64,000 nt of DNA from Minisyncoccota bacterium (GTDB lineage Bacteria; Patescibacteriota; Minisyncoccia; Minisyncoccales; JAQTVQ01). This document shows positions 1 through 64,000 of the stretch, piece by piece. Positions within the stretch are counted from its first letter, which is position 1; every line of letters begins with the position of its first letter. The notes beneath the pieces are model-generated. The model had not been told where the DNA came from. It ran no database searches and saw nothing but the letters and a program-made list of their open reading frames with translations. The stretch spans positions 29,821 to 93,820 of the forward strand of contig JBBABZ010000001.1 in the NCBI GenBank assembly GCA_041657385.1, written 5' to 3'. A program made the translations under genes and the position numbers.

Positions 1-14
1 TCAATGATATTGAG

Positions 15-1079
15 ATGCGCAAAGCTTTATCGCGCTTCGGAAACTCTTTGGACATCGTCCAGATCAAAAAGAAAATGAAGATCCATATCCATACCGATCT
101 GCCGGACGATGTGATCGCCGCCATAAAACAAAAAGGCCAAATTCTTACTTTGAGGACGGAAGATATGGCTAAAGAAATTGTCGGCGAGCCTTCGATAAAA
201 AAAGTTTCCATTGGATTGATCACCGATCCTCTCGCTAATTTAACCGATAAGATCATCGAACGCTACGATATAGAGATCGTCCAATACGTTTACGACTGGC
301 CGGAAGAAAATATGCTGCGAGGAGAAAATATCTATCAAAAAATGAGAGATGCCGCGAGCAAGGGAATAGCCAATCTGCCAAAAACTTCCCAGCCGAGCCC
401 CAAAGATTTTCTGGATGCTTTCAAGAAAAGGCTTAGCCAGGGATATAAAGAGGTCCTTTGTATTAATTTTTCTTCCAAGCTGTCCGGCGGATACAATTCC
501 GCCTGCCAGGCAAGGAACTTGCTCCCCGAAGAGCAAAAACAAAAAATCCATATATTCGACTCCCTTAATGCCGCCGCGGGCCAGGCTTTGATCGTTTTAA
601 AAGCCATTGAATTTATCCAAATGCAGAAAAATATAAAAGAAATTTTAATTGAGCTTAAAAAAGAATCCGATCGGGTCAAATTATACGGAATGCCCCAAGA
701 TCCGAAATGGCTGGAGTGGGGAGGCCGCATCAGCCACAGCCAAGCCCAATGGCTAAGGCGCCTTCAAAAGATCAGGGTTAACCCTTTGCTGGGGATCAAA
801 AATGGAAAAATAGAAAAGATAGGATTCAGCACCGGAACGAAAGAAATGTCCGAAGCCATTTTTAAAAAAATTCTTTCCGAAACTAAAAAACTTAGAAAAG
901 AGAACAAAAATATCCGAGTGGTCATCACTCATTGCGATAATCTGGAAGGAGCCCAAAAACTTAAAGAGATGCTAAGGCAGGAAAACTTCGAAGTTTCTTT
1001 CGTCAATTTGACCGACTCGATCATCGGAGTCCATGTGGGCCCGGGAGCATTGATAGCGGCATGGACGGAGATCGATTAA
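15..1079 (+). CDS. DegV family (FakB-like) fatty-acid-binding protein. The N-terminus runs to the window edge; the true start may be the internal ATG near position 75.
   Basis: C-terminal IIGVHVGPGALIAAWTEID and central LPKTSQPSP...FSSKLSGGYN blocks are typical of DegV. Paralogous to the ORF at 13873-14742. Confidence 0.7.
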   Translation: MRKALSRFGNSLDIVQIKKKMKIHIHTDLPDDVIAAIKQKGQILTLRTEDMAKEIVGEPSIKKVSIGLITDPLANLTDKIIERYDIEIVQYVYDWPEENMLRGENIYQKMRDAASKGIANLPKTSQPSPKDFLDAFKKRLSQGYKEVLCINFSSKLSGGYNSACQARNLLPEEQKQKIHIFDSLNAAAGQALIVLKAIEFIQMQKNIKEILIELKKESDRVKLYGMPQDPKWLEWGGRISHSQAQWLRRLQKIRVNPLLGIKNGKIEKIGFSTGTKEMSEAIFKKILSETKKLRKENKNIRVVITHCDNLEGAQKLKEMLRQENFEVSFVNLTDSIIGVHVGPGALIAAWTEID

Positions 1080-1113
1080 AAATCAAAAAATTGAAAATTA
1101 AAAATTCACACTT

Positions 1114-2235
1114 ATGTATATAAAAGGAGTAGGAATGACAAAATTCGATTACAGCCAAAAACCATGGTGGAAATTTGCCTATGAAGCGGCTTTGGAAGCG
1201 CTGGAAGATGCAAAGATGAGATCGTCCCAGCTTGATGCCATTGTTTTAAGCACTATTTCCAATGCAGGAGGCGGAGAGCATCAAACTCATAAAATTTCTT
1301 TGATCTCCGATCTATTCAAAACCCACGTCCCTATCATTGAAACTCCTTCCGTTTGCTCGGGCGGAGGAGTGGCCTTTTGGACGGCTAACCGGCTCGGCTT
1401 TAAAAACATTCTGGTTTTGAGCGGAGAAAAAGCGGTGGATAACCGCACTGAAATTACAACCGACCTGATCATGTCGGCCGCCGAACGCACAGTAGAACAA
1501 ACAGAGGGTATGATCTTTCCCGCGCAGAATGCCCTTATCTGGCAGAACTACATGAAAAAATACGGAGCCACAATGGACGATCTTTCCTTGATTGCTTACA
1601 AAAATCACCAAAATGCGGCCCTTAATCCCAAAGCTTATTACTATAAAAGAACGATGACCCTGGAAGATATTAAAAAATCTCCGGAAGTCGCTTCGCCCTT
1701 GCGCTTGATGGATTGCTCTATGTCGATCAACGGGGGAGCGGCCGTGGTCCTAACCCAGGAAAAAACCGAAGTGGAAGTGGCCGGCTCCGGTTTTGCCACC
1801 GATTATTTGCTTACTTTCGGCCGCGAAGAAACCGACCATTTTAAGGCTACGGAATTGGCAGCCAAGATCGCCTACGAACAAGCGGGCATTTCTCCAAAAG
1901 ATATTAATGTCGCCGAACTGCATGATGCTTTCACGCCGATAGAGCTTTTTTCCTACGAAGATCTGGGTTTCGCGCCAAGAGGCCATGGAGCCGAGCTTAT
2001 AAGATCCGGCAAGATAAATTTGGGAGGAGAGTTCCCGATCAATTCTTCCGGCGGATTAAAAGCCAAAGGCCATCCGATCTCGGTTACGGGCTTGGCGCAG
2101 ATCTACGAAATAACGAAACAGCTTCGAGGGCAGTGCGGCGAACGCCAAGCAAAAAACGCCAGCATCGGATTGTGCCAGAATATCGGCGGAGCGGGAGGAA
2201 GCATTACCGTGAATATTTTGAGAAAGGTTAAATAG
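1114..2235 (+). CDS. Thiolase-superfamily protein of SCP-x/archaeal type (acetyl-CoA C-acetyltransferase-like), the type that partners with DUF35 proteins
   Basis: Thiolase-like fold with a CSGGG nucleophile region, a C-terminal GHPISVTGL histidine motif and length near 370 aa. Lies next to a DUF35 gene. Confidence 0.7.
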   Translation: MYIKGVGMTKFDYSQKPWWKFAYEAALEALEDAKMRSSQLDAIVLSTISNAGGGEHQTHKISLISDLFKTHVPIIETPSVCSGGGVAFWTANRLGFKNILVLSGEKAVDNRTEITTDLIMSAAERTVEQTEGMIFPAQNALIWQNYMKKYGATMDDLSLIAYKNHQNAALNPKAYYYKRTMTLEDIKKSPEVASPLRLMDCSMSINGGAAVVLTQEKTEVEVAGSGFATDYLLTFGREETDHFKATELAAKIAYEQAGISPKDINVAELHDAFTPIELFSYEDLGFAPRGHGAELIRSGKINLGGEFPINSSGGLKAKGHPISVTGLAQIYEITKQLRGQCGERQAKNASIGLCQNIGGAGGSITVNILRKVK

Positions 2236-2740
2236 TTTTGAATCTAGAAAGAAGATCGTTGAAATATTTTTTGATCAAGGGGACGACCTCGATGACGCAA
2301 ACGCCTTTACCGGGCTGGCCGTAGACAACGGCCGTTCCTTCTTCGGATAAAAGCACGCAAGGAATGGCAAGCAAGTCTTCTTCCCCTTCAACAAAAACAT
2401 TTTTATTGAAAAAGACGGCTTCCTTGATAACCCCCCAAGCCTCTGACTGGATGGTTCCAGCCGGATTTTTTAGAAAAAGATCATAGCTTATATCTTCAGG
2501 TATCTTCATCCTCCGGGTCTTGCCGTCAAAAATTTTAACGTTGGAAGATAAATTCAAGGAGCAATAATCTCCGACCGTGATCACTTTCTTAAATTTTTTC
2601 CGCCAAGCAAGATGATTAAATTTTACCGCCACTTCTTTATCCGAACCGAAAACAGGCAAGCCAATAGGCTCTTGCAGCTCTCCCCTTAAAGAATCCGGCA
2701 AAATATATGTTTGAAAAAAAATAGGCATAGATATCGGCAA
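2228..2740 (-). CDS. DUF359/COG1909-like protein (resembles the archaeal GTP-dependent dephospho-CoA kinase family)
   Basis: Motifs VGDYCS, IFDGKTRR and VEGEEDLLAIPCVLLSEEGTAVVYGQPGKGV match the conserved blocks of DUF359. Length 170 aa. Confidence 0.5.
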   Translation of the reverse strand: MPISMPIFFQTYILPDSLRGELQEPIGLPVFGSDKEVAVKFNHLAWRKKFKKVITVGDYCSLNLSSNVKIFDGKTRRMKIPEDISYDLFLKNPAGTIQSEAWGVIKEAVFFNKNVFVEGEEDLLAIPCVLLSEEGTAVVYGQPGKGVCVIEVVPLIKKYFNDLLSRFKTI

Positions 2741-2791
2741 CAGATTAAAAATTACCCTGTTTAAAAAACAAAATCAATAGAAATTAAAAAT

Positions 2792-2809
2792 TGCCTGCCG
2801 GCAGGCAGG
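2792..2809. repeat. GC-rich palindrome TGCCTGCCGGCAGGCAGG (short copy of the CCTGCCTGCCGGCAGGCAGG family)
   Basis: Perfect inverted repeat read directly from the sequence, lying about 14 bp upstream of the ATG of the DUF35 gene. Confidence 0.8.
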
Positions 2810-2822
2810 AAAATTAAAGACT

Positions 2823-3854
2823 ATGTTTTATCAATGTCCGAAATGTAAAAAAACCTGGCAGCACCCGATCGAAAAATGTCCGGATTGTTTTGAGCTGTTG
2901 GAAAGGATGGCCAGCCAAAAAATCAAAGTCTCCGCTGTTTCCAAGATCAGCGTGCCTTCGCTGGCCCACCCGAAAATCCCTTATTTTACTTTGATCCTGG
3001 AAGACGAAGCGGGCAACAAATGGGCGCAAAAAAGCTTTAAAGAATATCAAGCAGGCCAAGAATTTTCTTATGCCTCTTCAAAAGACCCGAATGCCGTAGC
3101 GATCTGGCGGATTAAATACGACCTGCTGGAAGCCATTGAAAAGCTGGTTGATCTGCTTGGCGGGCTGGAGATAACACCCGAAACGAAAATATTGGTCCTT
3201 CCTGCTCTAAACGCTCCCAAACATTCTTATTTCGGCGAGAACACCACCCCGGAATTTTTAGAACAAACTATCCAATATTTAATAAGCCGCGGCGCTGGAA
3301 AAGAGAACATCCAGGTCGCCGGCCAAAGCTTCAACGATATTCCGATCGAAGCTTGCGCCCAAAAGTCCGGACTGCTCAAAGTCTGCTTGAAATACAATAT
3401 TGTTCCGCTTGATCTGGCAAAAAACGCTTTTACTAAAAAAAATGGCTTGGAAATCTCTGAAAATATTTTTTCAGCGGACTTGGCCATCAACCTTGCCGCG
3501 CTGAAGATCGGGCAGGCCTGCGCCTCCGAAAATCTGTTTAAGTTTTTGAAAAAAGAAAATTACCTGGGATTGAAATATCTTTACGGCCAAAAAGAAATTT
3601 TTGAAAAAATGGAAAGCGCCCTGCCTAAAATTCTGACCATAGCCGAGGCCGACCGGGTGCAAACTCCGGAAAAATTCATAAGCTTCCTGGGGCTAGCGCT
3701 GGCAGGGTCCAGCTCCCTTAATATAGATGCCGTTTTCAGCCAGCTCCGCCCGGCTAAAGCTTTGCCAGAAATCTTGTCGGATGTTAAAATCGGAGAGGTT
3801 ATAATTGTCGGACGCACAATTGAAGAAGCCCAATTTGATAACAAAAATATTTAA
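2823..3854 (+). CDS. DUF35 zinc-ribbon/OB-fold protein (thiolase/HMG-CoA-synthase scaffold family) fused to a C-terminal domain of about 230 aa with unknown function
   Basis: N-terminus [23 protein letters not shown] is a CxxC...CxxC zinc ribbon. It is followed by an OB-fold-like segment. The remaining 230 aa have no recognisable motif. Confidence 0.55.
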
Positions 3855-3870
3855 TGGTCAAACACAAATT

Positions 3871-4608
3871 ATGAAAAACAAAATTGTTTTGATAACCGGA
3901 GCGTCGCAGGGAATAGGCAAAGCGATCGCCCTGAAATTCGCAGCGCTTGGCGCGCAAATCGCGCTTAACGACATTCCCAGCCAGGAAGAAAATTTAAAGA
4001 CCGCCAAATCGGAAATAGAAAAGCTCGGAGCCAAAGCCGAATATTTTATGGCCGACGTTTCCAAATTCGATGAAGTGGAAAAAATGATGGCCGGCATTAA
4101 AGAAAAATTCGGAGGCCTGGATGTTCTGGTGAACAACGCCGGCATTGCCAAGGATAGGACATTAGCCAAAATGACCGTTGAAGAATGGCAAAAAGTGATT
4201 GATATTGATTTGACTAGCGTTTTTAATTGCTCCAAACTAGCTTTGCCAATGCTTGTCCCGAACCAAGGAAGCATAGTCAGTCTTTCTTCGGTAGTCGGGC
4301 AGGAAGGAAATTTCGGACAGACCAATTACTCCGCAGCCAAAGCTGGCATTATTGGATTCACTAAATCATTGGCCAAAGAAGTCGGAAGGTTCGGCGTCAG
4401 GGTCAATGCGGTTGCTCCCGGATTTATTGAAACAAAAATGGCTGAAGCCATTCCCGAACAATTGAAAGCTACCGTTAAGCAGCTGACCTCTTTAGGAAGG
4501 TTCGGCCGGCCCGAAGAAGTGGCCAGCGTAATTGCCTTTCTTGCTTCGCCGGATGCTAGCTTTGTGACTGGAGTGGTTCTGAACATTGATGGAGGGCTGG
4601 CGATTTAA
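3871..4608 (+). CDS. fabG: 3-oxoacyl-[ACP] reductase / short-chain dehydrogenase
   Basis: Contains the [12 protein letters not shown] Rossmann motif, NNAG, and the S...YSAAKAG catalytic triad region. Start taken at the ATG at 3871, just after the upstream stop. Confidence 0.85.
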
Positions 4609-4710
4609 GCGAAAAGCTAAAAGCGAAAAGTGTAAAATAAACGAACGAATATTTTACGCTTTGCACTTTTGTTTTGCACTTTTCGCTTTACCTGCCTGCC
4701 GGCAGGCAGG
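4609..4710. repeat. Intergenic palindromic element (GCGNAAAG-unit arms) ending in the 20-bp GC palindrome CCTGCCTGCCGGCAGGCAGG (4691-4710)
   Basis: Arms gcgaaaagctaaaagcgaaaagtgtaaaat / attttacgctttgcacttttgttttgcacttttcgcttta are inverted complements. The perfect GC palindrome is at 4691-4710. Confidence 0.8.
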
Positions 4711-4831
4711 CGCTTTCCAAAAATTTAAAGATTAAAATAATAAATAATAATTCCAAAAATCGAACAGCCAGTATCAAATAAATAAACAAAGGTTATTTGA
4801 CATTAGGATTTTGAAATTTGGATTTAAGCAA

Positions 4832-5812
4832 ATGTTAGTGATAAACCAAAAACAGGTCAAAAAACTTCTTCCTTTAAGCGATATTAAAATCGTAGTTAAA
4901 GCGGTAGAGAACGCTTTCGGCGATTATGGCCGCGAGCTGGTCCAGATGCCCTGCAAGCAATACCTTTATTTCACCGAAAATAACGGCGACTTAAGGGTCA
5001 TGCCTTCTTATTCTTCCGTCTTAAAAATGGCCGGAACAAAAATAGTCAATGTTCATCCAGACAATCCTAAAAAGGGCTTAGCCACTGTCATGGCCAGCAT
5101 TATTTTGAACGATCCGAAAAACGGCATGCCCGTAGCGATGATGGATGGAAGTTATATCACCGCCATGAGAACCGGCGCCGCCGGGGCTGTTGCGGCCAAA
5201 TACCTGGCCCGCGAAGACGCGGCCACTCTCGGAATAGTAGGAGCTGGCGTCCAAGCGATCTATCAAATAGCCGCCACTTCCAAAGTGCGCAAATTAAAAG
5301 ACATTGCTGTTTTCGATCCCAATAAAAAAGCTGCCGACAACCTGATCAAAATTTTAGCCAAAGAAGGGATAAAAGTCCGTGCCGCCGATAGCATCGAAGA
5401 AGCTTGCGGAATGGATATCGTCACCACAACCACTCCCGTTAGAAAACCGATCGTCAAAAAAGAATGGATCAAGCCGGGAGCCCACATCAACGCCATCGGA
5501 GCCGATGCCGAAGGCAAAGAAGAGATAGAAGCGGAAGCCTTGAAAGGAATGAAAATAATTATCGATGACTGGGCGCAGGCCAGCCACTCGGGAGAGATCA
5601 ATGTGCCTCTTAAACAAGGCGTTATAACCAAAGAAGATATTTGGGCCGGATTAGGAGATATAATTGCCGGGAAAAAACAAGGCAGAACCAACGCCGAAGA
5701 AATAACCATCTTTGATTCCACCGGTCTCGGGCTCCAAGATCTTTATACCGCCGTGGAAGTAATGAAGCTGGCCAAGAAAGAGGGAGTGGGAAAAGAAATA
5801 GAACTGATCTAA
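4832..5812 (+). CDS. Ornithine cyclodeaminase / mu-crystallin family NAD(P)-dependent enzyme
   Basis: Family-typical layout with a GIVGAGVQA Rossmann segment and overall similarity to the OCD/AlaDH(archaeal)/ketimine reductase family. The ATG at 4832 is preferred over the TTG at 4811. Confidence 0.6.
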   Translation: MLVINQKQVKKLLPLSDIKIVVKAVENAFGDYGRELVQMPCKQYLYFTENNGDLRVMPSYSSVLKMAGTKIVNVHPDNPKKGLATVMASIILNDPKNGMPVAMMDGSYITAMRTGAAGAVAAKYLAREDAATLGIVGAGVQAIYQIAATSKVRKLKDIAVFDPNKKAADNLIKILAKEGIKVRAADSIEEACGMDIVTTTTPVRKPIVKKEWIKPGAHINAIGADAEGKEEIEAEALKGMKIIIDDWAQASHSGEINVPLKQGVITKEDIWAGLGDIIAGKKQGRTNAEEITIFDSTGLGLQDLYTAVEVMKLAKKEGVGKEIELI

Positions 5813-5817
5813 TAACT

Positions 5818-5958
5818 GGCAAAACTAGGTAAAGTGAAAAAGCGTAAAGTGCAAAGCGAAAAGCGCAAAACAACAGTGCAAAATTTAAAATATTCGTTCG
5901 CTGTTTTTAGCTTTTCGCTGTTGCTTTACGCTTTGCGCTTTTAGCTTTACGCTTAATC
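5818..5958. repeat. Intergenic palindromic element of the GCGTAAAG/GCGAAAAG-unit family
   Basis: Left arm aaagcgtaaagtgcaaagcgaaaagcgcaaaacaacagtg, centre aaaatttaaaatattcgttcg, right arm ctgtttttagcttttcgctgttgctttacgctttgcgcttttagctttacgctt. The element ends 3 bp before the next ATG. Confidence 0.8.
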
Positions 5959-5961
5959 TCT

Positions 5962-7461
5962 ATGTTATATTCCAAAGACCAAATCAAAAATATCATTCCC
6001 TATGATGACCCCTTCCTTTGGGTCGATGAGATCGAGAAGATCGAAGGCGATACAATTTTCGGTTCCAAGCAAACTTCTCCCCAAGATCCGTATTTCAAGG
6101 GTCATTTCGTTGATTTTCCGATCATGCCGGGCGTTTTGGTCGTAGAAGGGCTTGCCCAAACTGGAACTCTTTTACTTCGCGAAAGGCTTGGCAGCAGCCA
6201 CCAGCAAAAACATATCCTAGCCTATCAAGTAAGAAGCGCTATATTCTATTCGCCGATACTGCCCGGAGACAAGATCAAATACAAGGTCCGATTGCTCGGT
6301 ATATACGGCTCCAAGATCGCCAACTTCGTGGGAGAAGCTTATGTGGCAGATACTTTAAAATGCGAGCTTAGATTTTCAGCGGCCATTCTCGACAAAAAAG
6401 AGATGCAGGAAAAATTCCTGGCCGACAGAACAAATTCCCAGCCGGAAAAGAAAAAACTGTTCGAGCTTCCAGCGCTAAAAGTAGGAAGATTTACCGCAAA
6501 ATTACCGATCATCCAAGGAGGAATGGCTGTCCGCGTTTCCCTTCATAAACTGGCTGGCAATGTCGCCAAAGAAGGCGGGGTAGGAATAATCGCCGTTTCG
6601 GGAATGAAGGATCCGCAGGAAGTAAAAGATGAGATCAGAAAAGCGCGCGCAATTGCCGGAGAAAACGGAGCGATCGGCATCAATATAATGGGAGTTGTCG
6701 GACAATTCAAACAGCTGGTAACCGCGGCGGTTGAAGAAAAAGTCGACCTGATAATCCAGGGAGCGGGATTCCGCACGGACATTTTCGAAATGACCAGGGA
6801 AAGCTCCATCCCCGTTTTCGCCATGGCTTCATCAGCGAAAGTAGCTAAAAGGGCGGAAGAAGCTGGCGCATCGGCCGTTGTTGTTGAGGGTTGCGATGCC
6901 GGCGGCCACCTTGGATTCCCTCATGGACATCCTTTCCGTAAAACCATAGACATCATAAAGGAGGTCGTTAAAGAAGTGCGCATCCCCGTTATCGCCGCTG
7001 GAGGCATTTTTGATGGAAAGGATATTGTAGAAATGTTAAGAGCCGGAGCGAAAGGCATTCAAATGGCGACCCGATTCGTTTCGACCGAAGAATGCGATGC
7101 TGACATAAAATTCAAAGAAGCGCACATCAACGCAAAAAAAGAAGACATCGTTATCATCCATTCGCCAGTGGGCCTGCCCGGCCGAGCGATCAAAACCCCT
7201 TTTGTTGAAAAACTTTTGAAAGGAACTGCGCCCAAGCCCGACCCGATCGAGTGCCAAGGCTGTATAGGACCAGTTTGCGACAAAAGCTATTGCATCCTGA
7301 AAGTACTGGAAAACGCCCGGAAAGGAGACTTGGAAAACGGCCTGGTCTTTGCCGGAGCCAACGTTTGGAGAGTAAACAAAATGACAACGGTCAAAGCTTT
7401 AATAAAAGAACTGGTAGATGAAGCGAATGAAATACTGGCTAAGGAGCCGTTAATATCATAA
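5962..7461 (+). CDS. Fusion protein: N-terminal FabZ-like 3-hydroxyacyl-ACP dehydratase hotdog domain plus C-terminal FabK-like (NMO/nitronate monooxygenase TIM-barrel) enoyl reductase
   Basis: N-terminus PFLWVDEIEKIEGDT...GHFVDFPIMPGVLVVEGLAQ matches the FabZ/FabA signature including the catalytic His. From about residue 175 onward, LPIIQGGMAVRVS...GAGF...VVEGCDAGGHLG is FabK/NPD-like. Confidence 0.7.
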   Translation: MLYSKDQIKNIIPYDDPFLWVDEIEKIEGDTIFGSKQTSPQDPYFKGHFVDFPIMPGVLVVEGLAQTGTLLLRERLGSSHQQKHILAYQVRSAIFYSPILPGDKIKYKVRLLGIYGSKIANFVGEAYVADTLKCELRFSAAILDKKEMQEKFLADRTNSQPEKKKLFELPALKVGRFTAKLPIIQGGMAVRVSLHKLAGNVAKEGGVGIIAVSGMKDPQEVKDEIRKARAIAGENGAIGINIMGVVGQFKQLVTAAVEEKVDLIIQGAGFRTDIFEMTRESSIPVFAMASSAKVAKRAEEAGASAVVVEGCDAGGHLGFPHGHPFRKTIDIIKEVVKEVRIPVIAAGGIFDGKDIVEMLRAGAKGIQMATRFVSTEECDADIKFKEAHINAKKEDIVIIHSPVGLPGRAIKTPFVEKLLKGTAPKPDPIECQGCIGPVCDKSYCILKVLENARKGDLENGLVFAGANVWRVNKMTTVKALIKELVDEANEILAKEPLIS

Positions 7462-7462
7462 A

Positions 7463-7562
7463 TAAAAAGCGTAAAGTGCAAAGCGAAAAGCGCAAAACAA
7501 CAGTGTAAAGCTAAAAGCAACGAACGGATATTTTACACTTTTCGCTTTACGCTTTGCACTTA
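7463..7562. repeat. Intergenic palindromic element of the GCGTAAAG-unit family
   Basis: aaagcgtaaagtgcaaagcgaaaagcgcaaaacaacagtg ... cgaacggatattttacacttttcgctttacgctttgcact is a near-identical left arm to the copy at 5818. Confidence 0.8.
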
Positions 7563-7571
7563 ATATCTCCT

Positions 7572-8510
7572 ATGTTTGAAACTAACAAACTGACACAACT
7601 TCTCGGCATTGAGTATCCCGTCATCCAAGGCGGTATGGCTGGCATTTCCGAATCAAAACTGGTTTCGGCTGTTTCCAATGCCGGAGGATTAGGCACCATT
7701 GGCGCAGGATTGATGCCGGCTTCTTGGGTGGAGCAGGAGATCCAAAAAACCCGCCAGCTGACTTCAAAACCTTTTGCCGTAAATCTTTTTATGCAAAACC
7801 AGAAGATTGAAGAAATAGTCAAAGCCATCATCAAAAATAAAGTTCCGATCGTCTTCATCGGAGGCGGCAATCCGATGCTGGTTATGCCTTATTTAAAAAG
7901 CGCGGGCATCAAAACGATCCCGGTCGTCCCTTCTCCCAGGCTTGCCAAAAAAATGGAAGAAAACGACGCCGACGCAATAGTTGTTGAAGGGGTAGAATCA
8001 GGAGGCCATCTTGGGCCCAACACCACTTTTTGCTTGATCCCGCAAACCGTAGAGCTGGTTAAAAAAATCCCGATTATTGCCGCCGGAGGCATTTTTGACG
8101 GACAAACCGCGGCGATGGCGATGGCTGCCGGAGCTGACGGCGTCCAAATAGGCACCCGCTTTTTGGCCACCCCTGAATGCATCATCTCCCAAAGCTATAA
8201 GCAAAAGATCGTCGACTCTTCAGCCGATGATATTGAAATTGTTCTGGCTTTTACCGGCCATCCCTTGCGCGTGATCAAAAACAAATGGGCCGAAGATATG
8301 AAAAAATTGGAAACAAAAAATGTTTTTCCCGAAGAGTTGAACGCGGGAAAGATCGCCGGATCCCTAGGAGGAGAAAATGTCGATAATATCCCTCTTTTAG
8401 CCGGGCTTTGCGCGGCCAGCATTAAAGATATAAAATCTTGCCAAGCGATCATTGAAGAGATCGCCAGCTCTTTAAAAAAATATGAACAAAGCCGTATCAA
8501 CGATCTGTAA
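7572..8510 (+). CDS. fabK: Enoyl-[ACP] reductase II / nitronate monooxygenase family
   Basis: YPVIQGGMAGISESKLVSAVSNAGGLGTIGAG and VEGVESGGHLG motifs. The first ATG is at 7572. Confidence 0.7.
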   Translation: MFETNKLTQLLGIEYPVIQGGMAGISESKLVSAVSNAGGLGTIGAGLMPASWVEQEIQKTRQLTSKPFAVNLFMQNQKIEEIVKAIIKNKVPIVFIGGGNPMLVMPYLKSAGIKTIPVVPSPRLAKKMEENDADAIVVEGVESGGHLGPNTTFCLIPQTVELVKKIPIIAAGGIFDGQTAAMAMAAGADGVQIGTRFLATPECIISQSYKQKIVDSSADDIEIVLAFTGHPLRVIKNKWAEDMKKLETKNVFPEELNAGKIAGSLGGENVDNIPLLAGLCAASIKDIKSCQAIIEEIASSLKKYEQSRINDL

Positions 8511-9135
8511 AGTATTGCTCAAACCCCTGATCGACCAATTGTTCATTAAAAAAGTGAATGGATTGGAAAATCTGCCAAAAAGTAATTTCATTTTAGCCGC
8601 AAATCACCAAAGCAATTTGGACCATGTGATCATCGGATCGTTTTGCGTGCCAAGAAGTTTCAAATTCATAGGCCAGGTGGATGGGCACAAGGGAATAAGT
8701 AAATTACTGGTTGATTTATTTTACGGTTTTTTCGGAGTTATTCCCTTAGACCGGGGCGACAGCGGATCTAAAAAATCGGCTATTAAAAAAGCTGTAGAAT
8801 CTTTAAAAAAAGGCTACATCATTGGAATTTATCCAGAAGGCACTCGTACTCGCAGCGGCGAATTGGGAGAAGCTAAGCCTGGCGTGGCTAAAATATTTTT
8901 GGGAAGCGGCGCGCCGATCGTTCCAATAGCGATCAAAGGAACTTTCGAATTATTCCCTCCTCACGGAAAATTGAAAATAAAACGCATAGTGGAAGTCGAG
9001 ATCGGCCGGCCTATTTATTTTAAAAAAGAATTCAAAGCCGCTCAAAATTTGTCTTACCAGTCAGAAAAATATAAAAAACTTTGCCAAGGGATATCCGATA
9101 AAGTAATGGTAAAAATTTCCGATCTGATAAAATAA
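8482..9135 (+). CDS. plsC: 1-acyl-sn-glycerol-3-phosphate acyltransferase
   Basis: HX4D motif (NHQSNLD) and the YPEGTRTRSG block are typical of LPLAT/PlsC. Overlaps the upstream gene by 29 nt. Confidence 0.7.
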   Translation: MNKAVSTICKVLLKPLIDQLFIKKVNGLENLPKSNFILAANHQSNLDHVIIGSFCVPRSFKFIGQVDGHKGISKLLVDLFYGFFGVIPLDRGDSGSKKSAIKKAVESLKKGYIIGIYPEGTRTRSGELGEAKPGVAKIFLGSGAPIVPIAIKGTFELFPPHGKLKIKRIVEVEIGRPIYFKKEFKAAQNLSYQSEKYKKLCQGISDKVMVKISDLIK

Positions 9136-9140
9136 TAGAT

Positions 9141-10676
9141 ATGCCAAAAATAAAAAAAATATTGATCGCCAACAGGGGAGAGGTGGCCCTGCGGGTCATC
9201 CGAACCTGCAAAGAGATGGGGATCAAAACGGTCGCCCTTTGCCCGATGCCGGGCCAGGAAAAATTCTTTTTGGAAACAAAATTAGCCGATGAATATCGAT
9301 TTTTAAATAAAGAAGGGGCTCAAGGCTATCTAGATGCCAAAAAAATCGTCGAAATAGCGAAAGAGGCAGAAGCCGACGCTATCCATCCGGGCTATGGCTT
9401 CCTTTCCGAAAATTGGAAATTCGCCGAACTTTGCCAAAAAAATAAGATCACCTTCATTGGGCCCAGTCCGGCAATTTTGAAAATTTTTGAGGATAAGATC
9501 AAGGCTAAAAAATTCGCCAAGCTTGCGGGCCTGCCCACCTTGCCGGCCAGCGCCGGGTCTGTCAAAACCCAAAAAGATCTTATGAAATGGGCGGAAAAGA
9601 TCGGCTCTCCTTTTGTTCTCAAAGCCCAGCGCGGCGGCGGGGGGATCGGCATAAGAATTATTGATGGAAAAATCACAGTGAACCAAATCTCCGAGATCTC
9701 TTCCGATATCCAAAGACAGATGTCGGTTTCTTTTGCTGACGCCGATTTCTTTTTGGAAAAATATCTGACCGAAGCCAAGCATATTGAATTTCAAATTCTA
9801 GGCGACGGAAAAAATTTCGTCCATCTGGGAGAAAGGGAATGCACCATCCAAAGAAGATTTCAAAAATTGCTGGAGGAAGCCCCGTCTTCTTTTCTTGATG
9901 AAAAATTAAGGAATAAAATGGGAAGCTTGGCGGTCGGCCTCGCCAAAAAATTAGGATATAAGGGCGCCGCCACGGTGGAATTTTTGATAGATAAAAACAA
10001 AAATTTTTATTTTATGGAGGTCAATCCGCGGCTTCAAGTAGAGCACCCGATCACCGAAGCCATTACCGGAGTTGATATCGTAGCCCAGCAGATAAAGATC
10101 AGCCAAGGCGAAGAGCTGGATTTCAAGCAAAAAGATATCCGCTTGAACGGCTGGGCTATAGAGGCCAGGATCAACGCCGAAGATCCCCAAAAAAAATTCC
10201 AGCCCGGGCCGGGCACGGTGCAAAAATACCTGCCGCCGGGAGGCCAGGGAATTTTTATGCATACCTTTTTGCAGCAAGGCCAGAAGATATATCCTCATTT
10301 TGACTCAATGCTGGCCAAGCTGATCGCCTGCGGCAAAACCCGCCAAGAGGCTATTTCCAGGCTCAACCGCGCCTTGGACGAATTGGTCATAGAAGGAGTA
10401 CCCACTACCGCTTCGTTCTTTAAAATCGTCCTCGCGGACAAATGTTTTCTAGGGGGAGATTTTTTTACTAATTTTATTGAACGGGAAGAGATCGTTCAAA
10501 AACTTGCCGAAGGGCCGGCCCAGATCATCTGCGATTCTTGCGACCTAGACGAAGAAGACATCGCCCAGATCATTTTTCAGGTTTATCAAAAAATGAAAAA
10601 AGAAAAAAAGACCGGATCACCGCAAAAAATTTCCAACTGGATCTTGTCCCAAAGGCTGAAAATGCTGGACAATTAG
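9141..10676 (+). CDS. accC: Biotin carboxylase subunit of acetyl-CoA carboxylase
   Basis: N-terminus KKILIANRGEVALRVIRTC, the ATP-grasp glycine loop QRGGGGIGIRI, and EVNPRLQVEHPITE. Confidence 0.9.
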   Translation: MPKIKKILIANRGEVALRVIRTCKEMGIKTVALCPMPGQEKFFLETKLADEYRFLNKEGAQGYLDAKKIVEIAKEAEADAIHPGYGFLSENWKFAELCQKNKITFIGPSPAILKIFEDKIKAKKFAKLAGLPTLPASAGSVKTQKDLMKWAEKIGSPFVLKAQRGGGGIGIRIIDGKITVNQISEISSDIQRQMSVSFADADFFLEKYLTEAKHIEFQILGDGKNFVHLGERECTIQRRFQKLLEEAPSSFLDEKLRNKMGSLAVGLAKKLGYKGAATVEFLIDKNKNFYFMEVNPRLQVEHPITEAITGVDIVAQQIKISQGEELDFKQKDIRLNGWAIEARINAEDPQKKFQPGPGTVQKYLPPGGQGIFMHTFLQQGQKIYPHFDSMLAKLIACGKTRQEAISRLNRALDELVIEGVPTTASFFKIVLADKCFLGGDFFTNFIEREEIVQKLAEGPAQIICDSCDLDEEDIAQIIFQVYQKMKKEKKTGSPQKISNWILSQRLKMLDN

Positions 10677-11120
10677 CTAAATCAAATGTCAAATCTCAAA
10701 AGTCAAAACCACAGCTTAAATCCTAAAAACGAACTAAAATTTCGCCGTTATCGCTTTTCCATTGATATTATCAATGCCAGCAAAGATTTCCCGAAAGAAC
10801 GGACATTTGATATTATCGCCAAACAGTTGCTAAGAAGTTCTACCAGTATAGGCGCGAATATTGTTGAGGTAAAATCTTCAAGCTCCCGCAGGGATTTTAT
10901 TAAATTTTATGAAATCGCTCTAAAATCCGCTAATGAAACAAAATATTGGCTTGGACTTTTAAGAGATGGTTTGAATTTTGACGGAGAAAAAATAAATATA
11001 TTCTTGGCTGAAGACGATGAGATATCAAAAATGATCGCCGCGAGCCTAATCACATTAAAAGGTAAAAGGCTTTAATCTATATGGTTTTGAGATTTGACTT
11101 TTGAGTTTTGAAATAAGCTT
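10676..11120. mobile_element. MITE-like element: inverted terminal repeats built from TCAAA(A/T)CTCAAAAGTCAAAACC subunits, carrying a four-helix-bundle gene
   Basis: Left arm tcaaatgtcaaatctcaaaagtcaaaaccaca (about 10683-10714) and right arm ggttttgagatttgacttttgagttttgaa (about 11081-11110) are inverted copies. An empty copy lies at 12185-12318. Confidence 0.5.
10686..11075 (+). CDS. Four-helix-bundle protein (23S rRNA intervening-sequence protein family, TIGR02436-like)
   Basis: Family blocks FPKERTFDIIAKQLLRSSTSIGANIVE and ALKSANETKYWLGLL. The ATG and first 17 or so codons lie inside the repeat arm. Confidence 0.55.
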   Translation: MSNLKSQNHSLNPKNELKFRRYRFSIDIINASKDFPKERTFDIIAKQLLRSSTSIGANIVEVKSSSSRRDFIKFYEIALKSANETKYWLGLLRDGLNFDGEKINIFLAEDDEISKMIAASLITLKGKRL

Positions 11121-11495
11121 ATGAAAATAAAGATCAAAGATAAAATTTACGATATTGAGATTTCCGAATCGCAAGAGGGGATCGTTATGATCAAGGTTAA
11201 TGATCAAAATTTTGTTTTCCAAGAAAAAAACACTGTTAAAAATATACCGATCAAAGGGTCTAATGAAAGCGCGAAAATAGCTAAAAAAGAAATTAGGGCG
11301 CCGATAACGGGAACTATTTCCAAAATTTTTACCAAAGAAGGAGAGATGATCGAACCGGGACAGAAAATTTTAAGCCTTTCGGCCATGAAAATGGAAAACG
11401 AAATAATTTCCGAAGGCAAAGGCAAGATTAAAAAAATCAATGTAAAGGAAGGGCAGCTGGTAAAGGCGAATGAGCTGCTGGCAGAACTTGAATAA
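11121..11495 (+). CDS. accB: Biotin carboxyl carrier protein (biotinyl/lipoyl domain)
   Basis: C-terminal EGEMIEPGQKILSLSAMKMENEI with the AMKM biotinylation motif. Confidence 0.75.
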   Translation: MKIKIKDKIYDIEISESQEGIVMIKVNDQNFVFQEKNTVKNIPIKGSNESAKIAKKEIRAPITGTISKIFTKEGEMIEPGQKILSLSAMKMENEIISEGKGKIKKINVKEGQLVKANELLAELE

Positions 11496-11529
11496 CTGCG
11501 TAAATTTTCAATTTACAATTCTCAATTTT

Positions 11530-11549
11530 CCTGCCTACCGGCAGGCAGG
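11530..11549. repeat. GC palindrome CCTGCCTACCGGCAGGCAGG (one mismatch), flanked by inverted AT-rich arms (aattttcaatttacaatt / gaaattgaaaattgtaaatt)
   Basis: Read directly from the sequence. The flanking arms at about 11497-11529 and 11606-11640 are inverted copies. Confidence 0.75.
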
Positions 11550-11652
11550 CAATGAATGTTTCAATTTTCAAAAATTCCGTTATCGTCATTGAAGCATTGG
11601 AACATTGTAATTTCATTGGAAATTGAAAATTGTAAATTAAAAATTCACGCTT

Positions 11653-12183
11653 ATGATCATAAAATCATTCTCTCAGCTAGATTCTACCAACACCAAGGCC
11701 AAAGAGCTCGCCCAAAACGGCGCCGCGCCTTGGACTGTTGTCATTGCCGATGAACAAACCAACGGTTATGGCAAAGACCAGCGCGGCTGGTTTTCTCCAA
11801 AAGGCGGCCTTTATTTTTCCATCATCCTTCCTGAAAGCAATATCGACGACCTTCAAACGCTAACCATTTTAGCGGCTTTTGCAGCGGCAAAAACAATAAT
11901 GGAAGAATTCAATTTGCAAACTTTTATCAAGCTGCCGAACGATGTCTGGACGAACAATAAAAAAATAGCGGGCATCCTGACCGAAAACATCATTTCCGGA
12001 AAAAAAATAAAACATTCGGTCATGGGCATAGGCCTCGATACCAATATTGAAAAATTCCCAAAAGAGTTGGCAAGTATCGCCACTTCGCTTAGAATAGAGC
12101 TAGGCAGGGAAGTGGACGATAAAGACCTAATGGAAAAGATAGTAGGAGAACTTAAAAAACAGTTAGAGACGATAAGCAGATAA
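11653..12183 (+). CDS. birA: Biotin-[acetyl-CoA-carboxylase] ligase, catalytic domain only
   Basis: GYGKDQRGWFSPKGGLYFS matches the BirA GRGRxGRxWxSPxGxLYxS signature. No HTH domain is present. Confidence 0.75.
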   Translation: MIIKSFSQLDSTNTKAKELAQNGAAPWTVVIADEQTNGYGKDQRGWFSPKGGLYFSIILPESNIDDLQTLTILAAFAAAKTIMEEFNLQTFIKLPNDVWTNNKKIAGILTENIISGKKIKHSVMGIGLDTNIEKFPKELASIATSLRIELGREVDDKDLMEKIVGELKKQLETISR

Positions 12184-12184
12184 A

Positions 12185-12318
12185 TGGCTCAAAAATCAAA
12201 TCTCAAAATTCAAAACCACAACTAAAAACCAAAAAGCTAAGCGTTATTTAATAAATTATAAAAAGTTAAAAAGTTTTAAATTATAGTTTTGAGCTTTGAC
12301 TTTTAAGTTTTGAATTAG
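12185..12318. repeat. Empty copy of the TCAAATCTCAAAA(G/T)TCAAAACC inverted-repeat (MITE-like) element
   Basis: Left arm tcaaatctcaaaattcaaaaccacaact, right arm agttttgagctttgacttttaagttttgaa, about 60 bp of AT-rich filler between them. Confidence 0.55.
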
Positions 12319-12324
12319 AATACT

Positions 12325-13863
12325 ATGTCTTTTGAAAAACAGATCAAAAAACTAAATGAGGAGATCGCGGCGCTCGACAGTCCGGAGATGGCTGCCAAAC
12401 AGCACCAAAAAGGAAAGCTGACGGCGCGGGAAAGGATCGGCATCCTCTTAGACAAAGATAGTTTCGTTGAACTTAATCCATTCGTCCAATCCCGCTTCAA
12501 TGATTATGGAATGGACCAAAAAAAATTTCCAGGAGACGCGGTGGTCTCCGGTTTTGGCAAGATCAACGGACGGCAAGTCTGCGTCTACAGCCAGGACTTT
12601 TCTAAAATCGGCGGTTCTTTGGGAGAAATGCACGGCCAAAAAATAATTAACGCCATAAAAATGGCCAGGCAAACCGGCTGCCCGACGATCGGGATCATCG
12701 ACAGCGGAGGCGCCCGCATCCAAGAAGGAATAGCCAGCCTTGACGGCTATGCCGGAATTTTCAGGGAGATGGTCAAGGCTTCCGGCATTATTCCTCAAAT
12801 TTCAATTATCCTGGGCCCTTCAGCCGGCGGAGCTTCTTACGCCCCCGGACTTTCCGACTTTATTTTTATGGTTGAAGGAATTTCTCAAATGTATATCACC
12901 GGGCCGGAAGTGATAAAATCCGTAACCGGGGAAAATATTTCTTTTAATGATCTTGGCGGAGCTTCAGTCCACTCTTTGCAAAGCGGATGCGCCCATTTCG
13001 TCTCCCAAAATGAAAACGAATGTTTGGAAGGCGTTAAAAAACTTTTGGGTTATCTGCCGCAAAATAATTTGGAAAATCCTCCGGCTAAAAACTCTTTCGG
13101 CACGGCCGATCTCTGTCCTAAACTCCTGGAAATAGTACCGGAAGAAGAAGGGAAGGGATACGACATGAAAGAAGTGGTTAAGGAAATTTTCGATCTTGAT
13201 TCTTTTTTTGAAGTCCAAGCCGGATTCGCCCCCAACTCTATTGCCGGCTTTGCCCGCTTAGGAGGGCAAACCGTCGGCATCGCGGCCAATCAGACCAAAT
13301 CAATGGCCGGAACCCTGGACGTCAATTCTTCGGATAAGATCGCTAGATTTGTCCGGCTTTGCGATGCTTTTAACATCCCCATCATCAATTTGATCGATAC
13401 CCCCGGATATCTTCCCGGCACCGACCAGGAGCACAAAGGCATTATCCGGCACGGCGCTAAAATCCTGTATGCTTATGCCGAAGCCAGCGTTCCCAAGATC
13501 AGTCTTATTTTAAGAAAAGCCTTCGGCGGAGCCTATATCGCCCTGGCTTCCAAAGAGCTGGGATATGACAAAGTCATTGCCTGGCCTTCCGCCCAGATCG
13601 GAGTGATGGGTCCGAAACAAGCGGTAAAAATAATTTTCCACAGAGAATTGGAAAACAGCCAGGACCCGGACAGGCTTGAAAAAGAAAAAATCCTCGAACT
13701 GTCCGAAACTTTTTTGAGCCCGTGGCAAGCGGCCCGGCTAGGAAAATTAGATTTGATCATCGATCCCCAAGAAACCCGGTCCGTATTATTCAAACTGCTG
13801 GAATCCCTGCTCAACAAACGCGAAAGCAAAGCCCCTAGAAAGCACGGTAATATTCCTCTATAA
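12325..13863 (+). CDS. Acyl-CoA carboxylase carboxyltransferase subunit (fused AccD/AccA-type, PccB-like)
   Basis: 512 aa. Family blocks DSGGARIQEG, the GPSAGGASY oxyanion region, and AFGGAYIAL in the second half. Confidence 0.85.
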   Translation: MSFEKQIKKLNEEIAALDSPEMAAKQHQKGKLTARERIGILLDKDSFVELNPFVQSRFNDYGMDQKKFPGDAVVSGFGKINGRQVCVYSQDFSKIGGSLGEMHGQKIINAIKMARQTGCPTIGIIDSGGARIQEGIASLDGYAGIFREMVKASGIIPQISIILGPSAGGASYAPGLSDFIFMVEGISQMYITGPEVIKSVTGENISFNDLGGASVHSLQSGCAHFVSQNENECLEGVKKLLGYLPQNNLENPPAKNSFGTADLCPKLLEIVPEEEGKGYDMKEVVKEIFDLDSFFEVQAGFAPNSIAGFARLGGQTVGIAANQTKSMAGTLDVNSSDKIARFVRLCDAFNIPIINLIDTPGYLPGTDQEHKGIIRHGAKILYAYAEASVPKISLILRKAFGGAYIALASKELGYDKVIAWPSAQIGVMGPKQAVKIIFHRELENSQDPDRLEKEKILELSETFLSPWQAARLGKLDLIIDPQETRSVLFKLLESLLNKRESKAPRKHGNIPL

Positions 13864-13872
13864 TATCAATAT

Positions 13873-14742
13873 ATGACAAAGATCAGCCTTATTGTCGGCC
13901 AAAGCGCTTCTCTGCCAAAACAAATAATGGAAAGATATTCTCTGACCATGATCCCTTTTATTGTTGATTGGAAAGCCGATAAGGATAACCTTGACCCGAA
14001 AAGCATTTTTCAAAAAATGGCCGATGCCGAAGCTGGCAATGCAAGCGATCTTCCTAAAACATCCCATCCCGCGCCATGGCTCTTCAAGAAATTTTTTGAA
14101 GAAAAAATTACAAATTCCGATTCGGTTCTTTTTATTTCTCTAAGCTCGAAGCTGTCAGCCACTTCCGAGGCCGCCTCATTTGGAAAAGAAATGCTGAAAC
14201 CGGGAGATAAAAAAAAGGTTTTTATTTTCGATTGCCAAAATGCCAGCGCCGGAGAAGGCTTGATCGCAATTAAAGTTGCGGAGCTGATCAGTCAAGGCAG
14301 GCCGGTTGAGGAGGCTGTTAAAGAGCTGGAAATATTCAGACAAAAAGTCTGCACCTTGGCCAGCCTTAAAGATTTGAAATGGCTGGAAAAAGGAGGAAGG
14401 ATAAGCCATTTAACCAAATCAATATTATCCACTTTCCAAAAACTAGGGATCAGCCTTCTTTTCGGGATTAAAAACGGCCGCGTTGAAGCTGTTAGCTTGG
14501 GTTTTAAACAAAAAACTCAAGCCGCGGTTATTTTCGATTTTTTCAAAAAAAACTGCAAAAAGGGGAAATTCCGAATTGCCATAGCTCACGCTCAAAACGA
14601 GCAGGCCGCAGACGAACTTAAAAATTTGATCCAAAAAAAATGTCCCTCATCTGAAATAATTTTCACCGGGCCGATCGATAATATTATTGGAATACATGTC
14701 GGACCAGGCGCCCTGATTTGCGCCTGGCATCCGCTAGACTAA
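13873..14742 (+). CDS. DegV family (FakB-like) fatty-acid-binding protein
   Basis: C-terminal IIGIHVGPGALICAW, internal DLPKTSHP and FISLSSKLSATS blocks. Paralog of the ORF at 15-1079. Confidence 0.8.
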   Translation: MTKISLIVGQSASLPKQIMERYSLTMIPFIVDWKADKDNLDPKSIFQKMADAEAGNASDLPKTSHPAPWLFKKFFEEKITNSDSVLFISLSSKLSATSEAASFGKEMLKPGDKKKVFIFDCQNASAGEGLIAIKVAELISQGRPVEEAVKELEIFRQKVCTLASLKDLKWLEKGGRISHLTKSILSTFQKLGISLLFGIKNGRVEAVSLGFKQKTQAAVIFDFFKKNCKKGKFRIAIAHAQNEQAADELKNLIQKKCPSSEIIFTGPIDNIIGIHVGPGALICAWHPLD

Positions 14743-14746
14743 TACA

Positions 14747-15427
14747 ATGCCCGCTTCTTATTTTTTAATATCCCTTTTCTCTTACCTGCTCGGTTCAATA
14801 CCGGCCGCTATTTTAATTGGAAAACTTTTCACCAAGAAAAATTTTCAAGAAGAGGGAAGCGGCAATCTTGGCGCCACCAACGCTTTAAGAATCGTCAGCA
14901 AAGAAAAAGGGAAATTCTGGGGAACCGCGGCCTTTCTTGCCGTTTTTCTTTTTGACGCCAGCAAAGCAGTGGCCGCTTGTTTGATCGCAACGAACTTTAT
15001 TCCCGATCGGACCGCAGCTTTAACTCTGGCCGCCTTTTTTACCGTTCTTGGCCATAATTATTCATTGTTTTTAAAATTCCGGGGAGGGAGGGGAGCTGCT
15101 TCCTTGCTTGGCGTCCTCTTATTTTTCGATTGGCGCGTCTTTTTAGCTTGGGTTGGAACTTTTTTGGCCGTAGCCGTTATCTTTGAGGCTGTTGAAAGCA
15201 AAAAAATCGACAAAAAAATAGTGGCCAGAGCCGCTAACCGCCAAATTATCGGCCGTCTTGTTGGAGAGGTCTTAGCCCTTATTCCCATCTACCTTCTCAA
15301 TCAAACTCTTTTTTGGCCAACCCTTTTCGCTACGCCATTGATCCTTATCAAACATAAAGAAAGGGTGAAAAGACAGTTGCAAGAGATAGCTGAAAGCGTA
15401 AAGCTAAAAGCGCAAAGCGTAAAGTAA
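14747..15427 (+). CDS. plsY: Glycerol-3-phosphate acyltransferase
   Basis: LLGSIPAAILIGK and GSGNLGATNALR motifs. Polytopic membrane protein. The C-terminal tail of about 25 aa reads into the repeat element. Confidence 0.8.
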   Translation: MPASYFLISLFSYLLGSIPAAILIGKLFTKKNFQEEGSGNLGATNALRIVSKEKGKFWGTAAFLAVFLFDASKAVAACLIATNFIPDRTAALTLAAFFTVLGHNYSLFLKFRGGRGAASLLGVLLFFDWRVFLAWVGTFLAVAVIFEAVESKKIDKKIVARAANRQIIGRLVGEVLALIPIYLLNQTLFWPTLFATPLILIKHKERVKRQLQEIAESVKLKAQSVK

Positions 15428-15552
15428 CAGCGCCTGCCTGCCGGTAGGCAGGTAAAGCTAAAAGCAACGAACGGATATTTTTAGCTTTACGCTTTTGTTT
15501 TGCGCTTTTCGCTTTGCACTTTACGCTTCCTTGCTTTACGCTTCCTTACGCT
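15405..15552. repeat. Intergenic palindromic element (GCGTAAAG-unit arms) with a central GC palindrome CCTGCCTGCCGGTAGGCAGG (15433-15452)
   Basis: gcgtaaagctaaaagcgcaaagcgtaaagtaacagcg - palindrome - taaagctaaaagcaacgaacggatatttttagctttacgcttttgttttgcgcttttcgctttgcactttacgc. Confidence 0.8.
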
Positions 15553-15599
15553 TTTTTGATTTTTTGACGGTTTTCTGATAAAATAACCCTAGAAATTTC

Positions 15600-15673
15600 G
15601 CCCTCGTGGTGTAATGGATAACATGTCTGCCTTCGAAGCAGAAGACTTGCAGGTTCGACTCCTGCCGAGGGCA
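15600..15673 (+). tRNA. tRNA-Arg (anticodon TCG)
   Basis: Manual cloverleaf. Acceptor GCCCTCG/CGAGGGC, D-arm GTGTAATGGATAACAT, anticodon stem TCTGC/GCAGA with loop CTTCGAA, T-arm GCAGG-TTCGACT-CCTGC. Confidence 0.8.
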
Positions 15674-15755
15674 CGTCCGGTCTTGACCGGACGCCCGGTC
15701 GGATGACCGGGCGGATACTGTTGCCGGCTATTAATTTTTAGGTAGCAACCAAACA

Positions 15756-16163
15756 ATGGTCTTGACTAAAAACAAAAAAAATTTCATTATCTTAGCGGGA
15801 GCCCTGTCTCTGTTTTTGTTTTCCGGAGGTGAAGCCTTAGCCGCTGGGATTGTTCCTTGCGGAGGAACGGATTGCACTCTTTGCGATCTCTTTAAAATGG
15901 TTGAGAACATCGTGAACCAGATATTTTATTATCTGGTTCCATCAATCGCCGTTTTGCTTGTTGTTTATGGCGGATTTTTATTAATTACAGCCAGGGGAGA
16001 TGGCAACTCTGAAAATGTGAAAAAAGCTAAAGCCGCTTTAACCGCTGTTGCCGTAGGGTTGCTTATAATTTACGGTTCATATATCGCTGTAAATGAAATA
16101 CTAAGAGCCGTGGGCGTAAAAACAGTCTGGCAGCAAGGGTGGTACCAAATTGATTGCCAGTAA
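15756..16163 (+). CDS. VirB2/TrbC-like pilin-domain protein (signal peptide, PCGG-C-x2-C motif, two-TM hairpin)
   Basis: Cleavable signal ending LAAG, a cysteine cluster, then TM1 LVPSIAVLLVVYGGFLLI, a basic loop and TM2 ALTAVAVGLLIIYGSY. Same architecture as the C-termini of the ORFs at 25162 and 28156. Confidence 0.45.
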   Translation: MVLTKNKKNFIILAGALSLFLFSGGEALAAGIVPCGGTDCTLCDLFKMVENIVNQIFYYLVPSIAVLLVVYGGFLLITARGDGNSENVKKAKAALTAVAVGLLIIYGSYIAVNEILRAVGVKTVWQQGWYQIDCQ

Positions 16164-16168
16164 AAGAA

Positions 16169-16241
16169 GCCCCTATAGCTCAATTGGTAGAGCAGTTGCC
16201 TCTTAAGCAATTGGTTACAGGTTCGAGTCCTGTTGGGGGCA
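16169..16241 (+). tRNA. tRNA-Lys (anticodon CTT)
   Basis: Manual cloverleaf. Acceptor GCCCCTA/TGGGGGC with a G-U pair, anticodon loop CTCTTAA, T-arm ACAGG-TTCGAGT-CCTGT. Confidence 0.8.
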
Positions 16242-16451
16242 CAAATTAGGAATTAGCTTGTATAAAATTATTGAATATTTAATAAAGGTCGACAATTGAA
16301 AAGATTAACTGGGGCATACGATCTGAAACCTGAAATGTTTAGCGATTGCCGCGATCAATGGCTAAAGATCTCAAGTTACAGATTGCGAGTTCCAGAGACC
16401 AAACATTATAGAAAAAGAGAAGATAATAAGAATTAAACAAATACACACAAT

Positions 16452-16712
16452 ATGTTCAAACCAGAAGAAAAAGCCAAGATCATTGGCGAATATAAAATTC
16501 ACGAAACCGATACCGGTTCCGTTGATGTCCAGATCGCCTTGCTGACCGAAGAGATCAAAAGGCTTTTGGAACATTTTAAAACCCACAAAAAAGACCTTCA
16601 TTCCAAGCGCGGCCTTTTAAAAATGGTTGCCAAAAGAAGAAAACTTTTAAAAGTTTTAGCTAAGGAAGACGAAAAAAGGCATAGCGCCCTTGTTAAAAAA
16701 TTAGGCTTATAA
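16452..16712 (+). CDS. rpsO: 30S ribosomal protein S15
   Basis: 86 aa with family-typical sequence (GSVDVQIALLTEEIKRLLEHFKTHKKDLHSKRGLLKMV). Confidence 0.9.
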   Translation: MFKPEEKAKIIGEYKIHETDTGSVDVQIALLTEEIKRLLEHFKTHKKDLHSKRGLLKMVAKRRKLLKVLAKEDEKRHSALVKKLGL

Positions 16713-16714
16713 AA

Positions 16715-17224
16715 TTGATGCCAAAACTTGGACAAAAAGAGCAGAGAGTGGCCGTATTGATCGATGTTCAGAACATGTATTATTCAGCCCGGAACTTATA
16801 CCAGGCGAAGGTTAATTTTACCGAATTGCTCAAAAATGCAGTCAATGGCCGGAAACTTATCCGCGCCATTGCTTATGTCGTCAAAAGCGAAGCCCAGGAT
16901 TCTGATCCGTTTTTCAAAGCTCTCGAACATATCGGCATTGAACTGAAGATGAAAGATTTGCAAATTTTCCCGGGCGGCCTGAAAAAAGGCGACTGGGATG
17001 TTGGTATTGCCATGGATGCAGTCAGGCTAAGCTCTTCAGTAGACTCGATCGTTCTGGTTTCCGGAGACGGAGACTTTTTGCCCTTGGTAGATTACATCAA
17101 AAATGCCACTCCCACCCGCTTAGAAGTAATGGGCTTTGGCCGGACCACTTCCGGAAAGCTGAAAGAAGCGGCTGACAATTATTTTGACTTGGAAGAAAAC
17201 AAACAAAAATATTTAATACCTTAA
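16715..17224 (+). CDS. NYN/LabA-like (DUF88) domain protein, a putative RNase
   Basis: VAVLIDVQNMYYSAR ... IVLVSGDGDF arrangement matches the PIN-like NYN domain. Confidence 0.65.
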   Translation: MMPKLGQKEQRVAVLIDVQNMYYSARNLYQAKVNFTELLKNAVNGRKLIRAIAYVVKSEAQDSDPFFKALEHIGIELKMKDLQIFPGGLKKGDWDVGIAMDAVRLSSSVDSIVLVSGDGDFLPLVDYIKNATPTRLEVMGFGRTTSGKLKEAADNYFDLEENKQKYLIP

Positions 17225-17228
17225 TTTT

Positions 17229-19337
17229 ATGGAAGACAAAATTTTTAAATTAGAGATCGGACCGAAAACGCTAGAGATCAATACGCGCAATTTCGCCAGA
17301 AACGCCAACGGTTCCGTTTTAGTCAAATATGGAGACACAACCGTTTTGGCTACCTGTGTAATGTCAAAAAAACCTTTGGAAAAAATGGATTTTTTCCCTT
17401 TGATGGTTGAATATTCCGAACGGTATTACGCCGCTGGAAAAATTTTAGGATCCAGGTTCATCCGCCGGGAGGGAAGGCCTACCGATGAAGCCATTTTAAT
17501 TTCCAGGATCATTGATCGCACCTTGCGGCCGCTTTTCCCAACAAGCCTCAACCGCGAAGTTCAAATAGTCATCACTTGCTTATCTTGGGACGGAGAAAAC
17601 GATCCTGCAACCTTGGGTCTTTTTGCCGCTTCGCTTGGCCTCTTGATCTCAGATATTCCTTGGAATGGGCCAACCGCCGCTGTCCGGCTTTCCAAAAACG
17701 AACAGATCAAGCTTTTCCCGAATTATCAAGAAAGGGAAGAAGGCATATATGACCTGATCGTAGCGGGAGTCGATTCCGAAAAAGGAATCCTTGTTAATAT
17801 GATCGAAGGGCAAGCAAAAGAAGCATCCGAGCAGGCTATTTTCGAAGCTTTCGATTTTGCCAAGCCGGAAATAAAAAAACTGCTGGATCTCCAAAAAACG
17901 ATCCAAAAAGAAATTGGCAAAGAAAAAATAAAAATAGCCGAAAGAACAATAGACAAAAATTTTAAAGACAGCGTCAAAGAATTTTTGGGCGGAAAGATAG
18001 AACAAGTTATGATGGCCTCGGCAAACAAAGACGGCGCCGCCGATTCCAACGAAATGTCTTTGTCCGATCTTAAAAACAATTTGAAAGAATTTTTGAAAGA
18101 TCAGGATCAAGACAAATTAAATTACGCTTCCGAAATATTTGAAAAAGAAGTGGAGAAAACCTTTGAAGGTAATATTTTAAAAAATGAAAGAAGGCCGGAC
18201 GGCAGAGGACTGGATCAAGTAAGAGAGCTTTCTTGCGAAGTCGCTTTGTTGCCTCGCATGCATGGTTGCGGACTGTTTTCCCGCGGAGAAACCAGCGCCT
18301 TGTCTGTTTTGACCTTAGGCGCCCCGGGCGACCAAAAATTAATGGACGGAATGGAAGTCAGAGGGAAAAAAAGATTTATGCACCATTATAATTTCCTGCC
18401 TTATTGCACCGGAGAAGTAAAACCGATGCGCGGAACCGGCCGCCGCGAGGTAGGGCATGGTATGCTTGGTGAAAAAGCTATTTTGCCAATGCTCCCGACC
18501 GTTGAAGAGTTTCCTTACACTATCCGAATCGTTTCCGAAGTCCTTTCCTCGAACGGATCATCTTCTATGGCTTCAACTTGCGCTGCAAGCTTAGCCTTAA
18601 TGGATGCCGGCGTGCCGATCAAGAGACCGGTAGCCGGAATCGCTATGGGATTGGTCACTGACGGAGAAAACTATAAAATCTTAACCGATATCCAAGGACC
18701 GGAAGACCACCACGGACATATGGACTTTAAAGTGGCTGGAACAAAAGATGGCGTAAATGCCATCCAGCTTGATGTAAAAACATTAGGACTGACCAAACAG
18801 ATATTGGAAGAAACCATGATCAAGGCGAAAAAAGCCCGCGAAACGATCCTGGCCAAAATGCAATCTATCATTGCAGAGCCCCGCAAAGAGCTTTCCAAAT
18901 ACGCCCCCAGGATCTTTATCTTTGTTATAAAGCCGGATAAGATTCGCGAAGTGATCGGTCCCGGAGGCAAAATAATCAATGAGATCATCGACCAATGCAA
19001 TGTTTCCATCGACATTGAAGACGACGGAAAGGTTTTCATTACCGGCGAAAATGAAGAATCGGCTAAAAAAGCTTTAGAATGGGTCAAAAACATCGTCCGC
19101 GAAGTGGAAGTGGGAGAAATTTTCCCAGAGGGGAAAGTAGTAAGAATTTTGGATTTCGGCGCTTTCGTCGAAATCTTGCCGGGACAAGATGGAATGGTGC
19201 ACATCTCCCAGCTGGCTGACCGCCGGGTGGAGAAGGTTACAGATGTGGTAAATATCGGCGATGTCATCCCTGTGAAAGTTATTTCTATTGACCAACAGGG
19301 CCGAATTAATTTATCATTAAAAGAAGCCAAGAGATAG
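17229..19337 (+). CDS. pnp: Polynucleotide phosphorylase
   Basis: 702 aa. Two RNase PH domains, then a KH domain (IREVIGPGGKIINEI) and an S1 domain (GKVVRILDFGAFVEI) at the C-terminus. Confidence 0.9.
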   Translation: MEDKIFKLEIGPKTLEINTRNFARNANGSVLVKYGDTTVLATCVMSKKPLEKMDFFPLMVEYSERYYAAGKILGSRFIRREGRPTDEAILISRIIDRTLRPLFPTSLNREVQIVITCLSWDGENDPATLGLFAASLGLLISDIPWNGPTAAVRLSKNEQIKLFPNYQEREEGIYDLIVAGVDSEKGILVNMIEGQAKEASEQAIFEAFDFAKPEIKKLLDLQKTIQKEIGKEKIKIAERTIDKNFKDSVKEFLGGKIEQVMMASANKDGAADSNEMSLSDLKNNLKEFLKDQDQDKLNYASEIFEKEVEKTFEGNILKNERRPDGRGLDQVRELSCEVALLPRMHGCGLFSRGETSALSVLTLGAPGDQKLMDGMEVRGKKRFMHHYNFLPYCTGEVKPMRGTGRREVGHGMLGEKAILPMLPTVEEFPYTIRIVSEVLSSNGSSSMASTCAASLALMDAGVPIKRPVAGIAMGLVTDGENYKILTDIQGPEDHHGHMDFKVAGTKDGVNAIQLDVKTLGLTKQILEETMIKAKKARETILAKMQSIIAEPRKELSKYAPRIFIFVIKPDKIREVIGPGGKIINEIIDQCNVSIDIEDDGKVFITGENEESAKKALEWVKNIVREVEVGEIFPEGKVVRILDFGAFVEILPGQDGMVHISQLADRRVEKVTDVVNIGDVIPVKVISIDQQGRINLSLKEAKR

Positions 19338-19391
19338 TTCTTGGAAAAAATTCTGCGGCTTAAAAAATAATTAAAAAATCGGCAAACCTCT

Positions 19392-21083
19392 ATGTCAGAA
19401 GAAATCAAAGATCTATTTCAAAGAGAAAATATTAGAACGATGAAAAAAGACTTGAGAGGTCTTGCCGAATTGGAAACTCAAGGCAAAAAAGAGCAGCTCT
19501 TGAATGCTCCGAAAAAAGAAAAAAACGCTGTTCCGATCCCGCCGCTAAACATAAAGATGCCAGTCCCCGGACAGGCAGAAGAAAAGTCTTCAGTATCTGA
19601 TGCCTCTCAACAGCTGGCAAACAGATTCTCTCAGATCAAAAAAGAGCAAGAAGAAAAAGCCAGAATTTTTGAAGAACGGCAGCAAAAAGAATCGGAAGGG
19701 CAAAAAACAGCCGAACAAAAAAAGAAAGAAGAAGAGCAAAAAGAAAAAGAAAGGCTTGAAAAAGCTCTCTCCGCCGCCCAAGAAAATATTATTAATACGG
19801 CAAAGGTCCCGCCCGCTTCTTCCAAAACAGCGCAAGCTCCAGCTGCCGCAACCTCCTCCTCGCCGATTTCCATTACCGTAAAAACTCCCGATCCGGCATC
19901 CCTTAAAAACAACCCTGGCAAAGATCAATATAAAGAAGCGGTAGAAACAGCTGGAAAACCAGAAGATCCTAAAATGTTTGCCAAAAAAGGAATGCCCTTT
20001 TTCAATATTTTCAGACCCCAACAAAAACCAAAAGACCAAGCCTCTCAATCTGCAGCCGTGAAGCAAGAAAACTCAAAAATTCCTTCCGAAGGATCTCCAA
20101 AGAAAAATCAAGAAGTCCAGCTTAAACCGGCAGACCCAATGCCCCAAAAATCAAACGAAAAAAAAGAAAATATTCCCGAAGGAAAGCCGGCGGCCCAGCC
20201 GATCCAAGCCAAGGCAATTAATCCCATTGATGAAAAAGAGATGATCAGATCATTGGACGAGAGGGAAAAAAATATAGATAAAGACCTTTCAAAGATCTCT
20301 CAAGAAAAAATACCGGTAAAGATCAGATCCGAAGAAATTTCCAAAGAAATAGAAAAAATGAGACAAATGCAGCTGCAAGGGATCTTGGCCAAAGAAGCGG
20401 AGGTGGAGTCGGCTATAAAACAGCTCGATCTTAAAGAAAAATCGGCTGCTTCAGCCGATGAAAAAAGAAAAACAGAAGCTGAAAGGCAAGAGATCGAACC
20501 GCGCCGAGAGAAAATAGAAGAGCAAAGATATCAAGTTGAAGACAGCATAAAAAGCCTGGAAGCCCAGCTTAATGAGTGCGAAAACAATTATTTGCGCATT
20601 TCAGAAAAAGAGAAAAAATTGCTTAAGGAAAAGGCTGATATAAAAAACCAAAAAGAAATAATCATCCTTTCCGGCAAAAAAAATGCCTTGGAGCGATCCT
20701 TGAAGGAGCTAAATGAAAAGACAGATTCTTTAAAAAACGGCCTGGCTGCCATTTTAAAAGAAAAAAACGAGCTGGAAGAAAAATTGGTTAGAACATCTAA
20801 GGAAGAGCAAGAAACTGAAGCTAAAATTGAGATACTGGAAAATCAAGAAGCCAGCACCAAAGAACCCATCCATCTTAGAGAGATCGAAGCTCAAAGAAAA
20901 ATATTGGCGGGGAAACGCAAAGAAACGGAAAAAACGAGGTGGGAGGCAGAAGACCAAAAAAAAGGGATAGGAACGAAAGAAAGCGAGATCAAAAAAGAGT
21001 ACCAATCGGCAGTAAAAAAAATAGAGGAAAGCTCAAAGGAATTAAAAACGATCGAAGATAGATTGGACCAATGCAATGGCTAA
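19392..21083 (+). CDS. K/E-rich low-complexity coiled-coil protein (hypothetical)
   Basis: Long ORF with strong codon periodicity, heptad-like KE repeats and P/A/S-rich linkers. No catalytic motif. Confidence 0.5.
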   Translation: MSEEIKDLFQRENIRTMKKDLRGLAELETQGKKEQLLNAPKKEKNAVPIPPLNIKMPVPGQAEEKSSVSDASQQLANRFSQIKKEQEEKARIFEERQQKESEGQKTAEQKKKEEEQKEKERLEKALSAAQENIINTAKVPPASSKTAQAPAAATSSSPISITVKTPDPASLKNNPGKDQYKEAVETAGKPEDPKMFAKKGMPFFNIFRPQQKPKDQASQSAAVKQENSKIPSEGSPKKNQEVQLKPADPMPQKSNEKKENIPEGKPAAQPIQAKAINPIDEKEMIRSLDEREKNIDKDLSKISQEKIPVKIRSEEISKEIEKMRQMQLQGILAKEAEVESAIKQLDLKEKSAASADEKRKTEAERQEIEPRREKIEEQRYQVEDSIKSLEAQLNECENNYLRISEKEKKLLKEKADIKNQKEIIILSGKKNALERSLKELNEKTDSLKNGLAAILKEKNELEEKLVRTSKEEQETEAKIEILENQEASTKEPIHLREIEAQRKILAGKRKETEKTRWEAEDQKKGIGTKESEIKKEYQSAVKKIEESSKELKTIEDRLDQCNG

Positions 21084-21207
21084 ACAATCATCTTTCGTAA
21101 AAATCTTAATCAGACTTTTAATTTTAATAATTTTAGGGGCAATAACAGCTGCGGCGGTATTTTTATTTAAAAAATAATCCAAGCTGGCATTTTGTTCCAA
21201 CTGTAAA

Positions 21208-21567
21208 ATGGCAAATAAGGAATTCTTAGAAAAAATAAAATCGGAACTTGAACAGAAAAAAGATGCTTTGAGAAAAGAACTAAGCGGTTTTGCCAATGAA
21301 AGCCCGGGGGACAAAAAAGATTGGAACGCCCGCTACCCGCAATTTGAGGGGAGCGGACTGGAAGACGAAGCCGACGAGGTGGAAGAATACGGAAGTCTTC
21401 TTTCGATCGAGAAGATCATGGAAAAAAAGCTCAAAGATATCGACGCCGCGCTGGAAAAGATCGAAAAAAATACTTACGGCATCTGCGAAAAATGCGGCGT
21501 GGAAATTTCCCAAGCCAGGCTGGAAGTCTGCCCGGAAGCCCGATGGTGCTCTAGCTGTATTCAATAA
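21208..21567 (+). CDS. DksA/TraR-family C4 zinc-finger protein
   Basis: CEKCGVEIS...CPEARWCSSC four-cysteine finger at the C-terminus with an acidic coiled-coil N-terminus. Confidence 0.6.
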   Translation: MANKEFLEKIKSELEQKKDALRKELSGFANESPGDKKDWNARYPQFEGSGLEDEADEVEEYGSLLSIEKIMEKKLKDIDAALEKIEKNTYGICEKCGVEISQARLEVCPEARWCSSCIQ

Positions 21568-21640
21568 ATTTTTATATCTAACCTTACCCGCAAAAAGGTT
21601 TGAAAATTAAAAATTGAAAATTAAAAATTTTTAGCGGAGG

Positions 21641-23176
21641 ATGCCTATTAAAATTTTCTCGGCTGCCCTGAACGGCCTTGATGCGCAGATCATAGAAGCG
21701 GAGATAGACGCTTCTTATGGTTTGCGCTGTTTTAATATTGTCGGACTGGCCGACAAAACCATCCAAGAATCAAAAGAAAGGATCAGCGCAGCTATTAAAA
21801 GCTCCCATTTAAAAAGCCCCTCATCTCAAGCGATCAAGCTTTTGGTCAGCCTCGCTCCGGCTGGCCTAAAAAAAGAAGGGTCCTTATACGACCTGCCCAT
21901 TGCTCTGGGCTATCTCTTAGCTTCAAAACAAGCTCTTTTTGCAACAACCGGCAAAATAATAATAGGGGAACTGTCCCTTGACGGCGCTCTGCGGCCGATC
22001 AGAGGCAGCCTCATCATCGCCGCCAAAGCCAAAGACGAAGGATTTAAAGAAATAATTTTGCCTCAAGCCAATTCCAAGGAAGCGGCTTTGATAGAGGGCA
22101 TAGAAGTGATCGGGGTTAAAACCCTTGCGGATGCTTTAGCTTATCTGGAAGGCCGGACAGAGATTATTCCGGCTGTTAGCGATCCGCAAAGCTGTGAAAG
22201 CTTATCTTTAGATAAAAATTCTTTTTTAGAAGATTTGGGCTGGATACAAGGCCAAGAACTAGCCAAAAGAGCCTTAGAGGTAGCCGCCGCCGGCGGGCAT
22301 AATCTTTTGATGGAGGGACCTCCCGGCACCGGCAAAACATTATTAGCCAAGGCTATGGCTTCCATTTTACCGCCTCTGTCTTTTGAGGAATCCCTAGAGG
22401 TCACTAAAATTTACAGCGCCAGCGGCCTTCTTCTTGAAAATAATTTTATTCTCAAAAACCGGCCTTTCCGCGCCCCGCACCACACTGCTTCAGGAGCTTC
22501 TTTGATCGGCGGCGGCAATCCTTTGATGCCGGGAGAAATAACTTTAGCCCACCGGGGAATTTTATTTTTAGATGAATTCCCGGAATTCCACCGCGATGTT
22601 TTGGAAAGCCTGCGCCAGCCGATGGAAGAGGGGGCTATTTCCATTTTACGCTCCAATAGCCGCGCCAAACTGCCTGCCCGCTTCACCTTAGTAGCCGCAG
22701 CCAATCCTTGCCCTTGCGGCAATTTCGGCGACCCCGAAAAAGAATGCTCCTGTGCCCCAGGGCAGGTCTTGAAATACCGCCGCAAGCTTTCCGGCCCGAT
22801 AATGGACCGGATCGACCTGTTTATCAAGGTTCCTCAAATAAAATTCGAAAAACTTACGGCCAAAGAAAACAAGAACCAAAGCGAAAAAATAAAAGAAAAG
22901 GTCAGTCAGGCCAGGATCATCCAAAAACAAAGGCTAGAAAAAATCCCCGGGATATTTACCAATAGCGAATTGGCCGTTCCTCAAATAGAAGAGTTTTGCC
23001 AAATAGACAGCGAGTCAAGGGAAATATTGAAAAAGGCGGTTGACTCCGGCAAGCTTTCAGCCCGCAGCTTTCATAAAGTTTTAAAAGTGGCCCGCACCAT
23101 AGCCGATCTGGAAAATTCAACGGGAATAAAAAACTCCCATATAATGGAAGCTTTGATGTATCGGCAAAAAATTTAA
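21641..23176 (+). CDS. Mg-chelatase-like AAA+ ATPase YifB/ComM
   Basis: N-terminal Lon-like domain, Walker A GPPGTGKT, LFLDEFPEF, and a C-terminal ComM tail. Confidence 0.85.
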   Translation: MPIKIFSAALNGLDAQIIEAEIDASYGLRCFNIVGLADKTIQESKERISAAIKSSHLKSPSSQAIKLLVSLAPAGLKKEGSLYDLPIALGYLLASKQALFATTGKIIIGELSLDGALRPIRGSLIIAAKAKDEGFKEIILPQANSKEAALIEGIEVIGVKTLADALAYLEGRTEIIPAVSDPQSCESLSLDKNSFLEDLGWIQGQELAKRALEVAAAGGHNLLMEGPPGTGKTLLAKAMASILPPLSFEESLEVTKIYSASGLLLENNFILKNRPFRAPHHTASGASLIGGGNPLMPGEITLAHRGILFLDEFPEFHRDVLESLRQPMEEGAISILRSNSRAKLPARFTLVAAANPCPCGNFGDPEKECSCAPGQVLKYRRKLSGPIMDRIDLFIKVPQIKFEKLTAKENKNQSEKIKEKVSQARIIQKQRLEKIPGIFTNSELAVPQIEEFCQIDSESREILKKAVDSGKLSARSFHKVLKVARTIADLENSTGIKNSHIMEALMYRQKI

Positions 23177-23180
23177 AAAC

Positions 23181-24164
23181 TTATTTCTTAAAAGACAGGT
23201 TAGAGCCGTATTTATATTTGGCGATGGGATTGGCAGTGCCGCGGACATCGAAATGCAAATGGCAGCCGGTTACGCCGACAACCTGGCCGGTATTGCCTAT
23301 ATATCCGATCAATTGGCCCTGAGAAACATTTTCTCCTGCCAACACCAAAATTTTGGAAAGGTGGGCATAGATAGTGACAACGCTATTCGGATGGATGATA
23401 TTGACATAATTGCCGAACGGCCATTGGTTGGTGGCTATTTGGATTTTCCCGCCGGCGGCGGCAAAAACAGGGGTGCCGCATTGATTGGCAATATCAACAG
23501 CATTAAAGAAATGAAGCGTTTGCGTGATCTTTCCGGTTGTCGGGAGAATAAAGAATCCATCCGGTAAAACATTCCCAACGTTTCGGGCTAGAACCGGAGC
23601 GATGGCGGCCGTAGGAGCCGAGATCTTTCCCTCAGGGACAACTATGATGTCTCCTACCGTTAATGCGGAGTTGGCATTAAGCTGATTAAAAGCGATGATT
23701 TGATCTTGGTCTGCTTTATAGAGCTTGGCTATTTGGGAAATCGTTTCTTTGTCGTTGATAATGTGCATTACGCCCGAAGTCGGCAAAACGACCAACTTCT
23801 GTCCAGCCTTAACGGCCGATCCTTTTTTTAAGTCGTTAGCCCAAAGAATCGTCTCCAAGCTGATCTTAAACTTCTCGGCAAGGCTGGCTAGAGTGTCTCC
23901 TTCTTTTACGGTATACTGGATAATATCGCGCTCTCCTTGCTCTGCCTGGCTTATTTCTTCGCTCAAATCAGCCATGGTCGCCAATGTTTGAGGCTTTACA
24001 AAAATAGGAGAGGGCACGCTTTTTAAGCTGGTGCCCTCTAATATAACTAAATTTTGAGCTGAATCTACAGTGTTTTGAGCGCTCAAAAGCGCGCAAGTAA
24101 GGGATTTTCCAGTTGTTTTTTTAGGGTCAACGCAACTGCTGCCATCGTTAACGGTTTTTGCCAA
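23181..24164 (-). CDS. LysM-domain M23 family peptidoglycan metalloendopeptidase
   Basis: LysM (YTVKEGDTLASLAEKF) plus M23 HxH region (GNTGQVVGVTGCHLHFDV). A hydrophobic signal-anchor is encoded in frame just upstream of the listed start, so the true start is probably non-ATG and further 5'. Confidence 0.8.
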   Translation of the reverse strand: MAKTVNDGSSCVDPKKTTGKSLTCALLSAQNTVDSAQNLVILEGTSLKSVPSPIFVKPQTLATMADLSEEISQAEQGERDIIQYTVKEGDTLASLAEKFKISLETILWANDLKKGSAVKAGQKLVVLPTSGVMHIINDKETISQIAKLYKADQDQIIAFNQLNANSALTVGDIIVVPEGKISAPTAAIAPVLARNVGNVLPDGFFILPTTGKITQTLHFFNAVDIANQCGTPVFAAAGGKIQIATNQWPFGNYVNIIHPNSVVTIYAHLSKILVLAGENVSQGQLIGYIGNTGQVVGVTGCHLHFDVRGTANPIAKYKYGSNLSFKK

Positions 24165-24318
24165 GCTGAAAAAGGCAAAAACAACGAAGACTCCTAAAAA
24201 GCAAAAAAGAAGGCCCTTTTTGTTTAAGCCGCCTTTCGTTCCTCTTAGATTCAGACCCTTAATTAAAGATTGGAAATAATTAGAAATACGTTATATAATT
24301 TAAAGGTTTTAAGCTTAA

Positions 24319-25158
24319 ATGTCAAGCCAATTGTCCACAATTAAACAGACTAAGGAGCTTTTGGAAAAATACGGCTTATCCCCTAGAAAAGGGCTGGGCC
24401 AGAACTTTTTGGTAAATAAAGGAGTGGTTGAAAAATTGATCAAGGCCGGGCAGATAGAAAAAACCGACCTTGTCTTGGAAGTCGGGCCGGGCATCGGCGT
24501 TTTAACCAAAGAGCTGGCCAAAGCATCCCGAAAAGTGATCGCCGTTGAGAAAGATCCTCAAATGGTTGAAATTTTATCCAAAGAGCTAGCCGAGCTTCAA
24601 ATTGATAATGTAGAGATCGTCCAAGATGATATTATGGAATTTTTAGAAAAAGGAGGATTGGCCGGCCAAGAGTATAAGGTTGCCGGAAACATTCCTTTTT
24701 ATTTGACCGCCCATTTGATCCGCCTTCTTTTGGAAATGCCCCAGCCGCCCAAAGATATGGTTTTTGTTTTGCAAAAAGAAGTCGGCCAGCGCATCGCAAG
24801 CCTGCCGCCGAAAATGACCCTGCTCTCCGCATCGGTCCAATTTTACGCCCAGCCCAAGCTGTCCGGCTATATTAAAAGGCATTCCTTCTGGCCGGTCCCG
24901 GCCGTGGACGCGGCAATCATCAGAATCACGCCAAAAAATCCGACGCCGGAGGTTGGCCGCGATCTTTTTTTCAAAATTTTGAAAGCCGGCTTTTCCCAGC
25001 CGCGCAAACAGCTTATTAACAACTTATCAAACTCGTTAAAAACTGATAAAATAGAAATCAATAATTGGCTTTTAAAAAATAACATCCAGCCCGCCCAAAG
25101 AGCGGAAACTTTATCGATAGGGGACTGGATAAATTTAACCCAAAGCTATCATTCTTAA
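24319..25158 (+). CDS. rsmA: 16S rRNA (adenine1518/1519-N6)-dimethyltransferase
   Basis: GQNFLVN, the LEVGPGIGVLT SAM motif, and the NIPFYLT/QKEV blocks of KsgA. Confidence 0.85.
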   Translation: MSSQLSTIKQTKELLEKYGLSPRKGLGQNFLVNKGVVEKLIKAGQIEKTDLVLEVGPGIGVLTKELAKASRKVIAVEKDPQMVEILSKELAELQIDNVEIVQDDIMEFLEKGGLAGQEYKVAGNIPFYLTAHLIRLLLEMPQPPKDMVFVLQKEVGQRIASLPPKMTLLSASVQFYAQPKLSGYIKRHSFWPVPAVDAAIIRITPKNPTPEVGRDLFFKILKAGFSQPRKQLINNLSNSLKTDKIEINNWLLKNNIQPAQRAETLSIGDWINLTQSYHS

Positions 25159-25161
25159 AAA

Positions 25162-27462
25162 ATGACCCGCCGTTCTATTTATTTCGCCGCGATAATAATC
25201 CTCTTTTTTTCTTTGGCCGGGCCATGCCTGGCTGCTTGCGGCAGCTCTTGGTACGGATGCGTAGGAGGCCACAGCAATTCCTGCTCGGACGATCTTTGGT
25301 TTTATACACAATCCTGCGGCGGATATAACGACAAAGGGCAGTGCTTGAGCTGCCTTACCAATCAAGTTTTATCACAGGACTGTTTTGAATGGGAACAATG
25401 CAGCAGCGGCGCGGCTAAATGCCAATGCTGCGGCGATTGCTTCGGCACTCCAAAAAATCCAAGATACTACGACAACCCCACTTATTCCGACCAGCCGGAC
25501 AAAAGCCAAAATTCTCAAAGCATCGATCTTCCCTTAAAGCTGGACTGGGATGACGTCCTCGGCTGGAAAGACGGCTGGACGCAAAACGGAAACAAACAAT
25601 CCTGCTCCAGAAACTGCGCGAATTCTTACCGTTTGACTATCTACGACACAAAGGCAAAAAAAGAAGTCATTAATAAAGTCTTAACAAAGTCAGAATACAA
25701 TATCCGCGAAGACAAAGGGCCCTGTTTTTTAGAATCCAGCCGCACTTATGAATGGCACGTCCAAGCCTGCTGCGATTCTAATGGAACCACTTGCGGCCCG
25801 GCCAGCAATTGGAGTTTTACCACTAGCCTAGCACCGGAATTGGATTCTCCTTACGATCCAGATTGGGCCGGCCCGGAAAAAATAGAGAATGTCGATCTTC
25901 CGGTTTCTTTGAAATGGTGCAAGATCAACGAAACCAATTCCCACGACATAAGATTCTTTCTTGTAAAAAACGGGGTGGAACAATGTCATCCAAGCCTTTT
26001 GAACGGAACCGAATGCACCACTTATCCTTTCAACTTAAAAACTCAAACCAATTCCGAAATAACGGTTTTCCAAGACACTGACCTGAATTTCTTTACTAAA
26101 AGCAGCGAATACCGCTGGGAAATTTCTTCCTGTAAAGGCTATGTAAATTCCGAATGCGAGCTTTTCGGCCAGAAATGGTCTTTTTCCACCAAGGACACCA
26201 ATTTGATTGCCGCTTCGGGCTATCTCCCTTCAAACGATCCGACAGGAGCAACCCCCATCGGCCTTCCGGTAGATTTCAGCTGGGTCAAAACACCCGGAGC
26301 CAACTCTTATATTTTTGAACTGAACCCCGTGAACATTAAAAAGACTCTCAACTCAACTGGCCTGCAAATCGACTCTCCTTCTTTACAGTTGACGTCCTCC
26401 TATAATTGGAGAGTAAAACCTTGCTGGGATTTTGAAGGAAAAGACTGCGAAGATTTCAGCCAAACTTATTATTTCACAACCACCGGCCTGCCGCCGGTTA
26501 ATATCAATGTCGACGCCGTATCGTTTCCGGTTGAGATCGATTGGGGTAATGTCAGCGGAGCGTCTTCTTACTATTATCAGCTAGCTTCGGATGCCGGCTT
26601 TCAAAATATCATTGAAGGAAAGGATGCCAGCCAAAACAAAATAAGTTTTGATTATACTAAGATCAAACAGGAAACCGATTATTGGTTCCGCTTAAAAACC
26701 TGCGCCCATCAAAACGGAGAGCTCTGCGGCGATTGGAGCCAGACAAAAAACTTTAAAACGATCAAACTGGCATCCCCCGCAAACATTAAACCTCAAAATG
26801 GCTCCGTTCTTTCGACGAGCCAAGCGCAAACCTTTTCCTGGAACCCGGTTCCGGCCGCGAAGTATTATAAATATTCTTTAAAATACGCCGAGATGGCTGC
26901 CGAAGAAACCAATGAAAAATGCCCAGCCCTGCTTAACCAACTCCAAGAAAAAATTACAGCCAACACAAATGCCATAGAGATCATGGACTGCAAAGGAAAA
27001 TACCAGCTTCAAGCTCAAGCCTGTATGGAAGCAGATTGCAAGGCCGAGACATCGGGCAGCTGGTCTGCGGTGCAAGAGTTTAGTATAAAATCAGGAGTCG
27101 CTTCAAAAGACCTCCAAGGCAAGGGATTCATCCCTTGCGGCTTGTCAGCCGATGATCCAACAACCCCTTGGGACGAAAGCCAAAGATGCGAGATAAAACA
27201 CTTGTTCATTCTATTGAATATGATCATAAATTTCTTGATGTGGACGCTCGTGCCGATCGTCCTTCTCTTCTTGATGCTGGCTTCCGGAGCGATCTTTTAT
27301 TTCTCGATGGGCAGGGAAGACCCCTTGCCGCGGATCAAGTCTTTATGGAAAGCCGCCGGCATCGGCCTTGGCATTATTTTCTTATCTTGGTTCATTATCA
27401 ATATCAGCTTGTCATTGGTCGGATTTAAATTCGGCGCCTTTGGCAAATGGTGGAATTTTTAA
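25162..27462 (+). CDS. Secreted cysteine-rich protein with about 5 Fn3-like repeats fused to a C-terminal VirB2/TrbC-like two-TM pilin hairpin
   Basis: Signal peptide ending CLAAC and many paired cysteines. Repeated modules each end in W-x-F-(S/T)-T (NWSFTT, KWSFST, TYYFTT, KNFKT, QEFSI). C-terminus IPCG...C then two TM helices, homologous to the ORF at 15756. Confidence 0.5.
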   Translation: MTRRSIYFAAIIILFFSLAGPCLAACGSSWYGCVGGHSNSCSDDLWFYTQSCGGYNDKGQCLSCLTNQVLSQDCFEWEQCSSGAAKCQCCGDCFGTPKNPRYYDNPTYSDQPDKSQNSQSIDLPLKLDWDDVLGWKDGWTQNGNKQSCSRNCANSYRLTIYDTKAKKEVINKVLTKSEYNIREDKGPCFLESSRTYEWHVQACCDSNGTTCGPASNWSFTTSLAPELDSPYDPDWAGPEKIENVDLPVSLKWCKINETNSHDIRFFLVKNGVEQCHPSLLNGTECTTYPFNLKTQTNSEITVFQDTDLNFFTKSSEYRWEISSCKGYVNSECELFGQKWSFSTKDTNLIAASGYLPSNDPTGATPIGLPVDFSWVKTPGANSYIFELNPVNIKKTLNSTGLQIDSPSLQLTSSYNWRVKPCWDFEGKDCEDFSQTYYFTTTGLPPVNINVDAVSFPVEIDWGNVSGASSYYYQLASDAGFQNIIEGKDASQNKISFDYTKIKQETDYWFRLKTCAHQNGELCGDWSQTKNFKTIKLASPANIKPQNGSVLSTSQAQTFSWNPVPAAKYYKYSLKYAEMAAEETNEKCPALLNQLQEKITANTNAIEIMDCKGKYQLQAQACMEADCKAETSGSWSAVQEFSIKSGVASKDLQGKGFIPCGLSADDPTTPWDESQRCEIKHLFILLNMIINFLMWTLVPIVLLFLMLASGAIFYFSMGREDPLPRIKSLWKAAGIGLGIIFLSWFIINISLSLVGFKFGAFGKWWNF

Positions 27463-27466
27463 AATT

Positions 27467-28135
27467 ATGCCTAAACTTAAAATAACATTTCTAATTTTTA
27501 TAGGCCTTATGGCTGTTCTTTTGGTTTCCAATTGGGCGTCAACGAGCTATCTGAAAAATCAAATAAAAAAAATCCAGCCGCAAAACGGCGAGGATCAAAC
27601 TTCTTCCGCAAGCAGCACGCCTCTTTCGATCGAAGAGATTATCAAAGAGAGCAGCTATAAAACCCTTAAAACAGCTGACCAAAAATTATCGATCAAGTGC
27701 CCGATCGATTGGGTTGAAATAGGGGAAGAAAAAATATTAAAATATTTCGACGCTGAAACGGTCAGCCGATATCAGATAAAAATTCCTTTGGCCGCTGTAA
27801 AAAAAGACGGGGCCCAGCTGATGGTCACGGAAATTTTTATGGACTCGACCAGCACTCTCAAAGACGCTCTGTCTGCAAACGAAGAAATATACAAAAAAAC
27901 AGGGCAAGATGTTAATATTTTGTTGCAAAGCGAAAAAGAAAAAGAGCTGTATTTTGAAGCCGAATATACCCAAAAAGAGGAAAAAATGACCAGCCAGGAA
28001 AAAATATTGGAAACTGCGGACGATCAAGAAAAAAAACATTTTTACATTGTTTCGGTTGTCGTTCCAAGCGATCTGTCAAAAAATTATCAAGAAACAGGAA
28101 GCGAGATGCTAAGCTCTATTCAAATTAATAATTAA
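27467..28135 (+). CDS. Membrane-anchored hypothetical protein (size and topology compatible with a VirB8-like T4SS component)
   Basis: Single N-terminal TM (ITFLIFIGLMAVLLV) followed by a soluble domain of about 190 aa. Start taken at the ATG at 27467, after the upstream gene's stop. Confidence 0.4.
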   Translation: MPKLKITFLIFIGLMAVLLVSNWASTSYLKNQIKKIQPQNGEDQTSSASSTPLSIEEIIKESSYKTLKTADQKLSIKCPIDWVEIGEEKILKYFDAETVSRYQIKIPLAAVKKDGAQLMVTEIFMDSTSTLKDALSANEEIYKKTGQDVNILLQSEKEKELYFEAEYTQKEEKMTSQEKILETADDQEKKHFYIVSVVVPSDLSKNYQETGSEMLSSIQINN

Positions 28136-28155
28136 TTTGTGGTATAATATCGGCA

Positions 28156-29142
28156 ATGAAAATAGCAAAAAAAATTATTTTTTCTTTAATGGTTTTGGGC
28201 CTACTGGCCCCTTTAAAAATTTTTGCGCTGGAAATAGATTGGCCGGCTTCTCCGGCTGGCACAAATCTGTCAGATCAAAGCACTCTCACAGAGCTGACCA
28301 AATACTCTTACGAATGGGCGATAACACTGGGCATCTTGGCTTTTTTTGTTTCAATAGTTATTAACGGAGTTAAGTATATGACCTCAACCGGTGATCCCGG
28401 CAAAACTGCGAATGTGCGCAAAAGAATACAATCCTCGGCCGCGGGACTGGGCTTACTTCTTGGCTCTTGGATCCTTTTAAACTTCTTGAACCCAAGATTA
28501 ACCACTCTTTTTATTCCTGATCCAAACCAAGATTTAGCCACGCAAATGATTGAATATGAAGACTTCAGCAAACTTAAAGAAAACTCCTGCGATCTTATAA
28601 TTATTTATCCTAAAAAAAATTACGAAGAAGATAGTAACTTTGATCCACCAAAAGAAGTTCTTTATAACAGCGCAAAATCTCCCATAGATTTCAAAGTAAG
28701 TTTTTTTCCTCATTCTTTAAAAGTGTTGAAACAAATTAAAGGAGACGAACAATTAGTCTTAATGGACCAAGCAAACAGGCTGATCAGGGAAGAAAATGAA
28801 AAAATCAGAAAAGCAAATGAAGAAATGGTAAGATCGGGAGTTCAGGGGCCACCACAAGTGGAAAAACCGGAAAAAACTTTAAACGAGGCCATAAAAGAAA
28901 AATACGGTTCTGACCCTTTTCCTTATAGTGGGGGGCTTTTTGTTGATGCCCCTCCTGGCTGTGTTGCATACTTCTACAGAAAAGACCCTAAATATTTGTC
29001 GACGAGCATCTTTGGAACAGAGGATGTTCTAGCTTTTCAAATGTATGGCAGTAATCCTGATTTTAATACTCTTTATTCTGAAAACGAACTGAATCAGATT
29101 AAAAAATTCAGAGTGGTTATCCCTGGTACTGTGAGTGAGTAA
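28156..29142 (+). CDS. VirB2/TrbC-like pilin-domain protein with a C-terminal extension of about 200 aa
   Basis: Signal peptide, then YEWAITLGILAFFVSIVINGV - basic loop - AAGLGLLLGSWILLNF two-TM hairpin. Paralog of the 15756 ORF and of the 25162 C-terminus. Confidence 0.45.
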   Translation: MKIAKKIIFSLMVLGLLAPLKIFALEIDWPASPAGTNLSDQSTLTELTKYSYEWAITLGILAFFVSIVINGVKYMTSTGDPGKTANVRKRIQSSAAGLGLLLGSWILLNFLNPRLTTLFIPDPNQDLATQMIEYEDFSKLKENSCDLIIIYPKKNYEEDSNFDPPKEVLYNSAKSPIDFKVSFFPHSLKVLKQIKGDEQLVLMDQANRLIREENEKIRKANEEMVRSGVQGPPQVEKPEKTLNEAIKEKYGSDPFPYSGGLFVDAPPGCVAYFYRKDPKYLSTSIFGTEDVLAFQMYGSNPDFNTLYSENELNQIKKFRVVIPGTVSE

Positions 29143-29186
29143 TTAATTAACTTCTTGCTTCTATTTTTTTTAGGACTAAAAATAAC

Positions 29187-31409
29187 ATGATCCCAAAAAA
29201 ATATTATTATTTTCTCGCAATTTTCATCGCTTTTTTTGGCTTGTTTTTTGTTGTAAAAACAGCTTCCGCCGGCGGGATACCTTTTATTTCAGAGCTTCCC
29301 TCCAGTGAAGGATTTTTAAGCTCAATCGAAGAAATAGCCGGCCCCATCCTGCAAGAAGCAATAGGTCTTTTTACTGCGATCATCAAAGCCTTTGTAATGG
29401 TTTTTGTATCCGCCCATCTCTTGGATTGGGCGATGACCCAGCCCATAGGCCTTGATGATAAACTCGTGACAACAGGCTGGGCCTTTACTTTAGCTCTGAC
29501 AAATTTGATCTTTATTTTTATCATCCTTTATATCGCCATAAAGCAGATCGTCAGCGACGAAGGAGATATGAACTCTATTAAAAAATACCTTCCCAGATTA
29601 ATAACCACTATTCTACTGGTAAATTTTGGCGTGGTTTTTATAAAAATGGCGATCGATATCGCCTTTATTTTGCAAAGGAGCATGGTTCCCTCTGATTCAA
29701 GCCTGGCTTTTAACAGCCTATCCGGATTGGAACAACAGATTAGCGGGATTTTAATAAGTTATGGACTCTACTTTGGCGCAGGGATTCTTGCTTCTTTCCT
29801 GCCGTCAGCCGCAGCTGTCTGGCAAGGATTAGCCTGGCCGACATATATTTTAATGGCGCCGGCAAGGATCAGCGCCGAGATCCAAATTTATGTTTGCAAC
29901 ACTTTGGCAGGCATTTATTTTCTTTATGCCTTATATTTTATAATAAGGATCTATGTAATTAAAATTTTAACCATAATTTTCCCTTTAGCTTTTGCCTGTT
30001 ACGCCATCCCAAGCGAAGGCGCCCAAAAATTATGGAAACAATGGTCTAACTTTTTTATCACTTGGGTCTTTTTCCCTATACCCTTGCTCTTTTTCCTGGT
30101 CCTCGGGCTTAAATTGCTTCAAGACATAATGCCGGCTGGAATGGCTGCAATGGCAACCCCCCTTGCTTTCTGGCAAATAGCTACAAATGGAAATTTGCTC
30201 AGCCCAGCTGTAAACTACTATATCGCCCTTATCGCTTACCTTGCCACTTTAGCTTATCTGAAAGTTAAATTTTCGCCAAGCCTCGATATTGGAGGAATAA
30301 AGGGAGGGGCACTGATAGACAAGGGGAAAAACTTTGTTCTTAACAGGGCTAAACAATCCTTCGCCGGGGCCGCTGTCAACCAGCGGGCAAGAGAAAAAAC
30401 CGTACAGGCAGAAGAAGCAAGCGGCAAAAAATCAGGATGGATGAAAAGAACGGGGATGATGGCCGGCTCTCTTGCTGCGGGAGTGGTAGAAAATGAATTT
30501 AGAAGCTCCGGAACTACTTCCAACATAGAGCTTGCCAAGGCTATTAAAGAAAAAAAAGAAGAATACAAAAAACAATTCGGAGAAGATATGGAAAGCGCCT
30601 CAAAATTTTTCAACGACCCTTCGTCAGCTCCGAAGACAGATCTCGAAAAAAGAGCTTTTTCTTCATACCTTGTTGATAATGCCAAAAGCGGCGAAGACTT
30701 AAAAAAGGCTTTGGACGGCGGCGGATTTTTAAAGAGATCTTTTAAGATAGAAAATCTCAAAGAAAGAAAAGCCAGAGTAACGATGAAAGTGGAGGACCTG
30801 CTCAAGGCCTCGGACGAAAAAACCGCAGATGCCTTAAAAAGGAGTATGATCGGCGAAACAGTTGTTGAATCAAAATTGTGGAATTTGACCGGCGGCAGCA
30901 AAGATATCAAGTCAAAATTCACACTCGCTGAAGAAGAGGTTAAAAAGGTCGTTGGAGGAGCCAAAAGCGAGGAAGACATGAAGCAGTTTATCCCAGGCTT
31001 TGAAAAAGACCCAGCCGCTCTTGAAAAAATAATGGAATTTGACGTTGAACAGCTTACGGCGCTAGCGAAAACCCATCGCTCCGCGCTTAAAGAATATGTC
31101 AAAAAGGTCAATGAAAAAGGCGTTGAAGATTTTGCAAAAGACCACGCCAGCCAGATGATGTTTATAGTTGGAACCGCCGGCCAAGCCGTCTTGCGGGATA
31201 AAGACAACAATGTCCTTGATAAAAAAGCGATTCAAGAAATGATAAGCGGAGTTAAAAAACACCAAGAGGACCCACCTATAGCTGGGTTTGCGCCAGAGAA
31301 AAAAGAGGCCTCGCCCGAACCTCCCAAAACGACAGAAGAAAAGGTAGAAGGGACGGGGGGCAGAAAATCTACAGCCGAAAGGATAAACGAAAAAAGAAAT
31401 AAGGGATAA
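29187..31409 (+). CDS. VirB6/TrbL-like polytopic membrane protein with a long K/E-rich C-terminal domain
   Basis: Signal peptide, 7 or more predicted TM helices over the first 360 aa or so, then a hydrophilic tail of about 380 aa. Confidence 0.5.
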   Translation: MIPKKYYYFLAIFIAFFGLFFVVKTASAGGIPFISELPSSEGFLSSIEEIAGPILQEAIGLFTAIIKAFVMVFVSAHLLDWAMTQPIGLDDKLVTTGWAFTLALTNLIFIFIILYIAIKQIVSDEGDMNSIKKYLPRLITTILLVNFGVVFIKMAIDIAFILQRSMVPSDSSLAFNSLSGLEQQISGILISYGLYFGAGILASFLPSAAAVWQGLAWPTYILMAPARISAEIQIYVCNTLAGIYFLYALYFIIRIYVIKILTIIFPLAFACYAIPSEGAQKLWKQWSNFFITWVFFPIPLLFFLVLGLKLLQDIMPAGMAAMATPLAFWQIATNGNLLSPAVNYYIALIAYLATLAYLKVKFSPSLDIGGIKGGALIDKGKNFVLNRAKQSFAGAAVNQRAREKTVQAEEASGKKSGWMKRTGMMAGSLAAGVVENEFRSSGTTSNIELAKAIKEKKEEYKKQFGEDMESASKFFNDPSSAPKTDLEKRAFSSYLVDNAKSGEDLKKALDGGGFLKRSFKIENLKERKARVTMKVEDLLKASDEKTADALKRSMIGETVVESKLWNLTGGSKDIKSKFTLAEEEVKKVVGGAKSEEDMKQFIPGFEKDPAALEKIMEFDVEQLTALAKTHRSALKEYVKKVNEKGVEDFAKDHASQMMFIVGTAGQAVLRDKDNNVLDKKAIQEMISGVKKHQEDPPIAGFAPEKKEASPEPPKTTEEKVEGTGGRKSTAERINEKRNKG

Positions 31410-31421
31410 AAACGTCAAAAC

Positions 31422-31452
31422 AAAAGAGGCCGATTAAATTGGCCTCTTTTTT
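31422..31452. terminator. Bidirectional intrinsic terminator hairpin
   Basis: aaaagaggccgattaaattggcctctttttt lies between convergent genes. Confidence 0.6.
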
Positions 31453-31460
31453 GTTGTTCT

Positions 31461-32540
31461 TTAACCCTTTCTTTTGTCTGGCTTTTTCGTCAAGCTCTTA
31501 GCAATTTCGGGGAAATTAGATCCTATCCCGCGTATATGCTCGCTCTTCAAATCCACCACTAAAGATGAGACTGTAAGCAACGCCGTCTGATAAATAGCCG
31601 CTCCTTCTTCCTTCCCAAACCTTTCTATCAACATCTTGATCATCGCCTCTTCTCCATCTTTATAGAGAAACGCTGCCGCCTTACTTCCCTCCGCTTTCAA
31701 GATAGCGGCTTTTTTTTCTCCTTCAGCCTTTTCGATTGCTGCCTCCTTTTCTTTGGTCGCGATATATTTCGCGGCAATGATCTTCTCCCAATCTGGCGGA
31801 GGCATGATATTCTGCACTTGAATATCGGAAAGTTCTATTCCATAATCAATCAACAATTCCTCAATAATGGACCTTTCGTTGGAATATCCGGCTCCTTTTT
31901 TCTTTTCTTCACTGTTGCCTTTAGAATCTTCGGGCAGTCTTTTTTCTCTTAACATCTTCATAAAAGTAGCACCCAAATCTCCCTTTTCTTTGACCATTGA
32001 TTCTAGCGTCTTCTCTCCGATAACGTCTCGGATAACCGGTCCGGTTTTGTTAACCAACATTTCCATCCAATTTTCACAGTCGAAAAGCGCTTTCTTGGGG
32101 TTAACCACTTTGGCCGTATAAATTATCCCCACTGAAGCTAGCCTGACCTGGTTAGAATCTAATGGCGCAAGAATATCCGCATAATACAAGTCACTTTTGA
32201 GGAAGACATAATCTATTATTCTCAAGTCATGGTGATCTTTTTCTCCTCTCTGATTGACCGACGTCCATTCCCAAGGATATTCATAAATATAATCCAGCGG
32301 ATTAATGCTGAAAAATCTTATTCCTCCTAAAAAATGGCCATGACTTTTCTCTCCAGGGGAGAGGGGAACTATATTCCATTCACGATCAAACTTATACCCG
32401 TCATAATTCAAAAGCCCTCCTCTGAATTCTCCATATCTTACAATAATTTTGCAATAACCATTCTCGATTTGCGTATAGAATCTCCGCTTTTTATAATCAG
32501 CTATTTTTTCCTTTGACTTTAGTGTTGCTTCTCCTTCCAT
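31461..32540 (-). CDS. SPFH/band-7 (stomatin/prohibitin-like) domain protein
   Basis: IDYGIELSDIQVQNIMPP and a downstream A/E/K-rich coiled coil are characteristic of the SPFH C-terminal region. Confidence 0.6.
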   Translation of the reverse strand: MEGEATLKSKEKIADYKKRRFYTQIENGYCKIIVRYGEFRGGLLNYDGYKFDREWNIVPLSPGEKSHGHFLGGIRFFSINPLDYIYEYPWEWTSVNQRGEKDHHDLRIIDYVFLKSDLYYADILAPLDSNQVRLASVGIIYTAKVVNPKKALFDCENWMEMLVNKTGPVIRDVIGEKTLESMVKEKGDLGATFMKMLREKRLPEDSKGNSEEKKKGAGYSNERSIIEELLIDYGIELSDIQVQNIMPPPDWEKIIAAKYIATKEKEAAIEKAEGEKKAAILKAEGSKAAAFLYKDGEEAMIKMLIERFGKEEGAAIYQTALLTVSSLVVDLKSEHIRGIGSNFPEIAKSLTKKPDKRKG

Positions 32541-32775
32541 ATTTCTTTCTTTAAAAGATCTTCTTCAGCCTTGGCGTTACCCTTGGCTGAAAAGATAACC
32601 CTTTAAAGGTTACGTTTATTATTTCAGCCTTGGTTTAAGCCAAGTTTAGATGATTATTTTATACAATATTTTAGTTATTCTGTCAAATATTTTTATAAAC
32701 TAAAAACCCTCCAAAAAACACGCTCAACTCTGCGAGTAAGTTGAAATTTTTACAGGATAGGGGAAAAATCTGCTT

Positions 32776-32805
32776 TTGACAAAAGCGGATTTATGTTAAA
32801 ATATT
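32776..32805 (+). promoter_or_regulatory. Sigma70-like promoter candidate (TTGACA, about 15 nt, TGtTAAAAT)
   Basis: ttgacaaaagcggatttatgttaaaat lies 8 bp upstream of the ATG at 32813. Confidence 0.4.
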
Positions 32806-32812
32806 TTTAAGC

Positions 32813-33313
32813 ATGCAAAAAGAAATTTCAGAACAACAATTTTGGGAGGCATACGATGCTATCCCCGCTGAATTGCAGGATGCGATTTTTTCCGAAAAAA
32901 CGGCAAAAGCCATTTTCAATGCTTGTGTCGAAAATGGCATAGAAGATGAAAGAATATCTAAGGTCGCTAAAAACGTCGGAGATGTCCTTTTGGGCCTTCT
33001 TTCTCCTGAACAATTACAGCCAACGCTGGAACTTGATCTAAATTTAGAGTCGCAAGCATCGGAAAATATCTGCCAAGCGATATATAATACTATCTTTGAA
33101 CCAGTCCGCTCGCAGCTCGCAGAGCTTTATCTCCATAATAATGAAGAGAGAAAAGAAACAAAAATAAAAATAGAGGTCGAACCAAAAATAGAGAAACCTT
33201 CATCTGAAGATGTACTAGGTAACAATCCTAAAAAAGAAGACAAAAAACCTATCCCTGCCAAATCGGCGACAGAAAAGTCTTCTTCTGTTTCCTACCGCGA
33301 GCCAATCGGCTAA
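32813..33313 (+). CDS. Hypothetical acidic protein
   Basis: ORF with good coding periodicity and no recognisable motifs. Lies in the T4SS-like cluster. Confidence 0.4.
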   Translation: MQKEISEQQFWEAYDAIPAELQDAIFSEKTAKAIFNACVENGIEDERISKVAKNVGDVLLGLLSPEQLQPTLELDLNLESQASENICQAIYNTIFEPVRSQLAELYLHNNEERKETKIKIEVEPKIEKPSSEDVLGNNPKKEDKKPIPAKSATEKSSSVSYREPIG

Positions 33314-33327
33314 CCTCAAATCAAACT

Positions 33328-33744
33328 ATGCAATTCCAAGTTCCTCAATTCATAGAACACGAAGCAAAAATTTTAGGACCCCTGACTTTCAGGCAGACTA
33401 TTTTTATGGGCATTGCCGCCATGGTCTGCTTTATGCTTTATTTTGCTTTTGGCAAAACTAATTTCTTTTTATTCATCTTGTCATCTATCTTGATCGTAGG
33501 AGGAACGGCAGCTCTGGCTTTTGTCAAAATTAGCGGGCAGACCTTATCTTTGATCGTAAAAAATTTTTTCATTTTCAGCCTAGCCCCGAAACTCTATCTT
33601 TGGAAAAGGAAGGAGACTGCGGTATATTTTGAAAAATCTCCAATTAAGCCCGTTGGAAAAGAAGAGCCGAAAAACTCTCCGCTTAAAATAGTGAAAGGCA
33701 GCAATATAAAAGATTTAAGTAAAAAATTGGATTTCGGCGGATAA
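33328..33744 (+). CDS. PrgI/VirB3-like small two-TM membrane protein
   Basis: 138 aa with two adjacent TM helices (FMGIAAMVCFMLYFAF, FFLFILSSILIVGGTAALAF). Lies immediately upstream of the VirB4-like gene, as in Gram-positive T4SS. Confidence 0.45.
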   Translation: MQFQVPQFIEHEAKILGPLTFRQTIFMGIAAMVCFMLYFAFGKTNFFLFILSSILIVGGTAALAFVKISGQTLSLIVKNFFIFSLAPKLYLWKRKETAVYFEKSPIKPVGKEEPKNSPLKIVKGSNIKDLSKKLDFGG

Positions 33745-33751
33745 ATTTATT

Positions 33752-34393
33752 ATGGCAAAGATCGCAACCCAACAATTTCTTCCCATCGACCAAATCAGAG
33801 AAGGAGTACTGCTCTTAAAAGACAGATCTATGAGGGGGGTCATTATGATCTCTTCTTTGAATTTCGCCTTGAAATCGGAAGATGAACAAACGGCCATCAT
33901 CTACCAATTCCAAAATTTCCTAAATTCTCTGGATTTTTCCTGCCAAATAATCGCTCAATCTCGAAAATTAAACATAACCGGATACCTCGAAAAGCTCAAA
34001 GAGATAGAAAAGGCCCAGCAAAACGAACTTCTCAAAACGCAGACGGCTGAATATCGCAAATTCATTGAACAAATAATAAGCGGGGGATCGATCATGTCAA
34101 AAAGTTTTTATACCGTTGTCCCTTATTATCCTTTAATAGATATTCCTGGAGCTCCTGGAGCAAAACAAAAAAAAGATGCCAGCAGGGCTAGTTTGACCGA
34201 AGAAAAATTCCAGCGCGGAAAATATCAGTTATGGCAAAGGATGGAATATGTTGTTTTGGGGTTAAGGCGCTGCGGCTTAAGAGGAAGCCCTCTCAACACC
34301 CCTGAACTGATCGAATTGCTTTGGGCCCATCATCATCCAAAAGAAGCAGAATCCGGATATTATCCTGAATTGCCCCCGGAAATGTTAATTTAA
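33752..34393 (+). CDS. VirB4/TrbE-like protein, N-terminal fragment (split gene or frameshift)
   Basis: Resembles the CagE/TrbE/VirB N-terminal domain (LPIDQIREGVLLLKDRSMRGVIMISS...). Ends 24 bp before the ATPase ORF, which is in a different frame. Confidence 0.45.
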   Translation: MAKIATQQFLPIDQIREGVLLLKDRSMRGVIMISSLNFALKSEDEQTAIIYQFQNFLNSLDFSCQIIAQSRKLNITGYLEKLKEIEKAQQNELLKTQTAEYRKFIEQIISGGSIMSKSFYTVVPYYPLIDIPGAPGAKQKKDASRASLTEEKFQRGKYQLWQRMEYVVLGLRRCGLRGSPLNTPELIELLWAHHHPKEAESGYYPELPPEMLI

Positions 34394-34416
34394 TATATTA
34401 AAAAGCCTTAATCTCA

Positions 34417-36186
34417 ATGAATTTTCTTAAAAAAGGTGAACGGGAGAAATTTTTTGAAGCGGAAAAGATGGACGCAAAAGACATCATCGCCCCCGCCTCG
34501 ATCGAGATCAAACAAAGCAATATAAAGTTAGGCGAAAAATTAGCTAAAACCTACTTTGTTTTTTCCTATCCAAGATACCTTACTACCGGCTGGCTTTCCC
34601 CGATCATTAATTTAGATATTCCCCTGGATATCTCTTTCTTTTTTCATCCAGTGGAAACCGGCGATGTCTTAAAAAAAATGCGTCGCAAAGTTACCGAAAT
34701 ACAGGCCGAACTTTTAGAGAGGGAAGAAAAAGGGTTGGTTCGCGATCCTTCGCTCGAAACCGCTTACAATGACTTGGAGAACCTGCGCGACAGCCTCCAA
34801 ACCGCGCAAGAAAAAATGTTTAAATTTGGATTATATATTACCGTCTACGCCGACACCGAAGCCCAGCTCACAGATGTTGAGACGACCCTAAGATCAGTGC
34901 TTGAATCGCGTTTGATCTATCTAAAGCCGGCTCTCTGCCAGCAAAAAGAAGGATTTATCTCTGTCTCGCCATACGCTATAGACCAATTGCAAGTCCACAC
35001 CAGCATCAATACCGGCCCATTGTCTTCTGTTTTTCCTTTTGTTTCTTTTGACCTTAGCTCTAATGAAGGAATTTTGTACGGCATGAATAAGCATAATAAT
35101 TCCCTGGTTCTGTTCGACCGCTTTACCCTGGAAAACGCCAATATGGTCATTTTCGCCAAATCCGGATCAGGAAAATCTTACGCGGTCAAACTAGAGGTAT
35201 TGCGATCTTTAATGATGGGAGTGGAAGGGATTATCGTTGACCCGGAAAACGAATATGAAATGCTTTCCGATTCGGTTGGAGGCTCCTTTTTTAAAATCTC
35301 TTTAAGCTCGGATGATCATATCAATCCTTTTGATCTGCCGATCCCCCGCGAAGATGAAAAAGCGGAAGATGTTTTAAGGTCAAACATCATCAACCTTGTT
35401 GGGCTTATCAGGATCATGCTTGGAGGGCTGAACCCGGAGGAGGATGCGATCATCGACCGCGCGCTGGCTGAAACTTATGCCGCCAAAGATATCACGCCGG
35501 ATTCCGACCAATCAAAATGGAAAGAGAATACCCCGATCTTATCGGATTTGGAATCAGTTTTGGAAACAATGCAAGGAGCGGAATCACTGGTCCAAAGAAT
35601 AAGAAAATTCACTCGCGGAACATTTTCTTCTTTCTTTAATCAGCAATCCAATATTTCTATGGATAAACAGTTGGTTGTTTTCGGGATCAGAGATATGGAA
35701 GACGAGTTAAGGCCGATGGCAATGTTTATTATTATGCGCTATATTTGGAACGAGATCCGATCCGAATTGAAAAAAAGGATATTAGTGATCGATGAGGCTT
35801 GGTGGCTGATGCAGTCCGAAGACGGAGCCTCTTTCTTATATGGCATGGCCAAGCGCGCCCGCAAATATTGGCTGGGAGTAACCACTATCACTCAAGATGT
35901 TTCCGATTTTATGAAATCTTCCTATGGCAAACCGATCATCACTAATTCCTCTCTCCAGCTTCTTCTCAAACAGAGCCCAGCTACTGTTGATATTCTTCAG
36001 CAAACTTTTAACCTGACCGACCAAGAAAAATTTTTACTGCTTGAAACGCCGATAGGAGAGGGAATTTTTTTCGCCGGACAAAAACATGTATCTATTAAAA
36101 TAGTCGCTTCTTATACAGAGGACCAGATTATAACCTCCAGTCCAGAGCAAATCTTAAAGATCAAAGAAGCTAAAAAAAATATCTGA
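34417..36186 (+). CDS. VirB4/TrbE-like T4SS ATPase (central and C-terminal part)
   Basis: Walker A in MVIFAKSGSGKSY and the RKYW...TQDVSDF C-terminal blocks typical of VirB4-family ATPases. Confidence 0.75.
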   Translation: MNFLKKGEREKFFEAEKMDAKDIIAPASIEIKQSNIKLGEKLAKTYFVFSYPRYLTTGWLSPIINLDIPLDISFFFHPVETGDVLKKMRRKVTEIQAELLEREEKGLVRDPSLETAYNDLENLRDSLQTAQEKMFKFGLYITVYADTEAQLTDVETTLRSVLESRLIYLKPALCQQKEGFISVSPYAIDQLQVHTSINTGPLSSVFPFVSFDLSSNEGILYGMNKHNNSLVLFDRFTLENANMVIFAKSGSGKSYAVKLEVLRSLMMGVEGIIVDPENEYEMLSDSVGGSFFKISLSSDDHINPFDLPIPREDEKAEDVLRSNIINLVGLIRIMLGGLNPEEDAIIDRALAETYAAKDITPDSDQSKWKENTPILSDLESVLETMQGAESLVQRIRKFTRGTFSSFFNQQSNISMDKQLVVFGIRDMEDELRPMAMFIIMRYIWNEIRSELKKRILVIDEAWWLMQSEDGASFLYGMAKRARKYWLGVTTITQDVSDFMKSSYGKPIITNSSLQLLLKQSPATVDILQQTFNLTDQEKFLLLETPIGEGIFFAGQKHVSIKIVASYTEDQIITSSPEQILKIKEAKKNI

Positions 36187-36189
36187 AAA

Positions 36190-36213
36190 CAAAAAAGCCC
36201 TTAAGGGCTTTTT
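36190..36213. terminator. Bidirectional intrinsic terminator hairpin
   Basis: aaaaaagcccttaagggctttttt lies between convergent genes. Confidence 0.65.
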
Positions 36214-36303
36214 TGTTTTCAGAATAAATTTTATAATTTCCATTTGGCTCTGCTGTCGGGAGGGGCAACTCGCTCCCCGAGGCGGAAGCCCGCCCCGATA
36301 AAA

Positions 36304-36747
36304 TTAAACTGGTCTGACCACGATTCTCCTCTCTGGATTTTCTCCCACGCTTTCTGTTTTTATATCGGTTCGGTTGGCCAGCTCCATATGGACTATGCGG
36401 CGGTCAAAAGCGGAAAGGGGAGGCATCAACTTTTCTCTCTTAGATGAAGCCACTTCATCCGCCGCGGTTCGAGCAATGTCTTTTAAATAATCTATTTTCC
36501 TTTTTTTGTAATCTTCTATATCTAAATTTAAAAATATTTCTTCTTTTAAGGCTTTTTTAATGATCTTGGCTAAAAGATGCTGAAGGTCGGCCAATGTTTG
36601 GCCGTTTTGCCCGATCAAGATCCTGGCTTCCTCCGATTTTAGGCCAATATTCAAAACTCCGTCTTTTAAAGAAACTTCCGCGGACACAAGGCAATCCATT
36701 TTTTCAAAAAAAGTTCTTACTATTTCTTCTGAAATTTTTATGTCCAT
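36304..36747 (-). CDS. jag: Jag/KhpB-like RNA-binding protein (KH plus R3H domains)
   Basis: KH-like segment and a C-terminal R3H segment (SAFDRRIVHMELANRTDIKTESVGE). Conserved position downstream of yidC. Confidence 0.75.
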   Translation of the reverse strand: MDIKISEEIVRTFFEKMDCLVSAEVSLKDGVLNIGLKSEEARILIGQNGQTLADLQHLLAKIIKKALKEEIFLNLDIEDYKKRKIDYLKDIARTAADEVASSKREKLMPPLSAFDRRIVHMELANRTDIKTESVGENPERRIVVRPV

Positions 36748-36748
36748 T

Positions 36749-37474
36749 TTATTGAACTGTTTTTTTATTAAAAACCAAATAATTTTGGCCGATGGAAAGA
36801 ACCGTGTTCACCAGCCAATAAAGCCCTAAGCCGGATGGAAGGGAGGCTAATATCATTATAGTCATAATGGGGAAGAAATAAAGGATATATTTTTGCATCA
36901 TAGAAGAGAACTGGCCCATTTGGTCGCCGCTAACCGGTTTTGGAGGATTGGCTGGCAGGCTGGTTTTAGTTTGAAAGTATTGCGCAATGCCGACTACAAC
37001 CGCAAGAAAAATATTAGCCTTGGAAAGATCCATGCCTAAGAACATCTGGTTTATCTCTTGAGGCCTCGGCACGAAAGAGTACAAAAGATCTAAATGGCTT
37101 TGGCCTATTCCAGTTTGGAATATTTGATAGAGCGCTATAAAAATCGGCAGTTGGATCAAAAGGGGTAAAAATCCGGCAAAGGGATTGAACTTTTTTTCTT
37201 TGTAAAGCTTCATCATCTCCTCTGCCTGTTTTTGCTTGTCATCCTTGTATTTTTTTTGGAGATCGTTTATCTTCGGCTGCAACTCATTCATTGTTTTCTG
37301 GGACTTTAAAGATTGCTGGGTGGAAGGGAAAAGGACTATTTTAAGCAATAAAGTGATCAAAATGATCGCGATTCCTAAATTTTGGCCGGGGATAAAAACA
37401 TAAAGAGCTATTAAAAGATTGACCAGCGGCTGATAGAAAAAAAGATGAAAAAAATTGCCGATAAACTGAAACAT
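36749..37474 (-). CDS. yidC: Membrane protein insertase YidC (short form)
   Basis: LLKIVLFPST, QPKINDLQKKYKDDKQK and NPFAGFLPLLIQLPIFIALY blocks. Lies in the rnpA-yidC-jag arrangement. Confidence 0.85.
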   Translation of the reverse strand: MFQFIGNFFHLFFYQPLVNLLIALYVFIPGQNLGIAIILITLLLKIVLFPSTQQSLKSQKTMNELQPKINDLQKKYKDDKQKQAEEMMKLYKEKKFNPFAGFLPLLIQLPIFIALYQIFQTGIGQSHLDLLYSFVPRPQEINQMFLGMDLSKANIFLAVVVGIAQYFQTKTSLPANPPKPVSGDQMGQFSSMMQKYILYFFPIMTIMILASLPSGLGLYWLVNTVLSIGQNYLVFNKKTVQ

Positions 37475-37477
37475 AGG

Positions 37478-37822
37478 TTATTTTTTTAAAAAACTGATTT
37501 TTTGAAGGCTGCTTTCTATGATAGAAAGCTTTTCTTGATACCCTTCGTTTTTTATAAGGGGCCAGGCTATAAAAACCAGATCATATCCCTTCTTTATTTT
37601 ATTAATGTTTTTCCAAATAATTTCTCTTATTTGGCGCTTGATCTTGTTGCGGTCAACCGCTTTTTTCGCCGTCTTCTTACTGACGATTATCCCAAAACGG
37701 CTCTGGGGAAGATTATTTTCAACGGTTTTTAAAAAAAGGGTTTTTTGTTTAAACCCTTTTCCTTGTTTCAAAACTTTTTCAAAGTCCCTCTTTTTTACTA
37801 GCCTGTTCTCTTTCGGCAGCAT
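37478..37822 (-). CDS. rnpA: Ribonuclease P protein component
   Basis: 114 aa, basic. FGIIVSKKTAKKAVDRNKIKRQIRE block. Position between rpmH and yidC. Confidence 0.8.
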   Translation of the reverse strand: MLPKENRLVKKRDFEKVLKQGKGFKQKTLFLKTVENNLPQSRFGIIVSKKTAKKAVDRNKIKRQIREIIWKNINKIKKGYDLVFIAWPLIKNEGYQEKLSIIESSLQKISFLKK

Positions 37823-37875
37823 ATTGAGTCTTTTTGGCTTTGACTAAAATTAAAACCGCCTTGATAAAAAAGATC

Positions 37876-38010
37876 CTAGACGGTTAATTGCCAGCGGCCC
37901 TTTTGTCTTCTTCTTGCTAAAGTCCTTTGGCCTCCTTTGGTGTTTTTTCTAGCCAAAAATCCATGGGTCCTTGCTCTTTTTTTCTTTTTGGGATTATAGG
38001 TTACGCTCAT
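37876..38010 (-). CDS. rpmH: 50S ribosomal protein L34
   Basis: Translated by hand from the minus strand as [44 protein letters not shown]. Not in the ORF track (44 aa). Confidence 0.8.
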
Positions 38011-38274
38011 GCACCTAAATATAGCAAAAATTGGGTTTTTGTCAATTTGTTTTTACCAGAGAAAAGATAATAACAGTTTTTCCACAGCTCTTGCACAGAA
38101 ATTTAAAAAACATAAAGAATGCCTCATTCTTTACTTATCCACAGCTTATGCTCTATAATAATTTCACCCGCTAAAAGTTTCATTTTTTGCTGAAATATCT
38201 TCTAAAAATCATCCCAGCGATTAGCCGATCCTAAAAATTAACAGGTAACTTCATTTAAGATTTAAGGCAAATCT
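38011..38274. promoter_or_regulatory. dnaA upstream region with DnaA boxes (ori-associated)
   Basis: TTATCCACA in cttacttatccacagctt (about 38137) and the near-box TTTTCCACA (about 38085). AT-rich context. Confidence 0.5.
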
Positions 38275-39639
38275 ATGACATACCAAGAACTCTGGCAAAC
38301 CGTATTGGCGCAAATCCAGCTTAATATTTCTCCTGCTAATTTCGCGACGTGGTTCGCAAGCACCAAGATCGCTTCCCAGGAAGAGGGGATGATAATCGTT
38401 TCTGTGCCAAACTCCTTTGCCAAAGAATGGCTGGAGCAAAAATACAACAAAGAGATCTTAAAAATATTAAGGGCCTTAGATTCAAGCATTAAAGAAATAA
38501 GCTATCAAATAGATTTTCCGGCGGTAAAAATAAAGGAGCTAGTAAAGCAGCCCGAGCCCCAAGAACTTCCAATGGAGCAGCTCGGGTTTGCCGAGCTGGA
38601 AACAGATAAAGAAACAAACCTTAATCCAAAATATAATTTTCAAAATTTTATAGTCGGACCCTTTAATGAATTGGCATATGCCGCAGCCAAAGCTATTGTT
38701 AAGGAGCCTGGAAAGGTTTATAACCCGCTGTTTATTTACGGCGGGGTAGGATTGGGAAAAACCCATTTATTACAAGCTGTCGGGAACGAGCTGTCTAAAA
38801 AAAATCCGCCGTGCAAGGTTAAATACGTCCCGTCCGACAAATTGATCTCCGCTATCGTTAGTTCTATCCGAAACAATAGCATTGAAGATTTAAAAGCCAG
38901 CTTAAGAAAGGTTGATGTTTTAATAGTAGATGATGTCCAATTTTTTGCCGGAAAAGAAAAAACCCAAGAAGAATTTTTCCACACGTTTAACGATCTCTAC
39001 CAAAGAGGAAAACAAATAATCCTTTCTTCCGACCGCCCTCCTAAAGCCATCCCGGCGATCACGGAAAGATTAAAATCAAGATTTGAGGGGGGGATGGTGG
39101 CCGATGTCAGCCTGCCGGATTACGAAACAAGGCTGGCTATTTTAAAGCAAAAAACAGTGGAAAAAAACGCTGAAGTCCCGGAAAAGGCCTTGGAATATAT
39201 CGCGGCTAATATCCAAAAAAACGTCAGAGAGATTGAAAGCGCTTTGAATAGGCTTTTGATTTTTCAAAAGATAAACAATAAGGTTCCCAGTTTTGAAGAA
39301 GCAAAAAAACTTTTAAGGAATATTATTGTTTCTCCGTCTAAATTCACCAATCCAACCCATATACTCCAAACCATAAGCGAATTTTACGACCTTGACGACA
39401 AAAATTTATTTTATTCTTCCCGCAAAAAAGAGTTTGTTAAACCTCGCCAACTGGCTATGTATTTATTGAGAAAAGAATTAAGCTTCTCTTTTCCGGCTAT
39501 CGGCCGAAAATTCGGAGGAAAAGACCACACAACTGTAATGCATGCCTGCCAATTAATAGACCGCGAAATACAAGAAAGTGAAAAATTTTCCCAGGAAGTT
39601 GATTTGATCCTGCAAAAAATTTACACGCTGGACGCATAG
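38275..39639 (+). CDS. dnaA: Chromosomal replication initiator protein DnaA
   Basis: Walker A GGVGLGKTHL, VLIVDDVQF, and a C-terminal DNA-binding domain (KDHTTVMHA). Confidence 0.95.
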   Translation: MTYQELWQTVLAQIQLNISPANFATWFASTKIASQEEGMIIVSVPNSFAKEWLEQKYNKEILKILRALDSSIKEISYQIDFPAVKIKELVKQPEPQELPMEQLGFAELETDKETNLNPKYNFQNFIVGPFNELAYAAAKAIVKEPGKVYNPLFIYGGVGLGKTHLLQAVGNELSKKNPPCKVKYVPSDKLISAIVSSIRNNSIEDLKASLRKVDVLIVDDVQFFAGKEKTQEEFFHTFNDLYQRGKQIILSSDRPPKAIPAITERLKSRFEGGMVADVSLPDYETRLAILKQKTVEKNAEVPEKALEYIAANIQKNVREIESALNRLLIFQKINNKVPSFEEAKKLLRNIIVSPSKFTNPTHILQTISEFYDLDDKNLFYSSRKKEFVKPRQLAMYLLRKELSFSFPAIGRKFGGKDHTTVMHACQLIDREIQESEKFSQEVDLILQKIYTLDA

Positions 39640-39912
39640 TTATTTTTAAAAAACTGTGGATTATTTGTTAAGAAAACATTCATAACTCATTGTGAGAAAT
39701 AGGGGATAAAAAGGGCTTATTTTTTTTCTAAATTATCACCTCGATTTCTATCCATTAATTCAACACGGCTTCCCACTTATTTTTCCACCATCTATCCATA
39801 AATATTTTTTACCATAAGGCTTTCAAAGATTGGATTTCCAGATATTATCCACAGAAAAAAAGCTCAATATAATAACAATAAATAAAATAAATTTTTAATA
39901 AATTATTATATT
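39640..39912. promoter_or_regulatory. Probable oriC: DnaA-box cluster plus an AT-rich unwinding element between dnaA and dnaN
   Basis: Boxes tgtggatta (reverse orientation), ttatccaca at about 39845, and near-boxes ctatccat/tttccacc/ctatccata. These are followed by aataaataaaataaatttttaataaattattatatt. Confidence 0.6.
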
Positions 39913-41058
39913 ATGAAAATTACTTTATTAACCAAGACTCTGAAAAAAGGGCTGGCCGTGGTCGAAAAAATTGCCGGCAGGGTTTCGACCTTGCCCATCT
40001 TAAATAACGTTTTAATTGAGGTGTCTCCGAATTTTATAAAATTATCCACAACTGATTTGGAGTTGGGAGCTCAATGGTGGGGTCTTTGCAAGACCGAAAA
40101 AGACGGAAAAATAACCATTCCGGCCAAGTTTTTTTCACAACTGGTAAACTCCTTAAGCGATGAGAAAATAGAGATTGAAGAGAAAAATAAAACAATTTTT
40201 ATTGAAAGCAAAAATTATAAAACCCAAATTAAGGGTTTTTCCGCCGACGACTTTCCAATTATCCCCTCTTTTTCCAAAGATACCTTTATTGAAATAAATA
40301 GTAAAAAACTAAAAGACGGATTATCTGAAGTTATTGATTTTACCAGCCTGTCCCAAGTTAGGCCGGAAATTTCCGGAGTCTATTTTTTATTCAACAATGA
40401 TGGATTAAAACTAGTGACTACCGACAGTTTTCGTTTAGCTGAAAAAACAATAACCTTTTCGGAAAAAAAAGAAGAATATAAAAATCTTTTTGAGAAAGAA
40501 ATAAACTTTATACTTCCGCAAAAAACAGCAAAAGAATTAATTGCTATTCTGGGCGATACCGTAAAAAACACTAGAATTTATTTATCCGAATCGCAGGTTA
40601 TGTTTGAAACGTTATTGCAAGAAACAGACCACCCGGAAGTTAATCTGGTTTCCCGCCTAATAGAAGGGGAATACCCGACCTATCAAGAGATCATCCCAAA
40701 AGAAAGCCAGACAAAAATAACGATCAATAAAGATGAATTTATCAAACAGTTGAAAATAGCCAGCTTATTTGGAGGGAAAATAAATGAAATAAAAATAAAA
40801 GCCGATGCCGAAACGAAAGAATTTGAAATTTTAAGCCAAGACCCCGACCTGGGAGAAAGCAAGTCTAATATTGCCGCCAAAATAGAAGGGGAAAAAGCGG
40901 ATATTTCTTTTAATTGGAGATTTGTTTTAGACGGTCTGGCCCATATTAAAAGCTCGGAAGTATTTTTCGGCCTGCATGATAATAAGGGCCCGGCGATATT
41001 AAAGCCGATCGGCGACGCAAGCTATCTTTACGTGGTAATGCCGATCAATCCTGACTAA
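39913..41058 (+). CDS. dnaN: DNA polymerase III beta sliding clamp
   Basis: 381 aa with three-domain organisation. Conserved position after dnaA. Confidence 0.9.
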   Translation: MKITLLTKTLKKGLAVVEKIAGRVSTLPILNNVLIEVSPNFIKLSTTDLELGAQWWGLCKTEKDGKITIPAKFFSQLVNSLSDEKIEIEEKNKTIFIESKNYKTQIKGFSADDFPIIPSFSKDTFIEINSKKLKDGLSEVIDFTSLSQVRPEISGVYFLFNNDGLKLVTTDSFRLAEKTITFSEKKEEYKNLFEKEINFILPQKTAKELIAILGDTVKNTRIYLSESQVMFETLLQETDHPEVNLVSRLIEGEYPTYQEIIPKESQTKITINKDEFIKQLKIASLFGGKINEIKIKADAETKEFEILSQDPDLGESKSNIAAKIEGEKADISFNWRFVLDGLAHIKSSEVFFGLHDNKGPAILKPIGDASYLYVVMPINPD

Positions 41059-41107
41059 TCGCGATTAGAATTTTTAATTCCGCCGAATGGCGGATCAATT
41101 TTCAAAC

Positions 41108-41135
41108 AAAAAAATCCGCTATAGCGGATTTTTTT
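41108..41135. terminator. Bidirectional intrinsic terminator hairpin
   Basis: aaaaaaatccgctatagcggattttttt lies between convergent dnaN and PBP genes. Confidence 0.65.
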
Positions 41136-41141
41136 ACTTTT

Positions 41142-43175
41142 TTAGAGTTTTTCTCCAGTTGTAGTATTGTAAAGGGCTTTGACCGGGGCGGTTATGGGCG
41201 TTCCGGTTGTTGTTGTGGCTGTTGTAGAGGAGTTATTCTCTATTGGCAGGTTTATCATCGGCTCTCCTAGCTTAGGCAGCGCCTGGAGCATAAATGCTCG
41301 CCAGATCGGGCCGGCCATGGCCTCGCTGATCTTTTGCATTGGGGCGCGGTTATTGTTCCCAGTCCAAACTCCGACAGCTAAACGGGGGGTGAATCCGATG
41401 GTCCAGCCGTCTTTATTCTCTTGGGTGGTTCCGGTCTTAACTGAAACCTTATAGTTTTCAAAATAAAGATTTGAATGGTACCCGAATATCGGAGCCCGGG
41501 CATTATTATCCGACAAAATATCGGTCATAAGGTCGCAGACATTTTTTTCCAAAACTTTTTTTGGAGTGGGATTGTTCTCGTAAAGAACATTTTTGTCGGC
41601 GTCTTCTATTTTTAATATGGCCGAGGCGGGAATGCGGTATCCGCCATTGGCAAAAACACTGTAGCCGGAAACCATATCGATCAATTTAACGTCTCCTGCG
41701 CCGAGCACTAATGGCAAGCCATAAAAAGAAGACGGCTCATTGAGGGTCGAAATACCCATTGATTTTGCCAGGGCGATGCTATCATCTAGTCCAGCCATAT
41801 CCCGTAAGACCTTTAAGGCTGGAATATTTAATGATTGGGCTAGCGCGTTTCTTAAAGTGATGGGGCCGCGAAACCTGCCATCGTAATTTGAAGGGATATA
41901 ATGTTTGCCTCCGAAAACTCCAAAATCTGTCTGCTCGTCAACAACAATACTGTTGCCGGTGAAGCCTTTGCGAAAAGCTTCAGCGTAAACAAAAGGTTTA
42001 AAAGATGAACCAGGCTGGCGGTTTCCTTGGGTGGCAACATTAAAGTCGGGGACGAATTTACAGGTGGTTGCCGGATCGCATCCTTCAGGGTAAGGACTTC
42101 CTTCTGGATCGGCCGAGCCAACCATGGCGAGCACTTCTCCGGTTTTTGGATCAATTGCAACTAGGGCGCCGTTATATGCGCCATAAGCTTTGTTCTTTTC
42201 TGTTCCTTCTTTAACTTCTTTTTCCGCGGCGCGCTGCAGATCCCAATCAAGGGTGGTATAGATCTTTAATCCTTTGGTTTCTAAAAAGGATTGGCCGTAT
42301 TTATTTTCCAGCTGCTGTTTAACGTAATTAACAAAATGAGGGGAAAGGGTTTTGGGAAGTTTGTCAAAAGTTAAAACTTCTTTTTTAGCCGTTTCAGCTT
42401 CATCTTTTGTTATATAGTTTTCTTGGGCCATTCTGTCTAAAACATAATCTTTCCTTATTAAAAGACCGTCCAAGTGGCTGCCATAAGGATTGTAATAGCT
42501 AGGGATTTGAATAACCGCAGCTAAAAGGGCGGCTTGGGCCAGGCTTATTTCAGAAACAGGCTTATTAAAATAAGATAAAGAAGCTTCTTGAGCGCCGTAA
42601 ATATTTACGCCAAACGGCACTTGGTTTAAATACCATTCTAATATTTGCGTTTTGGAATATTTACTGTCCAGCTCAATCGACAAGACAGCCTCTTTAATTT
42701 TTCTGTCGATACTTTTTGTATTAGTTAATAGAGAAGACCTGATCAGCTGTTGGGTAATAGTGGAAGCTCCTTGCTTAGCTTCTTTGGTCTCGATGTCTAC
42801 TTTTATCGCCCTGGCTAATCCTTGAAAATCAATGCCGTGATGCTGGTAAAATCTGGCATCTTCAACAGCCACTACCGCTTCTTGTAAATTTTTAGGAAGT
42901 TTATCAATGGTCAAATATGTCCTTTTCTCTTCTCCGTAAATGCTGGATAAAACAATTGCTCCAGTCCGGTCGTAAATTTTTGTCGCTTGATTGATTATGT
43001 TTTCGTTGAAATTTTCAGGCCTAGGCAAGTCTTTTGTGTAAATAAAAAATAAAGTTGCGGTCAAGAGGCCCCCAAGCACGATCGCGCCAAGGGTGATCTT
43101 TAAAATAAAAAACAGGCCTTTTCCGAGACCGTTTATCGTTTTATAAACTATTAAAGATCTTTTTCTCTGAACCAT
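41142..43175 (-). CDS. Class A penicillin-binding protein (glycosyltransferase plus transpeptidase), PBP1A-like
   Basis: GT51 motifs EDARFYQHHGID and TITQQL, transpeptidase STFK-equivalent SSFKP, and KTGTT. Confidence 0.85.
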   Translation of the reverse strand: MVQRKRSLIVYKTINGLGKGLFFILKITLGAIVLGGLLTATLFFIYTKDLPRPENFNENIINQATKIYDRTGAIVLSSIYGEEKRTYLTIDKLPKNLQEAVVAVEDARFYQHHGIDFQGLARAIKVDIETKEAKQGASTITQQLIRSSLLTNTKSIDRKIKEAVLSIELDSKYSKTQILEWYLNQVPFGVNIYGAQEASLSYFNKPVSEISLAQAALLAAVIQIPSYYNPYGSHLDGLLIRKDYVLDRMAQENYITKDEAETAKKEVLTFDKLPKTLSPHFVNYVKQQLENKYGQSFLETKGLKIYTTLDWDLQRAAEKEVKEGTEKNKAYGAYNGALVAIDPKTGEVLAMVGSADPEGSPYPEGCDPATTCKFVPDFNVATQGNRQPGSSFKPFVYAEAFRKGFTGNSIVVDEQTDFGVFGGKHYIPSNYDGRFRGPITLRNALAQSLNIPALKVLRDMAGLDDSIALAKSMGISTLNEPSSFYGLPLVLGAGDVKLIDMVSGYSVFANGGYRIPASAILKIEDADKNVLYENNPTPKKVLEKNVCDLMTDILSDNNARAPIFGYHSNLYFENYKVSVKTGTTQENKDGWTIGFTPRLAVGVWTGNNNRAPMQKISEAMAGPIWRAFMLQALPKLGEPMINLPIENNSSTTATTTTGTPITAPVKALYNTTTGEKL

Positions 43176-43396
43176 ATTTTAGGCCTTTTAACTTTGTTTG
43201 TTGGGGCAAGCATTCGAGGCTTGCACCAAGAGGATTCCAAAGGGGCGGTTTCCTTTGGCCGCAAGATCGGGGCTAAGACCCCGATCGAGGAATCCGTGGA
43301 AATTATAAGATTTATTTTATCACTATAAGCCAAAACATCAACCGGAAAATTTTTACAAAAACTATTTTTTAAGATAAGCTGGAAAAGTAAAATTAT

Positions 43397-44614
43397 ATGA
43401 AAAACAACATTTCTAAACAAGAAAAAATAGAAGAGATATTAACCAGGGGAGTAGAGCAGGTTTTTGATCTTGAGCATTTGAAAAAAGCGCTGGCTGGCGA
43501 AAAATTGAATATTAAGCATGGCGTGGACCCGACCGGGCCGAAGATCCATCTAGGCAGAGCTTCTGCTCTTTTGAAATTAAAGGATCTGCAAGACCTCGGA
43601 CATCAGATCATTTTGATCATCGGCGACTTTACCGCCCAGATTGGCGATGCTTCCGATAAAACAGCTATGCGGAAAGATCTTTCAGAAGAAGAAATAAAGA
43701 AAAATATGGCCGATTATTTGCCTCAAATCGGAAGAGTTTTGGACATGGAAAAGACGAAGGTCTATTATAATGGAGAATGGTTAAGCCGTCTTGCCATCAA
43801 AAACCTATTTTTGATCGCGCAGAATTTTACCGCCCAGCAAATGATCCAGCGCAGGAATTTTAAAGAGCGTTGGGACCAAGATAAGCCGATCGGGCTGCAC
43901 GAACTCTTATATCCTCTTTTCCAAGGGTATGATTCAGTGGCGATCAGGGCTGACTTGGAAGTGGGCGGGTATGACCAGCTATTTAATATTCAAACGGGCC
44001 GCGAGGTTCAAAAGTTTTTCGGCCAAAAACAGCAAGATATAATGTCTTTAAAAATGCTTATCGGGCCGGATGGGCGCAAAATGTCAACGAGTTGGGGGAA
44101 TGTTATTAATATTATTGATGCTCCCCAGCAAATATACGGGATGATCATGTCTATGAGAGACGAGCTGATGTTTGATTATTTTGAGATATGCACCCGCGTC
44201 CCAATGTCCAGAGTCGCTGAATTAAAAAAGGAAATGAAAGAAGAAAAGATCAACCCTCGCGACATTAAAAAAGAGCTGGCCAGGGAGATCGTAAATATCT
44301 TCCACGGGCCAGAGGCAGCGGCTTTAGCCGAGCAGGAATTTGAGAATGTTTTTAAAGACAAAAAGCTCCCTTCGGAAATTACTCAAATAGGAATAAGCGG
44401 TAAAGAAGATATTGGCATTTCAGATTTGCTTGTGGCTTTAGGTTTGGCGCCGTCAAAAGCCGAAGCCAAGCGCTTAATAGGGCAAAAAGGAGTAAAAATG
44501 GGAGAAGGAGAAAACCTTATAGTTAAAGAAGATTGGCAGGAGAAAATAAAGATCGAGGATGGGATGATCATCCAGGTGGGAAAAAGGAAATTTGCTAAAA
44601 TTAAAAAAGTTTAG
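43397..44614 (+). CDS. tyrS: Tyrosyl-tRNA synthetase
   Basis: GVDPTGPKIHLG (HIGH region), KMSTS (KMSKS) and a C-terminal S4 domain. Confidence 0.9.
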   Translation: MKNNISKQEKIEEILTRGVEQVFDLEHLKKALAGEKLNIKHGVDPTGPKIHLGRASALLKLKDLQDLGHQIILIIGDFTAQIGDASDKTAMRKDLSEEEIKKNMADYLPQIGRVLDMEKTKVYYNGEWLSRLAIKNLFLIAQNFTAQQMIQRRNFKERWDQDKPIGLHELLYPLFQGYDSVAIRADLEVGGYDQLFNIQTGREVQKFFGQKQQDIMSLKMLIGPDGRKMSTSWGNVINIIDAPQQIYGMIMSMRDELMFDYFEICTRVPMSRVAELKKEMKEEKINPRDIKKELAREIVNIFHGPEAAALAEQEFENVFKDKKLPSEITQIGISGKEDIGISDLLVALGLAPSKAEAKRLIGQKGVKMGEGENLIVKEDWQEKIKIEDGMIIQVGKRKFAKIKKV

Positions 44615-45111
44615 CGTTTTATAATTTTCAAGGCATCAGATCCGCAAATCGCAGCTGCTAGAGCGTCCGCCGCATCGTCGGGCTTTGGCAGCTCTTTTAA
44701 ATTTAAAAGAAGCTGGACCATTTTTTGGACTTGCATTTTTTCCGCCCGTCCGTATCCGCAAACACTGCTTTTTATTTGCAAAGGAGTGAACTCGTAGATA
44801 TCAACTCCTTTTTTAGCTATTTCCAATAAAATAACCCCGCGCGCTTGGCTGACGGGCAGAGCTGTTTTTAAGTTTTTGAAAAAAAAGAGGCTTTCAACAA
44901 CTACGGCTTGCGGCTTGTATCTTTCCAGCAGTTTTATCAGATCAGAGCTGATCTGCATCAGTCTTTTTGCCGTTTCTATCTTCGGACTGGTTTTAATGAC
45001 GCCATAGCCGATACAGGCCAAAGTTTTTTCTTTTTTATTTTTTGGGATCTTGCTTTCAATGATCCCATAGCCGGTAGTGGCTGTGCCCGGATCGATTCCC
45101 AGAATGATCAT
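44611..45111 (-). CDS. ruvC: Holliday junction resolvase RuvC
   Basis: MIILGIDPGTATTGYGIIE N-terminus. The internal ATG at 45111 is preferred over the upstream ATG at 45141. Confidence 0.85.
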   Translation of the reverse strand: MIILGIDPGTATTGYGIIESKIPKNKKEKTLACIGYGVIKTSPKIETAKRLMQISSDLIKLLERYKPQAVVVESLFFFKNLKTALPVSQARGVILLEIAKKGVDIYEFTPLQIKSSVCGYGRAEKMQVQKMVQLLLNLKELPKPDDAADALAAAICGSDALKIIKR

Positions 45112-45160
45112 TTTTGGGCCAATTAGCAATTTGTCCCGCATAGCGGGACAAACAATTTAT

Positions 45161-45892
45161 TTAGAATTTTAAATTTGAGAAAGCCCTTGAGATATCATCT
45201 CCGCCCTCTAGCTCCTCCAGAAGTTTTTGATTGGCAGCCATAATTTTTTCATCAGCGGCAACTTCTTCTTTTGGAAACCAGCCAAGAGAAACTTCTTCGG
45301 TCTTTATTCCTTTTGCTTCAATAGTTTTTTTAATCTGTCCCAGTTCTTCTGATTTTGTGTAAATTTCCAAGATGTCTTCATCCCAGCTGGTATTTTCCGC
45401 TCCAGCCTCAATAGCCACCATTTCAAGATCTTCTTTCGATTGGTTCTCGGGGGATTGATTTTTAGCATCGATAACTATATATCCTTTGTTGTCAAACATC
45501 CAGCGGATAGCTCCTTCATTTACAATCTTGCCATTATTTTTATTAAGAACCATCCTTGCTTCGCCCAAGGATCTGTTTTTGTTGTCGGTGATGCCTTCTG
45601 CTATTATCGCTATCCCTCCGGGGCCATAGGCTTCCACGGAAAATTCTTCAAGGGCCGCTCCCGGCAGTTTGCCGGCTCCTCTTAAAATTGCGCGTTCAAT
45701 ATTTTCGCGAGGCATATTAAAGCCATGAGCTTTATCAATGACCGCTTTTAGCTTGTAGTTAGTCTCCGGGTTTTCGCCGGATTTAGCTTCAACTGAAATT
45801 TCCCTAGCTAATTTGGAAAAAACAGAACTGCGCTGCGCATCGGCTAACCCTTTTTTATGTTTTATTCCTGCCCAATGAGAATGACCGCTCAT
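45161..45892 (-). CDS. YebC/PmpR family DNA-binding regulator
   Basis: MSGHSHWAGIKHKKG N-terminus and the family-typical three-domain length (243 aa). Confidence 0.85.
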   Translation of the reverse strand: MSGHSHWAGIKHKKGLADAQRSSVFSKLAREISVEAKSGENPETNYKLKAVIDKAHGFNMPRENIERAILRGAGKLPGAALEEFSVEAYGPGGIAIIAEGITDNKNRSLGEARMVLNKNNGKIVNEGAIRWMFDNKGYIVIDAKNQSPENQSKEDLEMVAIEAGAENTSWDEDILEIYTKSEELGQIKKTIEAKGIKTEEVSLGWFPKEEVAADEKIMAANQKLLEELEGGDDISRAFSNLKF

Positions 45893-45953
45893 AAGTTCTT
45901 CGCCTCGCCGTAGTCCTGAGTTTATCGAAGGACGAAGGCGGGTTTTTAATTAT

Positions 45954-46709
45954 TTAATTAATTTTTTGTTTTAAACTCCTTTTTAAAACTATAATAATTA
46001 TTCCGTTGAAAATTGCAAGGATAAACGCCCAAACTTTTGTTTTCAAACTGATCATTTGGAAATTCTTGGCACTATTATCCATACTGGCATTAAGATCGGC
46101 AGAGTTAATCGTTTCGATTTTTTCCAGTTTTGCTGATCCAAGCTTAGCTTTTTGGACAACCAAGCTGTTTTGAAATTTAGGCGTGCCCCCGAGGGGAATG
46201 CTCGTTTGCCAGTTGCTGGCGGAGGATCCATCTTTTTCAGGGCTGATCCTTTCCATGGTTTGTTTGGAGACATTGTCGCCGCCAAACCAACCTTGGGAGC
46301 AATCGATTTCGTCAACAAGAATTCCTGCCTTATTATAGAGACCGATTTTTTGCCCCTTATTAACTAAAGAGCCCTTAAAGATCATATCAGCTGGGATATT
46401 TGGTAAAGTTTGGTCGTCAGATCTTTCTAAAAGGTAAAAACCCTTAGCGGGAATCATCCCTTTTAAATTAACCTGAAAAGAGTCTTGGACCATTAAGCTC
46501 CAGCCGTTTAAGTTTATACCATAATTAGCGTTATTGTAAAGCTCCAGCCACTCGTCGCTGGCTGTTTTTTCGGTTCCCATCCAGGACACTTCATTAATTG
46601 CGATTTCTTTATTTTCCGCGGCAGAACATTGAGAAGCCAGGGAAAAAACCCAAGAAGAGAAAACAAAAACCAAGATTAGATCAAGTAAAACTGTTGGTCT
46701 TGCTGCCAT
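45954..46709 (-). CDS. Secreted lamin-tail-domain (LTD) protein
   Basis: Signal peptide, then AINEVSWMGTEKTASDEWLELYN...GWSL...LYNKAGILVDE, characteristic of LTD. Confidence 0.55.
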   Translation of the reverse strand: MAARPTVLLDLILVFVFSSWVFSLASQCSAAENKEIAINEVSWMGTEKTASDEWLELYNNANYGINLNGWSLMVQDSFQVNLKGMIPAKGFYLLERSDDQTLPNIPADMIFKGSLVNKGQKIGLYNKAGILVDEIDCSQGWFGGDNVSKQTMERISPEKDGSSASNWQTSIPLGGTPKFQNSLVVQKAKLGSAKLEKIETINSADLNASMDNSAKNFQMISLKTKVWAFILAIFNGIIIIVLKRSLKQKIN

Positions 46710-47692
46710 TTTATTTTTAGATGGTCATATGCCAGCTTAGTGGCGACGCGGCCCTGGGTTGTCCTTTCGACCAGCCCTAATTGCATTAAATAAGGCTCGT
46801 AGAGATTTAAAATAGTATCTTCTTCTTCTGCCGAGGCCGCGGCCAATGATTTTATCCCTACCGGCCCCCCTTGGAATTTATTGATCAGAATTTCTAAAAG
46901 CCTTCGATCGGACGGTCCCAACCCGATCTCGTCGATCTCTAAAAATCCCAGAGAGCTTTTGACGATTTCTTTAGTGACGATCCCTTGTCCTTCCACTTCG
47001 GCAAAATCGCGGACGCGTTTTAACAAGTTATTGGCTATGCGGGGAGTGAAACGGGAACTGCGGGCTAAAATATACAAAGCGTCAGATTCGATCTTTACCT
47101 TGAGAATGTCGGCTGATCTTTGTAATATTTTTTCCAGCTCCGTCTGCCCGTAAAAATTCAATTGATAAACTCCGCCAAAGCGGCTGCGAAGAGGAGGGGA
47201 GATGAGCCCCACTCTGGTGGTGGCTCCGATCAAGGTGAATTTCGGCAAATTAAGCTCAAGCGTTTTAGCCATCGGGCCCTTGCCAAGAACGATGTTCATT
47301 CTAAAATCTTCAATGGCCGGGTAGAGATATTCTTCAACGGTTTTGCAGATGCGGTGGATCTCATCAATAAATAAAACATCCCCTTCGGAAAGGTTGGTTA
47401 AAAGGGCGGCCAAGTCTCCGATTTTTTCGATGGCTGGACCGGAGGTTGTCTTTATGTTAGAATCTAGCTCCTTAGCAATAAGATAAGCTAGGCTGGTTTT
47501 TCCTAAGCCCGCATTGCCGTAAAAAAGCAGGTGGTCGGGCGGTTCTTTTCGTTTCTTCGCCGCGTCGATCATCACCTTAACATTCTTTTTTATTTTCTCC
47601 TGGCCAATATAATCATTCCAAGCTTGAGGCCTTAAAGTTGAATCTATTTTTTCGTCCACTTCTTCGATTGAGAGTTTTTTCTTGACAGACAT
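46676..47692 (-). CDS. ruvB: Holliday junction branch-migration ATPase RuvB
   Basis: LLFYGNAGLGKTSLA Walker A, DEIHR, and a C-terminal winged helix. Confidence 0.9.
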   Translation of the reverse strand: MSVKKKLSIEEVDEKIDSTLRPQAWNDYIGQEKIKKNVKVMIDAAKKRKEPPDHLLFYGNAGLGKTSLAYLIAKELDSNIKTTSGPAIEKIGDLAALLTNLSEGDVLFIDEIHRICKTVEEYLYPAIEDFRMNIVLGKGPMAKTLELNLPKFTLIGATTRVGLISPPLRSRFGGVYQLNFYGQTELEKILQRSADILKVKIESDALYILARSSRFTPRIANNLLKRVRDFAEVEGQGIVTKEIVKSSLGFLEIDEIGLGPSDRRLLEILINKFQGGPVGIKSLAAASAEEEDTILNLYEPYLMQLGLVERTTQGRVATKLAYDHLKIKWQQDQQFYLI

Positions 47693-47724
47693 TTTGAATT
47701 GTGTTATATTGGGAAAACAAAAAC

Positions 47725-47850
47725 AACTTCTAGACTGGGGGTAGGGATTTCTTCTGATTTGGACAATCTGGATTCGTCTGGGCTGCTCCTCAAAGAAATT
47801 CTGCGCCTTAGTAAGCCTATACTAAAGTCCCCCAGTCCAGGGGTTGTTTT
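47725..47850 (+). ncRNA. Candidate structured small RNA of unknown family
   Basis: In a 170-bp intergenic gap, GACTGGGGG (47732-47740) pairs with CCCCCAGTC (47830-47838) to enclose about 90 nt with internal hairpins. It is followed by CAGGGGTTGTTTTTTT (47839-47854). Confidence 0.3.
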
Positions 47851-47862
47851 TTTATATAAAAA

Positions 47863-49158
47863 CTAACCGACCGCTTTTTCTATCTCTTCGATAGTGGTTG
47901 ATCCTTCTAAGACCTTTAAAAATCCGTCTGTTTTCATCGGGATCATCCCTTTTTCTTTAGCTTTTTTGGCTAGCTCAGAGATAGTGGGGTTAATGGCTAT
48001 GAAGTTTTCCAGCTCGCTATCCATTTTAATAGCTTCGTATATGCCGATCCGGCCCTTGTATCCGGTAGAATTACAGTATTCGCAGCCCTTTGGTTCATAA
48101 ACAACAAGGTCTTCTGTTTTTGGATAGTTTTTAAGGACCTCTGCTGGAGCGTCTTTCAGAAATTCTTCCACCTTTTTAATTTCTTCCGGAGCGGCCGGCC
48201 GAGGCTCTGCGCATTTTTTGCAAATTTTTCTAACCAGTCTTTGGGCAATGATCAAATTGATAGCCGGCCCAATGTTGTAAGCCTTTACTTCCATGCTGGT
48301 CAAACGGGAGATAGTGCCGGCGGCATTGTTCGTGTGTAGAGTGCTGAAAACCAAATGTCCGGTCAAGGAAGCTTGAAGGGATATCTCGGCAGTCTCCAAA
48401 TCTCTTATTTCTCCGACCAGTATGACGTCGGGGTCCTGCCTCACGATCGATTTCAGGCCGGAAGCGAAGTCATAGCCTTTTTCCGGAGCTACCTGCGTTT
48501 GGGAAATATCGTCTAAATGGTATTCGATCGGATCTTCAATGGTAATGATCTTAATTTCAGGATCCCTTATCTTTTTTAAAAAGGCGTAAAGGGTGGTTGT
48601 TTTTCCTGATCCTGTCGGTCCGGTAACGATGATCATTCCGTTGGGTTTTTTGATCTCTTTAGTAAATATCTCATAAAGATCGTTTCTTAACCCAAGGTCT
48701 TCCAAACTGATCAAACTTTTCGGATTTAAAATTCTTAAGACAGCCGTTTCGCCGTATTGAGTGGGGAGGGTTGAGGATCTTATCTCTATCTCAAGGTCGG
48801 GCAGAGAGATCGAGAACCGTCCATCTTGAGGTTTGTCTTCAATGTTGAGCTTGAGCCCGGATAAGAGCTTGATCCTTGAAGTCAATAAAGCCTGTTTTTC
48901 AGGTTCGAAAATTATAACATCATGCAGGCAGCCGTCTAATCTGACCCTTAATTTGGCTTGTTTCTCTTGGGCTTCCAAATGCAAGTCGGAGCAGCCGAGA
49001 GAGATGGCCCCGGCTAAAATAGTTTTCAGGATAGAAGAAGTATCTTTTTCCAGCGATGCGTTAATAGATCCTTGGAAATCAGTTAAATTTTTGACTTCAA
49101 TGTCCACTTGGTCCAAGAGGTCTTTTTCGATTTGAATTTTTCCGCTGATTTGCTGCAT
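47863..49158 (-). CDS. Type II/IV secretion-system ATPase (PilB/GspE family), short form lacking the N-terminal domain
   Basis: Walker A TGPTGSGKTT, the VGEIRD Asp box, and a C-terminal zinc-binding CEYC...C. Confidence 0.8.
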   Translation of the reverse strand: MQQISGKIQIEKDLLDQVDIEVKNLTDFQGSINASLEKDTSSILKTILAGAISLGCSDLHLEAQEKQAKLRVRLDGCLHDVIIFEPEKQALLTSRIKLLSGLKLNIEDKPQDGRFSISLPDLEIEIRSSTLPTQYGETAVLRILNPKSLISLEDLGLRNDLYEIFTKEIKKPNGMIIVTGPTGSGKTTTLYAFLKKIRDPEIKIITIEDPIEYHLDDISQTQVAPEKGYDFASGLKSIVRQDPDVILVGEIRDLETAEISLQASLTGHLVFSTLHTNNAAGTISRLTSMEVKAYNIGPAINLIIAQRLVRKICKKCAEPRPAAPEEIKKVEEFLKDAPAEVLKNYPKTEDLVVYEPKGCEYCNSTGYKGRIGIYEAIKMDSELENFIAINPTISELAKKAKEKGMIPMKTDGFLKVLEGSTTIEEIEKAVG

Positions 49159-49195
49159 GTGATTAATTTACCACAGATGAAGCCGGCGGCCTAGC

Positions 49196-50323
49196 TTATT
49201 GGCGGCCGATAGCGTTCAGCGCTTCTTTTTTAGCTGACGCCAGATCTGATTGCCGGGACAAAAAGACAAGGCCCGTTCCCTTTTTCCTCCCTTCGAAATA
49301 TTGATTCATTTTTTCAACGTATTCCTCTTTGTCCGAGTAAAAAATACCCATGATCTTATTTGATCCGTTTTTAGCTTCCGCTTTCCATAGGAGCAGAAAA
49401 GACGGGAGGAAAAGCCGTGTCTTGATCTTGGAGATAACAAACCCAAGATCTTTTGGCGACGCTCCGGCCGATTCAAAATCTTTTTCAGCCAAAGCGGAAC
49501 AGTAAAAACCGGCATCGCCGCAAAATTCTATTTTTTTAAAAGTTTCAGCTAAAAGGTTTTGCTTGGGAGCCTCTTTTTCCTCGTCCGCCCACAAAGAAAA
49601 ATCTGCTCCATTTTTTGCGAGCCAGCTTAAAAACAATATCGATCCTTGCCGGCTGGCTTGTTTTGAGCCCTTTAAGAAAGATGCAAATCCATATAAAAGT
49701 GCATTAGAAACATCTTTATCGACGAGGCTGCTGCCGAAATTTTTTAAAAAATGGGCGCAAGACTGAGAGAGGGTGGAGTTTTTTTCCACCAAGTTAAAAT
49801 CAGCGTATTTTTGGTTAAGGTCGCGGTTGTCGATGTTGATAATTTTTATTTGAGGAAGATATTGATCCGGATTTTTTTCGATCGTTTTTTCAATAGTCTG
49901 AAAATTTTCTATGCCCAGAGAGATTAAAAGGTCAGCCGGTTTTTTTTCTTGGTTTATTTCTGAAAAGCCATCGATATCGCGGCTGGTGATGGCCCCGAAA
50001 GAGAAGTCTTCCAGCTTGATACTTTCTTTTTTTGATTTTATATACAGCTTAACTTCGCCGTCTTTTTTTTCATAATAAATTTCGGAAACATTTTTTTTTA
50101 ACGATATCAAAAAAGTTTTTTGCTCTTCTTTCCTTGCGAGAAGGGCGATCGGTTCGGGAATATTTCGCAGAGAGGGGATGTTTACAATTTTATTAATATT
50201 TTTTAAACTAAAAAAAAGAGCCAAGGCGGCGCCGGCGGCGTCCTGGCTAGGATCATCATGAGTAAGGATGGCTATTCTATTGGCGCCATAAATGGCCTCT
50301 TTTATCTTTTTAAAATCATCCAT
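49196..50323 (-). CDS. Hypothetical protein, possibly a degenerate DHH/NrnA-like phosphoesterase
   Basis: Only weak resemblance (IAILTHDDPSQDAAGAALAL) to DHH motif I/II. No DHH triad was found. Confidence 0.3.
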   Translation of the reverse strand: MDDFKKIKEAIYGANRIAILTHDDPSQDAAGAALALFFSLKNINKIVNIPSLRNIPEPIALLARKEEQKTFLISLKKNVSEIYYEKKDGEVKLYIKSKKESIKLEDFSFGAITSRDIDGFSEINQEKKPADLLISLGIENFQTIEKTIEKNPDQYLPQIKIINIDNRDLNQKYADFNLVEKNSTLSQSCAHFLKNFGSSLVDKDVSNALLYGFASFLKGSKQASRQGSILFLSWLAKNGADFSLWADEEKEAPKQNLLAETFKKIEFCGDAGFYCSALAEKDFESAGASPKDLGFVISKIKTRLFLPSFLLLWKAEAKNGSNKIMGIFYSDKEEYVEKMNQYFEGRKKGTGLVFLSRQSDLASAKKEALNAIGRQ

Positions 50324-50364
50324 AAACTTAATCCAAACTACTTCATTCCTGCTTAAAAGTCAAT

Positions 50365-50892
50365 TTGGGAAATGAGTCTGACTCTGCAGAAAAATTGATG
50401 GAAATACAAACGACCGGGTATAAAAAAACTCAAGAACTTGGCAATATTTTTGCCCAGGAAATTTTAAGGAAGGGGCCGCAGGAAAAAGCGGTCGTTCTAG
50501 CATTATCTGGCGACCTGGGAGGAGGGAAAACCACTTTTTCCCAGGGTTTTGCGAAGGGGCTGGGAGTCAAAAATAGAATAACAAGCCCCACCTTTACGAT
50601 TTTTAAAAGGTTTAAGATCAGTTTGGTCCGCGGCAGGGTTCCTCAAAAAATAGATTTTGAAAGTTTTTATCATTTCGATTGTTATCGGCTTTTGGGGCCG
50701 AAAGATATTTTAGAGTTGGGATTTAAGGAGATTGTTTCATCCCCTAAAAATATTATTTTACTGGAATGGGCGGAAAGAGTTAAGAAGGTATTGCCGAAAG
50801 AAACCATCTGGCTGAATTTTGACTTTGTGAGCCCGAACAAAAGGAAGATCGTGTTAAGCGAAAAGCGCAAAGCGAAAAGCGCAAAACAATAG
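50365..50892 (+). CDS. tsaE: tRNA threonylcarbamoyladenosine biosynthesis protein TsaE
   Basis: LSGDLGGGKTTFSQG P-loop, SPTFTI, and HFDCYRL. Confidence 0.75.
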   Translation: MGNESDSAEKLMEIQTTGYKKTQELGNIFAQEILRKGPQEKAVVLALSGDLGGGKTTFSQGFAKGLGVKNRITSPTFTIFKRFKISLVRGRVPQKIDFESFYHFDCYRLLGPKDILELGFKEIVSSPKNIILLEWAERVKKVLPKETIWLNFDFVSPNKRKIVLSEKRKAKSAKQ

Positions 50893-50975
50893 CGCCTGCC
50901 TGCCGGTAGGCAGGTAAAGTTTAAAATATCCGTTTGTTGCTTTACGCTTTTCGCTTTTAGCTTTACGCTTAACAA
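50857..50975. repeat. Intergenic palindromic element (GCGAAAAG-unit arms) with a central GC palindrome CCTGCCTGCCGGTAGGCAGG (50895-50914)
   Basis: gcgaaaagcgcaaagcgaaaagcgcaaaacaatagcg - palindrome - taaagtttaaaatatccgtttgttgctttacgcttttcgcttttagctttacgctt. The left arm encodes the C-terminal tail of TsaE. Confidence 0.8.
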
Positions 50976-50978
50976 GTT

Positions 50979-51938
50979 ATGATTGCCGATAAAAAAACAT
51001 TAGTCATTTTTGACAGCAACGCTATCATCCATCGCGCCTATCACGCCTTGCCTCCGCTGACAAATAAATCGGGGGAGCAGACGGGAGCGGCTTATGGATT
51101 TTTGCTTGCTTTTTTCAAAACCCTTAACGATTTCAACCCAAGTTATCTGGCTGCTTGTTTCGATTTTCCCGCGCCTAGCTTTAGGAGGGAAATATCAAAA
51201 GACTATAAGGCCAACCGGCCAAAGGCCGATCCGGAGCTTTACGCGCAGATACCCCTTGTTAAAAAAATATTAACCGCTCTTGGGGTAAAAGTTTTTGAAA
51301 AACAAGGGTTCGAGGCTGATGATCTGATCGGCACGATCGCTCGCGCTTCTTCAGCCGGATCCGGCTCCCATATTGAAAGTATTATTTTGAGCGGAGATCA
51401 TGATGTTTTGCAATTAATTGACAGCCATACGTCGGTTTGCCTATTGAGAAAAGGGGTTAAAGACACAGCGCTTTTTGATGCTAAGGCTGTTATAGAGAAA
51501 TACGGGATAGAGCCTATTCAGCTTATTGACTATAAGGCCTTGAGAGGTGATCCGACAGATAATATTTCCGGGATAAAAGGCATCGGCCCAAAAACCGCCA
51601 CAGAACTATTGCAAAAATTTCAAAATTTGGACCGGGTCTACCAGGAAATCGAGGAAGGATTGAAGGGGGGAAAGATAAGCCTAAAAATGAGAGAGATGCT
51701 TTTATCCCAAAAAGGGGAGTGTTTGACAAGCCGCGTTCTCGGGAAGATCGTGACCGATGTCCCGATCGGTTTTGATCTTGAAGATTGCCAATGGCATGAT
51801 TTAGATAAGGAAAAAATAGCAAAAACATTAGAAAATTTTGAATTTTTCAGTTTGGCCAAGAGGATCAGGGTCGGGGACAAAATTGAAAAGCCGAAAGACC
51901 CGCCCCCTAGTTTTAAAAAAAATTTGAAATTGTGGTAA
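50979..51938 (+). CDS. 5'-3' exonuclease (FEN-like, PolA N-terminal domain homologue)
   Basis: LVIFDSNAIIHRAYHAL, FDFPAPSFRRE, ILSGDHDVLQL and the H3TH GIKGIGPKTA. Confidence 0.8.
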   Translation: MIADKKTLVIFDSNAIIHRAYHALPPLTNKSGEQTGAAYGFLLAFFKTLNDFNPSYLAACFDFPAPSFRREISKDYKANRPKADPELYAQIPLVKKILTALGVKVFEKQGFEADDLIGTIARASSAGSGSHIESIILSGDHDVLQLIDSHTSVCLLRKGVKDTALFDAKAVIEKYGIEPIQLIDYKALRGDPTDNISGIKGIGPKTATELLQKFQNLDRVYQEIEEGLKGGKISLKMREMLLSQKGECLTSRVLGKIVTDVPIGFDLEDCQWHDLDKEKIAKTLENFEFFSLAKRIRVGDKIEKPKDPPPSFKKNLKLW

Positions 51939-52044
51939 GATAAAATAACCATGCCGTATGGCTAGTCCTTGCCGTCCGCTAATCGGCGAAAATCGGGATA
52001 TTTTGGCAAGCTAATAAAATTTATTTTAAGTCCATATTTTAAAA

Positions 52045-53058
52045 ATGAAATTCGGATATCTGCGTTTTAAAATAATCGGAGGGATCGTCTTTCTTTGCTC
52101 TTTGATCTTTTTCCTGGTCTTTTATCTGATAATTTTTTATCAAAAAGAGACTTTTTTTGATTTGGAAAAAATACAAGCTTACTCTTCTTCCGAGCATTTG
52201 CAATCCGTTTTTACCCAGCCGAAAGATTTCACTGACAAAACAAGGGTGCAGGAAATTATTTACAGTTTAAAATCTTCTTATCCCGATCTAGCCAAAGCTG
52301 ATATTAATTTGATGCAAAACGGCAAGATAATAACCGTTTCCTCTCTGGAATTCGGATCGATCGGCAAAGAAGCGACCCCTGAGAACTATGAGGTTTTCCG
52401 ATCTGGCACATCGGAAGAAATGGAATCTGCCGCACCTGTTTTTAGCGGCTCAAAGAGTTTTTTTAAAATTATCACTCCTATTATGTTTTCTGGCGTCAGC
52501 TACGGCACCTATGAGATATCTATATCTCTCGGGTCTTTTCAGAAGTCTTTTAACATTGTCCAGGAAAAAACATTGCAAATCATGACATTGGGGCTGGTTC
52601 TTCTGGCATTGCTTCTATTTCTTCTTTTGGAGTATCTAGTTTTGAGGCCGATAAAAAAGTTGGAAAAAGGGATAGGCTTTTTTTCCAAAGGGAAATTCGA
52701 TTATAAGATCGAAGAAAAAGGATCAGATGAATTCGGCCGGCTGGCGAAGGGGCTCAATGAAATGTCAAAAGAGCTTTATAGGTCTTATGATTCTTTAGAG
52801 GACGCCATTGAACAAAGGACCAAAGAATTAGAGGAGGCTCGCACAGTATTAGAGATCAAAGTGGGAGCCAGGACCAGACAGCTTCAAGAGGTCAACGAAA
52901 CCTTGGAAAAACAAGTTAAGGAAAAAACAGTTGAGCTCCAGGGCAAGATCAAAGACCTGGAAAGATTCAATAAATTGATGATCGATCGCGAGTTAAGAAT
53001 GATCGAGTTGAAAAATGAGATTAAAAAATTAACGGAAAAAGAGAGCAAAAAGAAATAA
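52045..53058 (+). CDS. Membrane sensor protein with two TM helices, a HAMP domain and a C-terminal coiled-coil signalling helix, and no kinase domain
   Basis: TM1 near the N-terminus, a periplasmic-like segment of about 150 aa, TM2, HAMP (LRPIKKLEKGIGFFSKGKFDY...FGRLAKGLNEM), then ERTKEL...RELRMIELKNEIKKL. Confidence 0.55.
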   Translation: MKFGYLRFKIIGGIVFLCSLIFFLVFYLIIFYQKETFFDLEKIQAYSSSEHLQSVFTQPKDFTDKTRVQEIIYSLKSSYPDLAKADINLMQNGKIITVSSLEFGSIGKEATPENYEVFRSGTSEEMESAAPVFSGSKSFFKIITPIMFSGVSYGTYEISISLGSFQKSFNIVQEKTLQIMTLGLVLLALLLFLLLEYLVLRPIKKLEKGIGFFSKGKFDYKIEEKGSDEFGRLAKGLNEMSKELYRSYDSLEDAIEQRTKELEEARTVLEIKVGARTRQLQEVNETLEKQVKEKTVELQGKIKDLERFNKLMIDRELRMIELKNEIKKLTEKESKKK

Positions 53059-53091
53059 AAACAACCAACAACGATAAATAGATAAAAATTC

Positions 53092-53133
53092 ATTTATTTT
53101 ACGCTTTTAGCTTTACGCTTTTAGCTTAAATGA
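53092..53133. repeat. Short copy of the CTTTACGC/GCGTAAAG repeat family
   Basis: ttacgcttttagctttacgcttttagctt lies immediately upstream of the HK gene. Confidence 0.6.
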
Positions 53134-53136
53134 GCT

Positions 53137-54333
53137 ATGGCCCTGGAGGAAGAGAAAAAAGAAATCAACCTTGGCGGAGAATCTTATCAGGAAACGGAAA
53201 ATGATTTGAGGGTGGCCCGCAGCGCCCTTTTGAATATTCTGGACGATACAGAAATGGCCAGAAGGATCGCCGTTGAGGAAAAAAATAAAACTTTGGCCAT
53301 CGTCCAGAATTTTTCCGATGCTATTTTGGTTTTTGATGAAGATAATATTCTTGAGCTGGTGAACCCCTTAGCGGAGGATTACCTCGATGAAAAAAAAGAG
53401 AACCTTATAGGCCAGAGAACGGACGAACTTTTAATCTTGCCGAAAACAAAAGGACTGATGGCTCTTTTGGAAATTTTAGAAGGGTCGCCGATCAAGCAGG
53501 TCTTTAGAAAGGAATTTATAGCCAGGCCTAATTTTTATTTAGAGGTCACATCTGTCATACTGATAATAGATTCCAAACCAAAAGGAACGCTATTGGTTCT
53601 CCACGATATTACTCGAGAGAAAAATATTGAGAAAATGAAAACTGAGTTTGTTTCGATCTCCGCCCATCAGCTCCGCACGCCGCTTTCGGCGATAAAATGG
53701 ACATTAAGGATGGTTCTCGATCAAGACGTAGGATCTATCACATTGGAACAGAGAGAGATCTTGGAAAAAAGCTATACCAGCAACGAAAGAATGATCAATT
53801 TAGTGAACGATCTTTTAAATGTTACTCGCATTGAAGAGGGCCGTTTTTTGCAGAAGCCCGAGCTGGCCCAGATAGAAGAATTGATCCAAGTAACCGTTGA
53901 CAACCTGCAAGAGGAGGCAGAAAGAAGAAAAATATCTTTAAGTTTCACTAGCGCCGGCAAGCCATTATTACCCATGGTTAAGCTTGATAAAGAAAAAATG
54001 AAAATGGCTTTAGACAATCTGATTACCAATGCCTTGAAATACAACAACAATAAAGATGGGAAAGTAGAAGTCTCCATTGGAGAGAACGAAAAAAGAGAGG
54101 CGCAAGTTGAGGTGAAAGACAATGGGTTGGGGATACCGATAAGCCAGCAATCCAGAATCTTTACCAAGTTTTTTAGAGGGGAAAACGTTGTCAGGCTGGA
54201 AGTTGACGGATCCGGCTTAGGACTTTATACGGTTAAAAATATTGTTGAGGCGCATGGAGGAAAAATTTGGTTTAAATCCGAAGAGGGAAAGGGAACCACA
54301 TTTTATCTTGTCTTGCCTCTCCCGCAGGCCTAA
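53137..54333 (+). CDS. Cytoplasmic sensor histidine kinase (coiled coil, PAS, HisKA, HATPase_c)
   Basis: H-box SISAHQLRTPLSAI, N-box NLITNALKY, and G-boxes DNGLGIP / GSGLGLYTVKNIVEAHGGKIW. No TM segment. Confidence 0.8.
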   Translation: MALEEEKKEINLGGESYQETENDLRVARSALLNILDDTEMARRIAVEEKNKTLAIVQNFSDAILVFDEDNILELVNPLAEDYLDEKKENLIGQRTDELLILPKTKGLMALLEILEGSPIKQVFRKEFIARPNFYLEVTSVILIIDSKPKGTLLVLHDITREKNIEKMKTEFVSISAHQLRTPLSAIKWTLRMVLDQDVGSITLEQREILEKSYTSNERMINLVNDLLNVTRIEEGRFLQKPELAQIEELIQVTVDNLQEEAERRKISLSFTSAGKPLLPMVKLDKEKMKMALDNLITNALKYNNNKDGKVEVSIGENEKREAQVEVKDNGLGIPISQQSRIFTKFFRGENVVRLEVDGSGLGLYTVKNIVEAHGGKIWFKSEEGKGTTFYLVLPLPQA

Positions 54334-54401
54334 GTATGTGGACAAACTATTTACTTCCAGCGAAAAAATAAGTAAAATATATTATATCTTAGTGAAATTT
54401 T

Positions 54402-54773
54402 ATGGCTAAAAAGATTTTGATCATCGAAGACGAGGAAATAATGCTGAATTTGCTTGAGAAAAAACTTAAGACAGCTGGTTACGACGTCGTAACGGCGGAA
54501 AACGGCCAAGAGGGTTTAGATATATTAAAAAGCCAATCTTTTGATTTGGTTTTATCGGATATCATAATGCCGAGATTGGGAGGGCTTGAAGTAATGGAAA
54601 AAATGAGCCAAGATCCGGAGCTTAAAAAAATTCCCATAATTGTTATCTCTAATTCCGGCCAGCCGGTAGAAATAGACCAAGCTAAAAGATTTGGAGCCAA
54701 AGATTGGCTGGTTAAGACCGAATTCGACCCTCAAGAGGTCATAGCCAAAGTCAAAAAATTGTTTGGAGAATAA
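54402..54773 (+). CDS. Single-domain response regulator (receiver only)
   Basis: ILIIEDEE ... DLVLSDIIMP ... the Lys region (KDWLVK). 123 aa with no output domain. Confidence 0.8.
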   Translation: MAKKILIIEDEEIMLNLLEKKLKTAGYDVVTAENGQEGLDILKSQSFDLVLSDIIMPRLGGLEVMEKMSQDPELKKIPIIVISNSGQPVEIDQAKRFGAKDWLVKTEFDPQEVIAKVKKLFGE

Positions 54774-54826
54774 ATCTTGGCGGGGGGCCGGACCGAAGCC
54801 ATAATTAATTTAGCTAAAAATAAAGT

Positions 54827-55195
54827 ATGTCTCATAAAATTTTGTTAGTAGAAGACGACCGTTTTTTGAGAGAGCTAATGAGCCAGAAGATTTTAAAAAT
54901 GGGCAATGATTTGGTTGTTGCTGTTGATGGAGAAGAAGGAGTGAGCAAAACAAAAGAAGAAAAACCGGAGATAGTTTTATTAGACTTAATGTTGCCGGGC
55001 ATTGATGGTTTTGGCGTTCTAAGCCAGATCAAAGCCGACCCGGAAACAGCCGGAATACCGGTAATAATCCTCTCCAACCTTGGACAAAAAGAAGATATAG
55101 ATAGGGCTCTTAAGCTTGGCGCAGTCGATTTTCTGGTTAAGGCTCACTTCACACCGCAAGAGATCATCGACAAGATAGAACAATATTTAAAATAG
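54827..55195 (+). CDS. Single-domain response regulator (receiver only)
   Basis: ILLVEDDRFLREL ... IVLLDLMLPGIDG ... VDFLVKAHF. 122 aa. Confidence 0.8.
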   Translation: MSHKILLVEDDRFLRELMSQKILKMGNDLVVAVDGEEGVSKTKEEKPEIVLLDLMLPGIDGFGVLSQIKADPETAGIPVIILSNLGQKEDIDRALKLGAVDFLVKAHFTPQEIIDKIEQYLK

Positions 55196-55197
55196 CA

Positions 55198-56073
55198 ATG
55201 CCCGAGCTTCCTGAAGTGGAAACAATAGTCAAGGGTTTGAGATCAAAGGTCCTTCAAAGGACCTTTATTGATCTTTGGACGGACGCGGAAAAATTAATAA
55301 AATTTCCTAAAGATTTTAGTAAATTTAAAAAATCGGCTATCGGGCTGAAGATCGAAAATGTCAGCCGCCGCGGAAAGAATATTATTTTTGATCTATCGGA
55401 AGGAAAAATTCTTTTGATCCATCAAAAAATGACAGGACATTTATTATTGGGAAAATGGGAAAAAGCGGGATTAGGCTGGAGGGCTGCGGTTTTTGGGCCG
55501 ATAGCCGATGATCCGATGAACAGATTTTTGCATTTGATCTTTATGCTGGACAACGGCCAGATGCTTGCCTTGTCCGATGTGCGTAAATTTGCCAAAGTAG
55601 AATTGCGCGAGGCTAAAGATTTTTACTCTTCGAAATATTTTAATGACCTTGGCCCGGAGCCGCTGGACCGAAAATTTTCTTTGGAAATTTTCAAAATCAG
55701 GATTCAAGGGAAGACAGGGAAGATCAAGCAGATCCTTATGGATCAAAGCGTGATAGCGGGAATAGGCAATATCTATGCCGATGAGATCCTGTGGCAGGCA
55801 AAGATAAGTCCTTTCAGGCCCGCGAACAAGATTTCCGATCAAGAGATGGAATTAATTTATTCAGCGATGAAAGAAATTTTAAAAAAAGCCATTAAAGCCA
55901 AGGGGTCCAGCATGTCCGATTACCGAACGCTTTCAGGGGAAAAAGGAAAATTCCAATTGATGAGAAAGGTTTATCGCCGTACCGGAGAGGAATGCCCGGC
56001 GTGCAAAGGGAAAATAAAAAGAGAAGTAATAGGAGGCCGGTCAGCTCATTTCTGTCCTGTATGCCAGAAGTAA
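55198..56073 (+). CDS. mutM: Formamidopyrimidine-DNA glycosylase
   Basis: MPELPEVETI N-terminus, H2TH region, and a C-terminal zinc finger CPACKGKI...C. Confidence 0.85.
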   Translation: MPELPEVETIVKGLRSKVLQRTFIDLWTDAEKLIKFPKDFSKFKKSAIGLKIENVSRRGKNIIFDLSEGKILLIHQKMTGHLLLGKWEKAGLGWRAAVFGPIADDPMNRFLHLIFMLDNGQMLALSDVRKFAKVELREAKDFYSSKYFNDLGPEPLDRKFSLEIFKIRIQGKTGKIKQILMDQSVIAGIGNIYADEILWQAKISPFRPANKISDQEMELIYSAMKEILKKAIKAKGSSMSDYRTLSGEKGKFQLMRKVYRRTGEECPACKGKIKREVIGGRSAHFCPVCQK

Positions 56074-56173
56074 GGAGTTAGGAGCCAGGAATTAGGAATT
56101 AGCTTGTAGGCGTTTCATTTCGCGAAAGGAAAAATACGAAGGCAAGCCCCTACAAGCTACAAGCTCGCAAATT

Positions 56174-57127
56174 ATGATCATTTTTTTATACGGTCCGGAT
56201 ACTTATCGCAGCCGGAAAAAACTTGGCGAAATTATTGAAAGCTATAAAAAAGCCCATAAAAACGGCTTGAGTTTGAGCATTTTTGAGGGGCAGAATCTTT
56301 CTTTTCAGGAATTGAAGAGTCAAATGCAATCGATGTCGATGTTTAGAGAAAAGAAATTAGCGATCGTTAAAAACGCCCTGGCTAACAAAAAATTTAAAGA
56401 AGATTTTTTGAACGACAAAGAAGTTTTTCTAAAAACAGAGGACATCGTTGTTTTTTTTGAAGAAGGGAAGCTGCCAGCCAAAGACGCTTTAGCTTCTTTC
56501 TTAGAGGAAAAGGCTTCAAAAAGCCAAGAGTTCGAATTTTTATCCGGAGCCCGGCTTAAGAATTGGATAAAAAAGGAGTTGGACGGATATCAATCCGAAG
56601 CCGATTCCCAGGTTGTTGAAAAATTAGTCCAGGATGTCGGCGGAGACCTTTGGCAAATGTCTAACGAGATCAAAAAATTGGCCAGTTTCAGATATAAGGA
56701 AAAAATTACAGTCAAAGATGTCGATCTGCTAGTAAGGCCCAAAATTGAAACAGATATTTTTAAAACCATCGACTATATCGGCCAAAAGGATAAAAGAAAC
56801 GCCTTTCTTTTGATAAAGAAGCATCTAGAAAAAGGAGAATCCCCTTTCTACATTTTTTCAATGATCAATTTCCAGTTTAGAAATTTAATTATGGCCAAAG
56901 CCAAATGCCAGGAAGGGGATCCGGATGCTCCCGGCCAATTCAATATTTGGGCCAAAGAGCTCGGAATGCATCCTTTTGTTTTCAGAAAGGCTTTTTACCA
57001 ATCCCAGCATTTTAAAACGGAAGAGCTTAAAAAGATATATCAAAATATTTTTAAAATAGATCTGGCAACAAAAACCGGAGAATTAACCCCGGAAATTGCT
57101 TTAGATATTTTTGTGGCCCAGATCTAG
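56174..57127 (+). CDS. holA: DNA polymerase III delta subunit
   Basis: N-terminus MIIFLYGPDTY, size and three-domain layout typical of HolA. Confidence 0.6.
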   Translation: MIIFLYGPDTYRSRKKLGEIIESYKKAHKNGLSLSIFEGQNLSFQELKSQMQSMSMFREKKLAIVKNALANKKFKEDFLNDKEVFLKTEDIVVFFEEGKLPAKDALASFLEEKASKSQEFEFLSGARLKNWIKKELDGYQSEADSQVVEKLVQDVGGDLWQMSNEIKKLASFRYKEKITVKDVDLLVRPKIETDIFKTIDYIGQKDKRNAFLLIKKHLEKGESPFYIFSMINFQFRNLIMAKAKCQEGDPDAPGQFNIWAKELGMHPFVFRKAFYQSQHFKTEELKKIYQNIFKIDLATKTGELTPEIALDIFVAQI

Positions 57128-57132
57128 TTTTT

Positions 57133-57399
57133 TTACTTGCCGACTTTAGCGGCGAATATTGAGATCCTTGATTTTCTGCGGCTGGCGTTGTTTTTTTTGA
57201 TGACGCCGGCTTTAGCGGCTTTATCAAGAGCTTTGTAGACTTGAGGTAATATTTTCTGTAATTCCTCGCCCTTTTTAGCAGCAGCCAAAACCCTAACCTG
57301 TTTCAAAACTTCTTTGATCTCTTTCTTATATTGCAGGTTTCCGAGTTTTCTCTTTACGGATTGGCGCTGTGCTTTTTTGGCTGATTTTGTTATGGCCAT
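57133..57399 (-). CDS. rpsT: 30S ribosomal protein S20
   Basis: MAITKSAKKAQRQSVKRKLGN N-terminus. 88 aa, basic. Confidence 0.85.
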   Translation of the reverse strand: MAITKSAKKAQRQSVKRKLGNLQYKKEIKEVLKQVRVLAAAKKGEELQKILPQVYKALDKAAKAGVIKKNNASRRKSRISIFAAKVGK

Positions 57400-57445
57400 A
57401 TTCTTTTGCGGAATTTAAGTAATTTAACGATTAACAAAAAAATCA

Positions 57446-57598
57446 TAGCATAAATGCGTGAAAGCGTAAAGTGAAAAGCGAAAAGCGTAAAACAAAAGCG
57501 TAAAATTTAAAATATTCGCTTCTTCGTCATTCGTTGCTTTTAGCTTTACGCTGTTATTTTACGCTTTGCTTTTTTAGCTTTACGCTTTTAGGGAAGAT
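57446..57598. repeat. Intergenic palindromic element of the GCGTAAAG-unit family
   Basis: gcgtgaaagcgtaaagtgaaaagcgaaaagcgtaaaacaaaagcgtaaaatttaaaatattcg ... gcttttagctttacgctgttattttacgctttgcttttttagctttacgcttttag. Confidence 0.8.
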
Positions 57599-57632
57599 GG
57601 CAAGGTCTCCGCGATAATGTATAATGTAAATA

Positions 57633-58199
57633 ATGTTCAACTATATTTCCGGCACCATCACAGATAAAGACAGCAGGAAAGCGGTTTTAGAAAACCAAGG
57701 GATCGGGTTTGAGATTTTTTGTTCGGCTAAGACCTTGGAGAAATTGATTGTCGGGCAAAAAGCGAAGATATATGCTTTTTTAAATGTAAGCGACCGGGCT
57801 TTAGATCTTTATGGTTTTTTAACTAAAGAAGAACAAGAATCTTTTCACCTCTTAAATAATGTTTCCGGTATCGGCCCAAAGACAGCTTTGGGTTTGGCAG
57901 CCATCGGCCCGATGGACAAGATCAAAGACGATCTGGAGAATGGAAGGATCCCGGCCGATGTTAAGGGCTTGGGCCAAAAAAGACTGCAAAAAATTCTTTT
58001 AGAGCTGACCGGCAAAATTCAGGAAATTTCCAAGCAAAAAAGCGGCAAGTCCGCAGTTCAGGACGACGCCTTGGAAGCGTTGGTGGTTTTAGGATTCGCC
58101 AGACAGGAAGCTAAAGAGGCTTTGGCAGGTTTGCCGACGGACGTGCAAGAAACAGGGTCCAGAGTAAAAGAAGCGTTAAAAATATTAGGGAGAAAATAA
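57633..58199 (+). CDS. ruvA: Holliday junction DNA helicase subunit RuvA
   Basis: MFNYISGTI N-terminus (OB fold) and the HhH pair GIGPKTALGLAA / GLGQKRLQKILLEL. Confidence 0.85.
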   Translation: MFNYISGTITDKDSRKAVLENQGIGFEIFCSAKTLEKLIVGQKAKIYAFLNVSDRALDLYGFLTKEEQESFHLLNNVSGIGPKTALGLAAIGPMDKIKDDLENGRIPADVKGLGQKRLQKILLELTGKIQEISKQKSGKSAVQDDALEALVVLGFARQEAKEALAGLPTDVQETGSRVKEALKILGRK

Positions 58200-58200
58200 A

Positions 58201-59238
58201 ATGGACATTTCTCAAACCAGAGGGTTCATAATGTTTATTTGTGCGGCTATCGACCTGTTTTTTGCTTTGATCGTTTGGAGCAAAAGCAAAGAAAACAGAT
58301 TAGCCTTTCATTTAGGATTTCTTGCTTTCTTTGCCGCGCTGTTTTCTTTTACTTATGGCTTTTTTTTCTTTTTCGATTGGCAAAGACTTTTTTGGGTCCG
58401 CTGCACTTGGACGGGGGTTTTAGTGGTCGCTTCTTACGTGAGCTTTGTTTATGTTTTTACGGGTAATTTAAAGAATTTCAGATTTAAATCCGCTGCTTGG
58501 TATTCTTTAGCTATTGCCATAATTGCAACAGCCATTTTTACTCCTTATATCGTGAGAAATATTTCCAACCAGTATCCTTATGTCGGTGTCGAATCCGGCG
58601 GGGATTATGGTCCATTGGCTTTTTTGGGAAGGATCTACATAGTGGCGGGATTGTTTTTCAGCTTATTTTGTCTGTGGAAACATTATTTAAAAATTGAAGA
58701 TCCGGTAAAACGAAGACAATTGCAATATTTTATTGCTGGATTGGTCTTTTATACTTTTGTGGGGGTTTTGGCGGGAGGGGTTATTCCTATATTCAATCCA
58801 AACTTTGACCTTGTGGATATTTCTGCTCTTTTTTCCGTCCCTTGGGTCGGATTGACTGTCTATGCCATATTTAGAAACAAGCTGTTTGATATAAAATTCT
58901 TTTTAACCGAAGTGCTGGTCTATTTTTTTGGCTTATTATTGCTCGCCCAATTATTTTTTAAAGGCCCTTCTTGGAACATTTTTGTTCAATGGGCCAGCTT
59001 TATTTTATTCTGTTTTATCGGTTACCTTTTGATCAAGGCCAATCGAAAAGAGATCCAAAAAAGCGAGGTCTTGGAAGAAAAAGTCGCCGAGAGAACCAAA
59101 GAGCTGCAGGCTTCCAACCAGGGGTTGAAAGAGAGAGAAGAAGAGCTGACCAAGTTTTACAATTTGACTGTGGGGAGGGAAGTTAGAATGGCGGAGCTAA
59201 AGGAAAAAATAAAAAGCCTTGAAGAGAAAAATAAATGA
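58201..59238 (+). CDS. Polytopic (7-8 TM) membrane protein ending in the same coiled-coil signalling helix as the ORF at 52045
   Basis: Seven or more hydrophobic helices, then AERTKELQASNQGL...FYNLTVGREVRMAELKEKIKSL. No enzymatic domain. Confidence 0.45.
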   Translation: MDISQTRGFIMFICAAIDLFFALIVWSKSKENRLAFHLGFLAFFAALFSFTYGFFFFFDWQRLFWVRCTWTGVLVVASYVSFVYVFTGNLKNFRFKSAAWYSLAIAIIATAIFTPYIVRNISNQYPYVGVESGGDYGPLAFLGRIYIVAGLFFSLFCLWKHYLKIEDPVKRRQLQYFIAGLVFYTFVGVLAGGVIPIFNPNFDLVDISALFSVPWVGLTVYAIFRNKLFDIKFFLTEVLVYFFGLLLLAQLFFKGPSWNIFVQWASFILFCFIGYLLIKANRKEIQKSEVLEEKVAERTKELQASNQGLKEREEELTKFYNLTVGREVRMAELKEKIKSLEEKNK

Positions 59239-60509
59239 CAGTTAAAAATTTTGTTAAAAAATTTGCTCCTAAGTCTTTGATCAGTTTGTACCATTTCAAA
59301 CTGGCCTTTTTAGGCGCTTTGAGATACGGTTTTCCTGCGCGCCGGCTGGAGGTTATCGGTGTAACCGGCACCAGCGGCAAGTCCACGACCGTCAATTTGA
59401 TCTCAAATATCCTTGAAGAAGCGGGGGGGATGGTTGCATCGACCTCGTCTATCAGGTTTAGAATAAATGGAAAGGAACAGCCCAACCTTTTAAAAATGAC
59501 CATGCCTGGCCGCTGGCGCATCCAGAAGTTTTTAAAAGAAGCGGCTGACAGCGGTTGTAAAACGGCAATTGTGGAAGTAACATCCGAAGGCATTGTCCAG
59601 CACCGCCACCGGTTTATAAATTTTAAAATGGCTTTATTCAATAATCTGGCCTTGGAGCATATCGAATCCCACGGCAGTTTTGAGAATTACCGCAAAGCCA
59701 AAGAAAAGCTTTTTCAAGCTGTAAAAGGGATCCATATCCTTAATCTTGACGATGATAATGTTGAGCATTTTTTGAAATACCCAGCCGAAAAAAAGTACGG
59801 TTATACTATTAAAGGAAAAGCTATAGAAAGAGTGGAAATTATCTCTGCCAAAAATATTAAAAGTGTTGCAGGAGGATCTGAATTTGAGATCAATGGAATG
59901 AAAATTTATTTACCGCTCCAAGGAGATTTTAATGTCTGCAATGCTTTGGCCGCTATTTGCGTGGGCGCGGCCAAAGGAATTAGCTTGCCGATAATGAAGA
60001 AAGCTTTAGAAAAAACAGCGACAGTCCCGGGCCATATGGAAGAAATAATTTTAGAGCCATTCTCCGTTTTTGTTGATTACGCTTTTATTCCGAGCACTTT
60101 GGAAAAAGTCCAAGGAACTTTGAAAGCCAAGGCAGCGGCCAGGGGAGGCAGGCTGATCGGCGTCTTGGGATCGTGCGGCGGCGGCCGCGATAAATGGAAG
60201 AGGCCGATTTTGGGCGAGATCGCCAAAAAATATTGCGATGAGATCATTATTACCAATGAAGATCCTTATGACGAGGATCCGCAAGAGATCATTGATCAAG
60301 TGGCCAAGGGCGCGGGAGAGAAGGCTAGGAAAATATTAGACAGGCGCGAAGCGATCGGCCAAGCCTTGAAGCTGGCCAAGCCAGGGGATGTGGTCATTTT
60401 AACCGGCAAGGGTTGCGAGCCTTGGATCTGCGTGGCTGACGGCAAAAAAGTTGCTTGGGACGAAAAAAAAGTTACGCTGGAAGAATATCAAAAATTATTT
60501 TCTAAATAA
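59235..60509 (+). CDS. Mur ligase family protein (MurE-like UDP-MurNAc-tripeptide synthetase)
   Basis: P-loop IGVTGTSGKSTT, a central Mur ligase domain and a C-terminal domain. 424 aa, shorter than canonical MurE. Confidence 0.55.
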   Translation: MTVKNFVKKFAPKSLISLYHFKLAFLGALRYGFPARRLEVIGVTGTSGKSTTVNLISNILEEAGGMVASTSSIRFRINGKEQPNLLKMTMPGRWRIQKFLKEAADSGCKTAIVEVTSEGIVQHRHRFINFKMALFNNLALEHIESHGSFENYRKAKEKLFQAVKGIHILNLDDDNVEHFLKYPAEKKYGYTIKGKAIERVEIISAKNIKSVAGGSEFEINGMKIYLPLQGDFNVCNALAAICVGAAKGISLPIMKKALEKTATVPGHMEEIILEPFSVFVDYAFIPSTLEKVQGTLKAKAAARGGRLIGVLGSCGGGRDKWKRPILGEIAKKYCDEIIITNEDPYDEDPQEIIDQVAKGAGEKARKILDRREAIGQALKLAKPGDVVILTGKGCEPWICVADGKKVAWDEKKVTLEEYQKLFSK

Positions 60510-60545
60510 TCTTTAACTTGCGGGAAGGCTTAACTTCTTTGTTTT

Positions 60546-61625
60546 ATGTATGAAAGGATAGTTGCGCTTCAGGAGGTTCTGCGCGAAGAAAAATTGGAGT
60601 CAATATTGGTCACAGATCCGGCCAATGTTTTTTATTTGACTGGCTTGTGGGATCAAGTAGGAAAGGGGTTCTGGGTTTTTGTCTGCCAGAATAATTTTTG
60701 GGTGATAACTTCTGTTTTTTATAAAAATATAATCGAGGAGAAGGTTTCGGCAAGCCATTTAATAATGTGCTCGGCAGAAGCTTCTCGTTCTCAAAAACTT
60801 TTAGGCTTGGCGGGAGAAATAAATAAAATCGCTTTTGAAAAAGAGAGCTTGTCTTACGCTGAATATGAATTTTTTGAAAAAGTTTTAAGCAGCAAAGAGC
60901 TTGTGCCTTGCGCTGGGCTGGTTGAAAAGATCAGGAAAATAAAAGACCAAAAAGAAATTCAGAAAATAAAAAAAGCGGTTAAAATAACCGATCAAGCGTT
61001 TGAAAGCGCTTTAAAGATTATTAAGCCAGGAGTAAGTGAAATTTTTATTGGCCGCAAAATCAGGGAAATAATGGAAGACATGGGAGCGGAGGGCACCGCC
61101 TTCGACTCGATTGTTGCCAGCGGAAAGAACGGAGCGGACATCCACCACACTTGCTCCCAGAAAAAGATTAAAACAGGAGAAATGGTTATTATCGATATTG
61201 GCGCTAAATACAAAGAATACTGTGCGGATTTTACCAGAACAATTTTTATCGGCAAGGCCACCCCGAAATTTAAGAATATTTATCAAATTGTTTTGGAAGT
61301 TCAAAAAAATTCGATTAGCCGATGCAATGCCGGCTCTTCAATTGGTGGAAGTTTTTCAGCAGTTGTGGATGATTTTAAAAAATATGGAGAGAGTGAAAAT
61401 TTTATTCATGCTTTGGGCCATGGGGTAGGGGTCGAGATTCATGAATTGCCTCATATCGGCAGATACGATAATCAAGGTAGCTTTGAAGATGGAATGGTTG
61501 TGGCAATAGAACCAGGGCTTTACTATAAAGATTTTGGAGGTGTTAGAATCGAAGATTTGTGTTTGATTGCCGGCAAGTGCAAGCCAATGAGCAAAGTCTC
61601 GAAAGAACTAATAGAAATATTATAG
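60546..61625 (+). CDS. M24 family Xaa-Pro aminopeptidase
   Basis: Metal-binding blocks DIGAKYKEYCADFTRT, HALGHGVGVEIHELP and IEPGLY. Confidence 0.8.
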   Translation: MYERIVALQEVLREEKLESILVTDPANVFYLTGLWDQVGKGFWVFVCQNNFWVITSVFYKNIIEEKVSASHLIMCSAEASRSQKLLGLAGEINKIAFEKESLSYAEYEFFEKVLSSKELVPCAGLVEKIRKIKDQKEIQKIKKAVKITDQAFESALKIIKPGVSEIFIGRKIREIMEDMGAEGTAFDSIVASGKNGADIHHTCSQKKIKTGEMVIIDIGAKYKEYCADFTRTIFIGKATPKFKNIYQIVLEVQKNSISRCNAGSSIGGSFSAVVDDFKKYGESENFIHALGHGVGVEIHELPHIGRYDNQGSFEDGMVVAIEPGLYYKDFGGVRIEDLCLIAGKCKPMSKVSKELIEIL

Positions 61626-61762
61626 CCCACAGGTTATCCACAGGATTTACACAAGCATTCCTCGTGTCGCTATTGGCTACAAGTTTGACTTTTACTGTTT
61701 TAAGCTCTAAAGTTGAGGAATTCGGGAACAATGGCATTATTAATAATTTTTTATTGAACATT

Positions 61763-61948
61763 ATGGAATTTTTAAAACTCAATTTACCTAAAAGTTTAAG
61801 CAAGCATGTCCGTACCGAGAAAAACCGCATCCGCAAGCTGATCGGCAGCACGGACGAAAAGAAGAAACTCGTCGATGAACTTTACAAAAAAGTTTTAAAA
61901 ATAAAAAAATCGGCTGCTGAGAAGAAAGAGAAGCCGGCCAAAAAATAA
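61763..61948 (+). CDS. Possible small lysine-rich protein (hypothetical)
   Basis: A 61-aa ORF starting from the ATG at 61763 with a K-rich C-terminus. Weak support only. Confidence 0.2.
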   Translation: MEFLKLNLPKSLSKHVRTEKNRIRKLIGSTDEKKKLVDELYKKVLKIKKSAAEKKEKPAKK

Positions 61949-62012
61949 ATTCAACAATGTTTTTACAAGGCTGTGTCCATTAAATGGGCGCAGCTTTTTT
62001 GTTTTTTGGAAG

Positions 62013-63614
62013 CTACAGGTTTTTGACCATATAAAGCTCTTTGAGCTTGAAGCCGGATCTTTTGAAATATTCTCTGGCTCCGACGGACGAGATGGCCGCT
62101 AGCTTTTTCAAGCAGAATTCTTTTTGGGCTATTTTTTCAGCGGCTTTTATCAACTTATCTCCCAGGCCCTTGTGCTGGGCGGAAACTTTTTTGTTACTGG
62201 AAATAGGAGTAAGTATGCCGTAAGTGTGCATTTCCCTGATTATTCCGGTATTTTCAAGAACCTTGAAAATCTGTTTTTGACCTTTGTTGTAATTGGACGA
62301 GGGGATCCGTAATCTTAACAAGCTGAATATCTTTTCCCTGCTTTTGTTCTCAAAACTTAAGAATATCTCCTGCCCGCCGGAAGCAGGGTAGTCGTGGCGG
62401 AAAAGAAAAACTTTTTCTTTGGGGTCGTATTCTGATTTTATTTCCCGGCAGCGGATGCATTGGCATTTAAAGTTTTCAGACTTGAGCTTCTTTTCAATAA
62501 CTTGTCTTAAATTGGAGATCTTAGCCGGCCCCTCCACTATGGTTTTGGAAGAGATATCGCGGATGACCCTTTCGATCCTTACATAGGGCGGCACTATTTT
62601 TTTGATCTTCACGATGGTCTCGATCAGATCTTCGGCGCTGCATGGCTGGTATTTTTTATCAAGATACCATTGGTAAAGCGGCGCTTCTTTGACCAAAGCA
62701 CAAGGATAAATTTTTAAGCTGTCCGGCTGGAAATCAGGATTAGAGAAAAGCTCTTTGAACATCTCCGCATCTCTTTCCGGATTAGAGCCGGGAAGGTCCA
62801 ACATCATCTGGTAGGAAATTTTAAAACCAGCATCTTTTAACAAGCGGGTGGCTTTTACGGTTGAGTCTATTAAATGTCCTCTTCTACTTAACTGTAAAAC
62901 ATCGTCATAAAGGGACTGGACTCCAAGCTCGACCTTGGTAACGCCATAATTTCTTAGTCTTTTTATCTCTTTTTCATTTATGAAATCCGGCCTGGTTTCA
63001 ACAGAAAGCCGCGAAATGCGATGTTTGGCTTTTTCGTTTTTCTTTTGAGAAGCTTCTAGATTTTTAGAAGCGATTTTTTTTCTGTTTTCTGCATCATTAC
63101 AGGCATCAAAGCATTTTTTGATAAAACTTTCCTGATAGGTTTTAGGATAAAAACTCCAAGTGCCGCCGATGATTCTTAGCTCTATTTTTTCAGTAGTATG
63201 GCCTTCGGCTTCCAGCATTTCCAACCTTTGCCGTACTTGCAAATAAGGATCATACTTCAGCTTTCTGGCGCGCTCCACTGCCGGTTCTCCCGAAAGGTAG
63301 CTCTTGGGGATGCCGGTTTCGTTTGGGCAGTAAAGGCAATTTCCGGGGCAGGGATAAGGCTTGGCCAAAACCGAAACATTGACTATGCCGGAAAGAGAGC
63401 GGACCGGCCGGGTTTTTAAAATAAGCTCCAGTATTTTTGAAGGCTTGATGCTTTTGCTCAGCAATAATTCGTGATAAGCTTTGAGCAAATCCATATTGCT
63501 CGGGCAGGCGGTCTTACAAAGCTTGGAATATTTTCTTTTGGCGCGCGCCAAATCGTTCAAGGTCTTGGCCCTGTCTTTCAATAAATTTTTGATTATAAAC
63601 TGGTTATTGTCCAT
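62013..63614 (-). CDS. Elp3-family radical-SAM/GNAT protein (tRNA carboxymethyluridine synthase homologue)
   Basis: Radical-SAM cysteine cluster PYPCPGNCLYCP, a TIM-barrel-like core (ELRIIGGTWSFYP), and a C-terminal GNAT fold (QHKGLGDKLIKAAEKIA). 533 aa. Confidence 0.7.
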   Translation of the reverse strand: MDNNQFIIKNLLKDRAKTLNDLARAKRKYSKLCKTACPSNMDLLKAYHELLLSKSIKPSKILELILKTRPVRSLSGIVNVSVLAKPYPCPGNCLYCPNETGIPKSYLSGEPAVERARKLKYDPYLQVRQRLEMLEAEGHTTEKIELRIIGGTWSFYPKTYQESFIKKCFDACNDAENRKKIASKNLEASQKKNEKAKHRISRLSVETRPDFINEKEIKRLRNYGVTKVELGVQSLYDDVLQLSRRGHLIDSTVKATRLLKDAGFKISYQMMLDLPGSNPERDAEMFKELFSNPDFQPDSLKIYPCALVKEAPLYQWYLDKKYQPCSAEDLIETIVKIKKIVPPYVRIERVIRDISSKTIVEGPAKISNLRQVIEKKLKSENFKCQCIRCREIKSEYDPKEKVFLFRHDYPASGGQEIFLSFENKSREKIFSLLRLRIPSSNYNKGQKQIFKVLENTGIIREMHTYGILTPISSNKKVSAQHKGLGDKLIKAAEKIAQKEFCLKKLAAISSVGAREYFKRSGFKLKELYMVKNL

Positions 63615-63624
63615 ATTTTTTTAA

Positions 63625-64000
63625 ATGGAAAAATATTTTGCCGAGTATCTGCTTAAAGAAGGAGCGAAAAATTACGATATCATCGCTTCTGATTATGCTC
63701 GCACGCGCCGTTACAATTCGCAAGACCTGATCGACTTGGCCGTTTTAGCCAAACCGGGCGAAAAAGTTTTGGATCTGGGCTGCGCCAACGGCAGGATGAT
63801 AGAACTGTTTGATCCGAAAAATATAGAATATCACGGAGTTGATATTTCAGGGAAGCTGATTGAGATCGCCAAGAAGCTTTATCCGGCCGGCCATTTCCAG
63901 ATTGGAGATGCCTTGAACATTCCTTTTCCCGATAATGCTTTTGATAAGGTCTATTCTATTTCAGTTTTACATCATATTCCTTCCGAAGAATTCCGGCAAA
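63625..64000 (+). CDS. Class I SAM-dependent methyltransferase, Trm9/Methyltransf_11-like. The 3' end is truncated by the window.
   Basis: VLDLGCANG (motif I), HGVDISGKLIEIAK, and LNIPFPDNAFDKVYSISVLHHIPS, which closely resembles the Trm9 LPFRDxSFDAxISIxVIHH block. Confidence 0.65.
   Translation, partial: MEKYFAEYLLKEGAKNYDIIASDYARTRRYNSQDLIDLAVLAKPGEKVLDLGCANGRMIELFDPKNIEYHGVDISGKLIEIAKKLYPAGHFQIGDALNIPFPDNAFDKVYSISVLHHIPSEEFRQ

Follow-up and report, generated by a model that had tools for sequence, protein, structure and literature searches.

Positions 1–15427 of the window, the 64-kb stretch of DNA analysed here, carry a cluster made up mostly of lipid genes, all but one on the forward strand. 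The host is a CPR bacterium, as had been proposed, an identical protein being labelled “Candidatus Paceibacterota” at NCBI. Pfam and NCBIfam scans recovered the gene content given for this region in a preliminary description, with every NCBIfam score in the cluster below its equivalog cut-off, and with three corrections: what was first listed as DegV turned out to be the 3′ end of a gene fusing FakA to DegV, the DUF35 gene also encodes a DUF362 (LarA-like) domain, and two interspersed genes (4832–5812 and 10686–11075) had been left out. The FakA-DegV frame (3–1079; DegV, 3.2e-53; FakA-like_M, 2.5e-10) is open at the window edge, its 5′ part lying off the window; the complete gene, present on a contig of the same organism (L001), encodes 597 aa with Dak2, FakA-like_M and DegV domains.

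The candidate condensing enzyme is an archaeal/SCP2-type thiolase (1114–2235; Thiolase_C_1, 8.7e-43), confirmed as the sole thiolase-superfamily gene, with the motif residues Cys81 (SVCSGG), His270 (HDAF) and His320 (KGHPIS). Its best solved relatives in the PDB are 7yvy (1e-64), 6esq (5e-49), which is the Methanothermococcus thermolithotrophicus thiolase of the thiolase/HMG-CoA synthase/DUF35 complex and has HDCF in place of HDAF, and BbsB (5e-47); its NCBIfam matches are PRK06064 and AcCoTHIOL_METTL. The term “archaeal-style” applies to the family type rather than to any demonstrated origin; the nearest named relatives (36–40% identity) include Asgard archaea as well as Negativicutes. Over 120 CPR orthologues identity is 72–93%; all 120 keep the HDAF and KAKGHPIS motifs, and the nucleophile cysteine motif was found in 101. 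Among the proteins of the cluster the thiolase is conserved best, with 65–86% identity in other species as compared to 43–70% for the DUF35-DUF362 protein. The latter (2823–3854, 343 aa) is matched in Pfam by DUF362 only; its DUF35 part is missed by the Pfam DUF35 models and was recovered by fold comparison, which bears out a true DUF35 fold beside the thiolase. Residues 1–100 (about 2823–3122) form a 4-Cys zinc ribbon followed by an OB-like barrel, and residues about 120–340 (about 3180–3842) a LarA-like alpha/beta domain. Between the two genes, on the reverse strand, lies a DUF359 gene (2228–2740; 2.5e-26), convergent with the thiolase gene and overlapping it by 8 nt. It is a homologue of the archaeal GTP-dependent dephospho-CoA kinase, which catalyses the final step in CoA synthesis, its best NCBIfam match being deph_CoA_kin_Thcocales (2.7e-22, well short of the equivalog cut-off).

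The next gene encodes a FabG-type SDR 3-ketoacyl reductase (3871–4608; adh_short_C2, 9e-72; TIGR01830, 292 bits for a cut-off of 298) with Ser140, Tyr153 and Lys157. The reductive cycle would be completed by a fusion of a FabZ-like (R)-3-hydroxyacyl dehydratase, with a His48 and Glu62 motif, to a divergent FabK/NMO-like FMN domain (5962–7461; FabA, 6e-19; NMO, 1e-54; FabZ and FabK matches in NCBIfam both below cut-off), and by a FabK-type FMN-dependent enoyl reductase (7572–8510; NMO, 5.3e-68; TIGR03151, 314 bits for a cut-off of 453). Then follow a PlsC-type 1-acylglycerol-3-phosphate acyltransferase (8482–9135; PF01553, 1.1e-26) with HQSNLD as its HX4D motif, the biotin carboxylase subunit of an acyl-CoA carboxylase (BC, 9141–10676; CPSase_L_D2, Biotin_carb_N and Biotin_carb_C), the biotin carboxyl carrier protein (BCCP, 11121–11495; Biotin_lipoyl, 3.3e-16) with an AMKM biotinylation motif at residue 88, a biotin-protein ligase reduced to the catalytic domain (BirA, 11653–12183; BPL_LplA_LipB, 2e-21) and a single-chain carboxyltransferase of the PccB/MmdA type (CT, 12325–13863; Carboxyl_trans, 1.8e-175; TIGR01117, 699 bits). 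A stand-alone DegV/FakB fatty-acid-binding protein (13873–14742; DegV, 6.1e-53) and the acyl-phosphate:glycerol-3-phosphate acyltransferase PlsY (14747–15427; G3P_acyltransf, 5.3e-37; TIGR00023, 110 bits) close the cluster. Of the two genes previously overlooked, the one at 4832–5812 belongs to the ornithine cyclodeaminase/mu-crystallin family (PF02423, 2.4e-97) and resembles archaeal-type alanine dehydrogenase (TIGR02371, 402 bits for a cut-off of 409); it lies inside the cluster at L010, L014, L022, L025, L031, L044 and L046, is missing at L006 and L007, and is a lineage-variable insert. The other (10686–11075; PF05635, 8.6e-23), of the 23S rRNA intervening-sequence protein (23S-rRNA-IVP) family, occurs within the cluster at L001–L005, from the window's own organism, and at no other locus; it is a lineage-specific insert, probably outside the pathway.

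The same gene order, namely thiolase, DUF359, DUF35-DUF362, FabG, FabZ(-FabK), FabK, PlsC, BC, BCCP, BirA, CT and PlsY, is found in 44 species-representative Patescibacteria genomes, and such repetition indicates that the arrangement is not due to chance. The adjacency of thiolase and DUF35 noted earlier extends to FabG: this triad is near-invariant, with the thiolase in place at 34/35 loci and FabG directly 3′ of the DUF35 gene at 32/32, which is stricter than any other adjacency within the cluster. Conservation is looser for FabZ (27/31 loci; a stand-alone gene at L007), FabK (21/26), PlsC (21/26), BC (20/25), CT (18/24), DUF359 at the equivalent position (24/35) and the FakA-DegV fusion 5′ of the thiolase (19/28). 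In reduced versions, such as L016 and L048, the thiolase, DUF35-DUF362 and FabG genes alone are kept together. Families interspersed in relatives include BioY (18), CarS-like/CdsA (12), CDP-alcohol phosphatidyltransferase (8), UppS (7) and cyclopropane-fatty acid (CFA) synthase (3). With BioY, CdsA/CarS-like, CDP-alcohol transferase and CFA synthase genes as its neighbours, the cluster forms the core of a membrane-lipid island conserved in Patescibacteria (Paceibacteria, Nealsonbacteria, Minisyncoccales).

Of the 64 ORFs in the window with 70 aa or more, 59 were scanned with Pfam, and no KAS, FabD, ACP or AcpS was among them; neither KAS, ACP nor FabD was found at 46 related loci. With tblastn, the window and eight related loci had no match to the E. 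coli and B. subtilis ACPs at E values up to 10, and the 770 kb of window and related loci had none to E. coli AcpP, FabH, FabF, FabD and AcpS up to E = 1, except for weak matches of FabF to the thiolase. The absence of KAS, FabD and ACP previously claimed for the cluster thus extends to the 64-kb window and these 770 kb. Flanking families seen in at least 3 of the 148 ORFs scanned include no KAS, ACP, FabD, PlsX or HMG-CoA synthase, the last being absent also from three Pfam-annotated contexts. Since ~74 kb of the organism's own genome were covered (the window plus a 10-kb upstream flank in L001), ACP, AcpS, KAS and FabD could be encoded elsewhere. An ordinary ACP-dependent FAS-II, with ACP, AcpS, FabD, FabH and FabF located elsewhere or too divergent to be recognised, and with the thiolase/DUF35 pair providing acetoacetyl-CoA for isoprenoids or performing another CoA-ester conversion, would agree with this coverage. 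FabG, FabZ and FabK are classically ACP-dependent enzymes and all three score best in NCBIfam against ACP-dependent families; DUF35/thiolase pairs act in mevalonate, benzylsuccinate, steroid side chain and Friedel–Crafts acylation pathways, and at L007 isoprenoid genes adjoin the cluster. We nevertheless consider this explanation improbable in view of the lack of KAS, ACP and FabD in the 770 kb searched and of HMG-CoA synthase in the flanking families and contexts scanned, the strictness of the thiolase-DUF35-FabG adjacency, and two independent genome-wide reports of relatives without ACP machinery: Nealsonbacteria genomes lack AcpS, FabD and PlsX while having PlsY and PlsC, their FAS-II having been described as near-complete but devoid of the ACP machinery (PMC7242380), and the complete genome of the cultured Minisyncoccus archaeiphilus has no complete FAS (PMC12281837), its genes MNSC_05910–05970 being the same cluster as in the window. 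In favour of a CoA-based pathway, the E. coli FabG residues Arg129 and Arg172, which we take to be ACP-docking residues, are replaced in 32/38 and 38/38 CPR FabG, respectively. The locus resembles FAS-II bacteria in its FabG, FabZ and FabK homologues and in PlsY/PlsC along with a Fak-dependent route for exogenous fatty acids; it differs by the lack of ACP, AcpS, FabD, FabH/FabF and PlsX in the DNA examined, by a thiolase as the condensing candidate and by a three-protein BC/BCCP/PccB-type carboxylase instead of AccABCD.

The explanation that we favour, with slightly better than even confidence, is a chimeric ACP-independent, CoA-based synthesis or elongation of fatty acids, related to the Sulfolobus synthase. 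The hybrid CoA-based pathway of the preliminary description is carried as the best reading, not as demonstrated, on the strength of the gene setting, the DUF35 fold, the synteny and the Sulfolobus precedent. The thiolase, held by the DUF35 domain, would condense acyl-CoA with a C2 unit; the adjacent FabG-type SDR would reduce the 3-ketoacyl-CoA, the FabZ domain would dehydrate the (R)-3-hydroxyacyl-CoA, and the FabK-type flavoenzyme(s) would irreversibly reduce the enoyl-CoA, a step that, together with complex formation, may pull the unfavourable condensation forward. CoA specificity, complex formation and direction of flux are what we infer here, as is the role of the carboxylase, and FabG, FabZ and FabK are assumed to accept CoA esters. 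The acyl-CoA product would feed PlsC, and the DUF359 kinase would contribute to CoA supply. Free fatty acids, scavenged or released, would be bound by DegV, and the FakA-DegV fusion would phosphorylate them for use by PlsY, which could in this way work without PlsX.

CoA-based synthesis by a thiolase-DUF35 pair, earlier a proposal for archaea, has since been shown in Sulfolobus, where a complex of thiolase/DUF35, FabG-like protein and dehydratase makes acyl-CoA de novo (10.1101/2024.07.05.601840). The S. acidocaldarius parts are the ketothiolase Saci_1121, the DUF35 protein Saci_1120, the FabG-like ACR Saci_1104, the MaoC dehydratase Saci_1085 and the MDR enoyl-CoA reductase Saci_1115 (10.1101/2024.07.05.601840). 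Both systems combine an archaeal-type thiolase and its DUF35 partner with an adjoining SDR FabG homologue, the cycle being closed by an (R)-dehydratase of the hotdog fold and by an enoyl reductase as a separate component. The S. acidocaldarius complex works on CoA esters without ACP; here, too, no ACP is found at the locus, and CoA specificity is presumed. In our cluster DUF35 shares a chain with a DUF362/LarA-like domain, a FabZ-type dehydratase takes the place of MaoC, the enoyl reductase is a flavin FabK type (two copies, one FabZ-fused) rather than MDR, and the host is a bacterium in which the genes are wired to PlsC, PlsY and Fak. Compared to the M. thermolithotrophicus complex (PDB 6esq/6et9), the pair has no HMG-CoA synthase next to it in the contexts and flanks covered, and its neighbours are fatty acid and phospholipid genes.

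A further difference from the Sulfolobus pathway, which is non-decarboxylative, is that an acyl-CoA carboxylase and BirA belong to the operon. Together with BirA, and in relatives with BioY, the biotin carboxylase set may supply malonyl-CoA or another carboxy-acyl-CoA to the cycle, and the entry of this product is the weakest link of the scheme. Against the CoA-based reading, a linked ATP-consuming carboxylase would have no role in a non-decarboxylative thiolase/DUF35 synthase, the sole one characterised. We know of no thiolase that uses malonyl-CoA efficiently. In Sulfolobus, such use was tried only on the stand-alone beta-oxidation thiolase Saci_1114, for which it was disproved (10.1101/2024.07.05.601840).

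CPR are generally taken to depend on host lipids, with lysolipids enriched (PMC7242380), and a long-chain acyl-CoA synthetase is also encoded in M. archaeiphilus (PMC12281837). Along with the three DegV domains and the fatty acid kinase of the cluster, this is consistent with scavenging and remodelling only, in which DegV/Fak, PlsY and PlsC would serve the uptake of fatty acids or lysolipids from the host and thiolase-FabG-FabZ-FabK would elongate imported short or medium chains or adjust their length, without de novo synthesis; the chemistry does not differ from that of the CoA-based pathway, so that sequence cannot tell the two apart. We judge it rather unlikely, as the operon retains the full carboxylase set together with BirA and BioY, and the thiolase could in principle start at acetyl-CoA, primer length being unrestricted.

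It is hardly credible that the thiolase-FabG-FabZ-FabK set is unrelated to membranes and forms a butyrate-like electron sink (acetyl-CoA to butyryl-CoA with NADH re-oxidation) or a hydroxyacyl storage route: the operon is shared with PlsC, PlsY, Fak, CdsA-like, CDP-alcohol transferase and CFA synthase genes and with the ATP-consuming carboxylase, and neither PHA synthase, CoA transferase nor butyrate kinase was seen in the flanks examined. What speaks for it is that the hosts are anaerobic fermenters, that in M. archaeiphilus the cluster is closely preceded by a hydrogenase, and that acetoacetyl-CoA reductase models of NCBIfam also give good scores with the FabG family, thiolase and acetoacetyl-CoA reductase being the first steps of PHB synthesis.

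If the CoA-based reading is correct, a tiny, host-dependent CPR bacterium, from a group held to be incapable of membrane lipid synthesis, would build fatty acids on CoA, with an archaeal-type condensing enzyme in place of the bacterial synthase and ACP. This is less new than had been implied: an ACP-independent pathway in this CPR group was floated in 2020, and genome surveys had reported, in the same bacterial group and for the same cluster, FAS-II fragments without ACP machinery, leaving their role open (PMC7242380, PMC12281837). In these papers the thiolase is absent from the main text, and the DUF35 nature of the DUF362 protein, the Fak fusion and the conservation of the cluster are not mentioned; the Fak fusion answers their question on the source of acyl-phosphate. 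The cluster is also present in the closed genomes CP179887.1, CP179889.1, CP179892.1 and OZ246399.1.

Six-frame ORF calling combined with Pfam and NCBIfam scans resolves positions 1–15427 of the window into a nearly unbroken array of fatty acid and phospholipid genes, all on one strand except DUF359, with gaps between genes of −29 to 223 nt. The array opens with a DegV gene carrying an N-terminal fragment of the FakA middle domain (3–1079, +; its frame is open at the window edge), a thiolase (1114–2235, +), DUF359 on the opposite strand (2228–2740, −), a 343-aa protein that Pfam reports as DUF362 (2823–3854, +) and FabG (3871–4608, +). It continues with an ornithine-cyclodeaminase-family gene best matching archaeal-type alanine dehydrogenase (4832–5812, +), a FabZ-like domain fused to an NMO/FabK-like domain (5962–7461, +), a second FabK-like gene (7572–8510, +), PlsC (8482–9135, +), biotin carboxylase (BC; 9141–10676, +), a 23S-rRNA-IVP family gene (10686–11075, +), the biotin carrier protein (BCCP; 11121–11495, +), biotin ligase (BirA; 11653–12183, +), a single-chain carboxyltransferase (CT; 12325–13863, +), a second DegV (13873–14742, +) and PlsY (14747–15427, +). 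The window therefore holds the bacterial FAS-II reduction and dehydration set (FabG, FabZ and enoyl reductase), with a dehydratase of FabA/FabZ type and reductases of NMO/FabK type. Catalytic motifs are intact in FabZ (HFxxxPxxPGVLxxE), FabG (Ser/Tyr/Lys), PlsC (HX4D) and BCCP (AMKM). Scans for consensus promoters and terminators were uninformative as to operon boundaries.

Two genes of the array stand somewhat apart. The 23S-rRNA-IVP gene, which interrupts the biotin carboxylase/BCCP pair, is found only in loci of the window's own organism (L001) and in none from other species. The alanine-dehydrogenase-like gene scores 402 bits against TIGR02371, whose cut-off is 409, and recurs at varying positions within the cluster in related loci (L010, L014, L022, L025, L031, L044 and L046); its product could be a source of reductant or reduce some other imine or keto acid.

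The thiolase retains its nucleophile Cys81, H270-D-A-F and G-H320-P. HDAF and GHP are invariant across 120 CPR orthologues, 101 of which gave a match to the Cys motif. Among solved structures the thiolase comes closest to 7yvy ("acetyl-CoA acetyltransferase", 1e-64; we found no accompanying paper), to the Methanothermococcus thermolithotrophicus thiolase (6esq, 5e-49) and to BbsB (5e-47), with SCP2-type thiolases next in the PDB, and the best NCBIfam models are concordant. At least two of these relatives work with a DUF35 partner, 6esq in a thiolase/HMGCS/DUF35 complex and BbsB as benzoylsuccinyl-CoA thiolase. The CPR family is sharply delimited: orthologues are 72–93% identical to the window protein, and full-length matches among 1.8 billion cluster representatives then drop to 53%, 48% and at most 43% identity. 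The nearest clusters outside the CPR mostly lack a taxon name and the two named ones belong to Asgard archaea (Njordarchaeia/Korarchaeota) and Negativicutes, so that an archaeal origin is not callable; "archaeal-type" is used here as a family description. All 120 orthologues have alanine where the HDCF motif of SCP2 thiolases has its acid/base cysteine. We rejected HDAF as a diagnostic mark of a decarboxylative enzyme, a reading with which it is compatible, and do not count it as evidence, since it is common in the nearest relatives (HDAF in 51 and HDCF in 64 of the nearest 150 representatives at the 50% identity level, about 130 of which have a recognisable motif; HDAF also occurs there in Asgard Njordarchaeia sequences) and since a recent paper gives the archaeal motif as HDxF.

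The protein encoded beside the thiolase is a fusion of a DUF35 domain and a larger, LarA-like DUF362 domain. The latter may belong to the superfamily of the nickel-pincer racemase LarA, whose hallmarks are Lys/His residues that bind the cofactor and catalytic His residues. The DUF35 assignment rests on fold and not on Pfam, which gave no match for the isolated N-terminal 110 residues even at E=10. The family profile of this N-terminal domain has 6esq_E as its top match among PDB sequences, at an E-value of only 0.096, and four cysteines (C5, C8, C19 and C22) are invariant among homologues. The eggNOG assignment of the orthologue in the cultured relative Minisyncoccus archaeiphilus includes COG1545, the DUF35 COG. 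All 454 homologues with an organism name come from Parcubacteria-type CPR, and some are labelled "OB-fold protein" by JGI. The preliminary description was thus right to place a DUF35 gene here, and had missed the DUF362 domain that makes up most of the protein. As in the archaeal thiolase/DUF35 synthases, a zinc-ribbon/OB-fold partner adjoins the thiolase. The DUF359 gene belongs to PF04019 (2.5e-26) and reaches 79 bits against NF041125, far under the equivalog cut-off of 300; with the GTP-dependent dephospho-CoA kinase of Thermococcus it shares family-level membership only, as a putative kinase.

A search with the DUF35-DUF362 alignment in one genome per GTDB species yielded 44 loci, nearly all labelled Patescibacteria (Paceibacteria, Nealsonbacteria, Minisyncoccales), some only "bacterium" and one Humimicrobiaceae. 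Two of the genomes are closed and one is assembled to chromosome level (0.65–0.69 Mb); a further closed genome, CP179892.1, was reached separately. By tblastn of the window proteins, the gene order is Fak fusion, thiolase, DUF359 (reverse), DUF35-DUF362, FabG, FabZ(-FabK), FabK, PlsC, BC, BCCP, BirA, CT and, variably, PlsY. Among loci whose flanks are long enough to judge, the thiolase is present in 34/35, FabG in 32/32 (directly 3′ of the DUF35 gene), FabZ in 27/31, FabK and PlsC each in 21/26, BC in 20/25, CT in 18/24, DUF359 in 24/35 and Fak in 19/28. Such conserved order across loci excludes chance juxtaposition, and the cluster proposed in the preliminary description is real and conserved, with the corrections made here. 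Among 148 further ORFs inside or beside the clusters, the commonest families are BioY (18), CarS-like/CTP_transf_1 (12), the mechanosensitive-channel first-helix domain (9), PHP (9), CDP-alcohol phosphatidyltransferase (8), UppS (7), B12-binding radical SAM with DUF4070 (7) and cyclopropane-fatty-acyl synthase (3). From the conserved synteny and these lipid-gene neighbours, we conclude that the region belongs to a conserved membrane-lipid island. We rejected the alternatives of a mevalonate or a beta-oxidation cluster, the neighbours being lipid genes and HMG-CoA synthase not being found: no HMG_CoA_synt domain occurs in L001, L006 or L007 (related loci, the first from the window's own organism), nor among families common to at least three of the 148 ORFs. 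The archaeal mevalonate complex of thiolase, HMGCS and DUF35 differs in precisely this respect, with HMG-CoA synthase beside the pair.

Several neighbours deserve mention in their own right. BioY and the cyclopropane-fatty-acyl-phospholipid synthase (best E 3.6e-90) lie within or beside the cluster in loci L009–L052. In seven species, a gene of about 500 codons for a B12-binding radical SAM/DUF4070 protein lies directly 5′ of DUF35-DUF362 (L017 7774–9261, L018 3852–5378, L036 2237–3760, L043 8486–9994, L045 8311–9807, L048 8477–9994 and L049 899–2413), with the thiolase further 5′ where the contig is long enough (at least L017, L043 and L048); acyl-chain modification such as methylation is a conceivable role of its product. 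Archaeal-lipid-like genes (geranylgeranyl-reductase-like, polyprenyl synthase, PcrB/GGGP-synthase family and CarS-like CDP-archaeol synthase family) adjoin the cluster in some relatives (L007 18588–21038 and 2880–3437; L008 10148–12598; L006 6961–7521). Locus L048 (DATKUR010000013.1), from a MAG labelled Candidatus Humimicrobiaceae, has a CPR-type cluster front of Fak fusion, thiolase, DUF359, DUF35-DUF362 and FabG, whose proteins are 52–72% identical to those of the window; this reflects either a binning error or a transfer.

The carrier protein and the canonical condensing enzymes are locally absent, as the preliminary description had noted from the sequence. Pfam detected no ketoacyl-synt, ACP_syn_III or Acyl_transf_1 domain and no ACP or phosphopantetheinyl transferase (AcpS) in the window, where tblastn likewise found no ACP. 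With E. coli AcpP, FabH, FabF, FabD and AcpS sequences as queries, tblastn gave no match to E=1 in 770 kb of related loci, except weak ones of FabF to the thiolase. KAS, ACP, FabD, PlsX, AcpS and HMG-CoA synthase are likewise missing from the families listed for the 148 cluster and flank ORFs, and the part of the M. archaeiphilus annotation table up to about MNSC_05950 holds no KAS, malonyl or phosphopantetheine entry. An ordinary ACP-dependent FAS-II, with which the cluster shares FabG, FabZ and enoyl reductase, would need its ACP, AcpS, FabH, FabF/B and FabD to be encoded outside the window and loci covered here; two genome-wide reports on relatives speak against this, and we regard it as quite improbable.

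Previous work bears directly on the question. Probst et al. (PMC7242380) screened 675 CPR genomes and described in some Nealsonbacteria a near-complete FAS-II with PlsY and PlsC but without AcpS, FabD and PlsX; they raised the possibility of a route independent of ACP and queried the source of acyl-phosphate. In the complete M. archaeiphilus genome, Nakajima et al. (PMC12281837) reported AccC, FabK, FabG and a FabA-like protein, whose contribution to fatty acid supply they called unclear. The main text does not mention a thiolase; the part of the supplementary table covering these genes lists a thiolase (MNSC_05910) and a DUF362 protein (MNSC_05920) directly upstream (PMC12281837), from which we conclude that M. 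archaeiphilus has the same cluster. We found no paper linking Patescibacteria with a thiolase or DUF35. The hybrid CoA-based synthesis put forward in the preliminary description is thus supported in part, and was in part anticipated by the ACP-independent route (PMC7242380). What is new here is the condensing module, the hidden DUF35 domain with its LarA-like partner, the fatty acid kinase and the breadth of conservation.

The kinase is visible in L001 (8173–9966), where the first gene of the window proves to be the tail of a 597-aa Dak2 + FakA_M + DegV fusion, probably a fatty acid kinase in a single chain. Where FakA usually has its C-terminal domain, this protein has a genuine DegV/FakB domain (DegV 3e-53 vs FakA-like_C 4e-5), and the fusion is kept 5′ of the thiolase in many CPR species. 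With the FakA kinase (Dak2) in L001 and DegV and PlsY in the window, the Fak–PlsY set is complete; PlsX was not found in the window or the flanking families listed. A fatty acid kinase would account for PlsY without PlsX as the source of acyl-phosphate.

The closest functional parallel comes from Sulfolobus acidocaldarius (Schmerling et al., 10.1101/2024.07.05.601840). There, a complex is built from a thiolase/DUF35 pair, a FabG-like NADPH reductase and a MaoC dehydratase; with the further help of an MDR enoyl-CoA reductase it turns acetyl-CoA into acyl-CoAs, needing neither ACP nor malonyl-CoA. The likeness lies in an archaeal/SCP2-type thiolase (Cys, HDxF, GHP) with an adjoining DUF35 protein. 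The FabG gene, which follows the DUF35 gene at all 32 assessable loci, may encode a counterpart of the SDR reductase that binds the Sulfolobus complex. The cluster differs in having FabA/FabZ and NMO/FabK enzymes instead of MaoC and the MDR NADPH enoyl-CoA reductase. We place it with the thiolase/DUF35 CoA-based synthases, as a variant of them, and judge it somewhat likelier than even that it encodes a chimeric CoA-based cycle of fatty acid synthesis or elongation. CoA as the substrate carrier, the formation of a complex and the direction of flux are what we infer. In such a cycle the thiolase, held by the DUF35 domain, would carry out the condensation, FabG would reduce the 3-ketoacyl-CoA, FabZ would dehydrate the product and FabK-type flavoenzymes would reduce the enoyl-CoA; PlsC would consume acyl-CoA, free fatty acids would be turned by DegV and the FakA fusion into acyl-phosphate for PlsY, DUF359 would supply CoA, and BirA, with BioY in relatives, would serve the carboxylase. 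A system that does no more than elongate or remodel scavenged acyl chains is indistinguishable from this cycle by sequence; we consider it unlikely.

The carboxylase is the unexplained element. The Sulfolobus type is non-decarboxylative and carboxylase-independent, whereas here the carboxylase set (BC, BCCP, BirA and CT) lies in the operon in about 75–80% of loci, a placement that speaks for carboxylation having a role. So strict a linkage points to a requirement for a carboxy-acyl-CoA, of which the thiolase is the sole candidate consumer. A fermentative butyrate- or PHB-like role is very improbable, since the operon also holds phospholipid genes and a carboxylase that consumes ATP. We know of no thiolase that condenses malonyl-CoA efficiently. 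It is nevertheless a tentative, if doubtful, proposal that decarboxylative condensation is the work of the thiolase instead of a KAS, with malonyl-CoA from the co-operonic carboxylase as its substrate and DUF35-DUF362 as a CPR-specific scaffold or extra catalytic subunit. The active site would then be Cys-His-His without the HDCF acid/base cysteine, and thiolase, FabG and FabZ-FabK would be assembled into a soluble CoA-based synthase. If true, this would be a third route to fatty acids, next to ACP-dependent FAS and the archaeal complex that condenses without decarboxylation, with a new kind of condensing chemistry, and a large CPR branch supposed to be lipid-auxotrophic would make its own acyl chains.

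CPR bacteria make up much of bacterial diversity, and the general view is that they cannot make membrane lipids. How they come by fatty acids is named explicitly as an open question by both papers dealing with this cluster (PMC7242380; PMC12281837). The thiolase with its hidden DUF35 domain may supply the missing condensing step and the Fak fusion the missing acyl-phosphate source; once both are recognised, the "incomplete pathway" becomes complete and testable. Since M. archaeiphilus is cultured and carries the cluster, CPR lipid autonomy is directly testable. That the cluster joins bacterial FAS-II enzymes to a pair whose best-known examples are archaeal bears on the debates over ACP-independent synthesis and the lipid divide.

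FabG adds one weak detail. Positions R129 and R172, the ACP-docking arginines of E. coli FabG, are replaced in 32/38 and 38/38 CPR FabG sequences, respectively, and their loss may lend slight support to a CoA-based cycle. The equivalent of E. coli Arg15, which binds the NADPH 2′-phosphate, is Gln in 32 of the 38 orthologues of the window FabG; this hints at use of NADH rather than NADPH.

The rest of the window is largely housekeeping (PNPase, the rnpA-yidC/dnaA-dnaN origin region, PBP1 and RuvABC), with a two-component system and type-IV-like pilin and ATPase genes. The chromosomal origin region lies at 36304–41058, with jag/yidC/rnpA (−) facing dnaA-dnaN (+); the cumulative GC skew has its minimum at 38–40 kb, and the lipid cluster is about 23 kb from the origin. 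T4SS_pilin/TrbC pilin genes, a PrgI-family protein and a TraG/VirB4-like ATPase are found 3′ of the lipid cluster (15756–16163, 28156–29142 and 33328–36186). An Elp3-like protein with radical SAM, Radical_SAM_C and GNAT acetyltransferase domains is encoded at 62013–63614 (−); such enzymes are characteristic of archaea and eukaryotes, and bacteria seldom have them.

Follow-up and report, generated by a model that had tools for sequence, protein, structure and literature searches.

A 20-bp palindrome in a Paceibacterota genome is probably a mobile insertion module of nuclease-tRNA cassettes

The 20-bp self-complementary sequence CCTGCCT(G/A)CCGG(C/T)AGGCAGG (hereafter PAL), which recurs in the 64-kb stretch of Paceibacterota DNA analyzed here (the window), is probably a mobile insertion module of nuclease-tRNA cassettes, with the copies in the window representing solo insertions into pre-existing intergenic hairpins. 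Comparisons within the window and with other genomes show that PAL is a discrete insertion, that its sequence is identical across phyla, that it is associated with a nuclease gene and tRNA genes, and that it has propagated within genomes. Its probable protein partner is most likely a selfish Slx1-like GIY-YIG nuclease and not a host regulator.

An earlier, sequence-only reading had described five occurrences of the palindrome, all perfect or with one mismatch, and the 64-kb window scan confirms both the recurrence and, for copies 2 to 5 (Table 1), the degree of matching; copy 1 matches at only 18 of 20 positions around its perfect core, its right arm being complete and its left arm beginning AT instead of CC. 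That chance recurrence is negligible was borne out by 100 dinucleotide-preserving shuffles of the window, which gave 0 PAL matches, and no PAL 10-nt half-sites were found elsewhere in the window. Because its GC content is 37-47% (mean about 42%), the window is only moderately AT-rich, not the AT-rich background that had been assumed. A count beyond the window, as had been proposed, adds two more copies in the same genome just outside it (L318:5717 and L317:4558), for a density of at least 7 copies per ~78 kb of window and adjoining contigs. All window copies are intergenic: copy 1 lies between divergent DUF359 (-) and DUF362 (+) genes and is identical in the independent assemblies L318 and L319, copy 3 between BCCP-like and biotin/lipoate-ligase-like genes, copy 4 148 nt upstream of tRNA-Arg, and copy 5 between tsaE and a 5'-3' exonuclease gene. 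Each is a single 20-bp unit and not a doublet, a perfect dyad in its consensus form with inverted-repeat ends and no unpaired terminal GTAG or CGTC tag, predicted to fold as single-stranded DNA into an 8-bp stem with a CCGG loop (-8 kcal/mol).

Table 1. PAL copies and hairpin elements in the window (slashes within sequences mark the boundaries of PAL)
Feature	Position	Strand	Remarks
PAL copy 1, degenerate (ATTGCCTGCCGGCAGGCAGG)	2790..2809	.	Perfect palindrome core 2792-2807
PAL copy 2, perfect 20-bp palindrome	4691..4710	.	In host element E1, AAAGCG/PAL/TAAAGC, reverse orientation
PAL copy 3, apex variant ACCGGC on + strand	11530..11549	.	Within A/T-rich long hairpin
PAL copy 4, apex variant GCCGGT on + strand	15433..15452	.	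In host element E4, ACAGCG/PAL/TAAAGC
PAL copy 5, apex variant GCCGGT	50895..50914	.	In host element E5, ATAGCG/PAL/TAAAGT
Host element E1, long imperfect hairpin, (AAAGCGNA)n octamer-repeat arms, PAL as side hairpin	4603..4718	-	z = -5.0
Host hairpin of PAL copy 3, arms of AATTTTCAATTTACAATT / AATTGTAAATTGAAAATT type	11496..11650	+	z = -6.6
Host element E4, predicted three-way junction: outer octamer stem, PAL hairpin, inner hairpin	15390..15530	+	z = -6.4
Host element E5	50852..50975	+	Octamer element with PAL
Element E3, "empty-site" relative of E4, octamer type without PAL	7462..7566	+	Clean 20-column alignment gap
Element E2, octamer hairpin without PAL	5836..5958	+	Element comparison
Element E7, octamer hairpin without PAL	57458..57592	+	Element comparison

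The host elements provide direct views of filled and empty sites. Three copies had been placed at the centre of octamer-repeat elements, but they sit at an AGCG/PAL/TAAAG junction, where PAL forms a side hairpin of a multi-branched predicted fold; of the two copies said to be flanked by other AT-rich inverted arms, copy 3 is inside an A/T-rich long hairpin of a different type, and copy 1 is found 14 nt upstream of the ATG at 2823. Elements E2, E3 and E7 are related in sequence to the PAL-bearing octamer elements and yet lack PAL precisely at the AGCG/TAAAG junction, and E3 has the same flanks as E4 (AACAGTG/TAAAGCTAAAAGCAACGAACGGATATTTT) with the 20 bp missing, so that its comparison with E4 and E5 yields an exact 20-bp insertion without target duplication. 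The junction carrying copy 2 in E1 differs from that of E4 and E5. An inverted copy of E5, PAL included and 94% identical, lies outside the window at L318:5661-5775, and in E4, E5 and the copy at L318:5717 PAL may have been inherited together with the octamer element instead of being inserted separately each time. The same exactness is seen in tRNA genes of other genomes: an orphan tRNA-Lys 5' half (L052) differs from its intact counterpart by an exact 20-bp PAL insertion, and a single orphan tRNA-Leu (L093) carries two inserts, again without target duplication in either case, while in dozens of orphan-versus-intact tRNA alignments no tRNA nucleotide is lost at the insert. The bases immediately flanking PAL (-1/+1) are equal in only 36% of copies. 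A MITE dependent on a DDE transposase was considered and rejected: PAL has the inverted ends, but no target-site duplication appears in four empty-versus-filled comparisons or in the tRNA alignments. Furthermore, the asymmetric variant of the PAL apex is common to copies within one genome (42 of 50 pairs concordant, permutation p = 1.5e-4), and in the genome of the window it occurs in three unrelated flank types.

In other genomes PAL is part of a cassette in which a gene for a GIY-YIG protein of ~80 aa has an intact tRNA gene on one side and, on the other, an orphan copy of that tRNA gene, full or partial, with PAL interrupting the orphan copy exactly in the D-loop (GGTA/GAGC) or the T-loop (GGTTC/GATTCC), its usual sites. 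Among 80 metagenome loci chosen solely by homology to the ~80-aa Slx1-like protein, with a query built from PAL-adjacent genes, so that the result describes one subfamily, and with some loci near-duplicates, 44 contain PAL at up to 3 mismatches, 57 contain a PAL-family hairpin, and in 31 the 120 nt preceding the nuclease gene include a PAL with no more than 1 mismatch (median distance 28 nt, range 12-51); the far flanks of the same loci hold 3 PAL in 62 kb. Loci selected by PAL itself contain 8 small GIY-YIG genes, 6 of them no more than about 125 nt from a copy, and a 530-kb control set contains no such genes. PAL is exact in cassettes whose proteins are only 43-63% identical to the query. 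Several orphan tRNA copies have hairpins at more than one tRNA position, two or three per copy, and in some cassettes PAL is downstream of the nuclease gene. Related hairpins with different apical sequences occupy the same tRNA sites, and shortened symmetric forms such as CCTGCAGG also occur at the same tRNA site. PAL is the shortest and commonest member of a hairpin family with the conserved ends CCYGCCY...RGGCRGG. The nuclease matches the Pfam GIY-YIG family PF01541 (2.8e-15), the PDB entries 1ZG2 (E = 1.7e-12) and 1YWL (5.3e-12), and SLX1 chains (3e-5 to 2e-3), and consists of the catalytic domain without a recognisable DNA-binding module. Cassettes with PAL-laden orphan tRNA copies occur in Paceibacterota, the phylum of the window; as tblastn detected no GIY-YIG gene of the cassette family in the 64-kb window or in ~14 kb flanking it, the window copies are to be regarded as solo. 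We found no description of PAL or of this nuclease-in-tRNA arrangement in the searchable literature.

The same 20-mer is present at 120 or more loci in reference genomes from more than 10 phyla, where by our own arithmetic ~2 matches would be expected for 596 Gb of uniform composition. Viral stretches with PAL number 48, as against 1 with a composition-matched control palindrome, and because the matched hairpin is ~50 times rarer, stem stability alone does not explain the sequence. Solo copies account for about 95% of PAL in the PAL-selected loci, and 92% of copies there lie more than 300 nt from a tRNA gene. Chance recurrence or an assembly or sequencing artefact can safely be set aside as the source of these numbers. 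Palindromes can break assemblies, and several matches do fall at contig ends (including L171 and L172), but, besides the shuffles, independent assemblies made from different samples with different pipelines give the same sequence, and PAL is found in cultured isolates and in one curated complete genome and takes structured positions within tRNA gene copies.

It is improbable, in our assessment, that PAL is a host-beneficial RNA or DNA hairpin (a terminator, an mRNA stabiliser or processing site, or a nucleoid-protein site) independently selected or retained at intergenic sites. A stable hairpin is indeed predicted to form, 84% of 127 copies fall outside open frames of more than 600 nt compared with 28% of random positions, and the closest analogues, REPs, have reported 3'-UTR effects. 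The hairpin stem posited by the sequence-only reading is retained, but its role as a terminator or processing site is not: none of the window copies has a T-tract on the sense strand 3' of the stem, a terminator scanner calls only the copies at 2790 and 50895, both antisense to the flanking genes, and the 188 PAL copies in other genomes on which the orientation and strand tests drew show no bias. Their position relative to genes, which the earlier reading had proposed as a check, equals that of all intergenic gaps (70 co-directional, 15 divergent and 15 convergent contexts, versus 482, 134 and 114), with no enrichment between convergent genes or in divergent or upstream contexts, and the G:U-compatible variant has no sense-strand preference (G:U versus A.C orientation, 12 versus 16). 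No Rfam family matches PAL at gathering score, the window giving only two tRNAs and eleven cassette loci only tRNAs. The candidate classes are rejected on these grounds, the intrinsic, Rho-independent terminator because PAL has the GC-rich stem-loop but neither the T/U-tract nor the gene-end placement, and the transcription-factor operator or nucleoid-protein site because the dyad is present but shows no context enrichment, is absent at orthologous sites and crosses phyla. PAL is, moreover, absent from the orthologous intergenic hairpins of related Paceibacterota, as it is from related elements of the same genome. Insertions within genes are tolerated too, in frame in the case of ribosomal protein S6 and, in a phage tRNA, as an additional arm. 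Since orthologous hairpins in relatives do without it and neither context nor RNA strand is biased, PAL does not seem to be needed by the host, and we infer no required host function at the window sites. A dimeric regulator or nucleoid protein had also been suggested as its ligand; a protein partner is plausible, but the same 20-mer in many phyla and phages argues that this is not a lineage-specific host factor.

A related reading, which we consider unlikely though less so than a host-beneficial hairpin, is that the GIY-YIG protein itself, or another dimeric protein, uses PAL as an operator or binding site, by which the nuclease is repressed or positioned at its own gene, the solo copies being extra sites or decoys. 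I-TevI acts as an autorepressor, and the perfect dyad, the nearly constant distance to the start codon (the 12-51 nt above) whichever tRNA position is occupied, and the strict conservation of PAL while the protein diverges would all suit such a site. An operator nevertheless leaves unexplained how exact 20-bp copies arrive at unrelated sites, and it accommodates poorly the multiple hairpins per orphan at different tRNA positions, the copies downstream of the gene, the other apical sequences at the same sites, and a catalytic domain of 80 aa with no evident binding module. Alternatively, PAL might be a break-repair footprint made anew each time, when the nuclease or a different enzyme cuts structured DNA such as tRNA-gene loops, each 3' end receives the same fixed 10-nt sequence and the ends are then joined. 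This would account for a perfect dyad of two identical 10-mers without target duplication or loss, for the shortened symmetric forms at the same tRNA site, and for the short, fairly fixed distance of PAL upstream of the gene insertion point; in I-TevI, likewise, the GIY-YIG cleavage site lies offset from the point of insertion. Among the copies in other genomes, however, 63 of 188 are variant in a single arm and only 2 in both, and copies with unrelated flanks in one genome have the same asymmetric variants, which fits copying of an existing 20-mer and not symmetric synthesis. We know of no enzyme that adds a fixed 10-mer, and we hold a footprint to be about as improbable as a host-selected hairpin.

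We therefore favor the mobile module, in which PAL would be a fixed component of a selfish cassette carried by many bacterial phyla and phages. The window copies would have entered pre-existing Paceibacterota hairpin elements as exact 20-bp insertions without target duplication, and at least one of them would then have spread further together with its host element. The nuclease may recognise PAL by its sequence or through a hairpin or cruciform structure, and may mobilise it in trans, as RAYT transposases do REPs. SLX1 is a structure-specific endonuclease (PDB molecule names, PMC1564403), and as it cuts branched and stem-loop DNA, a hairpin or cruciform PAL would suit as substrate. The nuclease associated with PAL is of the minimal GIY-YIG type described in PMC1564403 and shares sequence-level homology with the UPF0213 proteins (PDB 1ZG2, BH0048; 1YWL, EF2693) and eukaryotic SLX1, although bacterial Slx1-like proteins were pictured there as mainly vertically inherited and repair-type, whereas here they would reside in mobile cassettes with a satellite palindrome. 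A bolder version, which we put forward only tentatively, is that PAL, which codes for nothing, is the smallest mobile DNA element recognised so far, copied via a structure-specific Slx1-like nuclease that parasitises tRNA genes by duplicating them; the two would constitute a new autonomous/non-autonomous pair, carried between phyla by phages, with the sequence fixed by nuclease recognition. We know of no biochemical mechanism by which a GIY-YIG nuclease would copy a 20-bp palindrome to new sites, and a minimal domain of 80 aa, offering no evident way to recognise a particular sequence, does not account for the strict conservation of PAL.

By analogy, the window copies would be comparable to REPs in their relation to RAYT genes. 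Both PAL and REP/REPIN elements are short GC-rich extragenic palindromes with many solo copies per genome, and in both the palindrome also flanks one or a few nuclease genes. Both are sometimes inserted in coding sequence, and many host roles have been assigned to both. The partner of REPs, however, is an HUH Y1 transposase (TnpA_REP, Proteobacteria) and not a GIY-YIG nuclease, and only the PAL cassette sits in duplicated tRNA genes. REP superfamilies carry an unpaired GTAG or CGTC tag at one palindrome end (PMC3733652), and in contrast to these species- or genus-specific, tagged doublets PAL is untagged, a single unit, and identical across phyla and phages. Free-standing and intron-borne GIY-YIG homing endonucleases (T4 SegB, in the tRNA gene cluster, and I-TevI) provide a second parallel, in that a GIY-YIG gene is again placed in or beside conserved tRNA genes; the PAL-to-gene spacing recalls a cleavage site offset from the insertion site, and both systems imply spread by break repair. 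Seg and Tev enzymes are proteins of 200-250 aa with C-terminal DNA-binding domains, whereas those associated with PAL consist of the ~80-aa catalytic domain only and belong to the Slx1/UPF0213 branch, and we know of no Seg or Tev enzyme with a dispersed palindromic satellite. Like PAL, yeast mitochondrial GC clusters and Rickettsia palindromic elements (RPE) are small modules, GC-rich or palindromic, that lie scattered in a genome richer in AT; they are polymorphic in presence, are tolerated inside RNA genes and, in frame, inside proteins, and are of unknown mechanism, but they differ in being 30-150 bp long, lineage-restricted and without a specific nuclease gene, as opposed to the 20-bp, cross-phylum PAL.

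If mobilisation by the nuclease holds, it would assign a function and a selfish lifestyle to widespread, uncharacterised bacterial UPF0213/Slx1-like proteins and provide a second case of a REP-RAYT-like relationship, with a different mechanism. Because PAL, unlike REPs, keeps the same sequence from phylum to phylum and in phages, both the horizontal spread of a 20-mer and purifying selection on it could then be studied directly. Mobilisation would also account for a class of orphan tRNA fragments and tRNA-like pseudogenes that go unannotated in the genomes of CPR, Bacteroidota and phages, as well as for short LPAGRQ-type inserts in proteins, and could supply a tool in the form of a minimal nuclease paired with a defined 20-bp hairpin. 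In annotating the window, the palindromes should not carry terminator or operator labels: Rho-independent terminators are likewise intergenic GC-rich stem-loops, but PAL lacks their 3' U-tract, gene orientation and convergent-gene enrichment, and ordinary T-tract terminators are present elsewhere in the window, at 31422-31450 and 45130-45152.

A search of the window with the query CCTGCCTGCCGGYAGGCAGG recovered all five palindrome copies of the sequence-only reading, four of them exact or with a single mismatch and one, the leftmost, more degenerate (see table). Their recurrence indeed exceeds chance, with no match in 100 dinucleotide-preserving shuffles. The window has no further 10-nt half-sites. 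All five copies of this palindrome, PAL, are intergenic, in a window of 37-47% GC whose gene content is bacterial (fatty-acid synthesis, acetyl-CoA carboxylase, plsY, tsaE, 5'-3' exonuclease, ruvABC) and includes a pilin of a type characteristic of the Candidate Phyla Radiation (CPR). The exonuclease shares full identity with a protein that NCBI lists for a 'Candidatus Paceibacterota bacterium' MAG. PAL also recurs elsewhere in the genome: contigs extending the window hold two extra copies, one 5 kb past its right end and 17 nt from a tRNA gene, the other 3 kb past its left end, within a 94% identical inverted copy of the octamer-repeat hairpin element E5, so that some copies travel with their host element.

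Features of the window and of compared loci (window positions unless an L-number, denoting a locus outside the window, is given)
Feature	Position	Remarks
PAL copy	4691-4710	perfect; in E1
PAL copy	11530-11549	one transition beside dyad centre; intergenic, A/T-rich long hairpin
PAL copy	15433-15452	one transition beside dyad centre; in E4
PAL copy	50895-50914	one transition beside dyad centre; in E5
PAL copy	2790-2809	18/20 match; between divergent genes, 14 nt upstream of start codon
Octamer hairpin E1	4603-4718	full element
Octamer hairpin E2	5836-5958	full element
Octamer hairpin E3	7462-7566	full element
Octamer hairpin E4	15390-15530	full element
Octamer hairpin E5	50852-50975	full element
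Octamer hairpin E7	57458-57592	full element
Octamer hairpin	53095-53129	half element
Left arm of E4	15377-15427	3' end of plsY
Left arm of E5	50852-50892	3' end of tsaE
Terminator hairpin	31422-31450	ordinary, A/T-flanked
Terminator hairpin	45130-45152	ordinary, A/T-flanked
52-nt direct repeat, first copy	10682-10733	
52-nt direct repeat, second copy	12189-12240	
A/T-rich hairpin	12183-12320	
Two GC-rich hairpins	15674-15713	
T4SS-pilin-like gene	15756-16163	
Hairpins of related Paceibacterota	L311:2480-2600; L312:9870-10010, 15920-16200; L314:180-356	
CPR coding genes with in-frame PAL	L068:3283-3582; L060:888-2306; L105 near 5886	S6 and two large membrane proteins
tRNA-like halves around tRNA-Met	L021:4010-4225	
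GIY-YIG ORF in hsdS-like gene	L089:3760-4260	
Orphan tRNA copy with GC hairpins	L231:690-800	

PAL is almost invariant among phyla and phages, while its flanks are unrelated from genome to genome. One-genome-per-species reference genomes contain at least 120 loci with PAL (R/Y apex variant allowed), for a calculated chance expectation of ~2 matches (596 Gb, uniform composition), and the titles of the matches listed name Bacteroidota (including the cultured Winogradskyella echinorum KCTC 22026, Olivibacter oleidegradans CCM 7765 and Flagellimonas yonaguniensis), Patescibacteria, Saccharibacteria, WWE3, Omnitrophota, Planctomycetota, Ignavibacteria, Nitrospirota, Chloroflexota, Bdellovibrionota, and gamma- and delta-proteobacteria. 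In viral contigs PAL occurs in 48 stretches, versus one for a palindrome of equal composition with central CCGG. A second candidate 'universal' palindrome, TCCGCCAGCTGGCGGA, was discarded, its 55 viral-contig stretches being mostly ordinary coding sequence of GC-rich phages. We found no description of the 20-mer, its halves, its translated peptide or the GIY-YIG-tRNA/palindrome arrangement in the literature covered, which leaves out most subscription journals.

Comparison of filled and empty sites reveals PAL as a discrete insertion. An orphan tRNA-Lys 5' half (L052) reads GGTAGA-PAL-GCAGCGGC, against GGTAGAGCAGCGGC in the intact gene, which lies 280 nt downstream; an orphan tRNA-Leu 5' part (L093) has two 20-nt inserts that the intact gene lacks; a phage tRNA-Met is still recognised as a tRNA even though PAL forms an extra variable arm in it; and a Daviesbacteria ribosomal protein S6 reads through PAL in frame (...SDG-LPAGRQG-EIF...; Pfam Ribosomal_S6, 1.8e-18). 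No target duplication or loss at PAL was seen in the empty-versus-filled comparisons, so PAL does not qualify as a MITE, and its flanks show one preference alone, with A avoided (7%) at the first base outward. A reading of PAL itself as a tRNA anticodon arm was rejected: its loop sizes are unsuitable, and the tRNAs that ARAGORN predicts either adjoin PAL or include it as an extra arm. Two large CPR membrane proteins likewise contain PAL in frame (...EG-LPAGRQG-NIF...), a 21-nt reading frame being kept in such genes. At a further locus, L021, a tRNA-like 5' part with PAL in the D-stem region precedes a complete tRNA-Met, after which comes a matching tRNA 3' part with a terminal CCA; the locus either has been rearranged or holds one tRNA gene split by a second.

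PAL is furthermore a standing component of cassettes in which an Slx1-like GIY-YIG nuclease gene sits at duplicated tRNA genes. Two small ORFs adjoining PAL encode GIY-YIG domains and, used as tblastn queries, identified eight relatives in PAL-selected loci, six of them within ~125 nt of PAL, whereas 56 control viral loci (530 kb) contained neither small ORF nor PAL. For an independent test, metagenome loci were picked by protein homology alone (600 candidate stretches, 554 confirmed), and the best 80 of the 554, at 43-63% identity to the query, were used, near-duplicates bringing the effective sample nearer to 70. PAL with up to three mismatches, mostly exact, is present in 44/80 of these loci; with at most one mismatch it precedes the protein match by no more than 120 nt in 31/80 (median gap 28 nt, range 12-51); in 6/80 PAL lies just downstream; and a hairpin of the form CCYGCCY...RGGCRGG is found in 57/80. 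In the far flanks, 3 PAL were counted in 62 kb. This 39-71% association is limited to that nuclease subfamily, because the protein query was taken from PAL-adjacent genes. A search for GIY-YIG loci in viral contigs returned two, both already known.

As delineated by ARAGORN and pairwise alignment, the cassette consists of an orphan full or partial tRNA copy, a ~80-aa ORF that often has its stop codon within the following gene, and the intact gene for the same tRNA, and also occurs in mirror image (intact tRNA, ORF, orphan 3' copy). The isotypes include Asn, Lys, Arg (four anticodons), Phe, Leu, His, Gly, Val, Gln, Glu and Met, and a 168-kb Paceibacterota contig features the same plan; Rfam detected only tRNAs in cassette loci. 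Alignment with the intact copy shows PAL or a related hairpin as an exact insertion in the orphan, most commonly between positions 21/22 (GGTA/GAGC) or inside the T-loop (GGTTC/GATTCC), more rarely at 9/10, 26-32 or 39, and sometimes with two or three hairpins per orphan. The Group I tRNA introns of Patescibacteria (PMC13011429, with no mention of palindrome or GIY-YIG) were considered and dismissed, a 240-nt ORF plus a second full tRNA copy not being an intron. Orphan copies beside GIY-YIG genes (L231-L310, e.g. L231, L250, L281, L289, L256 and L244) also hold other GC hairpins at fixed positions, TCCGCCAGAGGCGGACAGG and TTTACCTCCCGAAGGGAGG after GTAGCT and CCCGCCCGAACGTACCGTTCGGTACGGGCGGG at GGCTA/GAGC; such modules seem to form a family in which the ends are conserved and the apical parts vary. 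At L089 a GIY-YIG ORF, with PAL ~40 nt upstream, lies within the conserved central linker of a gene that, from the central motif in its translation (...LVP-PAL-QDPND...ASELLKEIEAEK), looks like type I restriction hsdS; the 20-nt PAL shifts its frame and consequently fuses the upstream half-gene to the nuclease ORF.

A profile search with seven PAL-adjacent proteins gave matches to PDB 1ZG2 and 1YWL ('hypothetical UPF0213 protein', E ~1e-12) and, at 3e-5 to 2e-3, to chains of the structure-specific endonuclease SLX1; the proteins belong to the minimal prokaryotic Slx1-like branch (PMC1564403). The family is large (>7,000 clusters scored), has no NCBIfam model, and its named sources (Chitinophagaceae, Flavobacteriaceae, Sphingobacteriales, Ignavibacteriaceae, Omnitrophica, WWE3, Buchananbacteria, Paceibacterota) overlap the PAL-carrying taxa; Salinimicrobium sediminis also encodes such a nuclease.

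The earlier suggestions of a terminator or processing-site hairpin, or of a regulator's binding site, do not hold: PAL serves the window organism neither as terminator or processing site nor as operator. A consensus scanner does call the copies at 2790 and 50895 as terminators, but only these and both antisense to the flanking genes, and a sense-strand T-tract is missing from every window copy; PAL fails the criteria for terminators, of which this genome has ordinary A/T-flanked examples. On positions relative to gene ends, which the sequence-only reading had proposed to check, gene-orientation contexts follow the background, PAL lying in 70 co-directional, 15 divergent and 15 convergent contexts versus 482, 134 and 114 for all gaps by crude longest-ORF gene calls, and a terminator or promoter role was rejected on this distribution. 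Against a processing site or operator of the host, the long hairpins that occupy these intergenic positions in related Paceibacterota lack PAL, which is absent from ~39 kb of their syntenic contigs (exonuclease 66-81% identical); the window copies are solo, with no nuclease gene nearby, and dispensable at orthologous sites. Selection on an RNA hairpin is unsupported, since the G:U-keeping variant shows no orientation bias (sense 12 vs. antisense 16), and an Rfam search of the window yielded two tRNAs only. Nor are the copies scattered randomly through coding regions, as open frames >600 nt hold 16% of 127 genome copies versus 72% of random positions.

Three window copies reside, as first noticed, in a seven-member family of long imperfect hairpins with arms of (AAAGCGNA)n repeats, but as a predicted side hairpin at a helix junction rather than at the centre. 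In an alignment of six elements, a clean 20-column gap separates PAL-filled from empty ones: the junction reads ...A(C/T)AGCG-PAL-TAAAG... in E4 and E5 and is uninterrupted in E2, E3 and E7, and E1 has PAL at a different octamer junction with the same local sequence, AAAGCG-PAL-TAAAGC. As single strands, the host elements fold with far greater stability than shuffles do (z = -5 to -6.6). Of two copies described as flanked by other A/T-rich inverted arms, the one at 11530 does lie inside a long hairpin unrelated to the octamer family. Insertion at the apex of larger hairpins was rejected as a general rule, the 45-nt flank pairing energy of 80 solo copies being at the level of 404 non-coding control positions (median -13.4 vs. 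-13.0, p = 0.38).

Hairpin elements fill most intergenic gaps of the window, and the apex-insertion idea is unsupported outside it. Those between co-directional genes have short-period repeat arms, start no later than the upstream stop codon and stop ~8 nt short of the next ATG; in related Paceibacterota, hairpins at the same positions have very different arm repeats and a similar apex (AAAATAT-CG..AACGG / CCGTT). These elements may serve as a signal for long-dsRNA processing or stability. The left arms of E4 and E5 encode the last 15-17 codons of plsY and tsaE, whose Pfam matches stop at residues 209/226 and 160/175, respectively; the hairpins therefore appear to have taken the place of the original 3' ends and stop codons. 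Short-read assemblies frequently break within octamer elements or at PAL (contig starts L171 and L172; L013, L037, L038, L110), and as both fragment CPR assemblies, counts from MAGs will be too low.

PAL copies within one genome are mutually related. The same single-arm apex variant occurs in 5/7 full copies of this genome, on three unrelated flank types, and across 16 genomes or contigs with at least two copies the variant-versus-perfect state agrees in 42/50 pairs (permutation p = 1.5e-4); arm variants are single-arm in 63 cases versus double-arm in 2. The pattern fits copying of an existing 20-mer, and the shared apex variants and single-arm excess are at odds with symmetric new synthesis of the palindrome at each site. 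We propose that PAL is recognised by the nuclease, its conserved ends or an extruded hairpin or cruciform being the likeliest feature, and that the nuclease could cause PAL to spread in trans, solo PAL relating to the cassette as REP to the RAYT gene. In an orphan tRNA copy, PAL may mark or disable a nuclease cleavage site or, alternatively, may interrupt a direct repeat otherwise able to delete the cassette. Because no nuclease gene was found in ~78 kb of this genome and we know of no chemistry for palindrome copying by a GIY-YIG enzyme, we regard trans-mobilisation as tentative, at somewhat short of even chances, and lean modestly towards the PAL-nuclease account as a whole.

The closest analogue in logic is REP/REPIN-RAYT, whose defining HUH transposase, terminal GTAG or CGTC tag and lineage specificity are missing in PAL. 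GIY-YIG homing endonucleases at tRNA genes are known from T4 (SegB); these are larger than the PAL-linked proteins, have DNA-binding domains and, to our knowledge, no satellite palindrome. Behaviour similar to that of PAL is shown by yeast mitochondrial GC clusters and Rickettsia palindromic elements, but these are longer and lineage-bound.

Other short GC palindromes recur in PAL-bearing loci of unrelated taxa (L014, L022, L177, L191 and others), namely TCCGCCAGCTGGCGGA in 5 loci, CCCGATAGCTATCGGG in 4, CCCTCTCC..GGAGAGGG in 4 and ATTCCCGCGAAAGCGGGAAT in 2, with nesting in L191 (gcga-TCCGCCAGCTGGCGGA-gaagcaatc within a 'cattgcga...gaagcaatc' hairpin); hairpin modules shared across phyla may thus make up a broader set. 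In the window, two consecutive GC-rich hairpins (CGTCCGGTCTTGACCGGACG, CGCCCGGTCGGATGACCGGGCG) lie directly 3' of tRNA-Arg and precede a small T4SS-pilin-like gene, itself immediately followed by tRNA-Lys. Finally, a 52-nt direct repeat, TCAAA(T/A)(G/A)TCAAATCTCAAAA(G/T)TCAAAACCACA..., is 83% identical between its copies, the first lying where a 23S-rRNA-intervening-sequence-protein gene, itself inserted in the acetyl-CoA carboxylase cluster, begins, and the second, 1.5 kb downstream, forming an arm of another A/T-rich hairpin.

Follow-up and report, generated by a model that had tools for sequence, protein, structure and literature searches.

Hairpin-forming elements with heptameric arms at the gene junctions of a Candidatus Paceibacterota genome: probable short relatives of intervening sequences that carry four-helix-bundle genes

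Seven repeats in the window, by which we mean the whole 64,000-nucleotide stretch of DNA analysed here, constitute a single dispersed family of hairpin-forming elements (family A) in a Candidatus Paceibacterota genome, and an eighth copy lies just outside, 3.1 kb upstream (L121:798-927), giving a density of eight copies in 68 kb. They are imperfect palindromes of 75-164 nt which, within the window, are always situated between protein-coding genes, beside a tRNA gene or in a divergent promoter gap. We consider it probable that these seven belong, as short forms without an ORF, to a family of selfish palindromic elements that resemble intervening sequences (IVSs) and have been inserted between cistrons. 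The family A copies in the window are these:

4606-4714, c1, core reversed: gap between a fabG-like SDR gene and an OCD gene, beginning at the SDR stop codon
4691-4710, GC palindrome nested in c1
5829-5958, c2: between the OCD gene and fabZ-fabK, its terminal CGCTTAA lying 5-7 nt before the ATG at 5962
7461-7566, c3, core reversed: between fabZ-fabK and fabK, 8 nt before the ATG at 7572
15389-15552, c4, core reversed: left arm codes for the 10 C-terminal residues of PlsY; a T-run and tRNA-Arg come next
15433-15452, GC palindrome nested in c4
50852-50975, c5: left arm codes for the last 12 residues of TsaE; TTAA on both sides; next ATG at 50979
50895-50914, GC palindrome nested in c5
53059-53133, c6: truncated or decayed, the right arm being clear at 53095-53133 but the left side reduced to the remnant AAAACAACCAACAACG; 7 nt before the ATG at 53137
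57453-57592, c7: divergent rpsT/ruvA gap, the flanks of which are conserved in a relative

The seven loci named in the earlier note all hold the elements described there, with boundaries revised as above. The motif GC[GT]NAAAG, counted together with its complement, has 78 occurrences (14.2 +/- 2.9 in shuffled sequences), which cluster exactly at the family A loci. A profile of family members matched the six full copies with E-values of 1e-12 to 5e-33 (4.6e-33 for c2) and gave no other match anywhere in the window, c6 falling below the nhmmer threshold. When aligned, as had been suggested, the copies form one family with a common non-repetitive core. Around this core, which is asymmetric and found in both orientations, the arms are tandem heptamers of the form GCGNAAA in which the fourth position is free. 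The unit had been reported as an octamer because the first G of the next unit was counted in; the period is in fact 7, with a spacing of 7 nt between unit starts in 41 of 58 cases and identity of 0.46-0.56 at lag 7, versus 0.29-0.32 at other lags. Arms are 85-97% identical between copies, which exceeds the complementarity of the two arms within a copy (74-87%) and so argues for copy-and-paste from one imperfect palindrome rather than local expansion.

Folding of the RNA, another check that had been proposed, produced stable hairpins for all six full copies, with stems of approximately 30-50 bp, dG of -32 to -65 kcal/mol and z-scores of -4.7 to -7.0 (dG and z respectively: c1, -46 and -6.4; c2, -47.8 and -4.7; c3, -32.5 and -4.9; c4, -64.6 and -6.0; c5, -57 and -7.0; c7, -49.3 and -5.1). 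RNAalifold returned neither a consensus structure nor covariation, because arm registers differ among the copies, and the arms of a given copy were not consistently better paired with each other than with arms taken from other copies. At Rfam gathering thresholds two tRNAs pass and none of the elements do, the latter producing only far sub-threshold matches to microRNA-precursor-like hairpins; there is no rRNA in the window. The elements were also considered as intrinsic terminators and rejected as such, their stems being long, AT-rich and mismatched, with a T-run after c4 only.

The GC palindrome, which the earlier note had read as an alternative core, is a second, even smaller mobile unit that inserts into the elements. 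This 20-nt sequence, ATTGCCTGCCGGCAGGCAGG, has five copies where none is expected, and occupies three different places inside family A elements, as well as two positions in another heptamer family, B:

2790-2809, GC palindrome inside a family B right arm
11530-11549, GC palindrome inside the family B element at 11496-11652

Its nested insertion point is GCG^TAAAG, and the c1 orthologue in a related strain (L148) is without it; such differences between strains are clean presence/absence indels.

Family A elements have been inserted, in either orientation, exactly at the stop-to-start junctions of operons in a compact genome, and the junctions they occupy measure 0-10 nt in more distant relatives. 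The claim that they often end 2-5 bp before the next ATG needs correcting: the start codon is 5-8 nt away in c2, c3, c5 and c6, and the next gene is 118 nt away from c1, 48 nt from c4 (the tRNA) and 43 nt from c7. Two insertions replaced the final residues of the upstream protein, as had been noticed, and the last 10-12 residues are read from the left arm; PlsY ends in ...EIAE followed by SVKLKAQSVK and the stop codon (c4), and TsaE in ...KRKIV followed by LSEKRKAKSAKQ and the stop codon (c5). Flanking repeats are limited to the TTAA on both sides of c5 and TTAATAT around c3. No target-site duplication can be defined across the copies, and comparison of empty and filled accC-accB sites (see below) shows no clear duplication either; the TTAA at c5 may be the end of the inverted repeat, because TTAA is itself palindromic. 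One short-read contig, L170, breaks inside c5.

Turnover of these elements is fast, the corresponding junctions of related genomes being empty or occupied by other heptamer families, as emerged when relatives were compared for presence/absence polymorphism along the lines previously suggested. There is no match to family A in 107 kb of L124 (91%), L125, L171, L172 and L173, where other heptamer palindromes sit at the same junctions, and the fab genes of L126 and L127 (77-79% amino-acid identity) adjoin one another directly. Divergence is 10.8% in the element region versus 1.1% in adjacent coding DNA, a difference of about tenfold. Further afield, a 24-mer of family A is found in 41 metagenome loci, several of which have 3-5 elements within 4.5-13.5 kb, and GCGNAAA arrays are found in more than 12 phyla.

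The window holds three other heptamer families, and one of their members carries a gene encoding a four-helix-bundle (4HB) protein:

10676-11115, + strand, long form of sister family C: 4HB gene at 10686-11075; inserted exactly at the junction of the accC stop codon with the accB ATG
12184-12320, family C short form, ORF-less: between the biotin-protein ligase gene and the carboxyltransferase gene
11496-11652, family B element: (AATTTTC)n ... (GAAAATT)n, with its terminal ...AAATTCACGCTT immediately before an ATG
1078-1113, family B partial copy
2764-2822, family B partial copy
21595-21629, family B partial copy
56074-56170, family D element: (GGAATTA / GCTTGTA)...(CTACAAG), between fpg and holA

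The left arm of the family C long form reads TCAAATG, TCAAATC, TCAAAAG, TCAAAAC... and the right arm GTTTTGA, GATTTGA, CTTTTGA, GTTTTGA. Its protein belongs to PF05635 (8.6e-23) and TIGR02436 (88.5 bits, cut-off 24) and matches PDB 2rld/2gsc. In four relatives (L124-L127) the accC-accB junction is an empty site. In the short form the arms share 85% and 84% identity with their long-form counterparts, and the RNA hairpin is weak (z -0.8), as is that of the family D element (z -1.9), which has orthologues in L171 and L173. Family B is also present in L124, L125 and L173, and its element at 11496-11652 folds with a dG of -45.6 and z of -6.8.

There is no long form with family A arms in the window; such forms, with a PF05635 4HB gene between family A arms, are found on five metagenome contigs (L138, L152, L157, L165 and L167), of which L167 derives from a sample that also yielded near-identical strain contigs. 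The flanks of long forms are both matched by short copies, at 83-91%, and the 4HB gene is the only gene between the arms in the 23 long forms examined. GCGNAAA-type arms also surround a 4HB gene in a member of the Planctomycetota (L012). Plasmid-borne TIGR02436 genes have inverted tandem heptamers on both sides in 16 of 16 cases, in a sample that is mostly cyanobacterial and was picked by similarity to one query protein; these come from Cyanobacteriota, Bacteroidota, Chloroflexota and Spirochaetota, and most lie between co-directional operon genes. On a Nostoc plasmid the 4HB gene ranks first among 59 CDS in flank-to-flank pairing, and 8 of 10 period-7 arrays belong to unit families of 4HB elements, including one ORF-less pair. 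Host genes split by elements of this kind include defence operons (DISARM, cas1-cas2, DUF1156-Swt1). The link to PF05635 long forms had gone unremarked in the earlier note, along with the period-7 structure and the nested, mobile GC palindrome.

In explaining these features, we propose that a complete element would consist of a left heptamer arm, a small PF05635/TIGR02436 four-helix-bundle gene and a complementary right arm, and that short forms would have kept both arms and a short core after losing the gene, much as MITEs relate to their parent transposons. Each copy would keep its long stem because period-7 arms still pair after slippage by whole units. When transcribed as part of a polycistronic RNA, this stem is probably cleaved by RNase III, by analogy with rRNA IVSs, and the cut would let the host tolerate the insertion, part the cistrons on either side and, in long forms, free the 4HB mRNA. 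We know of no mobility enzyme for PF05635 proteins, and the only candidate for movement of the DNA would be the 4HB protein, possibly with a reverse transcriptase acting in trans. A much broader and more tentative proposal, which we regard as possible but rather doubtful, is that 4HB genes bracketed by inverted heptamers are pan-bacterial mobile 'operon intervening sequences', of which 23S IVSs would be the subset that landed in rRNA; that much of the intergenic heptanucleotide-repeat excess (STRRs, CPR elements and GCGNAAA arrays) comes from their ORF-less derivatives; and that the 4HB protein recognises the arms and mediates mobility, possibly with a reverse transcriptase working on the RNase III-excised hairpin RNA.

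The elements might instead be beneficial punctuation of operons, acting as terminators, attenuators or REP/BIME-like stabilisers of 3' ends that are kept by selection, their spread being secondary. The stable hairpins would fit this, as would the constant polarity of the GCGNAAA type, in which, whichever strand is read, the 5' arm is rich in A and the 3' arm rich in U, as in bidirectional terminators. Across many phyla partner arms are downstream in 34 cases and upstream in 2, and gaps are tandem (12), convergent (6) and only once divergent; moreover, c4 precedes a T-run ahead of a tRNA gene, the fpg-holA element is retained in three genomes and substitutions between orthologous copies mostly preserve pairing. 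Yet we judge this explanation unlikely, given that more distant relatives are without any element at the same junctions, that unrelated families occupy one junction among related genomes and that element sequence evolves about ten times faster than its flanks. Copies in divergent gaps do exist (c7; L167:10104-10227), a U-tract is absent after the stem in five of the seven copies, canonical terminators serve convergent gene ends in this genome (36187-36225, 41100-41135), and polarity is family-specific, being reversed in families B, L180, L187 and L188. The combined terminator/promoter module envisaged in the earlier note likewise finds no support, since family A arms have no sigma-70-like hexamer pairs and a U-run ends c4 only. 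This lack of promoter-like pairs also weighs against a regulatory explanation, in which the arms would be promoter modules or arrays of DNA- or RNA-binding protein sites controlling the downstream gene. A 7-nt motif is indeed repeated in both orientations just ahead of start codons, the family B end ...AAATTCACAC..TT followed by ATG recurs at different genes in different genomes, and Shine-Dalgarno sequences precede just 7 of 59 genes, so that unusual initiation signals are conceivable. However, a free fourth position, rapid sequence change, wholly different units at the same junction in relatives and functionally unrelated downstream genes (fab genes, exonuclease, histidine kinase, ruvA, tRNA) make regulation very improbable, and the protein-binding array once suggested is not supported.

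Two further explanations concern origin rather than function. Heptameric SSRs are over-represented in the intergenic DNA of many bacteria, an excess ascribed to polymerase slippage, and the GGGAATC arrays of Xanthomonas are also found as inverted pairs (PMC4692102); our elements could similarly be microsatellites generated in place by slippage and intramolecular template switching, without mobility or any link to a gene. Many unrelated heptamer arrays in loci from other phyla, and the variation in unit number among copies, are consistent with this. Microsatellites should not, however, share a non-repetitive core and the junction CAAAACAACAG...TTTAAAATATYCGTTCG between unlinked loci and different genomes, carry an asymmetric core in both orientations, have arms more similar between copies than within one, or enclose a gene between the same arms in long forms, and we hold this origin to be quite improbable. 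We also assign very little weight to the idea that the elements are conventional MITEs or REPINs whose movement depends, in trans, on a DDE or HUH (RAYT, IS200/IS605) transposase, with the 4HB gene as passenger cargo. Elements of that kind would be expected to be small and numerous, to occur in both orientations with inverted repeats at their ends and to differ in presence or absence, as these do; c5 has its TTAA on both sides, and the GC palindrome resembles REPs or small dispersed repeats in inserting precisely and without duplication. Nevertheless, neither transposase nor RAYT genes occur in 68 kb of this genome or about 107 kb of its relatives, the sole gene between the arms of the 23 long forms is that for the 4HB protein, there is no GTAG or CGTC head, and TTAA may belong to the inverted repeat, other copies having no consistent duplication.

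To our knowledge, rRNA IVSs and S23p proteins have been studied for more than 30 years without a known origin, mobility mechanism or function, and we are aware of no established explanation for the heptameric-repeat excess of bacterial intergenic DNA, cyanobacterial STRRs included. If IVSs and heptamer repeats are one class of junction-colonising element, both questions become testable in culturable hosts, Nostoc, Anabaena and Xanthomonas among them. In CPR bacteria, where intergenic space is very small, the elements make up a large and rapidly changing share of it; they interrupt assembly from short reads, change the C-termini of proteins and probably uncouple cistrons that once overlapped.

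These elements have analogues among several known systems. The STRRs and heptameric SSRs, such as GGGAATC in Xanthomonas and GGGGAYT in Nostoc (PMC4692102), are likewise head-to-tail intergenic heptanucleotides of variable number, sometimes in inverted pairs, but are described as plain tandem arrays, while our elements have a unique common core and an inverted second arm; the literature searched on these repeats makes no link to a dispersed element, a common core or a 4HB gene. The REP-like character supposed in the earlier note holds insofar as family A elements, like REP/BIMEs and REPINs, are dispersed, multi-copy extragenic palindromes in both orientations that would form mRNA hairpins, and the 20-nt GC palindrome is REP-like in size and GC content; family A is, however, far longer, AT-rich and periodic in its arms, neither it nor the GC palindrome has a GTAG/CGTC head, and no gene of the window or related loci has a Y1-transposase domain. 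Nostoc small dispersed repeats are reportedly hairpin-forming sequences of some 20-27 nt that favour one site within other repeats and have entered it precisely many times; the GC palindrome is like them in behaviour, but probably unrelated in sequence and from a different taxon. MITEs, including the Correia/NEMIS elements of Neisseria, enterobacterial RU/ERIC and the RPEs of Rickettsia, are also non-coding, 100-160 nt long and multi-copy, with inverted-repeat ends, either orientation, RNA hairpins and, as proposed for ours, derivation by deletion from a longer gene-carrying form, and RPEs similarly add residues to neighbouring ORFs. Correia elements are substrates of RNase III. Unlike MITEs, our arms are tandem heptamers rather than unique inverted repeats, no target-site duplication is established, and the long form codes for no recognisable transposase, its only gene being that for the four-helix-bundle protein. 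Avd of diversity-generating retroelements shares the fold family of PF05635 proteins (PMC10053308) and thus ties the elements to those systems, although neither a reverse transcriptase, a template repeat nor a variable repeat lies beside any element examined. Regarding the 23S IVSs of Coxiella, Leptospira and Salmonella, the classical examples sit in helices 25 or 45 of 23S rRNA, while copies in the window lie between cistrons or in promoter gaps; our elements are multi-copy (about one per 3-10 kb) with several co-existing heptamer families; and excision by RNase III is documented for rRNA IVSs and proposed here by analogy. The IVS in the 23S gene of Coxiella is bounded by inverted repeats that RNase III cuts, contains an S23p (PF05635) ORF and has a variable number of tandem heptamers at its 5' end, and such IVSs are regarded as selfish (PMC4990558). 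Both share terminal inverted repeats that form a long stem, ORF-less forms of around 100 nt and an optional internal PF05635 ORF, represented here by the family A long forms of metagenomes and the family C element at 10676-11115.

The palindromic architecture that an earlier note had described, an array of short units answered across a core by its inverted complement, is present at all seven intervals cited when each is read in the sequence, and a repeat finder places these loci in direct and inverted families. When the asymmetric core is used to set their orientation, the copies fall into a single family, as the note had proposed. Eight copies of this family, A, were aligned (seven in the window and another, c0, 3.1 kb upstream in contig L121 of the same strain), with the consensus AGAAAGCGTAAAGTGCAAAGCGAAAAGCGCAAAACAAnAGCG-CAAAGTTTAAAATATCCGTTCGTTG-TTTTAGCTTT...CTGTTGCTTTACGCTTTTCGCTTTTAGCTTTACGCTTAA. 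Counted together with its complement, the motif GC[GT]NAAAG has 78 hits in the window, clustered precisely at the cited loci; shuffled sequence gives 14.2 +/- 2.9. A profile HMM of the family, run against the 64 kb, had the six full copies as its only matches (E 1e-12 to 5e-33); the seventh, c6, is truncated and went unmatched. The period is seven rather than the eight claimed: of 58 spacings between unit starts, 41 are 7 nt. The commonest units are GCGTAAA, GCGAAAA, GCTAAAA, GTGCAAA and GCGCAAA. The principal features, in window coordinates, are these:

4606-4714: family A, c1
5829-5958: family A, c2
7461-7566: family A, c3
15389-15552: family A, c4
50852-50975: family A, c5
53059-53133: family A, c6 (truncated)
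57453-57592: family A, c7
Family A setting 1: fatty-acid operon (SDR/OCD/fabZ-fabK/fabK), also plsY then tRNA-Arg
Family A setting 2: run of tsaE, 5'-3' exonuclease, HAMP and histidine kinase genes
Family A setting 3: rpsT-ruvA gap, between divergent genes
10676-11115: long form of a sister family, C, 440 nt; a TCAAATG/TCAAATC/TCAAAAG... arm, a four-helix-bundle (4HB) gene and a ...GATTTGA/CTTTTGA/GTTTTGA arm, with the accC stop codon directly on one side and the accB ATG directly on the other
12184-12320: family C element without a gene, 1.1 kb from the long form, its arms 84-85% identical to those of the long form
56074-56170: family D, between fpg and holA

Every full family A copy has four to seven heptamers per arm and folds as RNA into a long, mismatched hairpin (dG -32 to -65 kcal/mol, z -4.7 to -7.0); the hairpins of families C and D are weak. 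The family is dispersed in both orientations, since relative to the uniformly plus-strand genes the core of c2, c5, c6 and c7 points one way and that of c0, c1, c3 and c4 the other. Between copies, arms are 85-97% identical, while the two arms of one copy are only 74-87% complementary, which argues for dispersed copies of one imperfect palindrome and contradicts an origin by local microsatellite growth. The elements are inserted at stop/start junctions. In PlsY and TsaE the left arm encodes the C-terminal tail (the last 10 and 12 residues respectively), as had been noticed, and these tails are unlike those in relatives; the claimed endings just before the next ATG hold for four copies only, at 5-8 nt.

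The elements match no Rfam family, either at the gathering threshold or at E<=10, and RNAalifold applied to 17 trimmed copies gave no long consensus stem, because the arms vary in unit number and register. Across 42 copies, own arms had no consistent advantage over foreign arms in duplex energy, a comparison confounded by arm length. A promoter or terminator role found no favour in a consensus scan, which returned nothing peculiar to family A arms; DNA uptake sequences, Chi-like sites, GNRA mini-hairpins, stop codons in all three frames and leaderless-mRNA promoters in the right arm were likewise dropped as unsupported.

Proteins identical to those of the window carry the name Candidatus Paceibacterota (CPR/Patescibacteria) in public records, and metagenome contigs from several samples match it at >99.9% identity. 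Its genes are tightly packed, with even a loose Shine-Dalgarno motif at just 7 of 59, and the sequence before most starts is AT-rich and ends in T/A-ATG. A TATAAT box 10 nt upstream of the ruvA ATG suggests leaderless or very short-leader mRNAs. Family B (AATTTTC/GAAAATT; 1078-1113, 2764-2822, 11496-11652 and 21595-21629, with further copies at L124:15095-15260 and 15780-15950 and L173:9890-10000 in relatives) has a conserved end, ...AAATTCACAC(N2-4)TT, immediately 5' of the ATG of unrelated genes in several genomes, and so seems to supply the entire 5' context of the downstream gene. The two convergent gaps, by contrast with the tandem junctions where heptamer elements sit, contain intrinsic terminators of canonical, bidirectional form (A-run, GC stem, T-run) at 36187-36225 and 41100-41135. 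The window probably contains the replication origin: in the region 37823-41058 a 452-nt gap precedes dnaA (38275-39639) and dnaN (39913-41058), the cumulative GC skew has its minimum there and rises strongly after ~50 kb, and the genes of 1-31 kb are oriented towards it. At 32813-36186, PrgI-like, TraC-like and VirB4/TraG-like ATPase genes are clustered; together with several T4SS-pilin-like genes elsewhere (15756, 28156) they hint at machinery of the conjugation or competence type close to the origin.

A 20-nt palindrome, CCTGCCTGCCGGYAGGCAGG, occurs five times where none is expected. It had been taken for an alternative core; instead, it sits at three different positions within family A, each time splitting GCG^TAAAG, and it is also housed by family B elements. 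Orthologous pairs (window c1 and L148, from a strain 1.1% diverged; L135 and L147) differ by a clean indel of 20 or 16 nt that is exactly this unit. Positions and indels together identify the GC palindrome as a second, nested unit that moves independently. Other tiny palindromes are nested in the loops of some family A copies (for example CCTCCGAAGGAGGATCCGCCTCCGGCGGAG and GTCATCCTGAGCGAAGCGAAGGATCTC...GAGATTCCTCACTTCGTTCGGAATGAC; L151:1160-1299, L155:1363-1502, L130:572-720), and several kinds of tiny insertion appear to target these elements.

The presence of elements is lineage-specific, and at the same junctions they are replaced by other families. The fab operon is syntenic across relatives; in L126 and L127 (77-79% amino-acid identity) its genes abut or overlap without elements, and in L124 and L125 (87-91%) the same gaps hold palindromes of like design built from other units, AAATCCA/TGGATTT or AATTTTC/GAAAATT. 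At the tsaE-exonuclease junction the window has family A; L171, from a species that co-occurs in the sample, has an AT-rich variant with the common core, L172 the AAATCCA family and L173 the GAAAATT family. The HAMP-kinase junction of L173 is empty, and its rpsT-ruvA gap, between conserved flanks, is occupied by the AAATCCA family where the window has family A. The family A profile found no match in ~107 kb of these relatives, and the family D element at fpg-holA is orthologous in three genomes. Sequence changes rapidly while the stem is retained: the c1 region is 10.8% divergent between the window and L148, yet the hairpin energies are -30.1 and -32.6 kcal/mol. A 24-mer of the arm/core junction matched 41 metagenome loci, assignable to a genome only where syntenic with the window; many are multi-element, with a maximum of five in 13 kb, and related genomes retain orthologous family A copies. 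The 24-mer had no match in viral contigs, nor did blastn of c2 against plasmid and phage collections find any. Short-read contigs of this population terminate within or beside elements (L170:1-64; short contigs with P0122-P0126) and exonuclease homologues were found on contigs just 1-2.5 kb long; the repeats evidently fragment assemblies of these genomes.

Long forms carry a 4HB gene. That of the family C long form (10686-11075) belongs to PF05635, '23S rRNA intervening sequence protein', and is named 'four helix bundle protein' by NCBI via TIGR02436 (88.5 bits, cut-off 24); its closest solved structures are 2rld and 2gsc. In four relatives the accC-accB spacing is 1-52 nt only. Some metagenome loci showed an apparently lone left arm of family A, and tblastn with the window proteins placed a 4HB homologue between two family A arms, at 42-48% identity to the window gene (L138, L152, L157, L165, L167). 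The short family A copies of the window are 83-91% identical to both long-form flanks, and these shared flanks argue that the short form is a deletion derivative of an autonomous-looking long element.

The association extends to other phyla. A Planctomycetota locus (L012) has GCGGAAA-type arms on both sides of a 4HB gene, and an independent test, a tblastn search of 72,556 plasmids with the window protein, returned 31 records, mainly Nostocales. In all 16 of the records examined, a sample biased towards cyanobacteria (Dolichospermum, Nostoc, Aulosira, Anabaena, Planktothrix, Gloeocapsa, Euhalothece, Pseudanabaena, Bernardetia, Chondrinema, Chlorohelix, Treponema), inverted tandem heptamers of lineage-specific sequence bracket the gene, for example (AATTCGT)n...(ACGAATT)n, (GTGATTA)n...(TAATCAC)n, (AAATTCA)n...(TTTTGAA)n and (TTACCAG)...(TCACTGG)12. 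Lag-7 identity in these flanks is 0.32-0.73 against 0.20-0.35 for other lags, and flank-to-flank duplex z-scores are mostly -3 to -13. The majority of the genes interrupt evident operons, nine in sense and three in antisense orientation; among the gene pairs separated are RND adaptor/permease, drmD/MmeI, DUF1156/Swt1-HEPN (in two phyla), helicase/methylase and cas1/cas2. Defence operons are often among those interrupted (L177, L178, L180, L186, L187, L188), including DISARM drmD/MmeI, helicase/N6-methylase, DUF1156/Swt1-HEPN in Gloeocapsa and Chlorohelix, and cas1/cas2 in Anabaena and Pseudanabaena. Within a 50-kb stretch of a Nostoc plasmid, flank pairing is stronger for one 4HB gene (-72.3 kcal/mol) than for any other of the 59 CDS (median -31.3 kcal/mol). 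Ten period-7 arrays emerged from an unbiased scan of this stretch: four bracket the two 4HB genes, two make up an inverted pair without a gene that has the unit of one 4HB element, and two solo arrays have the unit of the other.

Among the matches listed for GCGNAAA arrays, from >12 phyla (n=121), a complementary array lies within 400 nt downstream in 34 and upstream in two; of 113 far controls, one reached the complementary-array score. The A-left/T-right polarity at first gave the impression of a functional constraint, an impression undone by other heptamer families, whose polarity is opposite; it is more likely an architecture inherited by common descent within one widespread family than a functional rule. 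Composite heptamer-array regions are common outside the CPR, GCGNAAA arrays adjoining others (such as CAGCAAC, CAACTGC, CTCCTTA/GAGTAAG, ATGTCGA) in L004, L055, L062, L072 and L081, from Verrucomicrobiota, Bacteroidota and one Bacillota MAG.

In proposing how such elements persist, we suggest that slippage by whole units would leave period-7 arms still able to pair, which would explain the survival of the stem under rapid change. By analogy with the intervening sequences (IVSs) of rRNA, RNase III may cut the stem within the polycistronic transcript; this would make insertion tolerable and uncouple the neighbouring cistrons and, in the long form, would free the mRNA of the 4HB gene, which would be without its own promoter. 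No transposase was found in or near any element examined and no duplication is definable, target-site duplications being inconsistent across the ends in the window, the 41 metagenome loci and one empty/filled pair. For the DNA mobility step the 4HB protein would be the sole candidate, perhaps assisted by a reverse transcriptase supplied in trans.

A precedent comes from the Coxiella burnetii IVS, described as a 428-nt selfish element in 23S rRNA with an S23p (PF05635) ORF, whose terminal inverted repeats are cut by RNase III and whose 5' end carries tandem heptamers (GACAGAT), variable in number between strains, at the RNase III site (PMC4990558). Avd, a protein of diversity-generating retroelements, is structurally related to PF05635 proteins (PMC10053308), and heptameric simple sequence repeats are reported to be over-represented, and unexplained, in bacterial intergenic DNA, with Xanthomonas arrays sometimes forming inverted pairs (PMC4692102). 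In the literature searched on the repeat sequences, CPR palindromic repeats and PF05635 with heptamers, the Coxiella paper alone was relevant; the searchable papers, an incomplete set, contain nothing on heptamer-bracketed 4HB genes outside rRNA or on gene-less derivatives, which is absence of evidence only. What emerges is a family of IVS-like palindromes that carry no gene and have arms made of heptamer arrays, and for the specialist its surprising and directly testable part is the cross-phylum association with 4HB genes. Such elements are new for CPR bacteria, and the known kind to which they belong is that of rRNA IVSs and MITE/REP-like repeats.
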